From assembly GCA_003971905.1 (NCBI GenBank), contig RSEE01000023.1, positions 62,001-126,000 of the forward strand: DNA of 64,000 nt, given 5' to 3'. The notes below the pieces were generated by a model. That model was not told the origin of the DNA, made no database searches, and worked only from the letters and a program-made list of their open reading frames with translations. Shown here one piece after another: positions 1 through 64,000 of this stretch. Both the position numbers and the translations under genes were made by a program. Each line of letters begins with the position of its first letter. Position 1 is the first letter of the stretch. The stretch is from Moniliella sp. 'wahieum'. Lineage: Eukaryota.

Positions 1-333
1 GCCTCGGAGGTAGCCATCGTGCACGCAAAGCAGGGTGATGGTGCAGACGAGCACCGCGCCGGCGACACGACCAGCTGGCCCCACGAAGAGTGGAGCGCGC
101 CCTGCATGGGTGCCTCGCAGCAGGGCGCATGGCGCCAGTGTCCAGCCGCCGTTGCCTCCCGATGCTCCACGTGTGCAGGGCGGCTGAGGTAAGCAGCGTC
201 CCAGTGGTCCGCATTCAATATTCATCGCTCCTCGCCCGGCGGCAAATACTGAAAACAAAGTCAGCCTGTCCAGCGGACATCCCACCCACCACCACCACCA
301 CCATCTCCTCCCCCAGCCCAGTCCAGCACCGCC

Positions 334-1945
334 ATGGCCGAGGCTCAGGAGCACGCACTGCGTGAACGCCTTCTGCGCCAAAAACTGCACTCCCAGCGCG
401 CCAACTCAGATGCAGGCGCCCCCCTTCCGCCCCTGCCTCCGCCTCTCCCAGCAGCCCAACAGTCTTCTCGGCCGTCTGGCGGCGGCCCCCGCCGAAACGC
501 AACAACCGACCAACCGGGCAGACGGCCTTGCCAGCCGTCTTGCTCCCGCTACCTCTGAAGCGTCAGCGCCCGCAGCTCCCTCGCTCCTTACCCGCCTCGG
601 TGGCGGAACGCCTGCCAAACAACCTGGCTCGCCCCCCCGGAGCGCGACCAAGCTGCTCGTCAGGATGATATGATCCCACTCAACAACAGCCCTCCTTCCT
701 CTCCCCCCTCGCGTCCATCTTGGGTCGTGTTCCGCGCCCGCATGCGGATGAGGAGCGCCGCAGCCCACCCCTCCACCTCCCCACCCTGGACCTCCCCCTC
801 GACGTTGGGGGGATGAACGCCAGGAACGAGGGGACGAGCGCCCTTGGGGGGCGCATCCTGATCGCCGGGAACGAGAGGACGAGCGCCCTTGGGGGCGCAT
901 CCTGATCGCCGGGAACGAGGGGACGAGCGCCGTTGGGGGGCACATCCTGATCGCCAGAGCGAGAGGACACACGGGGTAGAGGTTGGGGCAACGGGCCTGG
1001 GGGACGCTACTTCCCCGACGACGCACCCGCTGGTACTCGTGGTGGGGGATGGGGAGATCGGGCTCAGGGTGTCCGTCGCTCTTACCGATGCTGCTGGTGG
1101 GGGGTTCCTTGAGCACCGGCGGCAAGAGCGCGAGCGTCGGACGGATGTGACGGTGTGGGCCAAACCCCCGTCTTCGCCTTATGTCGACAGCGAGGAAGAG
1201 CGGAGCGTCGTCGGGCGGAGCGCAAGGAGCGGAAACGGCGGGAACATCGTGACCACCGTGACCATCGCAAGCACGGGGACCATCGCGAGCACCGACGTTC
1301 CACACATGAAAGGAAACGGAGAGGGAAAGGGAAAGGGAAAACGATCCTCTCGCCACCACTCTCGTCACGCCACTCAGCTCATCGCCACCACTCTGACAGT
1401 CACCGTTCGGATGGCCATCGTACTTCCCGTCATCGGCACGACGAGCATCGTTCGCGCTCCAAGCGGCACGAATCGGATTCCGAAGAACAGGAACGCAGCA
1501 GCAAGCGGCCACGTCGCTCCGTCTCTGTCGAAGAAAAGGCAAAGCAAAGCGTTCGGACGAATCGGATGAGGAAGTAGGTCCCCAGCTACCCAAAACGGTG
1601 GAAGGAAAACCACTGGACCCCCGCGCATATGGCTCCGCTCTCCTTGCAGGCGAAGGAAGTGCCATGGCTGCGTTTGTCACGGAGGGGCAGCGTATTCCGC
1701 GCCGTGGTGAGATTGGGTTGTCATCCGAACAGATTGAATCATTTGAAAAGGCCGGCTTTGTCATGTCCGGCTCCCGGCACCAGAGGATGAACGCGGTACG
1801 AATGCGGAAGGAGAACCAGGTCATCTCGGCGGAGGAGAAACGGACGCTACTAAAGCAACAACGGGAGGAAAAGCTCAAGAAGGAACAAGAGATCGTCTCC
1901 CAGTTCCGTGAGATGGTGGATACCCTCCAGCCGCCGGGAAGGTAA
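334..1945 (+). CDS. NKAP-family (DUF926) nuclear/splicing protein, frameshifted in this consensus
   Basis: C-terminal ORF 1598-1945 reads YGSALLAGEGSAMAAFVTEGQRIPRRGEIGLSSEQIESFEKAGFVMSGSRHQRMNAVRMRKENQVISAEEKR, the NKAP signature. It is preceded by an R/H/D/S-rich region. The ATG at 334 (MAEAQEHALRERLL) is the inferred start. Confidence 0.88.
824..957 (+). repeat. 45-bp coding tandem repeat x3 (ERGDERPWGAHPDRR)
   Basis: Copies at 824-868, 869-912 and 913-957. Copy 2 has G5 where copies 1 and 3 have G6. Confidence 0.95.
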
Positions 1946-2523
1946 TCAGATATGTATGGTTTCCTTGCATCTCAAACACCAGGAGTGTATCATAGAGGAA
2001 CGCAAGTACCGCTCTAACAGGCAGGCGTCTTCGCGTAGGATGATCTCGGTATCGGCGCTCAACACTCAAACCGCAAGCGAGATATATACAACTAGGAAAG
2101 ACTGAAGGGTGTGTATGGGCAGAGCAGTGTAGTAGCCAGTTTATTTGGTTCACACTGCAAGTACTGGATACCCAACCGACCAGAGACACGACGGCATTCA
2201 AGATCTGAAGTTTGCCTGCGTTGCTCAAATGCTACTCATACGCCATACTGCCTCCTTCCCCGGTAATGCCGATAATGCATGTCCTAATAGACTGAGAGAT
2301 CGCATTTGGGGTAAGCTGTTGGCAGGCCCCCATTTTGGTGTTGCTGCGCCGAACTCCGCGAGACCGTGTGTTAAGAGGATAGTACGAAAAAAAGTGTCCG
2401 GGGAAGGTTCATGAAAGGGTCCATGTGTATGCATCATGCGTACTAGACCTCTACTAGGTAAAGGCCAGCGCACCGGGAAGGTGAGGGGGGTCGGCGCATT
2501 AGGAGGGAAGAAGGGCAACAGCA

Positions 2524-4857
2524 TTAGCTCTGCTCTAAACCCGCCAGACTGGGGGTAGGTAATACACGACTGACTCGGGCCGAGGGCGGATTTTGCTTAC
2601 CCCGTTGGGACCTCCAACGGGCCAGAGGGGACAAACTTTTGTTCTTCCAGGGTGGGTGCCGTAAAAGGAGCAGAGGGAAAGGTCGTGGTGGATGTGGTAC
2701 GGGCATGGCCGTGCACGGAACTCAGGGCGCGAGCCAGGGCGTGTGCCTCGTCCGCTTCCTTGGGAAGGGGAGCGGTGGCTTGTCTGCGCGGTGCCCGAAT
2801 CGGAGGAGCGCCCAAGGTGGGGGTTGCGTTCCAGGAAGAGAGGTAAGTCCCCATTGACCCCCAGGCAGCCCGAGCAGCAGAAAGAGGGGTACCTGTACCG
2901 TCCAGGGGAGTATTCGCGGAATTACCTTGACTTGAGGAGAGAGGGGGAGGCAGGGTGTCGTTAGGGGTGTTGGAGGGAATGGGCGGCGACGCTTGCCCTA
3001 AGGCGGACGCGAACCATCGCAGCCCGGCTGTGCTCGCTGTGGCGATACCTTTGCCGAGGGCAGACGCGCGTGAATCGTCCATGTGGCTGCTAGGCGAGCA
3101 GAGACCCCCTCGAGCATGGTTAGGCGGGCTTCGAACGGATGTCCGATAGGCCCTTGTGAATCTGGAGCCGACGTCCGCCAAAGGCGGTAGGCAGGTGTAG
3201 TTTGCAATGCACGGGTGAAAGGTTTGCCAAAGTGAGTCATGGCGACGGCAACGTTCGGGTCCCTCTCCTCTCGTCCCAGACCTACGGCGGAGGGAGTGCG
3301 AGAGAATGAAGGCCTGAGTGAGTCATGCAGCGAGACCGATGAGGACAAGGGGGTATTGGGCATCGTGGCAGGTAACTTCTTGTCCTGCTGCTCCACTCGC
3401 TCTGCTGAGCTACCGAGTGGAGCAAGCGCGTAATGTACCCTTGGAATTGAGCGCGAAGCCAGTCGTCCGAACCACGGTAAGATAGAGTTGCCGCTCTTTG
3501 GGGGTTACTTTCGTCCCATGTCTCAAGGAGGGCAGGGATAATCTCCTCATCCATCCAGCGCTTGTCGGCCGCTGCAGTAAGTTGGAGCGCCCCTTGAAGC
3601 TCACTCAATGTCAAAGCGGAATCGGGAGGGGGGTTGCGGAGCTTGTTCCCCAGTAAGGAGGGTTGGTAGTCTTTCTCGTTGGCTTGCGAGCCAGTGGAGG
3701 GACAGGGACAGGTGATCTAGCCCGTGCCAGGTGGGTGCAGCTTCGTGGGAGCTTACTCCCTTTGAAGAGGAGGGAATGGTGGATCCGACTGTTCCTTTGA
3801 TGGGCTGGGAGGGTCTACACTGTGATCGTCTTGGTCTCGAGATCGACCAAGACATCCATTTGAGCTTCCTGCTGGCTCAGTAGGACCGAGTTGCTGGTCC
3901 CCACTAGCCAGGAGTGGGCTCGAAGCAGGCCAATTTGTTGGAGAGGAGGTAAGGGTGGAAAACGCATTTCCACTAAAGAGCGGCAAGGTACCGGGTGGTA
4001 TGTGTTGAGGGAGGGTAGCGCCTGTGCACAATCATCCAGATGCGCCAACAGGCCTGGAACAAGCAAAACAAGGTCGTACTGCATCCCACACAAGGCTTCA
4101 ATCGGATATCCAAAGACCATGACCCGCCGTTGAAGGAGCAGTAACTTGAGAAGCACAAGAAGGTTTGCCCGCCAATCATATACCAACTGCCGTAGGTTGG
4201 TACCCATACTCAATGTAGCATCGAGTGAGAGCAATGATAGGCTTGTCCGCATCTCCTTGAGGGTCTTCATCATCCCCCGAGGGGATGTCAACCCTAGACC
4301 CACCAGCCCAGCATCCCCCTGGACACGAGCACGCGCATCAATAACGGATTGGCGTAGGCTGGCCCGCAATCCGTCCTCGAGGGGTAGCAAATCGGTCAGA
4401 AGGTGCGGTCGTTGAGATCGCCTTGCGCCAAATAGACCCTCGTGACAATGGCGAGCTTTTGCTTGACAGGAGCAAAGACGGGGGCGGAAGTGAGACAACG
4501 ACTGCCTTCTGACCGTAGCGCGGGTCATGCTGGCGTCGCGTACGGCCAGTTTGGATACATTCACCTGGCGGTTGCAGGCCAGCCCGTACACGGTGCCCCG
4601 ACTGCGAGTGAGAGGGGCAGCGAGGTGGAAGAGACAGAGGCCCTCGTCGGATTGGTGGCTGCCATCGGGCAAGGCATAGAACGGCACCTGGTTCATCAGC
4701 TCGGCATCTTCCTGGAGCGAGGCAGGGTAGGCCCACTCCACCTGGGGCCTACTTGATGGTGAAAGTTGACGACGGCCACGCCGAGCACAAGAGGCTCTGT
4801 GCTGGCCGCAGCGTGGTGGGGCGCATGTGCGTGCCGAGGCAAGGGCGGGGCAGGCAT
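2524..4857 (-). CDS. AVL9: AVL9/DENN-like late secretory pathway protein (frameshifted; 3' end uncertain, 2524-2597)
   Basis: Fragments VAVVNFHHQVGP, VEWAYP, VPFYALPDGSH, VYGLACNRQ, QKAVVV, LKLLLLQRRVMVFG, LTAADKRWMDE and YRGSDDWLRAQFQGY occur in the order expected for Avl9. Confidence 0.88.
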
Positions 4858-5411
4858 GGCGGGGCGGCAAGAGACGGGGCCGCCAGACGTCGGCGGCGGA
4901 GAGCAGAAGGGCGAAGGCGATGGGGAGGGCGGAGGGCGGTCGCTGGGGCGCTTGAGCTTGAAGGCTGCGTGCGGCGCACCGGTGTGGGCCGCTCGCGCGC
5001 TCAGAGCAGCGGCACAAATTGGCAACACCCGGCCTTCGTCGCATCTCAGACGGTGATCGGAGCCTCTCCCAACACGCGCCCGCCCGCCCCTGCCGGCCCG
5101 CCACCAGCGCCCCACGTGGCCACTGCCGTGGTGCGGCTCCGGCACTCACCGGTGTTGCTCACCGGTCAGCCGACGCCCCCCGTGTCGCATGTCACATGTC
5201 ACATGTCACATGTCCATGCCCCTAGTTACTAGTCCAGTCACGCGTCACGCAGTCATGCGTCATAGTCACGCTGGGCGGACGCCGCTGTACGCCGATTGAA
5301 ATGTGCACGTTCCATCGCCATCCTGTATTCCGCCCCCCCCCGCGCCCATCCCACCACTTCCGCCTCATGCCGGCCCGCAGTGCCCCGCCGCCACCACCTT
5401 GCGCCTCTGCC

Positions 5412-6365
5412 ATGGCGTCCGGCACACTCCAAGGCGCCGCGCTCGTGGAGCAGGCCACCTCGTCTCCCACCCAGTTTGGCTTTGGCGAGTTGGTTGCAGA
5501 GCCTCTGTCCGCACCCTCGCGCCCGCCCCGCCTGGCACCCCCGACGCCCGTGCTTACCAGCTTGCCGCCTCTTTGCCTGCGGCACTGGACCGATTACGCT
5601 GCCTCCCCCGAGGCCTTCTCCTTGACTCCTGTGCAGGAACACAAGCTCAAGCTTCTCTCTCTCATCTCCCTCGTTGCTTCGCAGCTGGAATTGCGATATG
5701 CCGAGCCCAGGGTGCTCACTGCCTTGGGCTGTACCGACGCTCGCGGCGCCGAGGCGCTTATCGCCGATGCGATCGCCACCGGGATCCTGACAGGGCACAT
5801 TGACGAGCCAAGTAAAGTGTTGTACATCGCCTTCGTCTCACCTCCCGAGATCTGTCCACAACTCCATCCAGCAACACACCCGACCTGGCAACACTTGCCA
5901 CCAAGCTGGACGCATGGGTGCAGACCATCAAACGGGCCAAGCGGCGGTGGCAGCACAAATGCAGCAGATCCGACAAGAGCCGGATGAGAAAATGGCCACC
6001 CGCCTTGCGCACGAGGAGCTTATCGCTTCGCGTATGCCTCTTGCCCTGTGGAGAGCTGCCAACAACCCCACGTCCCAGAGCGAACAGCGGGTGTGGACCG
6101 AATCTGGCGAGCGCGGCCCACTCGGGGGTCGTCACCGTGGATAATGGGCAAGAACCGAGCCAAACCCAAGCCGGCGTATGTCTGGGTCTATCTTGCGTTG
6201 CGACCGAAGGGTCCCTATCGGGAGGCTGACTCTTTCATATTTGGCTCGTACAGGAATCGACCGGTGGTACCAAAGGGAGGGCCTCGGATCAAGCGCTCCC
6301 GCCAGGGCCATGGGCCCGTGTCAGCCCCTGACTATGATGAGGACGATGTGGTGATGGAGGAATAA
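5412..6365 (+). CDS. PCI-domain protein, COP9 signalosome subunit 7-like (end uncertain)
   Basis: LVEQATSSPTQFGFGELV...WTDY...KLKLLSLISL...LRYA...AEALIADAIATGILTGHIDE resembles the CSN7/eIF3m PCI domain. Confidence 0.7.
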
Positions 6366-6830
6366 GTCCCTTTTCTTGCATTATAGCGAAGCTTTATGTC
6401 ACAGACCTTCTCACGAGGTCTCGCGGCAATCCCCCAGCAATTCTAGCCGTCCGTCACCATTGGTGAGCATTGTATACTTACATTTTTCATTATCTTAACG
6501 ATGTGAGCTTTGTATCTACCTCGAGATGTTCCCCCACGTCAAGCTGGAAGAGCTGGCCGGAACGAATAAAACGCGAGAGCAGCCTCAAGCCCCGATAGCT
6601 GATAGCTGAGAGGAGATCTGAGAGAGATGAGATTTGATGGAATCGATGATTTCAGACGATCAGTGATTGATGAACTGAGGTGTGGGTGTTATGTCAGCAT
6701 CTGACTTTCGTTCGTCACGCGTCAGTGTTTCTTCAAGGACTGCTGCTACTCCCACCAACTCAGCTCTGACCTGGACTGCCGGGCTGGCTGGCCAGTGTAG
6801 TGTGCTCTTTGTACGGTGGTTGAGCAGCCA

Positions 6831-8573
<1,743 letters not shown>

Positions 8574-9418
8574 CCTTCCTCAATATGTATTCTATTAGCC
8601 CACCATGTTGGCAAAAGCGTCATATTATAGTAACCTTCTCCTTAATAGCCCTCGTCCTTCTTACCACCAACGCCTATTCTCGCCTGCGATTGATCGTCTA
8701 CGCTACTCTGTCCTATACGCTTCAGCATGCATTGCATGCAGGAGTCCCCATAACCGGGCGGATCAGGATCGCTACGCTCTCCCACAGTGTATAGGGCCAG
8801 CGATCCTTGGCTCGAATCCCATTACTTGGCTTCGACAGCGTTCAGCCATTGGCAGATCCACAACTGTGCCTTGGATCTGGGAGCGACTCTATTTCCTGAG
8901 GCAGTTGTCCCTACTATCTACACTGGAGACCCATGGCCCACACTCTACCTATTAATAGCCCCAGTGGTATCTCGTCCTCCCCTTCCAAAAGTCTCGCTTC
9001 AACTTGTCTCGCCAGCCCGCAATATGTCACACTGACTACGTTGCTGTGTTCTAACTTTAATCATTCAACACGATCGCTCTCTGGCTCAGTGATCACTGGA
9101 GCGGGTGTCGCTAAGCAAACTACCAGCCAAACACGACTTGACCAAAATGAAGCTGAAGGATCAGGGCGGGCGAGATGAATCAGCGGTAACACGCAGCCGG
9201 TCAGCGGCAGAAGCGAGCTAGACACTGTCCCAGTGCTGGTATCAAATGTGCGAGCAACCTGCTGAGTCCGCACTGGGCCAGAGTTCCGCTAGATGATGCC
9301 CCGCCCATCCCTTCCATGTCAGCATCAGACCAGTGTGCGTAGTCCTGTTGGCCATTTTCGTATACCCACGTAGGTATAGCCTCCCACCCCCCACCACCAC
9401 CACCTCAATGCCCCCACC

Positions 9419-12400
9419 ATGACTGACTCGGACCTGGTGCTTGGACCCGATGCCGCTGATGGTGTCGTCACCACTCTGCAGCAGCGCTTCCGCGCCGACC
9501 AACCGTACTCACGCCTGGGCGCCACCACCCTGGTCAGCGCAACCCGCTCGCATCTTGGCCAACCTCAACGACGCATCGGCCGAGACATACCGCACCCACA
9601 CCTATGAAAATGCCAATTGGGAGAGGGATGGTCGCGACCCAGCCGACATCCTTCCCCCGCACCCGTATGAACTAGCTGCGCGCGTGTACCACGCAATGCG
9701 TCGCAAGCGCCAGTCCCAAGCTTTGCTCTACACGTGCGTATATCTCTCTTTTCATGCCTTGTTCACGTATTATAGGACTCTATTAACTCTTAAACTTGAT
9801 ATAACAGTGGTATAAGTGATTCGGGCAAATCGTTTCTCTCCAAACTGGTCCAGAACCAACTGCTGCGCCTTGCACCCACCTCTCGCCCTGGGAAAGTCCT
9901 GGCGGAAAACCTGCAACACGCAGACAGATTCTTACAGCCTTCGGCCATGCCAAGACGAAGGAACGAACGCGTCACGCTTTAGCCGGTATACCGAACTGCA
10001 CTATGACACGGCTGGAAACACAACTGGAGCACGTATCTTCACATTTGGCCTCGACAGGTCTCGGGTAATTAGCTTGCCTCGTGAGGACGTACGTTTCATG
10101 TGTTTTACCAGCTCGTCTCAGGAGCCACCCATGAAGAGAGGGACATGCTTCATTTGGACGACACCATCTCCTACCAGCTTTTTAACTCATCTCGGTGCTA
10201 TCGGTACGTCTCCCATTTGAATTATCGGAAAAGGCCGCATATGCTAACTTTTCTGTGTTCTCTCACAGTCTCCCGGGTGGTCCATACAGTGATGACTCCC
10301 TTATGATGGACTCACTCCGTGTAGCCATGTTTGACATTGGATTCAAGCCCAAACATATTGTCTCCATATTCTCCGTCTTGTCTGCCATTTGGCACTGGGG
10401 AACATTGAATTCGGAGACCATAATGGCTTCGACGCGACCTTTGAGGCGGCCCATGTGCTTAATCCAGACACACTGGCCAACGCTGCGGACCTCCTTGGGG
10501 TAGAAAAGAAGGTCTGGCCCAAACCCTCACCACCCGTACTCGATGTATCAAGAAAGAAGTCATCACTTCTCTAATGAACGCAAGCGGTTCATCAAGCAAC
10601 GCGACACCTTGACGCGCGACGTGTATGCCACCCTGTTTGCTTTCATTGTCGAGACGGTCAACCACAAAATTGCTCCTCCTAAAACGGTGGACACTTCAAC
10701 GGTTATTGCATCCCTCGACCTTCCGGGATTTGCCTCAAACGAGGGACACTCCCTCTTCGAGTACTTCCCCCTTGGCTTTGAAGACCTTTGCAACAACCTT
10801 TTATCCGAGATGCTGTTCAATTGGTTAACTACTCGTGAGTTTGAAGATTCAGCCAACCCCTCCCCCGGGAAATGGTAGACGACGACGTCATTCTACCTCA
10901 AGTCATTCCTTCGGACAATGGTGCGGTTGTAGAACTCCTCCGAGGAACAGTGGTGGGCAAATCGGCGGACTACCGTCCGTCGGGGCTGCTTGGTGTCCTT
11001 GACCGTGCCGGCGCCAAAATCCGCATGGGCAAGTTGAATGAGGAGGATGATTCTTCCCTCTCGGCTGATTTGGATACGTTTGCCTATCACACCTCGTACA
11101 TCTCAACACAGGCCATATATGCATCTTCAAGCAAGCGGAACCAGTTCGGGGTGCGGCACTACCAAAACCCCTGTGTACTCTGTCGACCATTTTCTGGCCT
11201 CCGACACGGCTTCGTTTGACGCGGGCCTTGTATCCCTCCTCCGCCATTCCAGCAACCCCTTCATTGCCCGTTTGTTTTCCCGCCCGAGTCTCGCGATTGA
11301 GACCCACCCCTTGGATGATTCGGTCATTGTCGGAGCTCAGGTTAGTGCCCGGCCACTGCGGCCCATTACGTCGTTAGGCAACCAGCGTACCCGTATGGGC
11401 GATGAAAAGGTCGAGTCATATCTCAGCTCTGATAAGATATACGGCGTATCTCGGCAGCTCGATGCTACCCTGGTGAAATCATTGATGCCATCGAGGCGGC
11501 AGGCACAGTTTGGTCCGTCCTCTGTCTCCGAGCCAACGAGTTATCCAACCCAACGCATTCGACTCTACGTTGGTTCGGTCTCAGGTTGCCTCACTGAACA
11601 TCCCCGAACTGATTGTGCGGAAGCAAGTGGAGTACTTTGCGGGCTTCCAACTGCACGAATTTTGCCGTCGCTATGGCAACTTTGTTGCACCAATTGCAGC
11701 TGCTGCTGGTGCTGATAATGCCCGTGGAGAAATACAGGCCTTGGCCATCGCCAACGCTTGGCAACATGGCCTGATTACACGCTGGGTAAGAGCCAAGTAT
11801 GGCTCTCGTATGCTACTTGGCGCAAGCTGGAAGACCGATTGCGTGTCATTGAGAACGAAGCCGACCCATCGGAATCCCCCAAGGAGGAGACTTGGGAGAC
11901 GAGAGAACCTCTGAGGAGCTGCCTCACAAAGAGAACCAAAACCGGATGGGCGAAGAGTATCCCCCTTCTCAGGGTGCTACCCTGTCGGATAATCTGGAAT
12001 ATGGTGGACCAGGCCCGCCAGTCGAGCGCGTGAATAACTTGAATGTGCCTATTCCCGTGGGGACAGGAGGCATATGATGATGCTAATATGGACTTCATGG
12101 GCCCCGCCGAAAGGGGAGGCGACTCAAGGACAAGCCGTTGGACTCGGTGGTGATGGACAGTGAGGAGGTGAGCACCACCCGTCGGGTGTGGAAGGGAGTG
12201 GTTTGGGGTTTGACGTGTTGGATCCCCAACGTTTTGATTACTACTTTCTCACACATCCACCGTCCGGACGTGATGTTTGCCTTCCGGGAAAAGGTGGCTA
12301 TCTTCATTTTGATTCTCATTGCCAACGGTCTCGTACTATTTTACATCATCGGTGTCGGCGAGATCGTGTGTCCAGAGTACAACAAGGTTTGGGACTCAGG

Positions 12401-15400
12401 GCAGCTGACAGAACATGCGAGTTCAAACAATTTTTGGGTTGCTGTGGCGGGCAACGTTTATGATTTAACCAAGTTCTACAAGGGGTCCCACTCAGGATCA
12501 CCTAGTTACTTCAGCATGACCGACGACGAGAAACTTGGTTACTTTGGGGGAAAAGACTTGACACTCTATTTCCTGTGCCCTTTACATGGGCTGTCCTGGC
12601 CTGGTGACAGACAAAGGGTTAGAGCTCACCTACAGTGTCAACTCTACTCAAATCATCGAGGAGGTTCCGGGGCAGTGATCCACAAGTCCGGCGCCAGCAA
12701 GACGACAAGGATTGCCCTAGCTTCGGAATTGGTACCCCAATCCTTTGTGCCAACGATGAAAAAGTACTACAAGGGCGGCTTCGTTTACGCTAAGAAGGAC
12801 TTTGCCTCGCAAGGTAGCTACAGAAACTGGGTCTCTGTCGACAACAGCATCTACGATTTGACCGACTATATCAACTCCCAGTCACAGGCGGCCAATGCAA
12901 GCCAATGGAGCTGGATCAACCCCAGCCTGGTGAACCTATTCCGCAACCAGGGTGGCTCAGACGTACCAAAGATTTTAAGAGCACTCTTTCATCATGCCCA
13001 AGCTCGAGCAGACACAAACCATGAATGCCTCCAAAAGACGTTCTATGTCGGCAAGATAGACCCTCGGGAAACCCCGCGCTGCATGGTCCAAAACTACATC
13101 CTCCTCTCCTTCTCGGCTGTAATCATGCTGATCATGCTGAGCCGCTTCGTTGCAGCGTGCAACTCACTCCCAAGCGCCTTCCGGAGCAACAAGACAAGTT
13201 TGTGGTCTGTCAAGTCCCGCTACACCGAAGATGAAGACAGCCTCCGCAAGACAATTGACTCCATTACGGCTCTGAAGTACGACGACAAGCGCAAGCTCCT
13301 TTTTGTCATTTGTGACGGCATGATTGTTGGTTCAGGCAACGACGCCCCCACTCCCCGAATTGTGCTCGACATTCTGGGAGTTGACAGTCGTGTTGATCCG
13401 AACCGTTGCCTTTCAAGTCAATCGCTGAGGGAAGCAAGCAGCTCAACTTTGCCAAGGTTTACTCAGGGCTGTATGAGTTTGACGGTCATGTGTACCATAC
13501 ATCGTAACTGTCAAGGTAGGCCGTCCCTCGGAGCGTGCCCGACCAGGAAACCGGGGCAAGCGCGACACCCAGATCCTTTTGATGAGCTGGCTCAATCGTG
13601 TCCACTTTGATGCGCCCATGAGTCCACTCCAGCTTGAATTGACCCATCAATGCAAGAACGTGATTGGGATCGACCCCGCCTTTTACGAGTATGTCCTGAC
13701 CGTGGATGCCGATACGCGAGTACGAGAAGACTCCTCAATCGTCTGGTTGCGGTCGCGGTAGATGACTCCAAGGTTGTCGCTCTCTGCGGCGAAACGATGC
13801 TGGACAACGAGGAGAGTAGCTGGTGGACAATGATCCAAGTGTACGAGTACTACATTTCCCACCACTTGGCCAAAGCATTCGAGTCTATTTTTAACTCTGT
13901 CACCTGCTTACCGGGGTGCTTCACCATCTACCGCATCCGGTCAGCTGATAAGGGAAGCCCCTGTTTATCTCCTCAAGGGTTATTGAAGAGTACAGTGAGA
14001 ATAAAGTTGACACGCTTCACAAGAAAACCTGTTTCGCTGGGGGAAGATCGGTACCTGACTACTCTCTCCTCAAGAACTTTCCCTCATTCAAGACCAAGTT
14101 CACCTCGGACGCCAAGTCTCTTACCTCTGCTCCAGACAGATGGGGAATCCTTCTCTCTCAGCGGCGTCGTTGGATTAATTCTACGGTACACAACCTGGCG
14201 GAGCTATCAACTATGGAAGAAATGTGTGGATTCTGTCTCATTTCCATGCGATTTGTTGTCTTCATCGACCTGGTTGGCACCATCATTCTCCCCTCGACGT
14301 CGTGTATCTCATCTACATGATTTACATGGCTTCCACAAAGAGGGCTGCGTACCTTATATCTCCATCGCCCTTATCGCAGCCACCTACGGCTACAGATCAT
14401 TATTTTTCTTCTCAAGCGCCAGTGGCAGTACATTGGCTGGATGTTCATTTATGTGCGTGTTTATCTCCATTGCTGGTATAAACCATAAGAACGTACACAT
14501 GACTGACACCTTTTCGTTCTCTACAAAAAGTTGCTGGCTTATCCGCTCTGGTCCTTCTTCCTCCGCTCTACTCTTCTGGCACATGGATGACTTTTCCTGG
14601 GGAAACACTCGTGTTGTGGTTGGGGAGAAGGGGAACAGGAAGATTATCGCTGGCACCGACGACGAGCCGTATCACGATTCGATGATTCCACTGAAACGCT
14701 TCAGCGAGTACCAGAACGAGGTATGGGATCAAGGAAGCGCAGCCATCGACCCTGATGTCGACTCAATAATGTACCTGACCCAGGCGAGCTAGGAAACCCC
14801 CTGATCACCTCTTCGAGACGAAGTTTGTTGAAGGGGTCGGTTAAACGATTCTCAGCCTTGGATGAAGGGTCGATGACAAGGCCAGCTCTGTCTATTCCGA
14901 TGAGGAGTCCAGTACGATACAGGTGACTACTACCAAACTACCAATCTCCTGCAGCCTGCCCCTCCTAGCCAGAGTCACTTATCGGGCTCTTACACTGACG
15001 GAAAAGGCAAGTGCCTACTGGGCCGACCCCGCCCCATGGAGTGTGCCTCCAACCGTGCCAATGAGGGAAACGACCTTCGGATCATCAGGATACGGCGTTC
15101 CACTTCAGGGATCGATGTACAGTCTCCCAGCCCCCATGCCATCGATGTACAGTCTCCCCAGTATGGGGGCGATGCGTGCCAACCCTACCAGCCCGATGGC
15201 TACTGGACAAATAGCGGCGTGCCCCAATGGCTAACCCAACAACCTCAGGATTCGGGGTATGCAGACGCCCTCTGTTATCCCTGACCTCACACCTCAAGCA
15301 CCCACAGGAGTACCCACCTCATCCCGCCCTGTTTCGATCAATCCCTACGCGGCCCCGGCCGTCCCCCTCCGCGCAGAGACACCGCCAGCCCTCGGACGGG

Positions 15401-15583
15401 GAGATCGTCGTAGCAGTCCAAGAGTACTTGGCGCAGCAGCCATCGCTGATGACCATTACCAAGCGACTGCTCGTGAGGCCGTTATGGGGGCCTTCCCTAA
15501 TGCCGTTTCTATCAAGGGAAAGAAGACTCTCATCAATCAGGCGATCGACGACACACTCCGAGGCAATGTTGAACCTATATTGA
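9419..15583 (+). CDS. Myosin-motor-domain chitin synthase (class V/VII type): myosin-like head, cytochrome b5-like region, GT2 catalytic domain, DEK_C
   Basis: Myosin-like motifs [30 protein letters not shown] and FGVRHY; b5-like [12 protein letters not shown]; catalytic [38 protein letters not shown] (~14040) and QRRRW (14159-14173); [16 protein letters not shown]-like C-terminus. Introns at about 9733-9807, 10204-10268 and 14453-14530. Confidence 0.95.
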
Positions 15584-16119
15584 CTTTCCCGTATCTCGAT
15601 ATCTCTCTGTTTGTTTTATATAGGAAAAGAGGATCACAGGTCGACCATCAGGAATGGGCGTGGACCACCCCCTGGCCAAAGGATATCAGAAGGTTGCTCA
15701 CCCAAGGCGGTATACGAGGACAACGGCAAAACCTCCATCATGTAAAAGAGAGGGCGGGAGAAGGAAAACTGCATCTTGACTGTTTTGGAACCGCCGAAGG
15801 AAAGCTTCAGTATCAACACAGCATACTGCTTCAGTACAACTCTGCGTACTCATACTCACAGCACCCAGTGCACTCAATACTCAGGCGCTCAGTCGTTCAG
15901 TAAAAGACATGAAAACCAGTGGACCCACCTGTATACGAGTGGGGCGAAGAGTATGGCGACGGTGGCAAGGCGCCAGGCAAATAGAACAGGAAGAAGCACT
16001 CATCCAGGCGAAAAACGGGCGATGAATGGCCTCGTGCGGATGCGGGGATACGGTGCCAGCTAGGTAAGCGATAATATATCTTCTCCCTTCCATGCCACAA
16101 CAGCACCTGAGGCGTGAGA

Positions 16120-17140
16120 CGCGCGCGCTGAGAGGGATCTGAGGATCTGAGAGAGGAACTGAGCTTGAGGCCTGAGGGAGGCCTCAGGTTTGATTGAGAG
16201 GTTACCCGTTACGGCTGCGGTTTTTGAGAGGGGTTTTCTGCGGAACTGATCGCGATGCTCGCCTATACACCAGGCTATTGGTAGAGCAGTACTAGCGTTT
16301 GAAGCTTTTGAAGCTTGAAGCTTGAAGCTTGAAGCTTGAAGCCAGCTTGAGGTGTGTGGAGATCGTAGAAAGTTCGGTTTTGAGTTCAAAGTAAAGTACG
16401 TATATATATACACGGTGAGTTCGGGCTCGGCGCTCAGGCTGAGCATCGAGCAGCCTTAGACCTTAGGGCCTTAGGCCTTATTCCTCAGCTGAGGCTCAGC
16501 CTGAGCGGCTCAGCCGCCAAGTCCCAAAGCCCCAAGCGACGTCGTCAACGCGTCAACGCGTCAACGCGTCAACCGTCAACGTTCAACGTCGTCATCGTAT
16601 TAGGGTACGTAGGCAGAGCACACTACTTAGTACTTACCGAACTTATCCGTCGGCAGTTACTAGTTACTAGGGTTAGATCTTAGATCTTCGATCTTATTAG
16701 ATCGTTTGTGGATTCTCGACTGGATGTTAGATCTTAGATCTTAGACAGGGCCAACGCTAAAAGCTCAAAGATGCAGACTGAGTTGCCGAGTACCTGAGTG
16801 GCTAGTGGAAGTGACTAGTGACTAGTGACTAGTGACTAGCGATGGCCGAGTGATCGATGATCGATGATCGATGACTATTCGATCAGAGACTGATCTCTCG
16901 CAGATCGTCTCAGCACTCCAAGATCTAATCATCCGATCGACAATCTTAGATCGTAGATCTCACAGCTTAATAGGCGAGAGGTACGTATGTCAGGAATAAC
17001 GCACTTCCTGTATCGGAAATGGGGGGGCAACCTCCGCCTGGCTAATCACCGAGGTAATGCGACTGGGGCATCGCGCAGCTTTTAGGCTTTACGCCTTTCG
17101 CTTTACCCGCGTTATTATACCGGTTACCGGTTACCATATA
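16120..17140. repeat. Cluster of short tandem arrays built on palindromes
   Basis: (GAAGCTT)n 16310-16342, (GTCAACGC)n ~16543-16573, (AGTTACT)2 16655, (TTAGATC)2 16673 and 16727, (GTGACTA)4 16811-16839, (TGATCGA)3 16851-16874, (ACCGGTT)2 17119, plus dense CTNAG sites. Confidence 0.9.
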
Positions 17141-17569
17141 GCAGTTGGTACTTTGGTTATCTGCTCACATGATGTATGTCACATATCTCACACCACATAT
17201 ATCTATCCTCGGCCTCAGGCCTCATTGCAGGCCCCCCATCAGCCCTCCCCCAATCTCGTTCCCTTTGTTTTTCCCCACGTCCGTATCCCTGCCGTCACGC
17301 TCTTTCGGCCACAGTACCAAGTCGCTTCCCTCATTAACATATTGGAGCAGCGCTTTCTGTTTATCGAATCAGCCTCTCTCCTCATCACCACCATCCAAAT
17401 ACACAGTCTCTCCCCCGCTTCCAGTTTTCTCATCCAGGGTGAGTACTCTCCCCCCCTTGTGGTTACTGCCACCTGACGGAATGTTGACCGGGAAAGGTTC
17501 TCCACGGCCCCACTACATCAGAAGTTATTGAACCATGACGGAAACCGTCCCCCTCTTCCTCCCATCAGT

Positions 17570-19728
17570 ATGTCGGAGCGAGCTCTGAACATGGCAATGA
17601 CCCCACCGCCCCCTCCGCCTAAGAAGAGAACAAGCTTGCTGCGTCGTGCTTCGACCCGGATACGCATGTCTCTCTTCAGCCAGTCTAGTCAAACCCAACA
17701 GCTTACCGAGCCACCCCAGGTTCAACAGGATGGAGGTTCTGCAGCTCCTGGGGTGGGAATAATGTCTTCCCTCGGTCGAGGTAGCCGACACTATTGGCAC
17801 AACCATCGCCGGCCAAATACCCTGTTGGCCACGGAAAGCAGCGCAATTGGCCCCCGCGAGATGAGCGTTCTGGATGCGATGGCCGAAAGCTCTTCAAGAT
17901 CTTTCCTCATGCTCCCACCTCCCCTCCCTTTGGATGCAAAGGCAAGCAGGTCGGCTTCTTCCTTCACAAGTGACGGCCTTCCCATTCCTCCTCTTGGGTT
18001 GGAGAGCAGCTCATCATACTCTGGTCCGGGAACGCCTCGATCTTGTCAGGTGCTTACTCCAACGTCTACCCATGGACTGGATATGATTCAGCCATCACGC
18101 TACCAATGCCCTCTACCCCCCCTCCCATACTGAGTTGCTAAAAGCACCATTGGGGGGGTACCCACTAGCACTTCCCATCAACAGCAAATGTTTGGGTCCC
18201 TCCCCCCAAAATTCGCTGGGACTGCTTCCCAATTTATCTCCGACGAACAGGCACATGCTGTCTCGAGGAAACAGCGAACAAGGCAGAGTTTCCTTTCCCT
18301 CAGAGAACAAAAAGGAATCTGTTGGAGCCTGCAATGAAGTCCACGAGCAGCCCTCTTTTCGCGCACCCAATGCAAAGATGCAAACACATATCCTCTCGCC
18401 TGGGTCAAACTTGGATCAGCTCTACGCATTCCCTCTTTTACTGGCAAAGCAATCCCTCGCGGCACAAGATACTCCCCCCCTCCTTTCCAAGGAGACTGGC
18501 TTTTATCTCCATGTACAAACACCTGAGAAGGGCAATCTTAAGGAAGGAGAGAAAACGCAACAATGGTCCGAAGCTGCCTCCCGTCCCGTGTGTAATAATG
18601 TTTCATCCGATCCACACTACTTGGCATCTTTTACAGCTTTGTCGGACACGCGTCCTGCTTTATCACGCCCACCGCCCAAGATTTCGCACCCATCTGAAGT
18701 AGCAGATGACTTGCAAGACCGCAACAGTATCCGCCGTGTCAGTCGAGGGTGGAGCGATTGTTTCTCTGACTTCGATGGGAGCCCCACATTGTTACCGTTA
18801 AGTCACGGAAGTGTCATGCGGCCTTCTTGCAATAATGAGTGCGAACCCGAAAGTGGTCTTGCATCGATGCGAGCACAAGTACCAGAAGAACCATCGGTCG
18901 AGGCATGGTCCAACAAGGAGGCGTTCGATGCGGATGAGCAGGCGGCCATTGCTCATGCTCGCAACGAAACCCTGAAGAAACTCATCGGTTACAAAGCAGG
19001 TCCAGTACTACGCAAGTCACCATCTTCATCTGTGACCCCCAACCACTCTTCCTCTCATATGGATTCCTCCAAGCCGCCACAAGAACCTATCATCTGTGCT
19101 GACCGTAACCCTTCATGGAAAATGCTTTTGTCCGCGTTGGCGTCTCCGACTCCTGACTCATCTGATGCCATGGATTCCGGGGAGGTCCGTGTTCAAGAGC
19201 GCTTACCGACCATCGCGCCAGGGCCCTCACTTGCTCGTCTACGGCTTTCCCATCGTTCACTATCCAAGACTACTGCAGGGCCAGGAGCGATGGGAGAGTT
19301 CCCCGACCGGCCCTTGGTGCTTGGCTCACCATTTGGTTCACCCTAATCCACGCCTTTGGTCTGCACACCTATACTCTGCCCTGCTCATCCTAAGCCGGCC
19401 ATCCTGCTCAGTTGGTCGCCGTCCCCACCTCTCCATCAGGGGCTACTTATCCGCTCCTACCTTACGGACAGAGGGACATGAATTTCACTTCAAGTCCAGA
19501 AGGAAGGTCGGCTATGAAAGCAACCCTCCCGCTTATAAAATGCTTGCGCCTTGGTTACTCGCTGTACTAGACTCTTTCCCATCTGTGTCTCCTCCCCCAA
19601 GATTTCCCTACCAGTCCCGTCTTATCTCCAGCCTCTCTTTCGACCACAGACATCTTGTTGATACAATACGCAAAAGAATTCACCACTGGCTGGAAGAAAC
19701 GGCAGCCGCCGAGAGCCACCTGTGGTGA
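17570..19728 (+). CDS. Hypothetical Ser/Pro-rich protein (frameshifted)
   Basis: Three consecutive long + ORFs (17528-18133, 18135-19346, 19096-19728). A probable 5'UTR intron starts with GTGAGT at 17439. No domain recognised. Confidence 0.5.
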
Positions 19729-20449
19729 TGGGGTTTCCCCTACCTTTTCACTCCTCTCTCGATGTCCGCTCGCGTTTCCTCGTTTCCGTCCACACGTTCT
19801 CTCAGTCTGTTGTACCTATGTCCTTGCCGCGTACTTTACTACAGAATCTGTTTGTTGTTGATTGAATTCTTCTCTTTTTGCCTCTTCTTATATCACAGAA
19901 AGCATTCAATTGTTGATCGTAGTTAATGGAAGGCTTGAGCTCTGTCGGTGAGCTTGAGCTTTGAGCCTACGCGTTCAGCATACTATTTTTCGCGTTCGTG
20001 AGAGGCGGACCTGTGAGAGTACCTGATAATGGAGTAGGTGTATATTTCATTGAGATCTGTTGACATTGGCATATTCGATGCATGCGATGGCCATATGTCG
20101 ATAACCTCGATGTCCGAACATATCGACCATGCCCCATTGAAAAAGGAAGAGGCTTCCGACGTGGTGCGCATCTTCCAGCGTCAAGTTTACCCTCATATAT
20201 CGTGCCCCATAGCTTTTGAGCACCTGTGATTCGGTCAGCGCCGGTTATTAAATAGCCGGTAATTTCGGTTAGTGCAGGCCGTGCTTTTTATTTGTTTCAG
20301 CACGTTTGCCCCACCGCCCATGTTGCTTGGGGCGGATACAAACGGGTGCGAGTGCCGTCGGCCACACCGAAATTTAAGCCCCCCTTTCCCCTGCTCACGC
20401 TGACGACATACCACCACCTTGCCTACCCTTTCCAACACCATCAACCACA

Positions 20450-21556
20450 ATGCCGGTCTTGCCCAGGGCAGCTTTCCTTCGGCTACCACGCGTCGCGTAT
20501 TCATCGCTTGCGCGCCGGTCACTCGCTACTGCCACGGGGGCAACCAACTTCATCAAGGTCAGTAGCTCTCGCTGCCAACCAACACGCACATCTTCGACTG
20601 TATATATCTAACCTGGCCGCACAGATCGTTGAGGTTTCTCCCCGTGATGGCCTGCAAAATGAAAAGAAAATCGTCCCCACCGATGTCAAGCTGGAACTCA
20701 TCAACCGTCTGGCAGCAGCGGGATGCAAGACGATCGAGGCTGGCGCATTCGTATCACCCAAATGGGTACCGCAAATGGGCGATACAGAAACCCTTTTGCG
20801 TCAGCTCGTACCTCAAAAAGGTGTTTCCTACCCTGTCCTCGTCCCTAATGGCAAAGGCCTTGACAAACTGCTTGCTCTCTTGGCGGAGCCTACGCTGGCC
20901 GCGCACCCCCCCACCCAAGAAATCGCCATCTTCACCGCTGCTACGAATTCCTTTACTAGGGCCAACACTAACTGCACCGTGAGGGAAAGCTTGGATCGAT
21001 GCAAAGAGGTGGCTCAAAGAGCCTTGAACGCCAACCTGGCTGTGCGGGGGTATGTGTCGGTGGTTGCTGTCTGTCCATACGAGGGCAAAGTCGCTCCTGA
21101 GCAAGTGGCCCACGTGGCACGCGAATTGCTGGAGATGGGCTGCTACGAGGTTCTTTAGGCGACACGACGGGCGCTGGGACACCAGATCAAATGTTGAAGG
21201 TGTTGGAAGCATGCGAACGGAGCGGTGTACCCACGTCCAAGCTTGCTGGTCATTGCCACAATACATTCGGGACGGGGTTGGCCAACGTCCTCGCCCTCGC
21301 CGAAGCAGGGGTACGTACCTTTGACTCATCTGTCGCGAGCTTAGGTGGGTGCCCCTACTCCCCGGGCGCAACCGGAAACGTGGACACGGAGAGTCTGGTC
21401 TATGCTTTCCATGCTCAAGGCTACCAAACCGGGATTGATCTCCCTGCCTTAGCCCACATTGGGGAGTGGGTGTCGCAAGCAATTGGCCGTCCGAATGCTT
21501 CCTTGGCTGGGCGCGCCCTTTTAGCCCGGGAAAGAGCCAACAAACCAAAGCTATAA
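20450..21556 (+). CDS. HMGCL: Hydroxymethylglutaryl-CoA lyase, mitochondrial
   Basis: Arg-rich presequence, intron ~20558-20623, then IVEVSPRDGLQNE, FVSPKWVPQMGD, CPYEG, HCHNTFG and LGGCPYSPGATGNV. Confidence 0.95.
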
Positions 21557-22075
21557 CCGTCCACCCCCTAAGAGCGACAGGGTGATCAATGCATTCATAA
21601 ATGTGCTGTGCTCTCGTCATCCCAATCAGCTGGTCATCGAGGAGACGATAGCAGCCCTTGTTCAAGGTACAGCCTGGCGCGGAGCGAAATGGACAAGGTG
21701 CAACGCTTTTTGCAATGCACTCAGTATATGTGCCTTCCGCACGAGGCAAGATGCAAGGACGCTTCGAACGGCACCGATACTGCGCACACATGAAGTCACT
21801 ATAGATGCACACAACGTAAACCCTTGCGAAAGGGCCATGTCGGCTCAGCTACTATTCACACAGCGTGCACGCTTCTCATGGTTTTTTTGTGGTGGTCAGT
21901 ACTCAAGTGGCGATGGCTAACCCGCTCACATCAATCACCTCGGGGGGCGAATGCCCGACAGAGACAATCCGTATACACTTGGACTGATAAGCTGGAGAAA
22001 TTGGATACAGATTGTCTACTGTGAAGAGTACTACGACAAAATTGTCATATAATGTGTTTCTGATCATAAAGTACT

Positions 22076-23267
22076 CTAGTTGTTCTCAAGCGCAGCAACC
22101 GTGGTGCCAGCGGCCTTGGCACGCTTGCGCAACTTGTCGGCCGACTTGTTGCCGCGCACACCGCCGCCCCAATGGCGACGGCTCTCCTCGTACTTGTCAA
22201 CGTAGTTGGCCTTGGCAGCCGCCACAAGGTTGGCCAGCTCGCGTTGGTCCTCAGCACGCACATCCTGAACGACGGCGATAGCTGCGGTCTTCTTGTGAAC
22301 AACCTGGCCAAGACGAGCTTTGCCACCCTTGACAATCACCCAGGGGATGCCCATCTTGCGGCAAAGAGCGGGCACGGCAACGACCAACTCGATAGGGTCA
22401 ACATCGTCGGCAAGAACGACAAGGGAAGCCTTCTTGGCTTCGATGAGAGCAATCGCGTGGTTGAGACCGTACTTGACAAAAAGGGGCTTCTTGCCGTCGG
22501 CCTTGGGGTCGGCCTTCTTGCCAGCCGCCACATCGGCAGCCACAGCTGCCAGACGAGCCTTCTTCTCCTGTTTGCTCTCAGGACGGTACTTGTTCAGCAA
22601 CTTGAACAGGGCAGTGGCAGTGTTCTTGTCAAGCGTGTTGCTGAACTGAGCAAGCGCAGGAGGGACCTTCAAACGCGAGTTGAGGATGACACGTTGACGC
22701 TGGAGGCGGATGTACTCGGGCCACTTGACAAAGCGAGTCAGATCGCGGGCCGGTTGAATGTTCTGGCCAATGCCAAAGTGCCGAGGACGGGCCTCAAACA
22801 AGGGGTTGGCCTGCTTCTTGGACGCAGACGAGGCGGCCTTCAGGTTCGAAGGGAGCTTGGGGTTCTTCTTGCTGGGAGCCTAAGAAAATCAAGCACAAAT
22901 AAATCATGTCAGCAATGCGAACGAAAAAAGAAAGGAGCGTGGATCATTGAGCAGGGGGGGTGTGGATTCCCAAGCCCGGCGTCGCACACGCCGGACCCCC
23001 TTACATCCCCATCGTGCCAGGCTCGATGGGAATGGCTCTACCGGAAGACTCGCATCGAAATTGGCGTTCCCCATACGGGTACTAGTTCAATTCGTAGCAA
23101 GGCCTTCCCCACATCAACTTCAACACTTGGAGCGTAACCTCCAAGCTCAGCTGTCCTTTCTAGCCCTTCCCTCTGAGGGTGTGAGCATGACCTGCGGGCA
23201 GGTAAGGTGCAGGCGAGAGTTGAGGTAGATGGGTGTGTCAAGAGCGGCGATTGACAACACCTACCAT
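22076..23267 (-). CDS. RPL8: 60S ribosomal protein eL8 (L8/L7a); exon 1 is ATG only, intron 22880-23264
   Basis: [39 protein letters not shown]...KYGLNH...DVDPIELV...WGGG. The ATG|GTAGGT donor and CTGAC...TAG acceptor give an in-frame MAPSKKNPK start. Confidence 0.97.
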
Positions 23268-23519
23268 ATCGAGAGTCGAGACAAAGGTGGTGGTGAAAGA
23301 TGGGTAAGAGGGCGGATGCAGACAATCCACTTTATGCCTTAGCCCCAAAAATTCGCCGCAGCACAAACAACCCTACCGCTACGGTTGGAATTCCGCCCGT
23401 CAAATTTCGGCTTTGTGTGGAATGAAGCCGTTGCACCGAGATGTTCCAAAAAAGTTGCTCTCTCCTCTCCACCCCCCGTCGTCCCACACGAATCCTCACC
23501 TCAAGCACCCCAGCTACAA

Positions 23520-24979
23520 ATGGGCTCGAAGGACTCGCACGACAAAAAGCGCAAGGCGCGCAGCAGCGACGCCTCCAAGCCCAAGCCTAAGCGTACGAAG
23601 TCGGCTGAATCGGGGGCCACTGAAGCCTTGATTAAGGTGGATGATCGTCCGGAAACGGGGCCCGTCTTGGTCAGTTGCCCCGACTTTGATGTGCCGACTG
23701 AGATTCCCTTTACGCTCTACACCGCCCCTCCTCTCGAGGAGGAGGGTATGGGGGATGATCATGACCAGAACTTGCTTGTGGGCGAGGACGACGTAATGCG
23801 TTACGTGTCAAACAATGGCGATTGGTCCACCTTTGCGGAGGAGGAGCGGGGCATGGGCCGCGTCCGTGAGTATGATGGCGAGTACATGTTGGGCGTGTAC
23901 GACCCGGATGAAAAACGGTAACTCTTCGTCGGGCACCGCTCTTGTCTATTCGACGCACCGTGCGTGCCCACGCGGACCTCAACTCCATGGCAACGGGCTC
24001 GAACGACTATGCGGCTCGGCAGCTGCAGCGGAGGCACCTTGGCGATCTCTTTGGTAATCGCAAGATGAAGGCGAAGGCATCCAATGCGGATCGGATGAAG
24101 GTTGAGGGCTCGTCGGAAAGCATGCAGCGGATTCTTACTCAAGTTTCTACTGGTATTCAATCTTCCAGCACCGAGAATGCCCAAGAGGCCAAGGCGACAC
24201 ACGGGGAAGCAGAGGCCGCCTCTCGCCGCAGGTGTACCCGCAGAGGTGCTCCGTTACATCCCCATGCCCAATATGAAGGCCGAGCACCCAGAAGAGGTCT
24301 ACCCGATCTCCACATTGGTCCCGACTGACATCCTGCGCATTCTCAAAATCACCTGGATCGAGTCAGCTGAGACTGCGGCCGATGTATCCAAATGCCTTCC
24401 CTTTCCTGCGCCCGCCAAGAGCACCTACATGCCCGCTCGTGTTCTAGAGACGATCAAGGCGTACAAGACCAACACCTCAAGCCAACTGTTGGAGGATCGA
24501 GTTCGTCTGGCTTACTTTGGGGCCTTGCTCTGGGGTCTACTCTTCTCTGAGCGGTTGCTCAACAACCGCAAAGCGCTTTCTCAGCGTCTCAAGCTCAATG
24601 ACCCCGCAGGTAGCTCTACGGTGCTGAATCATCTGTACCTCCACTTCACCGAATCTCAGCGCGGTACCAAGGAGCGGTACATTACCACCTTTATGAAGAC
24701 CAAAATTCTGGCCCACCTAGCCGCCATTTTGCTTCACCTTGATGCCTTTGCAGTCGACTGTGGCCGGGTGTCGGCAGAGTTGGAACTCACGCCAAAACGG
24801 TGCGTACCTAGGATCTCCTGCTGCTGAACTATTACTGACGCTATATCCCCAGGTTGACCGACATCTTCCACTCCTTGGGATGCAAGCCGTCAATGGTTAA
24901 GTCTTCTACCGAAAACCGGACGATCAACAAAAGAGTTCTCCGCTTGCCCTTGTCATTCCCAAAGGCCCGGGCTTTCTGA
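23520..24979 (+). CDS. RPA49: RNA polymerase I subunit A49-like
   Basis: EYMLGVYDP, RRHLGDLFGNRKMKA, IPMPNMKAEHPEEVYPISTLVP, KILAHLAAILLHLDAFAVD; intron ~24800-24852; C-terminal FHSLGCK...LRLPLSFP. Confidence 0.85.
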
Positions 24980-25231
24980 TTGCATTTTCGACCCACTCAT
25001 TTCTGGCACGATACATTGGGCACATTTCCCTATGTACATGCATCAATGGCGTGTTTGCGTTTTAGTGCAGACAAAATGGATTGCTTTAACGAGAGAAAAA
25101 GGGGAGAATCTGAGATGTTCGCTACGACCCAGCTGCAACAGACTCCGTTTTTGTATCAGTGCCCAACTCACGCTGACTTTCGGTCGGCCACTGAACATCC
25201 GTTACTCCATTACTAATGAGTTGTGAGAAGG

Positions 25232-25238
25232 AAAAAAA
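25232..25238 (-). terminator. RNA polymerase III T7 terminator
   Basis: A7 on + (T7 on -), 2 nt downstream of the tRNA 3' end. Confidence 0.75.
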
Positions 25239-25240
25239 GG

Positions 25241-25335
25241 TGCGGCCGCCGGGAATCGAACCCGAACCTTCAGCTGCCCCGTTAGTCGAGTAACCAACGT
25301 GGAAGGCTAAAATTCTACCTTTAAACTACCGCCGC
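25241..25335 (-). tRNA. tRNA-Gly(TCC) with a 24-nt intron
   Basis: Minus strand reads GCGGCGG-TA-GTTTAAAGGTAGAAT-T-TTAGC-CT-TCC-A-[CGTTGGTTACTCGACTAACGGGGC]-A-GCTGA-AGGT-TCGGG-TTCGATT-CCCGG-CGGCCGC-A. It folds as a cloverleaf with A and B boxes. Confidence 0.92.
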
Positions 25336-25836
25336 TTCTGTTTAACTTCTGAATGCTCCAGTAGTCTTTCTGATTGACTAGGCACAAACTGACACAAAGA
25401 CCTGCCTGTGAGTACTGAGTCTACATCGTACGCAAAACGCTTTTCGCGTGTCAAATGCCAAAGCTCTACAAATGCTACAGTTAGTGTGGTATAGGGACTA
25501 CTATGCAGGTTGTTAATGGTGCGGGGATTCGAATCGACAGTTCCATAACATCAGCAAAAGAGGTGGAAGGCAAAGGGTCTTAGCTGGGTGGTGCCGGGGA
25601 GGTGGAAGTGCCTGATGAGACCTGGAGTCCTGTTGGTCCTGTAGGGTGATACGATTGCATTGATGGTGGTGGTGGTCGGAGCCAACCAACGGCGGCCACA
25701 GGGACATCAACCGGCCGGCGACATTGAATCTGGCTGCGGACCAAGAGAAGCAAGGAAACATCGGAGCTCTTAGGCTTGAAGAGGGGCTGAATGGACCTTG
25801 GCCAAATGCACAAGACACCTCGTGGCTCAAAAGTGC

Positions 25837-27030
25837 CTAGAACGTGTGAGAGCGGGCAACGTTACCAATCTTACTCTTCCACGTACGGGCTCCCTCGAAC
25901 CCGTTCTGACCCATGGAAAAGTCAATGAGCGTCTGTTGCACCTCTTGCCTCGAGGTAAGAAAAACGGTCCATACTGGTATACATCTTGATCCAACGGATT
26001 GCCCGCAATGAGAGCAAACGTTGCATCCTCGTCTCCCCTGCATGGGTGAGCCACACTCCATTTTCTTGCTTGGATCGATCCATCGCGATCGCATCGCGCT
26101 CCGATTCGATCTGTGCCTTGTTGGTAAGAACGAGGGTGTGGTAAGGCTGATACAGGTTGTCCTTAGTTGGCTCGCCCACATAGATACTGGCCCCAGGCAG
26201 CGAATAAATGAAAGCATTCCATCCCGTTGGCAGCGGTTGGAACACCTTACCGCCTGGCTTGAGCGTAATGAGGAAGTACCAGCACTGACCCTTGTCCGCA
26301 CTGCGGACAGGGGAGATAACACCATGCGAGGCACCGGCGATAACCTTGATGTCCCATCCGTTCCCTTCGCGCTCCGGGGCCTCAACCTCGCCGGGGGGGG
26401 AAAGGCATGGGGAATGTCTTCATTGCTGATTTCTTGGTAATTAGGCTCAGAGTATTTGAGCTCGGCAGGCAGGTCGATCCACAGCTGCAGACCCTGAGGT
26501 TCTTGATCAATGGGCTCACCCGTCTTTGGATCTTCAAACAAGGGCATCTCAGCGTGCACCAGGCCCTTTCCAGCTGTCATCCATTGCATCGCCCCAGGGC
26601 CAAGCGTGCCATAGTGACCCTGGGAGTCTTCGTGTTGGGCATAGCCCTTGAGGAGGAGGGTGACAGTTGTCATGCCGCGGTGCGGGTGGTCGGGGAAACC
26701 GCTGCCCTTTCGGATGCTGAAATGGTCAAGCATCAAAAACGGAGACAGGTTGCGCAACTGCGGAGTGCCAATCGAGCGGCGTACTGTGACTCCATCTCCT
26801 TCGGGGGTGGCCACACTCTTGATGGCACGGGCAACGCTGCGGGTGATGAGCTGATCGGGTAGCTTGGCATCAGCAGCATCGGGGGTGGTCCACTTGTTTG
26901 ACATTGTGCGAGCGGGTTGGGAGCGGTGCGTAGAGGAGGTGGAAAGGTACCGGCGAAGGAGCTGAGGGACGGAAGACGTGAAGGGAGGCATGGAGGTGGC
27001 CACTGAGAGGCGGGAGGGTTTAAATACCAT
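25837..27030 (-). CDS. Pirin-family (bicupin) protein, possibly with a mitochondrial presequence
   Basis: EGDGVTVRRSIG, PFLMLDHF, FPDHPHRG, QWMTAGKGLVHAEMP, GLQLWIDLP and QYGPF. Confidence 0.93.
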   Translation of the reverse strand: MVFKPSRLSVATSMPPFTSSVPQLLRRYLSTSSTHRSQPARTMSNKWTTPDAADAKLPDQLITRSVARAIKSVATPEGDGVTVRRSIGTPQLRNLSPFLMLDHFSIRKGSGFPDHPHRGMTTVTLLLKGYAQHEDSQGHYGTLGPGAMQWMTAGKGLVHAEMPLFEDPKTGEPIDQEPQGLQLWIDLPAELKYSEPNYQEISNEDIPHAFPPPARLRPRSAKGTDGTSRLSPVPRMVLSPLSAVRTRVSAGTSSLRSSQAVRCSNRCQRDGMLSFIRCLGPVSMWASQLRTTCISLTTPSFLPTRHRSNRSAMRSRWIDPSKKMECGSPMQGRRGCNVCSHCGQSVGSRCIPVWTVFLTSRQEVQQTLIDFSMGQNGFEGARTWKSKIGNVARSHTF

Positions 27031-28478
27031 GGCGGTGCTTACGTAGGGTGCGCATGGGGGCAGTAGGCTTGGGAAGCATGCGCTTATGAATGGCTTATGC
27101 CCGAGCCAAGCTGCCGGTTCGCACTCGGGACGCTTTTTGGGCAACGCAGGGCAACGCCCCCGTGCGGCGTCACAGCATCACCGCCCACTGTCCGGTAATT
27201 GACGATCGGTGACCTCGCCAGTCACTAGTCACTGCGCCACTAGGTCATCGGCGAAGTCACCGGTCGTCCACTGTGCATCCCGTTCCGGTTCTACTTGGTC
27301 CGGCCCCGACGCCACCCCCTCCAGGCAGGATGCAGCAGGGGCCAGCCTTGCTTCCGCTGCCTTCCAGTGTTCCACCCTCTCTTCTCGTGCGTTCGTCTCC
27401 GTTCGACTACGTCCAACGTTGCGGCCTGAGGCCTGCTCTGTTACATGCGGCGAGCATACGGAGCAGGCCCGGCTTTTGCCGTTTATAACGGGGTTTTGGC
27501 TCCAGTCCTGCGAGCATGCCCTCATCGACCTCATCGGTGTCCACAAAGGAGGAGGGGATTGCCCCCCAGTGCCGTCACCATGATTGGAAGGGAGTTGGAA
27601 GAAGCAGCCTAGAAGACACGGACTCCTTGCGTTAGACATCGCTACAAAAACGGGATGTGACATGTGAACGTTGAACCGTTGAGTAGTAGTTGAACGTGTT
27701 GAGCCTAGTAGGGCATGCAAGCGAGTACAGTCGCATTCGTGTTGAATGCGACCCTAACGTGACGGGAGCGCCAGTAAACCCAAGCGCCCTCTGCGTCCGC
27801 GCCACCAGACGAGGGCCGCTTGCTGTCCGCCCCCAAACACCATTGCCCATCACGGCCGGCGGACGAGTATGACTACCTCAACGACTCTTTCGAAGCACGC
27901 AGCGTCTCACCAGTCCGCCTCTCATTATCCCACGCGCCCGCACCATATCCTTCTGCGCCACGACATCTCCTTCCGCAGCGGCGTGCGCATATAGCCCAGC
28001 TATAGCCCGTTCCTGCAGTGGACAGAAAAGCGGGCCACCTGGGTGTATCGGCATTCGAGGCAACAATCTTTTGTTTTCAACAGCTGGTGAGAAAGAGGGA
28101 TGATGCTTTGTTTGCTGTGCTACTACTACCCCGGACTGTCAATCTGTGAAGAATTGTAACTCGTTGTCGGAGGGATTATGCAGCGCTTCCTGCAACGTTT
28201 CCATATGTGCCCAACCTTCCCCTTATGTGCGGCAATAGTTTCATAGTGTCCAATGTAGGTGGCTTCCAGTAGAAGCAGAAACAGGAAGAGAGACAGGATG
28301 CTGTCTAATGATAGAAAAAGTGAATTAGGACCACAATAACACAAGTGTCCCGCGGAGGGTTCCGCATCCAACGGCCTGAGACCTGAGGCTCAGGCCCGAA
28401 GGAGAGCCAGGGCGACAAAAGAAAGTTTTGAGATGCACGGTAACATGTAACAGACGACGATCGGCATTTAAAGCCCAC

Positions 28479-29732
28479 TTAAAGCAGCAACGAGATGCCC
28501 AAGCCTGTCACGGCGACCGCCACCACCGCGGTTCCGGCACGGACAATGCTAGCTGGGCTTTTGTGACTCTGGCTGCTCGAGCCCGAAGAGCCCGATGAGC
28601 TCGACGAGCCCGCCGACTTGACAAAGGCACGCACATCGTTTACCGCCCAGTATGCCTCCGAATAAGATGATCCGTTAAGCCCCACCTGGGACGAACACGA
28701 GGGAAGTACTTGTTGCAACCCGAGATGTCATACGTGTTGGCTGCCCAGTCACCACACAGCGTCATAGTAAAGACAAGCGACATGTTGGAGAATTGGGATG
28801 AGCACGATGCGACAGGGAAGTCCGCTCCAGGCTGCCCCCAGTCGAGGTATCAACGGCTGGGAACCGGACTTGAGGTTGCTAGGTACCTGACTGTGCGGGA
28901 AGTACCAGACACGAATACCAGAGCCCCCCGAGCTCAGGTCGCGCTCCATGGCGAACAATCCGCCTTGGGCTTGGTTCAGTGCCGGACCAGTGGTGGGAAC
29001 GACGGTCTTGGAGCCGAGCACCGTCGTCTGGTTCATCTCGATACGGCAGCCTTCGTTGCCCGCAGCGTAGTTCACAGTGCAATTGTTGAGGGTCGTAATG
29101 CCAGTCTGATTCTGCTGGGCAGTGGAAAGGTGCATTCGCCCCCAGTGTGGAGGGAAACGAGGTTGCCATTGAACTGGCCGCCGGTTTGGCCCGCATTAGG
29201 CACATTGGCATTCTCGAAAATGTCAATCTCCCCGCCCTGGGGTAGTTTTGGGTGTCGGGCGGGACCATCCAGAAGGAAGGCCAGACGGAGCAGCCGGTGG
29301 GGACGTGGGTGGCATTAAGGACAAACACACCATCTCCATAGGTCTGGTTGGAAGTGATGCGCACCGACGGACGGCCCTCAGGCTGCACCTCCGTGGTATC
29401 CACGCGCATAATAAATTGCCCATCGTTTTGGACATAGGTCAAGTTGGAGGCGATCGCGGTCGCCTTGGGCACATACTTTACCAGACCATGAGTCGAATCT
29501 GGGGAAGGAGGGAAAAGAAAGGCGGAGTCAGCAAGGGGTGATGGACGGGTAGCATGCTATTAGGAAGAAGAGGGGACCCACCAGACTGGTTGGTGATGTA
29601 GTCGCCCCAGTAGCGGAACTTGTTCTCAAAGTCCGAGCCGGTGTAGGTGTCCTGTAGGCCCCACTTGGCGGCGGACACGAGGGGGGCGAGCACAGCTGCA
29701 CCGGCGGCAGCAGCAACAAAGGAGGAGCGCAT
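28479..29732 (-). CDS. GH16 (fungal Lam16A-like) beta-glucanase/transglycosylase, secreted, probably GPI-anchored
   Basis: Signal peptide MRSSFVAAAAGAAVLAPLVSA, GRPSVRITS, HVPTGCSVWPSFW, catalytic GEIDIFE (~29213-29233), then a Ser-rich linker and hydrophobic C-terminal tail. Confidence 0.9.
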
Positions 29733-31375
29733 GCGGGGCAAAAGAGTTGGTGGTGGGTGGGAAGCAGACGCGTGCGCAGCTGGCCTGATGGGCTTCTTTT
29801 AATGGGGCTACATACTGCGCGGCGTTGCCGATCAGCGGCGGGGATGCAGGATGCCGGTCAGCCGCTGAGCCGGGCGGCCGCTGAGCTCAGCAAACACTGC
29901 ACGGCTGGGGGGCGCACCAGACAGGCCCGAGGGGGGTGCATGCTGTGACGTGTGGCATGCAATGGGTGCCCTGCTGGGGGGCGCGGCAGCCGGCTGCCAC
30001 ACGGGCGCACTAGCATGCACTGGCATGTACTCAGTAACTCGGTACTCACAACTGACATGTCACAGCAACGCCTAATGCTTGCAGGATGTATGGTAACCTC
30101 ATCATCGACAATATCGGCATCATCGATCATCTGAACAGCGACCACCGATCACCAGGATTACCCAGGTTGGGAGCCTCACCAAATCAGCCAGTCAAGCTAG
30201 TCACCAGAAATGGGCAACGAGTAACGTTTAACGTTTAACGTTTAACGACCATCGATTAGGGTCGAGTAAATGACACAGAATCGCACGCACCGCTAGGGTA
30301 CACGAACCACACGGCAACGCCTGTCGAACGCCGGGAGATGGAGCAGCATCGACTATTGAAGCAAGGGGAAAACGACAACAACGCCAAGTATACCATCAGC
30401 CACGCACTCATCAGGAACCGTTCTTCCCTGTGGTAGGGCATAATGTTGAGATCAATAAAACGCACGCGGGCAAACTAGGTCGCCATGACGCCAAGAAGAT
30501 GTTTGAGCTCTAGACGAAATTATATTGAGGGTGCCGAGTACCACCGAGTAATGAAGCCTGAAGCGAAGCTTGAAGGCCGAGGGGTCTTACGCATCAGCAT
30601 TACATCACGCCTCGCCTGGCCACCCTCATCCACTCGCGCATTTTCGGTTTGGAAGCGATTGGGGTAGCCGGTAGCCAGAGGGACTTGTTGGCCTGTTAGC
30701 GAGACGCCATTGGTTTCCCAATAGGGTTATTGGCGCGTTGGCGCGAGCTAGCAACACATCCTGGATTGTGTAACGTTTCCTAGTCCCTTCTGCCTGCAAA
30801 TGATATTGGATCTACCCTTCCCACAATCGGATGTAGCGCGACTGGCGACCCCGGAGACACGAATGTGCATCAGTGTGGTGCCAGCCCAGTCACTAGTCAG
30901 CCCTGTAACTCGTTTCGAGTTGCCTCATGAAGTATAGCTCGCGGCGTACCCCGTCCTCCTCTGTCGCATTCATCGTGCTCGGAACAGTGGATCATGAGAC
31001 GGCGGGCGATAAACGGTGAACCATGGTGGTTATGTGGGTTACCCTGACCTCAGTGTGGCCATGAGCCTTGTCGTCAACTAGTGCTGTAGAACACGTCACA
31101 CGTGGCATCGCGCGTGTGGTAAGGAATTGTAGCCAACTTGCAGTCTGTCTAAGGCCTACTGTGCCCCCCTAAAATGTGCTCTAAGTGGATACAGAAACGA
31201 GTGACAATCGCAAGGTGCTGGTAGGCATACTTTGAAAAGCTTGAAGGGCTTGAAGTGCTTCAAGCTCCACGACGGTTTCGCAACAAACGGGGTCCCCAAA
31301 TGGGACCCAATTAGTCCATGCTTGACGTCGGTCGGGAGTTTTGCCTAGACCACACACCACCAGCCGTAATCACGC

Positions 31376-31786
31376 TTAGGTGTTGGGGTTCATGCGACGC
31401 TTGCCGTTGGGAGCCAGAGTGGCGTTCACAAAGCTGCAATCCAGTCAGAATGGGTCCAACACAAACGAGAAGCGCAAAAAGGGAATGATACGCACCGGCG
31501 CGTGTAAAGCAGGCGCTTCTTAGCGCGGCCCTTGGGCAGCTTCTTCTTCTCTTGAGGCTCAACCTTGGGAGTCTGGCCCTTGACCTTACCGGCACGCGCG
31601 AGGGAACCGTGAACCTTACCCCTGTTTCAAGATAGGTCAGTATCCCGCTATTCGAAAGCCAAAGGGGGGTGGAGCAGGAATGGTGCAGGCGGCCAATCCC
31701 AAGTTGCAGCCGCGCAATTTCCAAAGGGAACAGCAAGCAACAAGGGTAGCTGCAACACCAGACTCCCCGCCGGGGGAAACGTACAT
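31376..31786 (-). CDS. RPS30: 40S ribosomal protein eS30; introns 31622-31784 and ~31434-31495
   Basis: The spliced product reads [61 protein letters not shown]. This gene is absent from the ORF track. Confidence 0.95.
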
Positions 31787-32311
31787 GTTGATGGACTTGC
31801 TAAGGCAATCTGGTGGTTAGCCAAAGCACTGTGGCAACTAGCTGAGCCGAGTCAAATACACGAGCAATAGGGTTTGGGCGTTTTTTCTGCACAGCAAATG
31901 AGCTGCGGTAATAACCCTACTAATTTACGCCATCGCGTCTTGGATCATCGAGATCATCGATCATCGACCACTTCGGAAATCGCTGATTATTCCGCTGTCG
32001 ACTGCTGCCCATTTAAAGTACCTGTGGGACCCAAACTATACCGAACCTATTTGCGAGCTCTTCAGTTTCTGTCCATCTGCAGGCAATGGCGCTTGACCTG
32101 TATCTTGTGCACGTGAGCTCAGACGGGACGTTGCCTACTATCTATATATCACACAGGATAGATCCTGTTGGTCCGGTTTGACAAAAAAAGTACAGTCCGT
32201 AGGCCGTTTGGCCAGAGGCGGGGCGGGGGGGGGAGAGGATGTCGGGAAGAGAAGTAAACGAAAGGAAGAGAACATGCCCAGGAAACGTTATTTGTCGTGT
32301 AATGCACACGA

Positions 32312-34871
32312 TCACAATGCGTCGAAATTGATCGCGTACACAATCTTCTTTCGTTCCCGTTCGTCCTCCCGCTGCAAAAACGTCAGTATGATTGGAAACA
32401 AAGTGGGAGAAAGAGGGACTCACCTTCTCATGGTAGTGCAACAGTAGCACAATCCCCGCTAGGATCAAGAGGAAAACGCCGAGAACAATGGTGACCCATG
32501 CCCAGTCGCCAGGTCGGAGGTACATTTCCTTGCCCCAGGTGATAGGGGACGGGGTGGTGACCGTTGGCGGCTGCCACGGATTGATAAACACAAGCGAGTT
32601 GGGAATGACACCCTCCATCGACATGATCAAGCTTGCCTCCTCGGCTGCCTCGCGCTCCTGCGTCTTGCGATCCCGCGCCCATAGGTCATTGGCTGAGAAT
32701 GCAATCTGCCGTGCCTCTCGTGAGGTAATAGTCGAGTTGTCCACCACCGGGTGAGCCTTCACGGAGTGAATCTGTTTCGCCTCTTTTTCGTGAAGGCGAC
32801 GAGATGATCCCATCTGGATCAGCTCCACGTAATTGTTTGTTCGCCCCAGACCGAGGTAGGTGTTGGGATGAACCAGCGAGCCGTAGCCGGTATGTGAGTA
32901 CTGCGTGGCAGCCTGCGCCCGACGAACTCCATTGGTGTCGAGCACAGTGAACTTGTACGAAGCCCCGGCATTTGACCCCCATGGCTTGAAGGGTAAATGG
33001 ACTTGTTACTTGGCTCACACTCTCCATCACAGGCACCGTTGAGCATGGAAAGTTTAAGGAAAAATGAGTCAAAGAATAAGTTGTTCTGGACAAATGTGGG
33101 CCGCCGGCGCACGATAGGAGGGCGGGAGGGTCCTTGGTCCAATACTTCGACCGTTTGGAGCATCATATCCAGCGTCCCGTCCTCGTCCAAATCCACGAAA
33201 CTGACCCCAACAACATTGGTGATCGTATCCAAGAGCTCCGACTGAGGGGCTTTGATAAATGTTCGCTCCTCTTTCCAGTCGTCGCCGCCTCCGCGGCCAG
33301 GGCCACAGCCAGCCACGCCGAGCCCAGCCTGGCCACACGCCACATTCTCCAACAGCACCGCCACACTGCCACCTTGGAACGCCTTGGTTGCCGTGACAAG
33401 GAGGTCAGGGTAGCCGTCCTTGTTGTAGTCCCCCACGCTGAAAGAAATAGGGAGGCTGGGGAGTACGCTCGTATCACTCAACAGAAGCATCCACCCCGGC
33501 CCCAGAATTTGAGAGACGGGGATCCTCCGGTCCCTTCGATTACCGGTGCCACCATTGCGGTGGGTAAGGCGGTCCAGGTCCAACGCGAAATGGGGGTCAG
33601 GTAGACAGAGTCGCTGAGGATCACGACACTTCACCTCCTCTTCCCCCGAGTCAGATGCTTCCGCATCACCCCAGGGAGGCCAAGTACGCCAGTTCCAGGA
33701 CCAATTCCAGGGCCATTCCCAGTGCTGATCGGCAAGAGTGCAAAGTCCCACCTGCCGGTTGTAGACAATGTTGATGTAGCAATCCTTCTCGTCACAATTT
33801 CCAAATACCAGGTCGATCGTCCCGTCGCGGTTGAGATCAGAAAAACTCACCATCCCACTTCCAGGAGGCAAGTCGCCTGTCCGACTCAGTTGGAAATACG
33901 CCGTCTCATTCTCGACCGGAACCGAGGTACGAAGTGCGGTCCAGATCTCGTAGCTTGGGGCCGTAAATTGTTTCCCGACGCAAGTAAGGAACAGATCTGC
34001 ACAGCAATGTTAGGCACCCGTACGGATCACTAGGCATCAACGACGTACCAGCGACACAATCACCATTCAGGTCCACAAACGAGGACGAGTGAGGCGAGGT
34101 AAGTTGGCATCGGGACTTGGTTGGGGGCCATCCTGGTCGAGAAGAACAATTTTGTCCGCAACAAGGCAGGATGCGTAGCGTTGGCGCTCTTTCTACCCTC
34201 CATTTGATTCCGGAAGAGCGTAAGTGGAGTATTGAAGCCCGGGTGTGTCCCAGGAAGTCCATGGTCAAGTCCCCTGTGGCGTCGACGAGCACAGGATGGG
34301 CCAAGTTGGTCGACGGCAACTCAATTGGGGTTGGGTCAAATCCACCAGTCTCTCGTCCAATAAAGAGATGAAGGTTCAGAGTGTCCACCAACCCGTCTTT
34401 CGAGGGGGCCGACATGAGCACCAGTCCAGCACCCCATCGTGATTCACATCAGTCGGGACTGCGTTCTGGATCACACCTTTGCCAGGGAGTTGAGTGTGGT
34501 GTACACAGTTGGCACGCCTTGGGGTGGTTCAAAGGCAAACTTGGCATGGTTCCACCTCCGCACTGATACGGCTGTGCCAGTGTCGTCCAGCAAAAACGCA
34601 TCGGTGAACTGGTCGCCATCCTCGTCACCCCAGGCGAGAATGCGGCCATCGTTGAGGCCCAGATCGCCGGTGCGGATCAGTCCCTCGTACTTGAAGCGCT
34701 TGCGGTTGAAGAGCCCCGCTTGGACCTCTGTGCGCCGACATTCAGAAGAAAAAGAGCAAGAAGTGGCGACAGCGACAGCGACAGCAGCGCCCGCGCGCAC
34801 CAGTCCAGCCCAGTGAGCCGAGCCATTGGTGGGCGTTGTGGAGATGAGAGGCGCTGATTGGGTGCACTCAT
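32312..34871 (-). CDS. ITFG1: FG-GAP repeat type-I membrane protein, ITFG1/LINKIN (TIP) homolog
   Basis: Repeated Dx(N/D)xDG motifs (GDEDGD, DLNGDC, DLNRDG, GDYNKDGYPD, DLDEDGTLD), NNLFFDSFFLKL, LGLGRTNNYVE, IPNSLV, a TM helix, and after an intron the C-terminus REDERERKKIVYAINFDAL. Confidence 0.88.
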
Positions 34872-35078
34872 AGCCAAGCACTTTGCCCCCATAGTGTGGC
34901 CCGGAGGCCGCCGCCACACGACGCGCGTTGAACATTGAACGTACATTGAACGTTCAGGCCAACGTTGAACGTTTGAACGCGTCCAGTTGCACCGACCCTG
35001 GGCGGTCTTTTTTTTTCGGGTACCCTCGCCAGCCGCTCCCCACCTCCTTCTTTCTCCCACCCAATCTGCCTCACCACA

Positions 35079-37637
35079 ATGCCGCCCGCCCGGGTCGATG
35101 GCAAGCGCAAGCGTGCCGAGAGCAATCCGGCGTCCCTGCGACCAAGGAGGATGTGAAGGACGTTCTGGGACAGACTGCGTCCGGTGAATTGGACCTTGCC
35201 GATGCTGGCTCCTCGTCGGAGGAGGAAGCAGAGGCAGACGACGAGTCCGACCCGGAGGTGGAGGCCCTGCCTGAGATTGATGCAGCGCCTTCGGACGATG
35301 AGGAAAGCCTCGGGTGATTCGGAAACGGAGGATGACGAAGGGTTCGATTCGGAGGACATCGATAACTGGGATGGATCCGGCGAAGAAGGAGAAGATGACC
35401 GTTTGCGCGCTTTGGCCGAGGAAGAAGACGAGTCCTCGGATATCTCGAGTGGAGACGAAACCGCTCCTGGAACTGCTGAAGAGGCTTCCAAGATTGAGTC
35501 TCGTCTGTCGCGTGCCATTCAAAAGGCCCGCGGGGTGCCAAGCCCGAGGAAGGCGAGACGGAATACAACAATCTTGGTATCGACACCCGCTTCGCCGCAT
35601 CCAACATCGACCCTGCAAAACAAAACCCAGATGGGTCAAACAAGGGGTGTGCTCACAGTCAGTGAGCTGACGGGTGTACCCAAGCGCGTCTACCCCCAGA
35701 TCGAGCCTAATTACGACTCTGATTCGTCCACGGAGGAGACGACGAACCGCATTGGGAATGTGCCTCTGGAATGGTACGATGATCTTCCGCACATTGGGTA
35801 TGATGTGAACGGGAAGAAGGTGCTTCGCCCGGCCCAGGGTGATGCACTGGACAACTTCCTTGCCACAATGGAGGACCCCGAAAGCTGGATGACGGCTGAA
35901 GACAAGCGCACCGGTGGACAAGTGCGTCTGACGGACGAGGAGCTGGACATTATTCGTCGTTTGCAAAATTCGGAGATTCCCGACGAATCTTACAACCCCT
36001 ACGAGCCTACCATCGAGTGGTTCACTGGAAAGGGGATGGAAATGCAGACTCCTATGACGGCGCGACCGGAGCCCAAGTCAAGGTTTGTCCCATCCAAGTG
36101 GGAGCACAAGAAGATCATGAAGATTGTGCGGGCCATCCGCGAGGGAAGAATTGTGCCACGGCCGCCGGCGCAGGAGACTCCCGAGTACTACGATGTGTGG
36201 GAGAACGAGCAGGCTAGGGAAGACCACCCGATGCACATGCCTGCGCCTAAGCTCGCCCTCCCTGGGCATGAAGAGAGCTACAACCCGCCCGCTGAATACT
36301 TGCTGGATGAGGCGGAGCGCAAGGCATGGGAACAAGCTGCACCTGAGGACCGTAAGCTGAACTTCTTGCCCGCCAAGATGAGCTCGTTGCGCGTCGTGCC
36401 ACGGTATGAGAATTCTGTGAGGGAGCGTATGGACCGTTGCTTGGACCTGTACTTGGCCCCGCGCATGCTCAAGCGTAAGGTCGACGTGCCGAACGCAGAG
36501 GTGTGTTGCCGAAGCTGCCTGCTCCCAAGGACTTGCGCCCGTTCCCTACCGTCACAGCAGTCGAGTACAAACATCCTTCTGCTCCCCGTGTGCGGGCAGC
36601 TGCTCTGGACCCTACCGGTGCCTGGGCCGCTACTGGCGCTGAGGATGGTCGTGTGCGTCTGTGGAACTTGACAACGGGACGATGCGATGCCGTGTACGAC
36701 CTTCATGCCTCCTCGGCAAAGGAGGACCGCGCACCCGTGTACTCGCTTGCCTGGTGCCCCAACGCAAGCAAGTCACTTTTGGTTGCCAGCACGGTGGGCC
36801 GAATCGCGATCATCGCCCCCCGGGAGGGAAACGTTGGCTTCCCTGCGACAACCAGCGAGTCGTTCCAATATGCCATTCAAGGCTTTCCTATTGGGGATGA
36901 AGAAAAGGATGAGAAAGCACCTGCTGAGTGGGTACGTCCTGCGAATGCGGAGCGTGAGCGTGGAATCGCTGTCTACATTCACATCCCCGGTACGGCCCGA
37001 CAGGTTGCATTCCACCCCAAGGGTGACTACTTCGTCACGGTGGTACCTGATGCGACACGCGGGCGGGCTGTGTTGGTTCACCAGCTGTCGCGCCATCGTT
37101 CCCAGGCGCCATTCCGAAGGGTGGCTAAGGGTTCGGCAGTGCAACGTGCTGTGTTCCATCCTACTCGGCCACACCTCCTGGTCGCGACGCAACGGTACGT
37201 ACGGATCTACGACTTGGCCCAGCAAGCTCTGGTGCAAACGCTCCAGACAGGGCTACGCTGGATCTCGTCGCTATCCGTGCACCCAAGCGGGGAGCATGTC
37301 TTGGTCGGTTCGTACGATCGCAAGCTCTCTGGTTTGACCTTGAACTATCGACGCGGGCGTACAAGACGCTGCGGTACCACGCTCGGGCGGTACGCCAGGT
37401 GGCTTTCCATCCGACCTTACCGCTTTTTGCATCGGTCGCCGACGACGGCCAAGCGCACATCTACCACGCCACGGTTTACTCGGACTGGGCACAGACGCTT
37501 TGATTGTACCGCTCAAGATCTTGCGTGGCCACCAGGTTAAGCAAGGCCTTGGGATCTTGGACGCCATGTGGCATCCCTCCAAGCCCTGGCTACTCACCGC
37601 AGGTGCTGACGGCCTCGCTCGTCTTTGGTCCAACTGA
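35079..37637 (+). CDS. ERB1: Ribosome biogenesis protein Erb1/BOP1 (BOP1NT domain + WD40 repeats)
   Basis: [77 protein letters not shown] and WD40 repeats. Confidence 0.96.
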
Positions 37638-37977
37638 TTGGCCCCCAAAGGGCAGTTACTTGCATTTTCTTTGACTCTGGTCAGGAGTAGTCCAGGCTAT
37701 AGAGGCTCCGTATAGTCAAGTGAGAACACGCACGTGGTACAGCTGGATGTACACGTAGCAGCAATTGTAAGACCCAAGCTGGCCAATTAGATGGCCTCTA
37801 TACTAGCCAGCTGACTGAAAAAGCTAGGGAGCGGATCAAGAGCACGGAGGGGTGAACAGAGTATCGGCGCAAGCGGTAGTGCCAAAATATCAGACAGGGT
37901 ATAGAGCCACCAGCGGTACGGAGGGTCGGCTATACTAATGAAGCTATCATCTATCACAGCGCAGTCAAGAGAGGGAG

Positions 37978-40900
37978 GGTGCAGAACATGTCAATTTGTT
38001 ATCCGGGGTGGAAGGGGGGATGAAGTACGTGAGGTCGTGAAGCCAGAGCAGACAGAGCAGGGTAACGTGAAAGGGAGTGCAATAGACATCCCTCGAGGGG
38101 GAAAAAGTGGTATATCTGAGGAGGGGAAGATGGGGCTTTAGTACGTTTCCGGAGTAGACGGTTCCGGCGTCTTATCGCCAAGAGACGATTCGGCCATCTT
38201 TTCATCCTCCACTTTCTCCTCTCCAATCTTCTCCATGTCCGCCGCAGTCACGAGAGCGGCAACGTCGCCCTTAACCAAAGCACGGCGCGAGGTGAAGCCA
38301 GGAGGGCACCACGTGCGGCTGTTCCAGGGCTTGCAGCTCGGGTCGTGGTACATCAAGTCGACTTGCTCAAGAGTAAGCCCCTGGGTCTCCCGGACGAAGA
38401 AGAAGACGAGGAGAGCGTTGACAATGTTCCAGGCAGCAAAGATGAAACCGTAGGCTGCGAATGAAAGAGGTCAGCGCGGGATCGATACAACCAGAGCCCA
38501 ACGACATCAGGAGAAATATGCGTACCATAGCCAATATTGCCCGTAATGGGCTGCGTGAAGAATGCCAGAGCAAAGTTCCAGGCCCAGTTGGTGGCAGTCG
38601 AAAGGGCCGCTTGCTTGGAACGAGTGCGCGCGCCAAAGTTCTCGCCGCACCAGACCCACACAGGAGACCATGTGCAAGCAAGGCAGAAGACAAAGAAGCA
38701 GCCAGCAACGGTCATCAGGTCACCCACTCCCTTGGACAGGTGGGGCTGGCCCATGATACCGCTCTCGTTACCAGCCACACCCGCGATGGCAAAGACGAAC
38801 AGCCACAGCGAGCATCCAAGCGCGCCATAGAAAAGCGTGTTGCGGCGACCCCATGCTTCCACCATCCACAGACCGGGGGCAGTGCAGACAAAGTTGACCG
38901 CACCAAGAATGATTTGGGTCACGTACGAGTCCTTGAGACCGGCGTTGGCAAATACCTGGTTGCCATAGAAGAAGAAATCTGGGGAGAAGAAAAAGAGTCA
39001 GGAAGGGAGCGCTTGGGAAGTGGGAGTGTAACGTACAGTTGCCGCCACAGAGTTGCTGCCCCATCTGAAGCGCCATGCCCATGCACGTCCGGAAGCAAGT
39101 CGAGTTTTCGAATTTGAAGCAGTCAGCCCACGTTGCGTCGGCGGCGTTGGCAGCTTTTTCCTCCTCGATATGCTGGATCAGGTCCTGGTACTCCGACTCG
39201 ACTGTGGGTCCTGGTCCGCGACGCTCACACCATGCATCTGGGCGATCGCCCTCTTCGCTTCATCGTACCGACCTTTTTGTGCGCTAATGGTGGTGACTCG
39301 GGCGTCAGCATCGCAACTGCGCCCTGAAGCATGGCAAACACAAAGCCAATCGCAACCAATACTCGCCACGATGCCGAGTCGTTGTTGCCAGCGTACCGCG
39401 TACCGATGGCAATGGCGTAGGCCAACAGAATGCCAAGGGTAATCGCAAATTGGAAGAAACCGCCCATCATACCACGGATTTGCCGGGGCATGAGTTCGGA
39501 TTGATACACAGGCGCAAGGGCGGAGGACATGCCAATGCCGTAGCCAGATACCAAACGGCCAATGCCAAATTGAACCCAGGAGTGGACAGAGGCGACCTTG
39601 ATGATGCAACCGATGATGATCCACAGAGCTGACACCTGGACACTGTACTTTGTGCCCAGGCGGTTTTGCCAGATGTTGCCCGTAAGAGCGCCAATGCCAC
39701 AGCCGATCGACATGAAACCAGTGATCAGGCCCTGGAGCCAAGGCGACCAGGCCTTCTCATACTTCCCGTCGGGGTAAGTGACCGCCCCCGTAGCAAAGCG
39801 GCGTTGGAAGTCTTGCATGGGGTACAAACCAGCCATAATACCGGTCTCATAGCCAAACTGTTGTCATGAAAATAACAGCGATCAGTATGGGATGTTCTTC
39901 ATTTGGTACACGAAAGAGGGGGAGACATGGACATACGTTAAGACCGGCACCGATGGTCACCAGGGTCACCAAGTGAACCATAATGCCGATAGAAGTGCCT
40001 CCGAGTTTCATGGTGAAGCCGAAGAAGTAGTGGTAAGGAAATAGGAGTGCGGAAAGAGTAGGAGTGTGTGAACCTCAAAGAGGTGGGCGTGTGGCTGGTA
40101 TAGTAGCCCGTAGGGTGTGGGTTGGTTACTTTGGGTGAGAGAAGACGGAGGAGAGATGTTGTGGACAAGAAGAACAATCGATGGGGTCGGTGGTCCTCTG
40201 TTATATACCCCAAAGATGTATGACACAAGAGAGAAGACTAGGCGCCAAGAAGCCAATGCAGGAACAAGCACAACAGTACAGGAACAATTGCAACCGTTGC
40301 ATGGGGGAACTTTTGCCAGCCACAAGGGTCATCCATCAGTTGACCAGCGGTCCTGCATCATGCATCATGACCATTCCATATTCATCTCAGGCTCTTGATC
40401 CCCCTGTGAGACATGTGAGGCCTGAGATCTGGCGATCAGTCGATCAGGAGCGAAGAAGGCAAAGGCCTAAGGCCTACCGCATAACAGTAACCCCCCCCTC
40501 CACTCTGTACGCAACGTTCACAAAATGCTTAATGCAGCGCGCCCTCCCTGCGATTGCAGGCTGTTCCTCTGCGAGAGGTATCCACAAACGCCGTCCCAGA
40601 CAGCACTGCGACTTCGATGCGAGTGCGCAGATGTGGGGACTATGGACAGCCATACGGAGCCCCAGGGAGCCCCACTATTATGCTCTAGGTCCCAGACACG
40701 CAAAGCCTCTTGCCTCTGCCCACAATATAGCCGCCATGTTTCAGGTAATCAAATGTCTATAGGCTCTAGGCACGAGGCCTGAGGCCGGCCTGCGGTCTTT
40801 CCGGACCTTGCCGGCGGTACGTATGTTTCTAGTGTGAGTGATATAATAGCCTCGGCCGCACTTCTGTCACGCCTCCCGTCTGACCAGTGTCCTTATGTAG

Positions 40901-41451
40901 CCCGTTGTTCGGCTTAGGTCTTACTCAGTCCGCCGGCACAGTTGCGACAATCTGGCGTGCAAGTATGTCCCGTTGGCGCTGAGCGCATTAGCTCACTACT
41001 ACATGGACAGTTGCACCGCCAGTACTCCGCCCCAGTAAGAGTCAAACTTTTCAAGCCGTCAGACCTGAGGCTCAGGCCTCTCAGGCTGAGGTCTCAGGCC
41101 TCTCAGTCTTTGTTCTCACAACCTCTCAACGCACCATTCGACACCCAATTTAGTCTCGCTAACGTCCCATAAACCCCACGCGAGGGCCTGCCTTTAGAAC
41201 AATATCCCCAGGTCCGGTTGCCTCCGCAAGGGTCCCCGGCGGTCTCCAGCGGTCCGAGGGCTAGCCCTGGCCACACATGTCTCCGAGACCACAAAATGAC
41301 CTGCTTCTCTCTCTCCACCTATATGCAAGGGCGCCATATGCCGTCAGCATCCCCATTCTCTCGCCTCTGGTGCCACTCCTCATCTTGATTCCCATTTCGT
41401 CTCCTCTTCTCCTCTTTCCCAGTCCGGGCTCGACCCAGCGCATCATGTCTT
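37978..41451. repeat. Left arm of a ~3.47-kb inverted duplication
   Basis: Reverse complement of 43842-47311. Mirrored ORFs appear in the track (for example 40117-40398 + and 44889-45170 -). Confidence 0.97.
38138..40011 (-). CDS. MFS sugar porter (hexose-transporter-like), copy A, 3 introns
   Basis: FGYETG, GRLVSGYGIG, PVYQSELMPRQIRG, PESP, QQLCGGN, VEAWGRR and ETQGLTLEQVD. Confidence 0.93.
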
Positions 41452-44400
41452 TTCTCTAGAGCTCATTACTGGTGGCTTAAAACGCGTTTTGTAGGAAGCT
41501 CCGCGGAAGGAGCAGGGTGATGATGCCGAGTCGCACAAACCCGCCACACACGAGGCAACCACCAATGTATCAGCCACGCTCTGGTCCGCCCCCTAGCCAT
41601 GGCAAGTGGCCTGGGGCAACTCCCGAAGGAGCAGTAGGTAACTATATGCAGCCGTTGTGTTTTGGCCAGTAGGGAAACGAGGTCAATGTTTTTTTGCTTT
41701 TGAACATATACTGTTGCACACTGTGGCTGTTGTGAGTGCTGGCACTGTCCTTCTACTTAGAGGTTTGTTTCAGGCTTAGTCTGCGCCGCGCGTCCCAGTG
41801 CAGTGGCGCCTCCACCATTTGTTCCAATTGTAAGGCGCTCGTGTAGTAGACCGCTGTTGGGGCATTCCTGTGTTCTTCTCTACCCCCGCCACCTCTTCGC
41901 TCACCTCGCTACCTCGTTCTCGCTCATCTGCTTCTGGTAGCTCAGGCCGCGCCATCTGCCTGCCCTATAGTACGCCACTACAGTACCTTCCATCCGAAAA
42001 GAGAGGGAGAAGGTAATACACATAGTTGTACGGCATATCATCATTACAAAACGACTAGAGCCAATCCATTTTTGGAAAGTCCTATGCCCTCAGCACACAA
42101 TAACGCGATGCGGAAAATGAAGGTGAGGTTAACCCCCCCCCTATGAAAGGGGGGAATTGAGGCAAGAAGTGGCATCAATTGTTAAGGAGGGTAAACCGTT
42201 CCCCTTTAAGTGCGCTCCATTCGCCCTTGATGACCGATCGGCCACATGTGGGGGATTGTCTTTTGGACCGTAATTCATCCATGAGGTCAGGGCAGAACGA
42301 CAGACCATGTGACTACAGAGTTGCTTCTAGGCTAGCTGCGACTGTATATATATTATCCCAATGGCAGTCGGGCCGGCACAAAACAGCATAGGAAACACGA
42401 GTGTGGCAGGCACCCACTCCCGGTGGACAAACAATGCTTGCACCTCGTTCCGCCACAGGTTGTCTCATTGGTAACAAAGGTTCCTATTCGTGGCCGTATA
42501 TGCGTAGCCGAAGCGGATCAAGAGCCGATGAGACGAACAAGGAGATGGAAGAGCCGCGGCAGTAGGCAGGGAACTTGTCGTAGCACTTTCATCCCCTTTT
42601 TGGGTTGTCGTATAGGTTGTGTGGCTCTAGTAGCCGATCTCGGTGATATCGGTCGACGTGGAAGAAGTTCGTATTGCAGTGAATACACTGTCCGTTGCGA
42701 GCAATTCGAACGACTTCTCTCGCTGCTTGGATCCGTTTGTAGAAGACATGGGGTCGTGATCGACCCCAGTAGTTTGGCAATGATGGAGGCCTCTCTCAGT
42801 TGCTCGAGCAAAGCCATACATGCGAATCGTCCTCCATCATAGAGTCACAGGCGGATGAGAGAGTATTTGAGGAGGCATCTCCTGGTCTGCTCCCCGTCAT
42901 CCAAGAAGGGCCAATGTTTTACTTGTTGTTGGCCATCGGGTGGCTCGTGCTTTGGCCAATGTCCCTTCAGTTCTCCTCAGGCCTGGGAGTTCCGTTGTTT
43001 TCTCTCCTGTGCTTTTCCTTCTTCCGCAGCTTACCCCTGGGGGCGACTCGCTGCTTGATGTTCCTCTGTAGGCGTTGCAGAGGCTGGCTTAGACCACCAC
43101 CACCATCAGTGCGATTGCATCACCCCGAGTATCATCAGGACTCTAGGTCTCATCACATGTTGCTTAGGGAAGTGGAGCCGGGAAATGATCAGTTTCCTCC
43201 GAGCAAAAGCAGAGGCGGTCCCATTTCTGGGCCAGGGGAGCTCAGGCGGGAAACGCATTTAACGCTACTGCCAGGGAAAGACGGGACGAGATCGTGGAAC
43301 GAGATAGCAGAGTAGTGTGCATCAGTGAGGACAAACAAAATGATGGAGCTGGTTTTGCATGTGAGGCTGAGCGCCTTCTGTTGATCGCGTCGAACCAAAA
43401 TAGGGGTGAGAGGTGTAGACCAAAGTCGAGCTCTGTCACGGAGGGCTGGCACCGCCCGGGGGCCTGGGCTATTGTTGCGCGGATATGTGAAACTTTGGTC
43501 GTCGTACTGGCGGGCTTGCCAGCCATTACGAAGATCGGATTGAGTTGAATCTGATCGATGATCAGGGAGCGTGCTCTATTCTCTCGGGTAGAGCAGACGG
43601 GCCTCAGTTGAACGTTAAGATCGGATCAGAAAGGATCTGAGATCTGACCATTTAACCAACAAGGGAACGGGGTTAGGAAGGCGAAGGGCGCGCGTAGGCT
43701 CCGCCGTTATTGTCAGCCTGCCTTCGCCCGTGACAAATGCTCCAACATGAGCAGGCCAAGGCGAGAGAGCTGCAAGGATCCTGGCTTTCCAGCGACATAT
43801 TTTATCTCAAGTACAGTTAGGCAGTGTGGATCATGAGCGGGAAGACATGCGCTGGGTCGAGCCCGGACTGGGAAAGAGGAGAAGAGGAGACGAAATGGGA
43901 ATCAAGATGAGGAGTGGCACCAGAGGCGAGAGAATGGGGATGCTGACGGCATATGGCGCCCTTGCATATAGGTGGAGAGAGAGAAGCAGGTCATTTTTGT
44001 GGTCTCGGAGACATGTGTGGCCAGGGCTAGCCCTCGGACCGCTGGAGACCGCCGGGGACCCTTGCGGAGGCAACCGGACCTGGGGATATTGTTCTAAAGG
44101 CAGGCCCTCGCGTGGGGTTTATGGGACGTTAGCGAGACTAAATTGGGTGTCGAATGGTGCGTTGAGAGGTTGTGAGAACAAAGACTGAGAGGCCTGAGAC
44201 CTCAGCCTGAGAGGCCTGAGCCTCAGGTCTGACGGCTTGAAAAGTTTGACTCTTACTGGGGCGGAGTACTGGCGGTGCAACTGTCCATGTAGTAGTGAGC
44301 TAATGCGCTCAGCGCCAACGGACATACTTGCACGCCAGATTGTCGCAACTGTGCCGGCGGACTGAGTAAGACCTAAGCCGAACAACGGGCTACATAAGGA

Positions 44401-45079
44401 CACTGGTCAGACGGGAGGCGTGACAGAAGTGCGGCCGAGGCTATTATATCACTCACACTAGAAACATACGTACCGCCGGCAAGGTCCGGAAAGACCGCAG
44501 GCCGGCCTCAGGCCTCGTGCCTAGAGCCTATAGACATTTGATTACCTGAAACATGGCGGCTATATTGTGGGCAGAGGCAAGAGGCTTTGCGTGTCTGGGA
44601 CCTAGAGCATAATAGTGGGGCTCCCTGGGGCTCCGTATGGCTGTCCATAGTCCCCACATCTGCGCACTCGCATCGAAGTCGCAGTGCTGTCTGGGACGGC
44701 GTTTGTGGATACCTCTCGCAGAGGACAGCCTGCAATCGCAGGGAGGGCGCGCTGCATTAAGCATTTTGAACGTTGCGTACAGAGTGGAGGGGGGGGTTAC
44801 TGTTATGCGGTAGGCCTTAGGCCTTTGCCTTCTTCGCTCCTGATCGACTGATCGCCAGATCTCAGGCCTCACATGTCTCACAGGGGGATCAAGAGCCTGA
44901 GATGAATATGGAATGGTCATGATGCATGATGCAGGACCGCTGGTCAACTGATGGATGACCCTTGTGGCTGGCAAAAGTTCCCCCATGCAACGGTTGCAAT
45001 TGTTCCTGTACTGTTGTGCTTGTTCCTGCATTGGCTTCTTGGCGCCTAGTCTTCTCTCTTGTGTCATACATCTTTGGGG

Positions 45080-45087
45080 TATATAAC
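45080..45087 (+). promoter_or_regulatory. TATA-like box of transporter copy B (mirrored at ~40200-40207 for copy A)
   Basis: TATATAAC about 190 bp upstream of the ATG, followed by a CT-rich tract. Confidence 0.45.
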
Positions 45088-45274
45088 AGAGGACCACCGA
45101 CCCCATCGATTGTTCTTCTTGTCCACAACATCTCTCCTCCGTCTTCTCTCACCCAAAGTAACCAACCCACACCTACGGGCTACTATACCAGCCACACGCC
45201 CACCTCTTTGAGGTTCACACACTCCTACTCTTTCCGCACTCCTATTTCCTTACCACTACTTCTTCGGCTTCACC

Positions 45275-47151
45275 ATGAAACTCGGAGGCACTTCTATCGG
45301 CATTATGGTTCACTTGGTGACCCTGGTGACCATCGGTGCCGGTCTTAACGTATGTCCATGTCTCCCCCTCTTTCGTGTACCAAATGAAGAACATCCCATA
45401 CTGATCGCTGTTATTTTCATGACAACAGTTTGGCTATGAGACCGGTATTATGGCTGGTTTGTACCCCATGCAAGACTTCCAACGCCGCTTTGCTACGGGG
45501 GCGGTCACTTACCCCGACGGGAAGTATGAGAAGGCCTGGTCGCCTTGGCTCCAGGGCCTGATCACTGGTTTCATGTCGATCGGCTGTGGCATTGGCGCTC
45601 TTACGGGCAACATCTGGCAAAACCGCCTGGGCACAAAGTACAGTGTCCAGGTGTCAGCTCTGTGGATCATCATCGGTTGCATCATCAAGGTCGCCTCTGT
45701 CCACTCCTGGGTTCAATTTGGCATTGGCCGTTTGGTATCTGGCTACGGCATTGGCATGTCCTCCGCCCTTGCGCCTGTGTATCAATCCGAACTCATGCCC
45801 CGGCAAATCCGTGGTATGATGGGCGGTTTCTTCCAATTTGCGATTACCCTTGGCATTCTGTTGGCCTACGCCATTGCCATCGGTACGCGGTACGCTGGCA
45901 ACAACGACTCGGCATCGTGGCGAGTATTGGTTGCGATTGGCTTTGTGTTTGCCATGCTTCAGGGCGCAGTTGCGATGCTGACGCCCGAGTCACCCACCAT
46001 TAGCGCACAAAAAGGTCGGTACGATGAAGCGAAGAGGGCGATCGCCCAGATGCATGGTGTGAGCGTCGCGGACCAGGACCCACACGTCGAGTCGGAGTAC
46101 CAGGACCTGATCCAGCATATCGAGGAGGAAAAAGCTGCCAACGCCGCCGACGCAACGTGGGCTGACTGCTTCAAATTCGAAAACTCGACTTGCTTCCGGA
46201 CGTGCATGGGCATGGCGCTTCAGATGGGGCAGCAACTCTGTGGCGGCAACTGTACGTTACACTCCCACTTCCCAAGCGCTCCCTTCCTGACTCTTTTCTT
46301 CTCCCCAGATTTCTTCTTCTATGGCAACCAGGTATTTGCCAACGCCGGTCTCAAGGACTCGTACGTGACCCAAATCATTCTTGGTGCGGTCAACTTTGTC
46401 TGCACTGCCCCCGGTCTGTGGATGGTGGAAGCATGGGGTCGCCGCAACACGCTTTTCTATGGCGCGCTTGGATGCTCGCTGTGGCTGTTCGTCTTTGCCA
46501 TCGCGGGTGTGGCTGGTAACGAGAGCGGTATCATGGGCCAGCCCCACCTGTCCAAGGGAGTGGGTGACCTGATGACCGTTGCTGGCTGCTTCTTTGTCTT
46601 CTGCCTTGCTTGCACATGGTCTCCTGCTGTGTGGGTCTGGTGCGGCGAGAACTTTGGCGCGCGCACTCGTTCCAAGCAACGGCCCTTTCGACTGCCACCA
46701 ACTGGGCCTGGAACTTTGCTCTGGCATTCTTCACGCAGCCCATTACGGGCAATATTGGCTATGGTACGCATATTTCTCCTGATGTCTGTTGGGCTCTGGT
46801 TGTATCGATCCCGCGCTGACCTCTTTCATTCGCAGCCTACGGTTTCATCTTTGCTGCCTGGAACATTGTCAACGCTCTCCTCGTCTTCTTCTTCGTCCGG
46901 GAGACCCAGGGGCTTACTCTTGAGCAAGTCGACTTGATGTACCACGACCCGAGCTGCAAGCCCTGGAACAGCCGCACGTGGTGCCCTCCTGGCTTCACCT
47001 CGCGCCGTGCTTTGGTTAAGGGCGAGGTTGCCGCTCTCGTGACTGCGGCGGACATGGAGAAGATTGGAGAGGAGAAAGTGGAGGATGAAAGATGGCCGAA
47101 TCGTCTCTTGGCGATAAGACGCCGGAACCGTCTACTCCGGAAACGTACTAA
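45275..47151 (+). CDS. MFS sugar porter, copy B, 3 introns
   Basis: Same motifs as copy A. Starts MKLGGTSIGIMVHLVTLVTIGAGL; introns at about 45350-45428, 46252-46308 and 46763-46835. Confidence 0.93.
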
Positions 47152-47599
47152 AGCCCCATCTTCCCCCTCCTCAGATATACCACTTTTTCCCCCTCGAGGG
47201 ATGTCTATTGCACTCCCCTTTCACGTTACCCTGCTCTGTCTGCTCTGGCTTCACGACCTCACGTACTTCATCCCCCTTCCACCCGGATAACAAATTGACA
47301 TGTTCTGCACCACCACTCACTCTCCTGACTGTGCTGTGACCTGGAGGAGATGCTAGCTTCCCTATAGGCTGACCCCCCTGGCACGAATCCCGCTTCTAGT
47401 GTTTGGTAGTATTCCAGTATGGTCCATGCATATCCATGCTTCCAGTGTGTCGCGATGCCATCAGGAGCCTCGGTGATACAACAGCTGCGCTTCTGCTGAG
47501 AAGGGCTGAAGGGGGTCATTTTGCCTGGGGGCGAAAGGCGGCCCAAAACCCGGATCGCATGTGCACAGCCCACTTCCCCTGCTCTTCCGGGAAGACTAA

Positions 47600-49480
47600 C
47601 GTACTGTATGTTTTGGCCGGGTCCGAAGGGCCATCTGTTGAGCAGAGCAACCAGGTATTGACCACACCAAGTCCCGTATAAAAGCCGCCTCGAGGTTCAC
47701 AGTCTGAGAAGAAACTGAGAAGAAACGATGGGTTACGCGGTCCTGGATCATGATCCGGCATAGGGGAACGGTTCTTTCCACTGCTTGGTGCTCTGGATGG
47801 TTGGCGGGGGGGGCACCCATGCGTACCCAGTACTCGTTTGGCCATCGGAAATATCTATAGTAGTAGGGGAAAGGATATTTCGGTGGCGCGGCTGGACCAG
47901 AAGAAACAAGTACATAATACCCATGGGTGTGATCACGTTGGACGGGGGCTTGATCGTGACCTCATTCTTGCTGCTCACCGCGGAACGTGGTGTCTCCGTC
48001 AGCCAGAGAAAGGACCGCCCGTTAGTCAACAGATGACATATAGGAACGTTTTGTTGTCCGAGGTGAACAGCTGTGATTAGGCAAGGGGAAACAGCCATGG
48101 CGGAGTGAGAGTCCCGAAATGGATGAGAGTTCAGTGAGTCGGAGAAGAATATGCTTATATATTTTTCAAGTCAAGGAGGAACATAGGAGCGGGACGCTGT
48201 GATGGCAACGTCAATACACAACACCGCTGCGTACTGTCACGTCCACATCGCTCGACCTGTGCACATTCTGTTCAATCAGCATCCCTGCTCTGGACCAGCG
48301 CAGCATGAAGTTCAACTGGCACCAGTACAACTGAGATCACCATCCTCTTTTGAGCACCAGGCAAGGTTCCGAGTACATTCACTTTCTCGTGCGGAAGGGA
48401 GGCCTCCGGAACAAGAGACTGGCATCCTGTTGGGTGCTACCCGAGACGAATATGAAAATCATTTCGACCTCATTATGTGGCAGGAATTGTCAGGATCAGG
48501 CTGCCACGTTAACGGAAGACAATGGTACTACTTAGCCCCGGAAAGCGGGAAGGAGGGACCCGGATACGATTCAAGGACAGTATCGGGGTTAGTAGTCGTC
48601 TTGTTTTGCACATCCAGAAGGACCAACATTGAGGCCACTGCAGTGGACCGACACGTTCGCCATATAGTTCTCGCGGAGCCAGACAATAAAACGAGGTGGA
48701 ACCCAACCCGTGCGGATGAGGGGGAAAGCCAGGAAAGTGCTAAAAGTGGCTGCATAACCAGAATCAATAATACGCTCTGGCGTGGAACCTCCCGAGTCGA
48801 GAAAGGGATTCGAGATGCAGTATACCCATCCCTTTTTGTCTTCCAGAATGTCGGTAACTGTTGTCGACCAAGACGATACTGGCTGTGCCATCATGTTTGG
48901 GTGCATTGTGCAACAAGCGTTAGCACAACACCACCGTAATAATAAGTCACCCCGGCTGTCAGGATCAACTTGACAAGAGGACGGGGAGATGCCGGTAAAG
49001 CACAGTCTTGTTGGGCACCTCCAAGTAGACAAGAGCAATAATGTGGCCTGTTTTGAAGGGATGGGACGCGCCACTAGAGCAGGGGTAGAAGGAAGGGAGG
49101 TCACAATAGCCGCTCAGCACCTGCTAAGTTGCATCGATTCCTGTGCGAGAAGATCGGAAGAAATGAGATTGTCCCATCATGCGCCACATATGGGTCTGTC
49201 TTCCGCCTCAGCTTTATGGCGGCAGGACAGCTTCTGTGCCGGTGATGACGATGACCGTCGTTGGACTCGCCAACCTTGCTTTTCTGGAGCTCCAGTAATG
49301 AGATATGCCTTGTTTGAAGTATTGATGGTTAACGTCACTGATATACCTCTCCAGCGTGCGGATGCCCTTTTGCACCCTATACTACTTGTTACAACCCAAG
49401 TGCACTGGGCGAGCTTTTTGCCACATAGAATGACTCCGTCCTCAAGTGAGGCTAGGGAGGAGCATGTTGAGCTGTAAGTG
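47600..49480 (-). mobile_element. Possible highly degenerate non-LTR retrotransposon relic
   Basis: Stop-riddled minus-strand fragments HIIALVYLEVP, DSRGDLLLRWCCAN and RIIDSGY are endonuclease-like; MFLLDLKKY downstream resembles an RT motif. Weak. Confidence 0.25.
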
Positions 49481-50873
49481 GATCGTACGTTCGGCCAAAG
49501 TCCTTTCGGTCCCTCCCCAGAGGGGGTTTTCTGCTTCTACTGTACCAGTCTTCATTGGTTTCCGCACGCACAGGCCCATCAGTGGCATCTGACTGTTTGG
49601 TGTCCTTGTAGGCAGTGTCGTTGGTTTGCTTATAGGCCACCATGGCCGTTACTATGTAGTGAGAATGCATCACCCCTCTCGAAGAGAGTACTGCTATCAA
49701 AACTCATCAGAGGAGGGGCCGGGCAGCGAGATGAGAATTAATCGGCATTACGAACACAGGTATTTCAGCCCACAACACCTCAAAGTCGTCAGTTGATCAA
49801 GCTGAAGAATGAGCAGCCTGTCATATGCCAAGCCTCCCTTTCCATATGCTCATTTTTGCCTCTTGCCCTTCTCTTCATGTCTCCTGATGTTGTTCTGAAG
49901 ATGATGCAAAGCGACGGGCACAATTTGACCACATACGACGTCGCAGTGGAAAACTCTTTGTGAGGCCGATAAGTCATGTCCAGAGGACTGTTAAAGACCA
50001 GAGAGCAGGCAGTTGATAGTGTATTGCATTGCGCATGAGCTACAGAGGCTAGGTAATATATTCCTGCCCTCCAACACTGGGATGAGGGAATATTGGTAGA
50101 AATGAACGTATATGAACCCGGAGGTTCCGGGCTTGGGCTACCGGCGCCACTACACCAGTGTGGCGCGACAGAGACACTCCCCTGTCCCCCTTGTACGTTT
50201 GCTAGGGCATCGCATTACGAGAGGTTGCGGTGGGAGGTAAGAAGACAAAAAGCAACGCGAATATTGTGAGCGTTGATGAATCAGCCTGCTGCAGAGCCGC
50301 ACCGGCCACACGGGCGTCGCATGTCGGATGCACGTCACATGTCACGGGGGAATACCGAGCACTGACGCGTGACGCGCGGTGCATGATGGCCCCCCTTTCC
50401 TCCGATGTGTATCACGTGGTTGCTAGCTTTAAGGAGCGTGGTGCGTACTGCGTTGGGCTAGCCTGTGGGCGCCGGCTTGGGGGCAGCCTGGCGGAGCGTC
50501 ACGCGTCACGCGTCACGCCGGAATGCAGAGCCGTTTTCTGAAGAGAATCAGTTTTCCATAGTAGCGCTGCCAGCTGCCGTTCCAATTGCCTGATGCGGTC
50601 GAGTGCCTCGTGGCACAACAGAGCTGTGCAGAGCGACGACGCATGAGGCGGGCAGGAGGCCTGCGGCCAGTGGTTAATGATTAATGGCGCCAACGAGGGC
50701 CGAGGCGAGTAGAGCGGCTCACTCAACGCCAGCCGGCCGCCTTTCCCCCTCTCCTAGCCGCCCTCCCCGCATCGTCGCTGGTGTCCGACTGCCGGCTCTC
50801 CACGCGCCGCGCCGTCCCTGCTCTCCCGGCATCGCAACCCATCTGTCTGCTTCGCCCGTCCCGCCCTCGCCCC

Positions 50874-51664
50874 ATGCCGACGCCCGTGCCAAGGGGCGGC
50901 GATCCCCTGGCGCGCTCCCCTCAGGAGGAAGGCCTGCTGCACTCTTCGCCCCTGCGCCACCAGCTGGCCCATCGCCACTTCAGGGATGCAAATGATGATG
51001 AGGAGGAGGAAGAGGAGAGAGGGGTTCCCTTATCGTCCCCCGGGCTTCCACTTCCTCGTCTGCCTCCACTCGTCCGCCTCCACCTTTCCCGTCCCCCCAC
51101 TTCACTCGCACCACCCATGCCGAGGCAGAGGAAGAGCAAGTGGAGAGAGGGGAGGAGAACGACGAAGACGAGGAAGAGGAGGAGGCGCATGTACGTGCTA
51201 CGCTAGCCAAGTGGTCCGAAGCGGAAGGCGCGAAGGGACGAGTACGTCTCACGCATGCCACGGCGCGCAACCCATCGGAAGGCACCGATGCGCTTCAACG
51301 CGACCCGTTTACCGACCCACCTCTGCCGGCGCCTCCCCACCCTATTATCCTCCCCGGACGTGCTGCCCGTCTCCCATCTGCCCCCGCAACGCCCTCACCT
51401 GGCTCATCCCGCCCAAAAGGCAAGGACAGAGACCCTTTCGACGACCGTTACGCTCTCGCCCCACAGAACGAACCGTACCGCATTGGCAGCTATGGTGGAA
51501 GCCAGGCAGATCCCTACACCACCCTCTCCCATACCCCCAACGACTCTCGTATTCCCCTCGCTCAGGGTGAAGAGGAACGGCCAAGGTGGTGGACGGATCT
51601 GTTGTGTTGCACATGTGGGGGAGACGACGCCCCTCAAGCAGGCCATACCAACCCCTTAGAATGA
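50874..51664 (+). CDS. Hypothetical protein with C-terminal WWTDLLCCTC...QAGHTNPLE
   Basis: ORFs 50781-51206 and 51140-51664 join through a frameshift; acidic tracts and a Cys-rich terminus. Confidence 0.6.
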
Positions 51665-51893
51665 CCTATTTTGGCCTTCCTATTTGCTTCAACGTGCACG
51701 TTTGGGTCTCTGCTCTATAAACAGTGGGCAATCTACGAGAGAGGAGGGATAACTAGTTATGAGTCGTTTGGGGTTAGGCTCGACCACGAGAGAATGGAGG
51801 AAGGACTACACGAAAAAGGACTAGGAAAGTAACGGAAAGACACCGGCGCGGACGTCACGCCAAAGTAGGAGCCGGAGCTCGACCACAAAGGAC

Positions 51894-53544
51894 TTACTGA
51901 CGCCGCTGGCGGGTGTCAGATCGGAGTGTACGCCCAGACCTGCGCGTACTCGGGCCTGGATCGCCAGAAGGCTCGTCAAACTCGAATGAGGACCCAGACT
52001 CTGAAGAGAACTCAAAGTCATCATATTCCTCTGCCTGGGAAGGCGGGCCTGCCTGAGCAGAGGGGCCTGCCTGAGCAGAGGGGCCTGCTTGAGCCGAGGG
52101 CCTGCCTGAGCATAACGGCGCGCCTGGCCGCGACCAGATGAGGATGTATGGCCCGCGCTCGCGGGGCGGAGGACAATGGGGCACGCCGACCACGACCAGT
52201 AACGCCTGGGGGCTCAGTAGGAGTCGCTCGGCTCCACCGTGCGAGGAGGAGGAGGAAGAGGAGCAGGATGACGGGTGAAACACGCGCGGAGGCACATCTT
52301 GTCTTAACTCAGGCTCGCGGTCTGGCGGTATCGCTTGGGCCGCTTGTGGGGGTGCGGGGGGGTGCACAGGAGGCGCCGCTCCAGGAACCACCGGGGCATC
52401 AACCATACGCGGGGGCTCTGCACCCTCAATGCGAAGGGGTGCAGGAGGCGCCAACTGACGGTTGTTGTTGTCCCGCGGGGGGGATGTAAAATAATCCATG
52501 GCCGATACCCGTTCAAACAATATAACGGTCAAGGAACGTGGTCCTCGGCAAAGGTGGAGCCGGGGGCGGGGGAGGAGTCTCTCGTCGAGGGGACCGAGCC
52601 CTGGGGCCCCCACCATGTAACATTTGTCGGGCACGGCGCTTACGACGGGTCCGTCTGAAGCGAATGCGAAACTTGAGCCCTTGATTAACAAAGGCGTTAG
52701 AGAGGACGGTTGATTCGGCCATTCCGGGGAAAGTTTTGGAATGTATACATGGAAAGGGCCGGAGTCTCCGAAGCACAAAAGGAGGTGCGGGTGCCGACGA
52801 GCTCATAGAGAACGAATTTGAGGCGGTACCAGCCTTCGAGGCGGACTGAGATGTCGGAAAGACAAAGAAAGCCTGGCTCCCTCCATCCATCCCGTAGGGT
52901 GTACATGCTCGATACACAACTTCCGGTTGTGTACCTTCGGTGAAGGTCGGAATGACGTGGAGTTCGCGATCCTCGCCTGGAGCAACGAGCATGGCTATAG
53001 AAAGTAGTGGGGATTGTCCATATACCACGCGTGATCCTCCCATCCAAGGCCCACAGGCGTCTCGCATAGTTGACCACGTTCCATGAAAGGGTCCACATCC
53101 AACAATGCCGGGTGGGTTTCGTTATCGGTGTCAACATTGGCGGGGACGTTGGTAACAGGGCGCGGTGCGCAACAACGCGCAGCTGCACAATGGGGACAGG
53201 ATCGAGCGGGCGACGTTCAGTCCGTGGTCCTGACCGGACATGCGCGATCGTACAGGATTTTGACGGACGACGATTTGGTACTCGAGCTGATTCCGACCAG
53301 TGACGACCTGCGGTGCCGCCGCTAGGTGTAACCAGTGGCGGTTGTGCCAGGCGGGGGCCGAGGGCGGGAGCCCAAGCGGCAGCTTCGCCCCTCACTTCAC
53401 CCCCCGCTTCGCGGCCGCGTCGCCGCCCGTTTCTGCGTCAGGCTCATCACGGTTTCGGACAACCAACTTCAGGCTCTGCTCCTGGCTCTGCTCCTGGCTC
53501 TGCTCCAGCCGCGGCGTCTTCGGTTCCGCGTCGAGCTCGGTCAT
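51894..53544 (-). CDS. Velvet-domain regulator (VeA/VelB/VosA/VelC family), frameshifted
   Basis: Across frames: YQIVVRQNPVRSRMSG, ERRPLDPVPIVQL, GSCVSSMYTLRD, FFVFP/DISVRLEGWYRLKFVLYE, PFHVY, KTFPGMAESTVLSNAFVNQGLKFRIR, then the NLS-like RRTRRKRR. Confidence 0.9.
52042..52111 (-). repeat. 18-bp coding tandem repeat (PSAQAG) x3-4 in the velvet C-terminus
   Basis: GGGCCTGCCTGAGCAGAG-type units on the + strand. Confidence 0.85.
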
Positions 53545-54236
53545 GATGGTGGTGAGAGGGAGAGGGATGCTTCAGTTCATAGAGGCAGCAATACGAGCGA
53601 TAGCCTCGGTGAGAAGTAGAGGCGAGCCTGCTCGCTTAGCACAAAAGAGATTCGCCAGCAGGGCAGGGGACGATCAGAACGTTCATAGGCGAGACTAGCG
53701 TCGGCAAAGCCCAAAGCAGATAGGCGGAAGGAAGGAAAAAGCCCAGTGTAGGTACAGCCGACACGAAATAGACACGCAAGCGCAGAACTGTGGGGTGGCC
53801 GGCCCTTGACTTCGCAGCTTCAATCGCAAGCATTTTGGGGGCAGGACAACCGACCCAAAGGTGTGGTCGATCGGCTGTGCTGCCGCCATTGGCGACTCGC
53901 TTACGGCTCAGCGAAATGCATGGGCGGCAGTCTGTAATGCTCTGGGTGGCCGGGGGGACCGCGTCGGCCTCGTGTCTCCAGTCGGAGGATGAATGTACCA
54001 TGAGATGGCAAGTGTGACCGTCGGACGCAGTTGGACGAGCCGTAAATTAAATCCCCCTGCGCCACTTGTCGAAATTACGGACGTCGACGACGATTGAGGC
54101 TGAAAGAGAGAGGCGGAGGAACAAGCGGCGGAAAGGGAGCAGCCGTGTTAAAGTGGACGTCGAAGGGGGATGTGCAGTACGAGGTCACAGGAACTGCGGG
54201 CATCCGCCATCCACCCCTCCATCCCCGAATCGAGAC

Positions 54237-56961
54237 ATGGCCCGACCCCACCACCTCCTTTGGCTCCTACCACTCGGAAGCCAACCCCAACACTTCTCCT
54301 CCTCCAAGTCCCGCTCCCATTCCCATTCCCATTCTCATCCTCGCTTTCAATTCCCATTCTCACCCTCGCTCCCATTCTCATTCCCATCCTCATTCGCGTT
54401 CTCACTCGCATTCCTCTCATCGCTCTGACCCCCCCTTACAGCGGAAAAAGGGCAAGGAGAAGGGAGAAAGACAGAGAGAAAGGAGCGTATATTTTACATG
54501 ACCGCCATGCTGGAAAAGACAGCAAAGTCGTCCGCTACAACCCGTTTGGGGTGGCAAGGTCTCGGCCTCGATCCCTTCTCCACCTATCGCGTGAGGGTCA
54601 AGTTATTTCACGGTGCCAGGGGGGCATTGGTCCACTTCCCAAACCTAAAAATTACGAGCGAGCTTACCTGGGACACAGGGGAGTTTGTACCCTTCATTCA
54701 CCACGAGAGGGGAGGAGAGTGTTGGACTTCCTTTCTGACTCTTCGGCCGCGAGGAGGAGAAGGAGGGAAACGGATCAGCAGCACCAACAGCAGCAACTTC
54801 GACTTCACAACAACATGGGCCTGCTTTGGAGCGGGTGGATGGGCCTACCAACCGCATTATACAGGCCACCCAAAGAGTGACAGGCATTCATCAGATCCCC
54901 ATGCCTGGCTCGACCTGGCCCGCGCCCAGGTCCACTTGGCTCGTCCCGAGCTACAATTGAGGCACAGATATCTGTTTTAGAAGTGGTATCAAGGGTGGCT
55001 GTTGTGAGGTGGAAATTCCCCTGGCTCTGGTAATGCTGTGTGCTCATCACATGAAGACCTACGGATGGGACTCGGTTCTTCCCCTCCCGCCTAATCCTGC
55101 TCCAACGGTGTACACCCAGCTTCATCACAAGGCAAGATCACATTATGGGAAGCGTTTCTATCCTCCATGCCTTCTCTTTCCTCTTGGACGCTGGAGACGT
55201 CGCTAGAGAAGCACTGCTTGGCTCTGGACGCATTGAAGGAAGAGGGAGAACTTGCCTTGGTTTCCATCCAGATCCGCATTGCCAACGTGCTGCGGCAAGC
55301 GGGACATTATGAGACAGGTTTCGCCTTGCTGCAGGCTCAAATGGGGCTTGCCACCCAGCCAGGCAATTGGGCCGATGGTGGGACGGCGAAAGCATGCCGC
55401 GTTGGGGCGAATCTACCGCTCCTACTGGCGATTCCCCGATGGAGCCCCCATCTTCTTCTGTGTTGGTACCAACTGCTTCTGAGGACCTTATCCTTGCTCC
55501 TTAAAACCCGATCTTGATCGTTGGCTTCAGGAGAATGGAACCCACTTGCCGACCCGAGGCGGGAACGACGACCACCTCGTCCTATGGGAGGAAATAGAGC
55601 CCTATCTCATTCCTGCGGACGTGGGAGGCAATCAACAAGGTGCGCATGGCCTTGTTTCAGTATATGCTTTGTCCCCTCGTTCCGGGGCTGGAACCGGAGA
55701 TTGCTGTGCTGCCTTCAGGAAGCGTTGCTTCACCCTGTGGCACTAAACAAGTTCTGGCAGGGGGATGTGCACCAGCCATTTTTCACCCTCTACCTCCTCC
55801 TGCTCTGGGCCCCGAAGGCTTTCCCCCCTCTCTTGGGGAGGGCGAGTGCGGGTTCACTCATTTGCCTCCTCCATGGGTTGCGTGGGCCCAAACTAACTTA
55901 CCCTCGGTCGAGGGCTTGCTGTCCGCATCAGTACCCTGTTTACCACTCACCAGGCACGGAGCGAAGTGTCACTGCTGATGTCGCTTGTTGGATGCACCGC
56001 CGACGATCTGTCCCGGAAAGGGAAACGTTTGCTACGCAATGAAGGTGGTTTGCATGCTTGGACTGCCTATGCCCTTGCGGCGTGTAGGGTGGTCAACTTC
56101 GTCCGATCATCGCGTGTCTTGCACATTTGGATGCAGGCCATCCCTTACTATGGACCCAGCTTGCCCTTCATGTGTCACCCGTATTTATCCCCGCTTGCTC
56201 AACCAAGCTCATCGTGCCGATGGGCAAGGGGGGAAGATCTGGACTGGGTTTTGCACCCTCCTGGGCCGGATTCGCAAGAAGAACAAGATGCCCCAGTACG
56301 TTCCGGAGCTACCAAGCCCCCTGTTGAAAACATTGTGGGAGTATACTGTCGCACCTCCTCGGGACCGGGAGAGTATTCTGACTCGATTCCTCCACCTCGA
56401 AAAAGGGGAGGCCGCACGCCTCCAACTTGCGTCATGGGTATACCGCCTTCCTACGGAGTACGCACTCCCTCCTCCTGCGGCGCGCGCATTCTCTTACAAG
56501 GGAGGTGGCTTCCCTTCATCGCCGCAACGGAGACGGGAGTGGGGCGCCTGGATGGGCAAGTAGAGAAGCTGGTACGCTCACTCGTGGCTGATCCGGAGCT
56601 TCCTTTCTCTCCGGAAGAAGAGGACGGACAGTACGTTCCCATCTGCTCCGGGTCTACTACAGTTACCACCTGCGCTGGGACGTGTCTGCCGCGCTGGAAG
56701 AGGCCGTGCAGGCCTGTCCCCACGCCCGCTCCTCTGGGCTGTCTACCTGCACTGGGCCGGCGCGAGCGCTCCAAGGACCAACACTCGGGCCTGGTGCACC
56801 GTGCCCTGCATGCCTGCCCTGGATCGAAGGCCATCTGGCTCTTGGCGCTTGCTCTCGACCCGTCGCCGGAATGCTCGCGCTCGCACAGGAACGTGGGCTG
56901 CGCCTGCTGCACCCGATACCTGCCCCCTCCCGTAAGACATGGGACTGTGTCATCCTGCTGA
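54237..56961 (+). CDS. NRDE2: NRDE-2/Nrl1 homolog (nuclear RNA processing, HAT-like repeats), heavily frameshifted
   Basis: N-terminal TSFGSY and His/Ser repeat, DPHAWLDL, NVLRQAGHYETGFALLQAQM, DDHLVLWEEIEPYL and HRALHACPGSKAIWL. Confidence 0.75.
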
Positions 56962-57314
56962 AGACCCGGTGGGGCAATGCTTCCCCAGAGGAGTACCGTA
57001 GACACGCGTGTTGTAGGCCGCCGGAGCCGGCAGCGTGGCGGGGAAGGCGGATTTCACTCGTGGCCGCGTGGCCATGCTCAAGCGATGCGTCACCGATTGG
57101 GGCGGCGGAGACAACCGCTCTACTCGGCGGCCCAATGAAGCTAGATTGCATAGCCCAGTCACATGGTCACGCTGCGCGCTGCGGAACATTGCACCGACTA
57201 GGGTTGGCCGCCGTTGCGCGTAGTATCGATGGTAGATAGCAGGCGGGGGGTGGCACGTGCGTGGCCATTGGAGGGAGCTGCCCTCCCCCTCCTCTCTTCC
57301 TCTTCCCCGTCACC

Positions 57315-59186
57315 ATGTCGAGCTACGGTGCTGTGCCTGCCCAAGAGGGCCTCCCTCTTCCTGCTGAGGCAGCCGTCCGCACTCCCGCGCTCCACAAGCT
57401 CGCCCGTCTCGCTCTTCTTGCGTTGGCCTTGCCGCGGCGGGCTTCTTTGCCCTCCGGCACTCCGCCAGCCCTGCGCCTCCGGCCACCCAGAGTGGGACGA
57501 CGCTGCCGCTTTTGTGCGTATCTCGATTGATATACATGTGCGTAGCTGACCGAAGTGCAGGCCAGCCTCCCGCGTGGCCAAGTGGCCTGGGCAAGTGCCC
57601 CGCAGGATTGGAGCAGTTTGACTGCGGCCGTCTGCAAGCGCCGCTGGATTACACCAACGAGGCCGACGTGCGCAACACCTCGGTGGCAGTTGTGCGCTTC
57701 CCAGCAGGTGGGGGAAAGACGGCTCGTGAGGATGTGTTGGGATCGTTATTGCTCAACCCTGGCGGCCCCGGCGGATCGGGGATTGCATTTGCGACGAACC
57801 GCAAGCCGCAGAACGGGAACCGGACTACGGCCGAGGTGTTTGACACTCTTTGAAGGGAGATATGACATTGTCTCTTTGATCCGCGTGGGATTGGTCGCAC
57901 CTGGCCGGGCGGTGCAGTGCCTCGATGCGCCCGATACTTTGTTTGTCTACGACTTCCAATCAATGGCCAATGGGGTGCTGGGTGCCACACCTCTCATGCA
58001 ACTAAGGCTGAGTTTGGCACCGACCTGGCCCAGCTTTCTCTCTTCTCCTCCCTCTGCGCGGCCAACTCGACACGCGAGGAGCAGATGAAGTACGTCAGCA
58101 CGCCTTTTGTCGCGCGCGACATGAAGCTGCTGTACGAAGGATTGAACGATACGGCCCTGCACTACTGGGGCTTTAGCTACGGTACCGTCCTCGGGTCAGT
58201 GTTTGCGGATATGTTCCCTGAGCACGTTGGCCGCGTGGCCATTGATGGTGTAGTGGACGTACCTGCCTACCACGAGGGTGCATGGAGCAACAATCTCCTC
58301 GACATTGAGGACGAGTTCCGGCTCCTGTTTGATGAGTGTGTTAAGGCAGGTCCTGAGGCCTGCCCTCTGGCCAAGTTGGTTCCCAAGCACGCCAAGGGCA
58401 GTGATCTCCACATTAGCGTATCCAACTGGCTGGAAACGCTCAAGGCTCATCCCATCCCGCATTGGAAGTATCTCCGCCGCAACTTCTCACCTTCTCCTCG
58501 GTAGGGCCAAATTTTCACTTCGCTCTATGCCCCTGTGCAATGGCCAGGACTGGTGAAGCGTCTTGCCGATGCGATGGAGGGGAACGTCACTGCTCTCGCT
58601 TCGGCGGGGGCTGTGACGCTGGAGCTGGAAGATAAGGTGTCGATTGGCGCGGATGGGGCCCCACACGCTGCGATTGCCTGTGGGGACGTGCTAGCCCCCT
58701 GGGGAGGACTGGAGTATTTCGCAGTACCGCACCCACCTTGAAGTGCTCCTCACTGACAGCCCTACTTTTGGCTACCTCTGGGCGGGATGGCCCAAGTGCT
58801 TGGGTGCCTGGCGACTGCGCGCCAAAGAACGCCACTTTGGTCACTTTGATTCCCCTACCGCCTTCCCTGTCTTGGCACTGGGCAATGACTACGACCCGGT
58901 TACCCCTGGCCGCTTTGCTGACCTGATGGCGTCCAAGTTCCCCTCGGCTGTCTCGGTTCGGCGGGAGGGGTACGGCCATTGCACCATCTCCCAGCCCTCA
59001 GAGTGCATTGAAAACATTCTACGAGACTACTTTATCCGGGGCAAGGTTCCGCAGCAAGACACTTATTGCAAGGTTAATAAGGATGCCCCCGTCTTCCCCC
59101 TTCCGGGTGTCAAGGCTCTGGCCACCCCGCATTGGACGGAGGGTGTGGGGGAGAGTCTCCATGAGATCCTCCGTCATGTCATGTGA
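57315..59186 (+). CDS. Alpha/beta-hydrolase, TAP-like (tripeptidyl aminopeptidase-like) peptidase
   Basis: CGRLQAPLDY, LLNPGGPGGSG, DPRGIG, nucleophile motif WGFSYGT, IDGVVD, DYDPVTP and GYGHCT; intron ~57514-57560. Confidence 0.9.
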
Positions 59187-59598
59187 GTGGCATGCTCTGG
59201 ACTTATTCTTTCTTGTCCCTTCGCTGCTCGCCCCGTTTGTTCGAGCAACACTACTTCTCTCCTCCCACGTGGGTTCCATCTTCCCACCTGGGCAAAGTTT
59301 CACCCAAATCATGTCAACGTTCAACAGTCAACCGCTGTGTCTCTTCAGAGGGAGAGCAATCTGAGTTTATAGGGAAAGCAATTTGAGCTTAAATCAATTG
59401 AGACGACGGCACTCGCTTCCCTGGTTGATGCCAGGGATTAGAGGGGACGGAAGCAAGGCAAAGCTTGCACGGGGCGGCAGCAGGAGCCCATGTCCATGGT
59501 GGAATTATAAGGGAAAAAGAGGGGGAGGGATAGGAAAGGAAAGGAAAGGATTGGGAGGGAAACGCGCAAGGAACAACCACTTAAATTAAGGCAGGTAC

Positions 59599-61631
59599 TT
59601 AGCAAACAGAGGACACTTCACGAGTGGTGCAGCTCACCAAAGCAAAGATCTTGCTCTCTGCGTCAGCAAGGCCCTGGGCAAAGTGGGAGTGTAGACTTCC
59701 CACGTCTTGCCAGTGTCCCCTGAGCCACTGAGCAGCAAAGGAGTCTGCAATATATTGCCCGTGGAAGCCCATCCGCGATACGGAAGACGCCTGCGATGCA
59801 AAGATCTTGGCGCTGTAGTACCCGTCACTGTAACCTGTGTTTCCCGCATGCTGCTCGGAGAAGCCCTCGCACCAACAACGCTGCCCGTGCTGCCGCACTG
59901 CCACCCCTCTTGGAAGGGGAATAGGGTAGCACAGGATCGGCAAGGGACTTGACCCCATTGGTGATCTTGCTTAACACTTGCGTCATGTTCCCCCGTGGTT
60001 GTGCCAATTTCCGCCCTCCCTTTGACGAGCCGGAGCCGGAGCCTGAAGCAGAGCTTGATCCGGACCCGGACCGGAGGAGGCCGAATTGGTCCAAGCTCAG
60101 GGGGCTGGTCATCAGCTTGGTGTTGATAGTAGCCATAAAGCACCAGCCAGCATTCTGCTCGCACGATTCCAACCGCCAAGACCAGAAGGACCATCCGCCA
60201 GCGTTCTTCTGATAAACGCTGGACTGGGCATTGCAGAAGCCTTGTTGGGAGTTGTGGGCATCACGTGCGCCAGACAGACTGCTGGAGGCCAGAGCACAGC
60301 TCCATTCGCCCACAATCAGGTTGTTGGGCGGTACTGCTATTGCTGGACAAATATTGAGCCACCGAGCCTTCGATCTGAGATGTATGCCCACGGGCAGAGG
60401 TGCTCTTGTCGGAGGAAGAATAGACGTAGTACATGTGGTTGTCCTGCACCACAAAGTCGGTGCGGCCATGGACAAAGGCGGAGCCCTCGGAGAGGCTGAA
60501 GCCGTCATGGAAGAAGATGGGAAGCATTTTGGCCTGAGGGTTGTTGGCCTTGCGCATCGCGTTCATGGCTGTGGTGAGCCACGGGTAAAGCTGCTTGCGG
60601 TACCCACCATTAGGCTCGTTGAGTGTCTCAATCCCGATCACATTGGTCACATTGGCATACTGCTCCGTCAGGTGCACAAGCAGATCCGTCGTACGTGCCA
60701 TGTTACTCTGGGTGAAGAATCCAATCTTGCCGTCTGACACCCCTGAGTGCGCCTGGCCGTTTTGGCTGCCATACGCGCCATGCAGGTCGATCAGCACGCC
60801 AATGTCGTACTCAGCGGCCCATTGGATCGCCCGGGTGAGATAGCGCAATTCATTGGCATACACCGACAGCCATGCTTGGAACGGGGTGTTATTGAGCCAC
60901 TGTGATGTCCCATGCTCCAGTAACCAATGGGGATGCGCACCGTGTTGACGCCCATCGAGGCCATCTTGGCAAAATCGGCCTTGGTAACCCACGTGTCCCA
61001 GTGCTTCTCCATTCGTGCCTTGGCACTCGACAAGCCTGTGCTTGATACCCCGTACCCGGTCAACACATCGTGCTCGGCTGTCGCGGCTTGGTTCGCACAG
61101 GTAAACATCGAGGGTGCCATCCAGTTCTCGAGGACAAACCTGGTCGGCGTTAGCTTTCACTGTGAAAGGTGCAGCAAACGAAGGGTCACGTACCAGCTGC
61201 CTAGGTTGACCGAGATTGCTTGCGATAGCGCATAATGTTGGCGCTTGTAGAATCAAAAGGAGAAAAGTCGTTGGCCTGAGGCAGAGAAGAGGAGGGCGTG
61301 TAGTCATCCAGCACTGGCATCCGCCCGGGCCGACAGTGGAGCAAAGTTATTGCCCGACGAGGCAGCCCAGTTCGTCGGGACATACAGAGACGGAGTACCC
61401 ATTCGCTCTCGTTCTGGCTCTGGTGGGGGAGGTTGATCTGTTTGTATGTCCCATTCGACGAGCCGGCGACTTGGAAGCTGTTGCCTCCGTGTTGGCCAGT
61501 GGGCAGGGCAACGTTGGTTGAGCTGGGTTGGGAAGGATGGGGGTAGGTTTGTAAGTGGCGAGGGCGAGGGAAAGACTGCTCAACAGTCCTTGCAGGGGCC
61601 CAGCCTGTTCTGCGCGAGAGAAGAAACGCAT
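59599..61631 (-). CDS. GH5 exo-beta-1,3-glucanase-like protein
   Basis: VNLGSW[intron ~61140-61193]FVLENWM, HWDTWVT, NTVRIPIGYW, IDLHGAYGSQNG, catalytic LNEP, VGEWS and GWSFWSW. Confidence 0.92.
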
Positions 61632-62383
61632 ATCGTTCGGCCAGCGAGCTCAGCGTCCAGCGTCCAGCGCTTGATGGATGTCTACCAGAGACAAGAGGAG
61701 GCGAGGACCAGCCTGCGCCGAGTGAAGATGTGAGGCGGTGAAAGGTTGGAGGGGAGGGGGGGAAAGAGAGTGGGATGGAGGACGCCAGGGAAGAGACGTC
61801 TTAACAGGGCGAGGAAAGCTCTTCTCCGCAACCCACCCTTTCCGATTAAGGCGATAGTAGTGGATTTGGTGCTGATGAGATGGCAGCGAGGTGCGTTGGG
61901 ATATGGAGAGCGATGTTGAGAGTGGCGAAGGCACTGTGATGAGCGAAGCGAGGTAGCCGATCGATGATGACGCAGGTTCCAAGTCGATGCGCTGGGAGCA
62001 GATGCGGCTTGTTTTGCAGAACAAAGTAGTGAGGCTGGAATGTGTGGCTGGTGGTCGTGGCCTACCTTGTCTGTCCTGGCAGGCTGCCCCTTTGGCTCGG
62101 TTCCAGGTGTGCGGAACAGAGGTAGAATATGCTGAGTACTTCAAACGTGTTCCTGCTGGAGATGGTGCATGAGCATGATGCATGAGCGCTGCGCAGGTGG
62201 CGAGGATGCTCAGCACGGGAGCAGTAGAAATTAGGTGTGACCGCGTGACCGGTGAGCTCGCCGGTAATGGGTTCTGTTTTGTCACATGTCACAGACCGCC
62301 ACCCAAAGCACCAGCCGAGTCGTCATGATGATGACCTACTTGCCATGTGGGTGATCTTGACGTCGATCCTGTAATGTCGCAGT

Positions 62384-62460
62384 CGCAGGACCCAGTCAAG
62401 TGAGCTCTCCTCTCTCAGTGCACGCAGGACCCAGTCAAGTGAGTCTCCTCTCTCAGTGCA
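62384..62460. repeat. ~39-bp direct tandem duplication
   Basis: CGCAGGACCCAGTCAAGTGAG(C)TCTCCTCTCTCAGTGCA twice. Confidence 0.9.
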
Positions 62461-64000
62461 CACAGGCCTCCGTCCTGGTTCTGTGCTCGTCTACGGGCCA
62501 CCATTTCCGTTACCTACCCCAGCCCCGGAACCGCGAGGACTGAGACTTGGCTGCAGGCCTTGTGCCAACGCTGCGGTGGGGCGAACAACTCCATAAGATC
62601 AAGATCGCACATGTGCATGAACGTTGAACGTTGAAAACGTAGTACGACCGTGGGCGCCAGTGGCCCGCGTGGTTCTTAGCTTGGATCTTATCCACGCTTA
62701 GGCTAGTTACCAGTTGCTAATAGCTTTACTGCATGCTAGTTATCTTATCGACTACAGGGTTATTAGTCACATATTAGCCACATGCACCGCTGCTGCCACG
62801 CCAGAGACCACGCCCCATGTCACCCCTGCGCTGCAAGCCATGCCGCACCAATATTGTCCCTATGACAAACTAAGGTCCCACAAGCCCTAAGATCCTAGGA
62901 CCTAAAACCTTAAGGTTTAAGACTAAAGCGAAGCTTCAACTTCCCACAGGTCTTACTTCAAGCTTCAAGCCTCACAGGCCCCAGATCTCGGAGGGCCCCA
63001 AGGCAGGCCCAAGCGACGGACGGCAGTAGTGAAGACGTGACAAGAGGTGTGGTTGCGGCCGAGTTTCCGTGACGCGTGACGCGTGACAAGCGAGATGTGG
63101 CACGCGACACTGCGCGCACACTGTTGAAATTGTTGAACGATAATCGATAATCGATGATCTCGAGTTTATATATATCGAAGCCATGAAAGTTGGTGCGGCC
63201 TGGTGTGGCTGGTGGGGTTGGCTTGAGTGAGTAGAGACAGTTAAACATCAGTGCATTGTGCTGAGGCTCAGCGCTCAGTCTGAGCGCTGAACCTCCGCAG
63301 CCTTGCTAATTTGATTAGCACCTCAGCTAGGCGCGCTGAGCCTCAGCGCCCAGGTTATAATAAGCGGTTGAGAGCAACTCTGAAAGCGCAGCGAAGCAGG
63401 TGGATTGGAACTCATAGCAGTACGTACAAAGTTTATTGGGTATCACCTGCTACACCGTTGCCCCCCTGGTCCCTGCGCGGTCGAAGGAGATTCTATCGCT
63501 TGAAAGGTATATTTCAATTTGGAACCGAAGACCGTGGCGTTGCGAGTCGATGACACATTAAATAGAGAGTTCGTCTGAGGAAAAACTCTCGGGAACTCAA
63601 CGTTCGACGATAATTGTGTTGGTAGTGGTGACGTGGATATGATTGCTTTTCGAGGTCCCCTGTAGCACGCCTAACCCTTACGCCCGCTGCCTCCTTTGTG
63701 CTTCTCCCTGTCAGTTTCTCTCTCTTTAATACAACAGTAGACCGAGTAGACCGACACCGCTTCCACATCTTTAGTGTGTATAAGACCGGAGGAACAGAAG
63801 GGGTTGGGTGATGAATCTCTGGAAATGTATTAGGGCAATGCAATCGCGGTGGTGGTGTGACATGTAACAGGAGATGGAGGTGAAGTCATACGCCGGGGCA
63901 GCAGGCCCCTTGGTAAGGATGTCACGAGCGCTGAGGTGGATTGTGGCGATAGCATACTCAGTACGCGGGAGCCAGTCGCGGGTCTCCCATTTGTCGGCTT

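Follow-up and report, generated by a model that had tools for sequence, protein, structure and literature searches.

Several transposon groups act at T-N-A sites or pass through hairpins: Tc4/Tc5 duplicate TNA, PIF/Harbinger elements duplicate TTA or TAA, and hAT, Mutator-like and Transib/RAG systems form hairpins. Heptanucleotide tandem repeats are known from cyanobacteria (STRR), and hairpin-driven repeat expansion is known from CNG triplets. In the excision data given in PMC4423477, exactly two duplication copies (a perfect footprint) were found at 8 of 94 rice sites, and natural excision sites mostly carried deletions or foreign filler. Transib produces 5-bp duplications at symmetric targets such as CASTG and CAWTG and, in the account of PMC1131882, was reported among fungi only from soybean rust. 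TAACTGA repeats occur in Beggiatoaceae, and polymerase slippage was proposed for bacterial heptamer repeats in earlier work cited there (PMC4679880). The DNA mini-hairpin GCGNAGC, with a G-N-A loop, is described as extraordinarily stable in PMC13037366.

The heptamer arrays described here were found in a 64-kb stretch of nuclear DNA from a Ustilaginomycotina fungus (Basidiomycota), referred to throughout as the window. They resemble bacterial heptanucleotide repeats in their period of 7, intergenic position, few copies per site and restriction to a lineage, but one rule spans 21 words within 64 kb of fungal DNA, whereas the bacterial repeats form one or a few word families per genome. Like the footprints of cut-and-paste transposons, they show a short direct duplication with N copied, T-N-A symmetry, a short inverted addition beside the flank end, intergenic location and no enrichment elsewhere; unlike those footprints, they are accompanied by no element or transposase in the window. 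As in hairpin-driven expansion, the unit can pair with itself, 7 nt being a 2-bp stem and a 3-nt loop, although the loop rule is T-N-A rather than the G-N-A of GCGNAGC mini-hairpins.

Census of the arrays

Exact period-7 runs of at least two copies occurred 35 times in the window, compared with a mean of 3.62 in 50 dinucleotide-preserving shuffles, and 12 of them had at least 2.5 copies (0.0 in shuffles). Runs of at least two copies with a period of 6 numbered 34 (12.5 in shuffles), and there were 6 runs each for period 8 (0.86) and period 9 (0.32). The unit was palindromic in 28 of the 35 period-7 runs, with a T-N-A centre in 27 and a C-T-G centre in one; the other seven were non-palindromic, and arrays of this kind stayed near the shuffle level (7-8 of 35 vs about 3.5 expected). 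The enrichment of T-N-A palindromes among heptamers put forward in the original prediction was borne out within the window, as the unit ab-TNA-b'a' made up 27 of the 35 runs against a chance rate of 7/256 (2.7%; binomial p = 1.2e-35). The heptamer pattern is real and far beyond chance. Slippage microsatellites would be expected to take any unit sequence, with boundaries independent of the unit and a first duplication far less common than later growth, whereas 27 of 35 arrays followed one rule.

A large inverted repeat carries mirror copies of two arrays in its right arm; without these, the window holds 25 independent T-N-A arrays (Table 1), which use 15 words (strands collapsed) and 10 different 4-bp palindromes. 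Lowering the threshold to 12 nt raised the arrays to 45, the words to 21 and the palindromes to 14 of the 16 that are possible. Sixteen of the independent arrays of at least 14 nt measured 14-16 nt and nine at least 18 nt (static counts, not rates), the longest reaching 5 copies (16308..16342). Centre pairs other than T-N-A accounted for a single array against 27, none of the 34 period-6 arrays had a palindromic hexamer unit, and long palindromes centred on T-N-A were accompanied by a direct repeat in 39 cases and lacked one in only 4, a strictness that suggests an enzyme. Decayed copies (60 runs of 10-13 nt) showed ordinary point decay, and no compensating changes were seen among them.

Non-genic DNA contained 42 runs of at least 12 nt and 81 single ab-TNA-b'a' sites, where about 72 singles were expected from composition by a hand estimate. 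About one third of the perfect ab-TNA-b'a' sites in non-genic DNA were duplicated, and in these static counts a first duplication thus appears no harder than a later one. Arrays with A:T pairs alone in the stem numbered 2 vs 11 single sites, and those with G:C 40 vs 70.

All 17 sites listed in the original prediction held a unit of TNA plus a 4-bp palindrome, and 14 of them were exact runs at period 7 that measured 14 nt or more; the site at 43553 had the unit but only in a short, 12-nt run, and 63267-63290 consisted of two imperfect runs (13 and 11 nt). The dense background of CTNAG and GTNAC that had also been claimed was not found across the window (CTNAG, 231 vs 259.8 expected; GTNAC, 204 vs 206.3). 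Non-genic DNA alone showed a weak excess (CTNAG, 133 vs 113.2, z = 2.2; GTNAC, 108 vs 86.0, z = 2.5), to which the arrays themselves may contribute.

Table 1. Heptamer arrays and related sites in the window.
Positions	Word or form	Copies	Remarks
5188..5214	TGTCACA	3.9	TCA+CATG
5237..5250	CGTCACG	2.0	
16308..16342	CTTGAAG	5.0	two 9-nt variants precede (16298-16316)
16467..16480	CCTTAGG	2.0	part of longer imperfect array
16543..16589	period-8 variant CGTCAACG, then 7-nt word GTTCAAC	3.9, then 2	
16655..16670	AGTTACT	2.3	
16673..16688	TCTTAGA	2.3	
16727..16745	TCTTAGA	2.7	start at TNA edge, end at palindrome centre
16810..16839	AGTGACT	4.3	
16851..16874	GATGATC	3.4	TGA at exact start and end, both flanks unrelated
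17118..17135	GGTTACC	2.6	
17211..17224	CCTCAGG	2.0	
25409..25420	TGAGTACTGAGT		single-event form; filler unrelated to left flank
27220..27233	AGTCACT	2.0	immediately upstream of Pirin gene
27656..27676	TGTGACATGTGAACGTTGAAC		asymmetric site: one TGA, flanks TG and AC, two one-flank fillers CATG and ACGT
30222..30247	GTTTAAC	3.7	
31952..31967	GATCATC	2.3	downstream of ITFG1-like ORF stop (32142)
40354..40369	CATCATG	2.3	left arm of inverted repeat
40462..40476	CCTAAGG	2.1	left arm of inverted repeat
43634..43647	TCTGAGA	2.0	spacer of inverted repeat
44811..44825			right-arm mirror of 40462-40476; excluded from independent count
44918..44933			right-arm mirror of 40354-40369; excluded from independent count
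50363..50376	CGTGACG	2.0	
50496..50518	CGTCACG	3.3	
62280..62293	TGTCACA	2.0	
62618..62635	GTTGAAC	2.6	
62956..62970	CTTCAAG	2.1	
63068..63087	CGTGACG	2.9	
63138..63155	GATAATC	2.6	N altered in following unit (TGA)
63266..63290	GCTCAGC/GCTGAGC		imperfect runs, 13 and 11 nt, within 23-nt palindrome

Genomic setting and other genomes

The gene map consisted of ORFs and Pfam matches only. On this map, the T-N-A arrays lay mostly in intergenic regions holding promoters, and none of the 27 exact arrays of at least two copies overlapped a Pfam-supported ORF, so that their reported absence from coding sequence holds roughly, whereas four of the seven non-palindromic period-7 runs (4924, 39391, 45881, 61651) did overlap such ORFs. 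The arrays were mirrored faithfully in both arms of the large, 3.5-kb inverted repeat. Among the 238 stop-to-stop ORFs of at least 100 aa in the window, none matched a transposase or nuclease family in Pfam, as the original prediction had stated for transposases. The TNA-flanked element whose search it had proposed did not appear in the window either: a search for pairs of exact inverted ends (9 nt or longer, separated by 40-6000 bp) flanked by a 3-bp direct repeat returned 33 candidate pairs, of which only one, located inside the large inverted repeat, had T-N-A flanks.

Across 80 other fungal or eukaryotic loci recovered from metagenomes (729 kb in total), the T-N-A palindromic rule was not enriched, being followed by 2 of 92 period-7 runs; for runs of at least 11 nt, the proportions were 45 of 2646 in these loci vs 59 of 309 in the window. 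Within 200 kb from three bacterial genomes, CGTNACG was the only palindromic T-N-A word to form arrays, with 13 of 43 runs in one genome, 14 of 25 in another and 0 of 21 in the third. The bacterial heptamer arrays formed single-word families with many non-palindromic words alongside, and N often varied within an array.

Fine structure of the unit

The smallest recurring unit was TNAxy + y'x' + TNAxy. The corresponding 12-mer (X5 + rc(X4X5) + X5, with X = TNAxy) was counted 76 times on both strands, compared with 0.43 expected from 40 shuffles, while the same form with the 15 other first- and third-base combinations pooled gave 36 vs 7.6 expected. Inverted fillers of 0, 1, 2 and 3 nt between TNAxy copies were found 6, 5, 76 and 4 times, respectively (5.4, 1.2, 0.43 and 0.1 expected), the 3-nt class corresponding to the period-8 array at 16543 (16543..16589; TGACG+CGT+TGACG on the minus strand). 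The inverted addition was one-sided, with 76 cases at the xy end vs 6 at the TNA end. As in hairpin footprints, this palindromic addition was contiguous with the flank end (xy, then y'x'; 76 vs 0.43); the additions at either flank, variable lengths and frequent base loss typical of such footprints were not seen, and exact runs dominated. Variants of 8 and 9 nt (CGTCAACG, CTTTTGAAG) had the same arms and a longer centre.

N was copied, as expected of a target-site duplication and as originally proposed: TNA-palindrome-TNA with the same N occurred 59 times vs 2.5 expected, and with complementary N at the chance level (3 vs 2.5). This arrangement of TNA, four palindromic nucleotides and TNA with the same N reproduces the two target copies and short filler of a transposon footprint. 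The arrays differ in this respect from template-switch (quasi-palindrome) mutations, which likewise place short inverted copies beside existing sequence but yield inverted duplications, whereas the duplication here is direct. Read as a 5-bp duplication, TNAxy has the length made by Transib, but the block is asymmetric, unlike the symmetric targets described for Transib (PMC1131882).

Among the 88 ends of 44 independent chains, 28 stopped at the TNA edge, beyond which the next three positions matched at background rates (0.21, 0.18 and 0.21), 23 at the palindrome centre and about 10 at the palindrome end. These boundary classes departed from uniformity (chi-square test; p = 0.009 with a 14-nt minimum array length and 9e-5 with a 12-nt minimum) and agree with the proposed division of the unit into TNA + 2 + 2. 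Both flanks matched the filler in 12 of the 44 chains, one flank in 24 and neither in 8, and the filler was palindromic even where the flanks did not match. A palindromic target XY-TNA-Y'X', assumed in the original prediction, is thus not required; its related claim that the 4-nt filler is an inverted copy of the flanks stood insofar as inverted flanking bases are present, but they come from one flank (xy + y'x') and not from both. Flank and filler matched at 52-57% of ends vs 6% by chance. Agreement on both sides (12 of 44 chains) also far exceeded the 6% chance rate, either because a palindromic context is favourable or because arrays of the one-flank form have been truncated. The phases of longer arrays fitted no single 7k+5 series, and four independent arrays had the form 7k+2. 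The arrays could be folded with TNA loops (z from -1.1 to -6.0), one of six beating all 200 shuffles.

Origin of the arrays

We tentatively propose that the arrays are mutational scars, rather than genes or conserved motifs, left by a TNA-directed, transposase-like or hairpin-forming process of breakage and rejoining. A lineage-specific activity would repeatedly break intergenic DNA, mostly on the promoter side of genes, at T-N-A sites, and resealing would leave a net gain of exactly 7 bp. TNAxy would thereby become TNAxy + y'x' + TNAxy, that is, TNA and the two bases next to it in two direct copies, between which stands an inverted copy of xy that may derive from a hairpin; the 4-bp palindrome would arise because this inverted copy adjoins xy. 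Repeated events, or ordinary slippage once two copies exist, could then build arrays of up to 5 copies. The likeliest candidate for the agent would be a transposase of the cut-and-paste type, or a related nuclease that forms hairpins, whose gene would lie elsewhere in the genome. That the 80 other loci show no enrichment is what a mobile or enzymatic agent, such as the element of the original prediction, would lead one to expect, although the exact scheme proposed there is unsupported.

Several features fit this scar reading poorly, including the window's lack of any element, transposase or nuclease domain, the asymmetry of a 5-bp block with TNA at one end, the excess of both-flank chains and the phases of the longer arrays. 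The putative scars are also unusually uniform and much cleaner than footprints seen in nature (perfect at 8 of 94 sites in the data of PMC4423477), and their addition is one-sided and nearly always 2 nt long, unlike hairpin-type footprints. Our searches of the literature turned up no description of footprints iterated into arrays of up to 5 units.

Hairpin-assisted slippage during replication or repair is a serious rival to the scar reading, though we consider it rather unlikely. A looped-out ab-TNA-b'a' would form the smallest hairpin, with a 2-bp stem and a 3-nt loop, and stabilise the slipped primer, so that only self-complementary heptamers would duplicate and expand and no mobile element would be needed. 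Base pairing is the simplest reading of two outer pairs that are perfectly complementary whatever their sequence, and such slippage would accommodate the folding with TNA loops, the rarity of A:T-only stems, the retention of both arms in the 8- and 9-nt variants, the four 7k+2 arrays (expected from 2-nt microhomology) and the lack of palindromic enrichment at periods 5 and 6, which cannot form this hairpin. It leaves the T-N-A centre unexplained, however, the stable 7-nt mini-hairpins described in PMC13037366 having G-N-A loops, and it cannot make an inverted dinucleotide where the other flank is unrelated (24 of 44 chains). Under slippage, moreover, no array would be expected to end at the TNA edge and the process should be common to all fungi, whereas 28 of 88 ends lie at that edge and the 729 kb of other loci gave chance levels; folding energies are modest, and static counts suggest a first duplication about as frequent as those that follow.

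Among transposon-based alternatives, the scheme of the original prediction, in which a TNA-duplicating element inserts at XY-TNA-Y'X' and hairpin excision adds two inverted bases per side and recreates the target, accounts for the TNA + 2 + 2 blocks, the copied N, the intergenic position, the lack of enrichment elsewhere and the 12 chains with both flanks matching. It is already contradicted at asymmetric sites and appears very improbable: in 32 of 44 chains at least one flank does not match, the mixed filler CAGT predicted at 27656-27676 is replaced by two one-flank palindromes, and neither element nor transposase was found in the window. On the hairpin model, moreover, P-type additions to a flank ending in TNA would copy TNA bases, and the filler would therefore start with T, which was not seen in the arrays. 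Canonical Tc1/mariner-type footprints, combining a TNA duplication with two terminal bases from each inverted end, would be palindromic automatically and explain both the TNA-edge ends and the eight chains with flank-independent fillers, including the three-unit array at 16851-16874. They are nevertheless an improbable source, requiring 14 or more element families, each with its own terminal dinucleotide, in 64 kb, leaving the frequent match between flank and filler unexplained, and having no such element in the window. The mainly promoter-containing setting would suit signals selected in promoters or untranslated regions (protein-binding sites, nucleosome-excluding DNA or RNA hairpins), but 21 words and 14 palindromes cannot represent one binding site, and with so many decayed copies free of compensating changes there is little chance that selection maintains them. 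An assembly or base-calling artefact is hardly credible, given that words vary by site, coding ORFs are avoided, both arms of the inverted repeat carry the same arrays and decay is of the ordinary point type.

Implications

If a defined enzyme makes the scars, the genome would hold a record of thousands of precise break-and-repair events readable from sequence, and a natural assay of target choice and end processing by a transposase-like activity in a basidiomycete; tandem repeats would be born from single-copy DNA, not only grown from existing repeats. It is conceivable, if somewhat doubtful, that the lineage possesses an active and new mutational machine in the form of a nuclease or transposase, domesticated or autonomous, that makes hairpins, recognises T-N-A and writes precise +7-bp scars on the promoter side of genes. 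Such a machine would give the lineage-specific heptamer repeats of bacteria a parallel in eukaryotes. Slippage through 7-nt hairpins would instead reveal a new property of replication or repair, one that is specific to T-N-A and varies among related fungi. In both cases, because the arrays mostly adjoin promoters, they could supply fast-changing regulatory variation and useful strain markers.

Window and gene content

The genes recognized in the window are nuclear (Table). The gene map is approximate, being built from ORFs and Pfam families only; codon-usage scoring was too weak for gene definition. The G+C content ranged from 51 to 63%. The nearest named proteins of the ERB1 ORF came from Exobasidium (60%), Violaceomyces, Ceraceosorus and Tilletia, with another relative at 79%. 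As these proteins belong to Ustilaginomycotina, the host is a fungus of this group, probably near Exobasidiomycetes.

Table. Features of the window and two sites discussed in the text
Feature	Position	Strand	Details
Myosin-chitin synthase, Avl9, poly(A) polymerase, ERB1/BOP1, RNA polymerase I A49			Nuclear genes; ORFs and Pfam
Pirin, Velvet, NRDE-2, two sugar transporters			Further genes; ORFs and Pfam
tRNA-Val (CAC)	25239-25335	minus	97 nt, a length that implies an intron; between RNA polymerase I A49 and Pirin genes
Long ORFs	17477-19725, 28671-29556, 48187-49474, 50685-51661, 54046-54977		No Pfam family
Tandem repeat	814-968		44 nt x3.5; outside T-N-A rule
Tandem repeat	52031-52112		18/36 nt x3.8; outside T-N-A rule
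Tandem repeat	62384-62466		38 nt x2.2; outside T-N-A rule
Single-event example TGAGTACTGAGT	25409		Left flank unrelated to filler
Asymmetric site TGTGACATGTGAACGTTGAAC	27656		TGA between TG and AC; fillers CATG and ACGT, one flank each

Heptamer arrays

The window held 35 exact period-7 runs with two or more copies, against 3.62 expected from 50 dinucleotide-preserving shuffles, and 12 runs reached at least 2.5 copies where the shuffles gave none. Other periods were mildly raised over the shuffles (period 6, 34 vs. 12.5; period 8, 6 vs. 0.86; period 9, 6 vs. 0.32). The units of 28 of the 35 period-7 runs were, in some rotation, palindromic around a free centre base, the remaining seven being non-palindromic; the inner pair of the palindromic units was T...A in 27 cases and C-T-G in one. 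At a chance rate of 7/256, 27 T-N-A palindromic units among 35 runs correspond to p = 1.2e-35. When the two arrays that repeat others in mirror image, both in the right arm of a large inverted repeat, were left out, the 25 independent arrays comprised 15 words, and 10 of the 16 4-bp palindromes that exist were represented; a threshold of at least 12 nt gave 45 arrays with 21 words and 14 palindromes. All 17 sites named in the original prediction, which described tandem heptamers of a TNA triplet plus a 4-bp palindrome (hereafter the filler), were present, although those at 43553 and 63267-63290 were short or imperfect. The arrays had also been described as absent from coding sequence, and none of the 27 T-N-A arrays overlapped a Pfam-supported ORF of the approximate gene map. 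The dense CTNAG/GTNAC background proposed alongside them is weak: these words fell under expectation window-wide and were in slight excess in non-genic DNA (z of 2.2 and 2.5).

Arrays clustered at 16100-17250 and 62100-63400, with more than 12 different words within 1.2 kb, often just 2-50 nt apart, and the word TCTTAGA recurred nearby at 16673, 16727 and 16943. Such clustering and recurrence would be expected if sites were re-targeted or duplicated locally.

The rule was narrow. Single ab-TNA-b'a' heptamers, in which a and b pair with a' and b', were mildly raised (253 vs. 200.6 expected), whereas those with the three other centre pairs were at expectation or lower. Palindromic hexamers were absent from all 34 period-6 runs of the window. 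When odd palindromes with arms of 5 nt or more were compared, those with a T-N-A centre had a palindromic outer 4-mer, and hence a direct period-7 repeat, in 39 cases and lacked one in 4, while other centres gave 1 repeat and 57 non-repeats; the direct repeat is therefore essential, and hairpin potential insufficient. The middle base N is copied: a palindrome flanked by two TNAs with the same N occurred 59 times (2.5 expected), compared with 3 for complementary N (2.5 expected) and 3 for another N (3.6 expected). The filler was unchanged in 14 of 15 three-TNA stretches within arrays, the exception lying at 27658. Non-genic DNA held 81 single perfect sites, for which a hand estimate from composition gave about 72, and 42 runs that were 12 nt or longer.

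Anatomy of chains and their ends

Array ends were analysed in 44 independent chains with the structure TNA (palindrome TNA)k. When the dinucleotide just beyond each end was compared with the filler, 12 chains matched at both ends, 24 at a single end and 8 at none, and matching at one end was independent of the other. Since both-flank chains reached 27% against 6% by chance, palindromic context matters too. Periodic matching outward from the terminal TNA fell from 0.68 and 0.61 to 0.35, 0.33 and 0.26. At 28 of the 88 ends it failed at the first base, and as matching beyond was at background (0.21, 0.18, 0.21), the TNA edge is a genuine boundary in these cases. The palindrome centre was the stopping point of 23 more ends, and the far end of the palindrome that of about 10; the boundary classes were non-uniform (p = 0.009 for arrays of at least 14 nt; p = 9e-5 for at least 12 nt).

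The smallest recurring form was TNAxy + y'x' + TNAxy, where y'x' is the inverted copy of xy, with 76 occurrences vs. 0.4 expected; all other first/third-base pairs in the corresponding form (X5 + inverted dinucleotide + X5) summed to 36 vs. 7.6. Inverted fillers of 0, 1, 2 and 3 nt between TNAxy copies occurred 6, 5, 76 and 4 times (5.4, 1.2, 0.43 and 0.1 expected), and copies inverted from the TNA end rather than the xy end occurred 6 times. In the 12-nt single-event class, 8 of 10 cases fell in two phases, a post hoc observation of little weight. The one-flank forms could be full palindromic arrays shortened by later deletions ending at TNA.

Occurrence outside the window

Prokaryote genomes were scanned for three-unit patterns with CTAG, CGCG or GATC filler, each of which was found at 120 or more loci. 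Bacterial heptamer arrays are already known (PMC4679880), and the fetched flanks contained mostly non-palindromic words. In 200 kb sampled irrespective of arrays from three array-bearing genomes, the T-N-A palindromic arrays all had the word CGTNACG in two cases (13 of 43 runs and 14 of 25) and were lacking in the third (0 of 21). Bacterial arrays thus form word families, in contrast to the single rule over many words in the window, and a universal physical cause, first suggested by the prokaryote matches, was rejected on these flanks and unbiased samples.

A Vulcanimicrobiota genome (our G001, contig C1, L476, L477; loci L123-L271) carried ACGCGT at 7-nt spacing, with a single spacer base N that varied within one array (e.g. 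TGA, TAA, TGA); the T-N-A spacing pattern gave 7051 matches vs. 2216 for the reversed control.

For eukaryotes, 80 metagenome loci (729 kb) were obtained by alignment of ERB1 relatives, whose proteins shared 37-70% identity with that of the window. At a length of 14 nt or more they held 92 period-7 runs, 2 of them T-N-A palindromes and 8 other palindromes, which is chance level. Among runs of at least 11 nt, T-N-A palindromes made up 45 of 2646 (1.7%), whereas the window had 59 of 309 (19%); none of the 80 loci was an outlier. Because of these chance levels, the pattern appears lineage-specific within this sample. In the literature searched, with incomplete coverage of smut genomes, no rule-based palindromic heptamer arrays were described for a fungus. 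Footprints or short tandem repeats are the nearest known kinds; discovery of a dedicated enzyme would place the arrays in a category of their own.

Origin of the arrays

The favoured, though tentative, reading is that the arrays arose through breakage and rejoining: a candidate protein would recognize T-N-A, the DNA would be broken there, and rejoining would add a few inverted bases in the manner of an opened hairpin. This reading is favoured by the discreteness of the break points, by the copying of N, by an addition sharply of 2 nt with rare 1- and 3-nt forms, and by a strict T-N-A requirement without enrichment at the other sampled loci. Hairpin-assisted slippage, a serious but less likely alternative, would account for the exact self-complementarity, for 7 as the smallest workable period and for the 8- and 9-nt variants. 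However, it leaves T-N-A unexplained, since stable mini-hairpins have G-N-A loops (PMC13037366), and accounts neither for boundaries at the TNA edge and fillers built from one flank nor for the missing enrichment at other loci. Folding energies of six arrays were modest (z from -1.1 to -6.0).

The original prediction had likewise invoked breakage and rejoining at T-N-A, and this general class agrees with our reading. Its particular scheme, insertion at XY-TNA-Y'X' and excision with two inverted nucleotides per side adding 7 bp, is improbable: it fails at asymmetric sites such as 27656, where each filler derived from one flank, and under the hairpin model a flank ending in the TNA duplication would give TNA-copied additions. 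Scarcely more credible are element-end footprints, in which a TNA duplication would remain with two terminal bases from each inverted end of a Tc1/mariner-type element. Against a transposon stand the window-wide lack of both TNA-flanked inverted ends and any transposase domain (0 of 238 ORFs), the clean scars, the one-sided addition and the asymmetric 5-bp TNAxy block. Natural excision footprints in rice were perfect in just 8 of 94 cases (PMC4423477). Transib, the 5-bp superfamily, has symmetric targets, unlike the TNAxy block, and among fungi was reported only in soybean rust (PMC1131882). That the arrays are selected elements is similarly doubtful, and an artefact is very improbable.

Further models were rejected, the first of them by inference. 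A hAT-type model, with an 8-bp duplication and a single base at the apex, would give an A-N-T centre or 13-14-nt runs from N, phases that were rare. Head-to-head end fusion or fold-back synthesis would give complementary N, which was at chance, and filling in cuts staggered by 3, 4 or 5 nt would give periods of 3, 4 or 5, but the direct TNAxy repeat was near expectation.

Inverted duplication and palindromes

Two arms of about 3.47 kb (37968-41443 and 43847-47321, spacer 2.4 kb) form a nearly perfect inverted duplication, and each contains one sugar-transporter gene with its upstream region. The heptamer arrays of the arms were mirrored with equal copy number, and neither a short inverted repeat nor a TNA word was evident at the inner or outer boundaries of the duplication. 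Perfect palindromes of 11-23 nt, most of at least 13 nt, occurred at 16431-16515, 41065-41106, 44185-44226 and 63260-63350. They consisted of CTCAG/CTGAG inverted pairs around a G/C centre (e.g. GCTCAGGCTGAGC), with 14- and 22-nt tandem units, and may represent another, inverted outcome of the array-making process.
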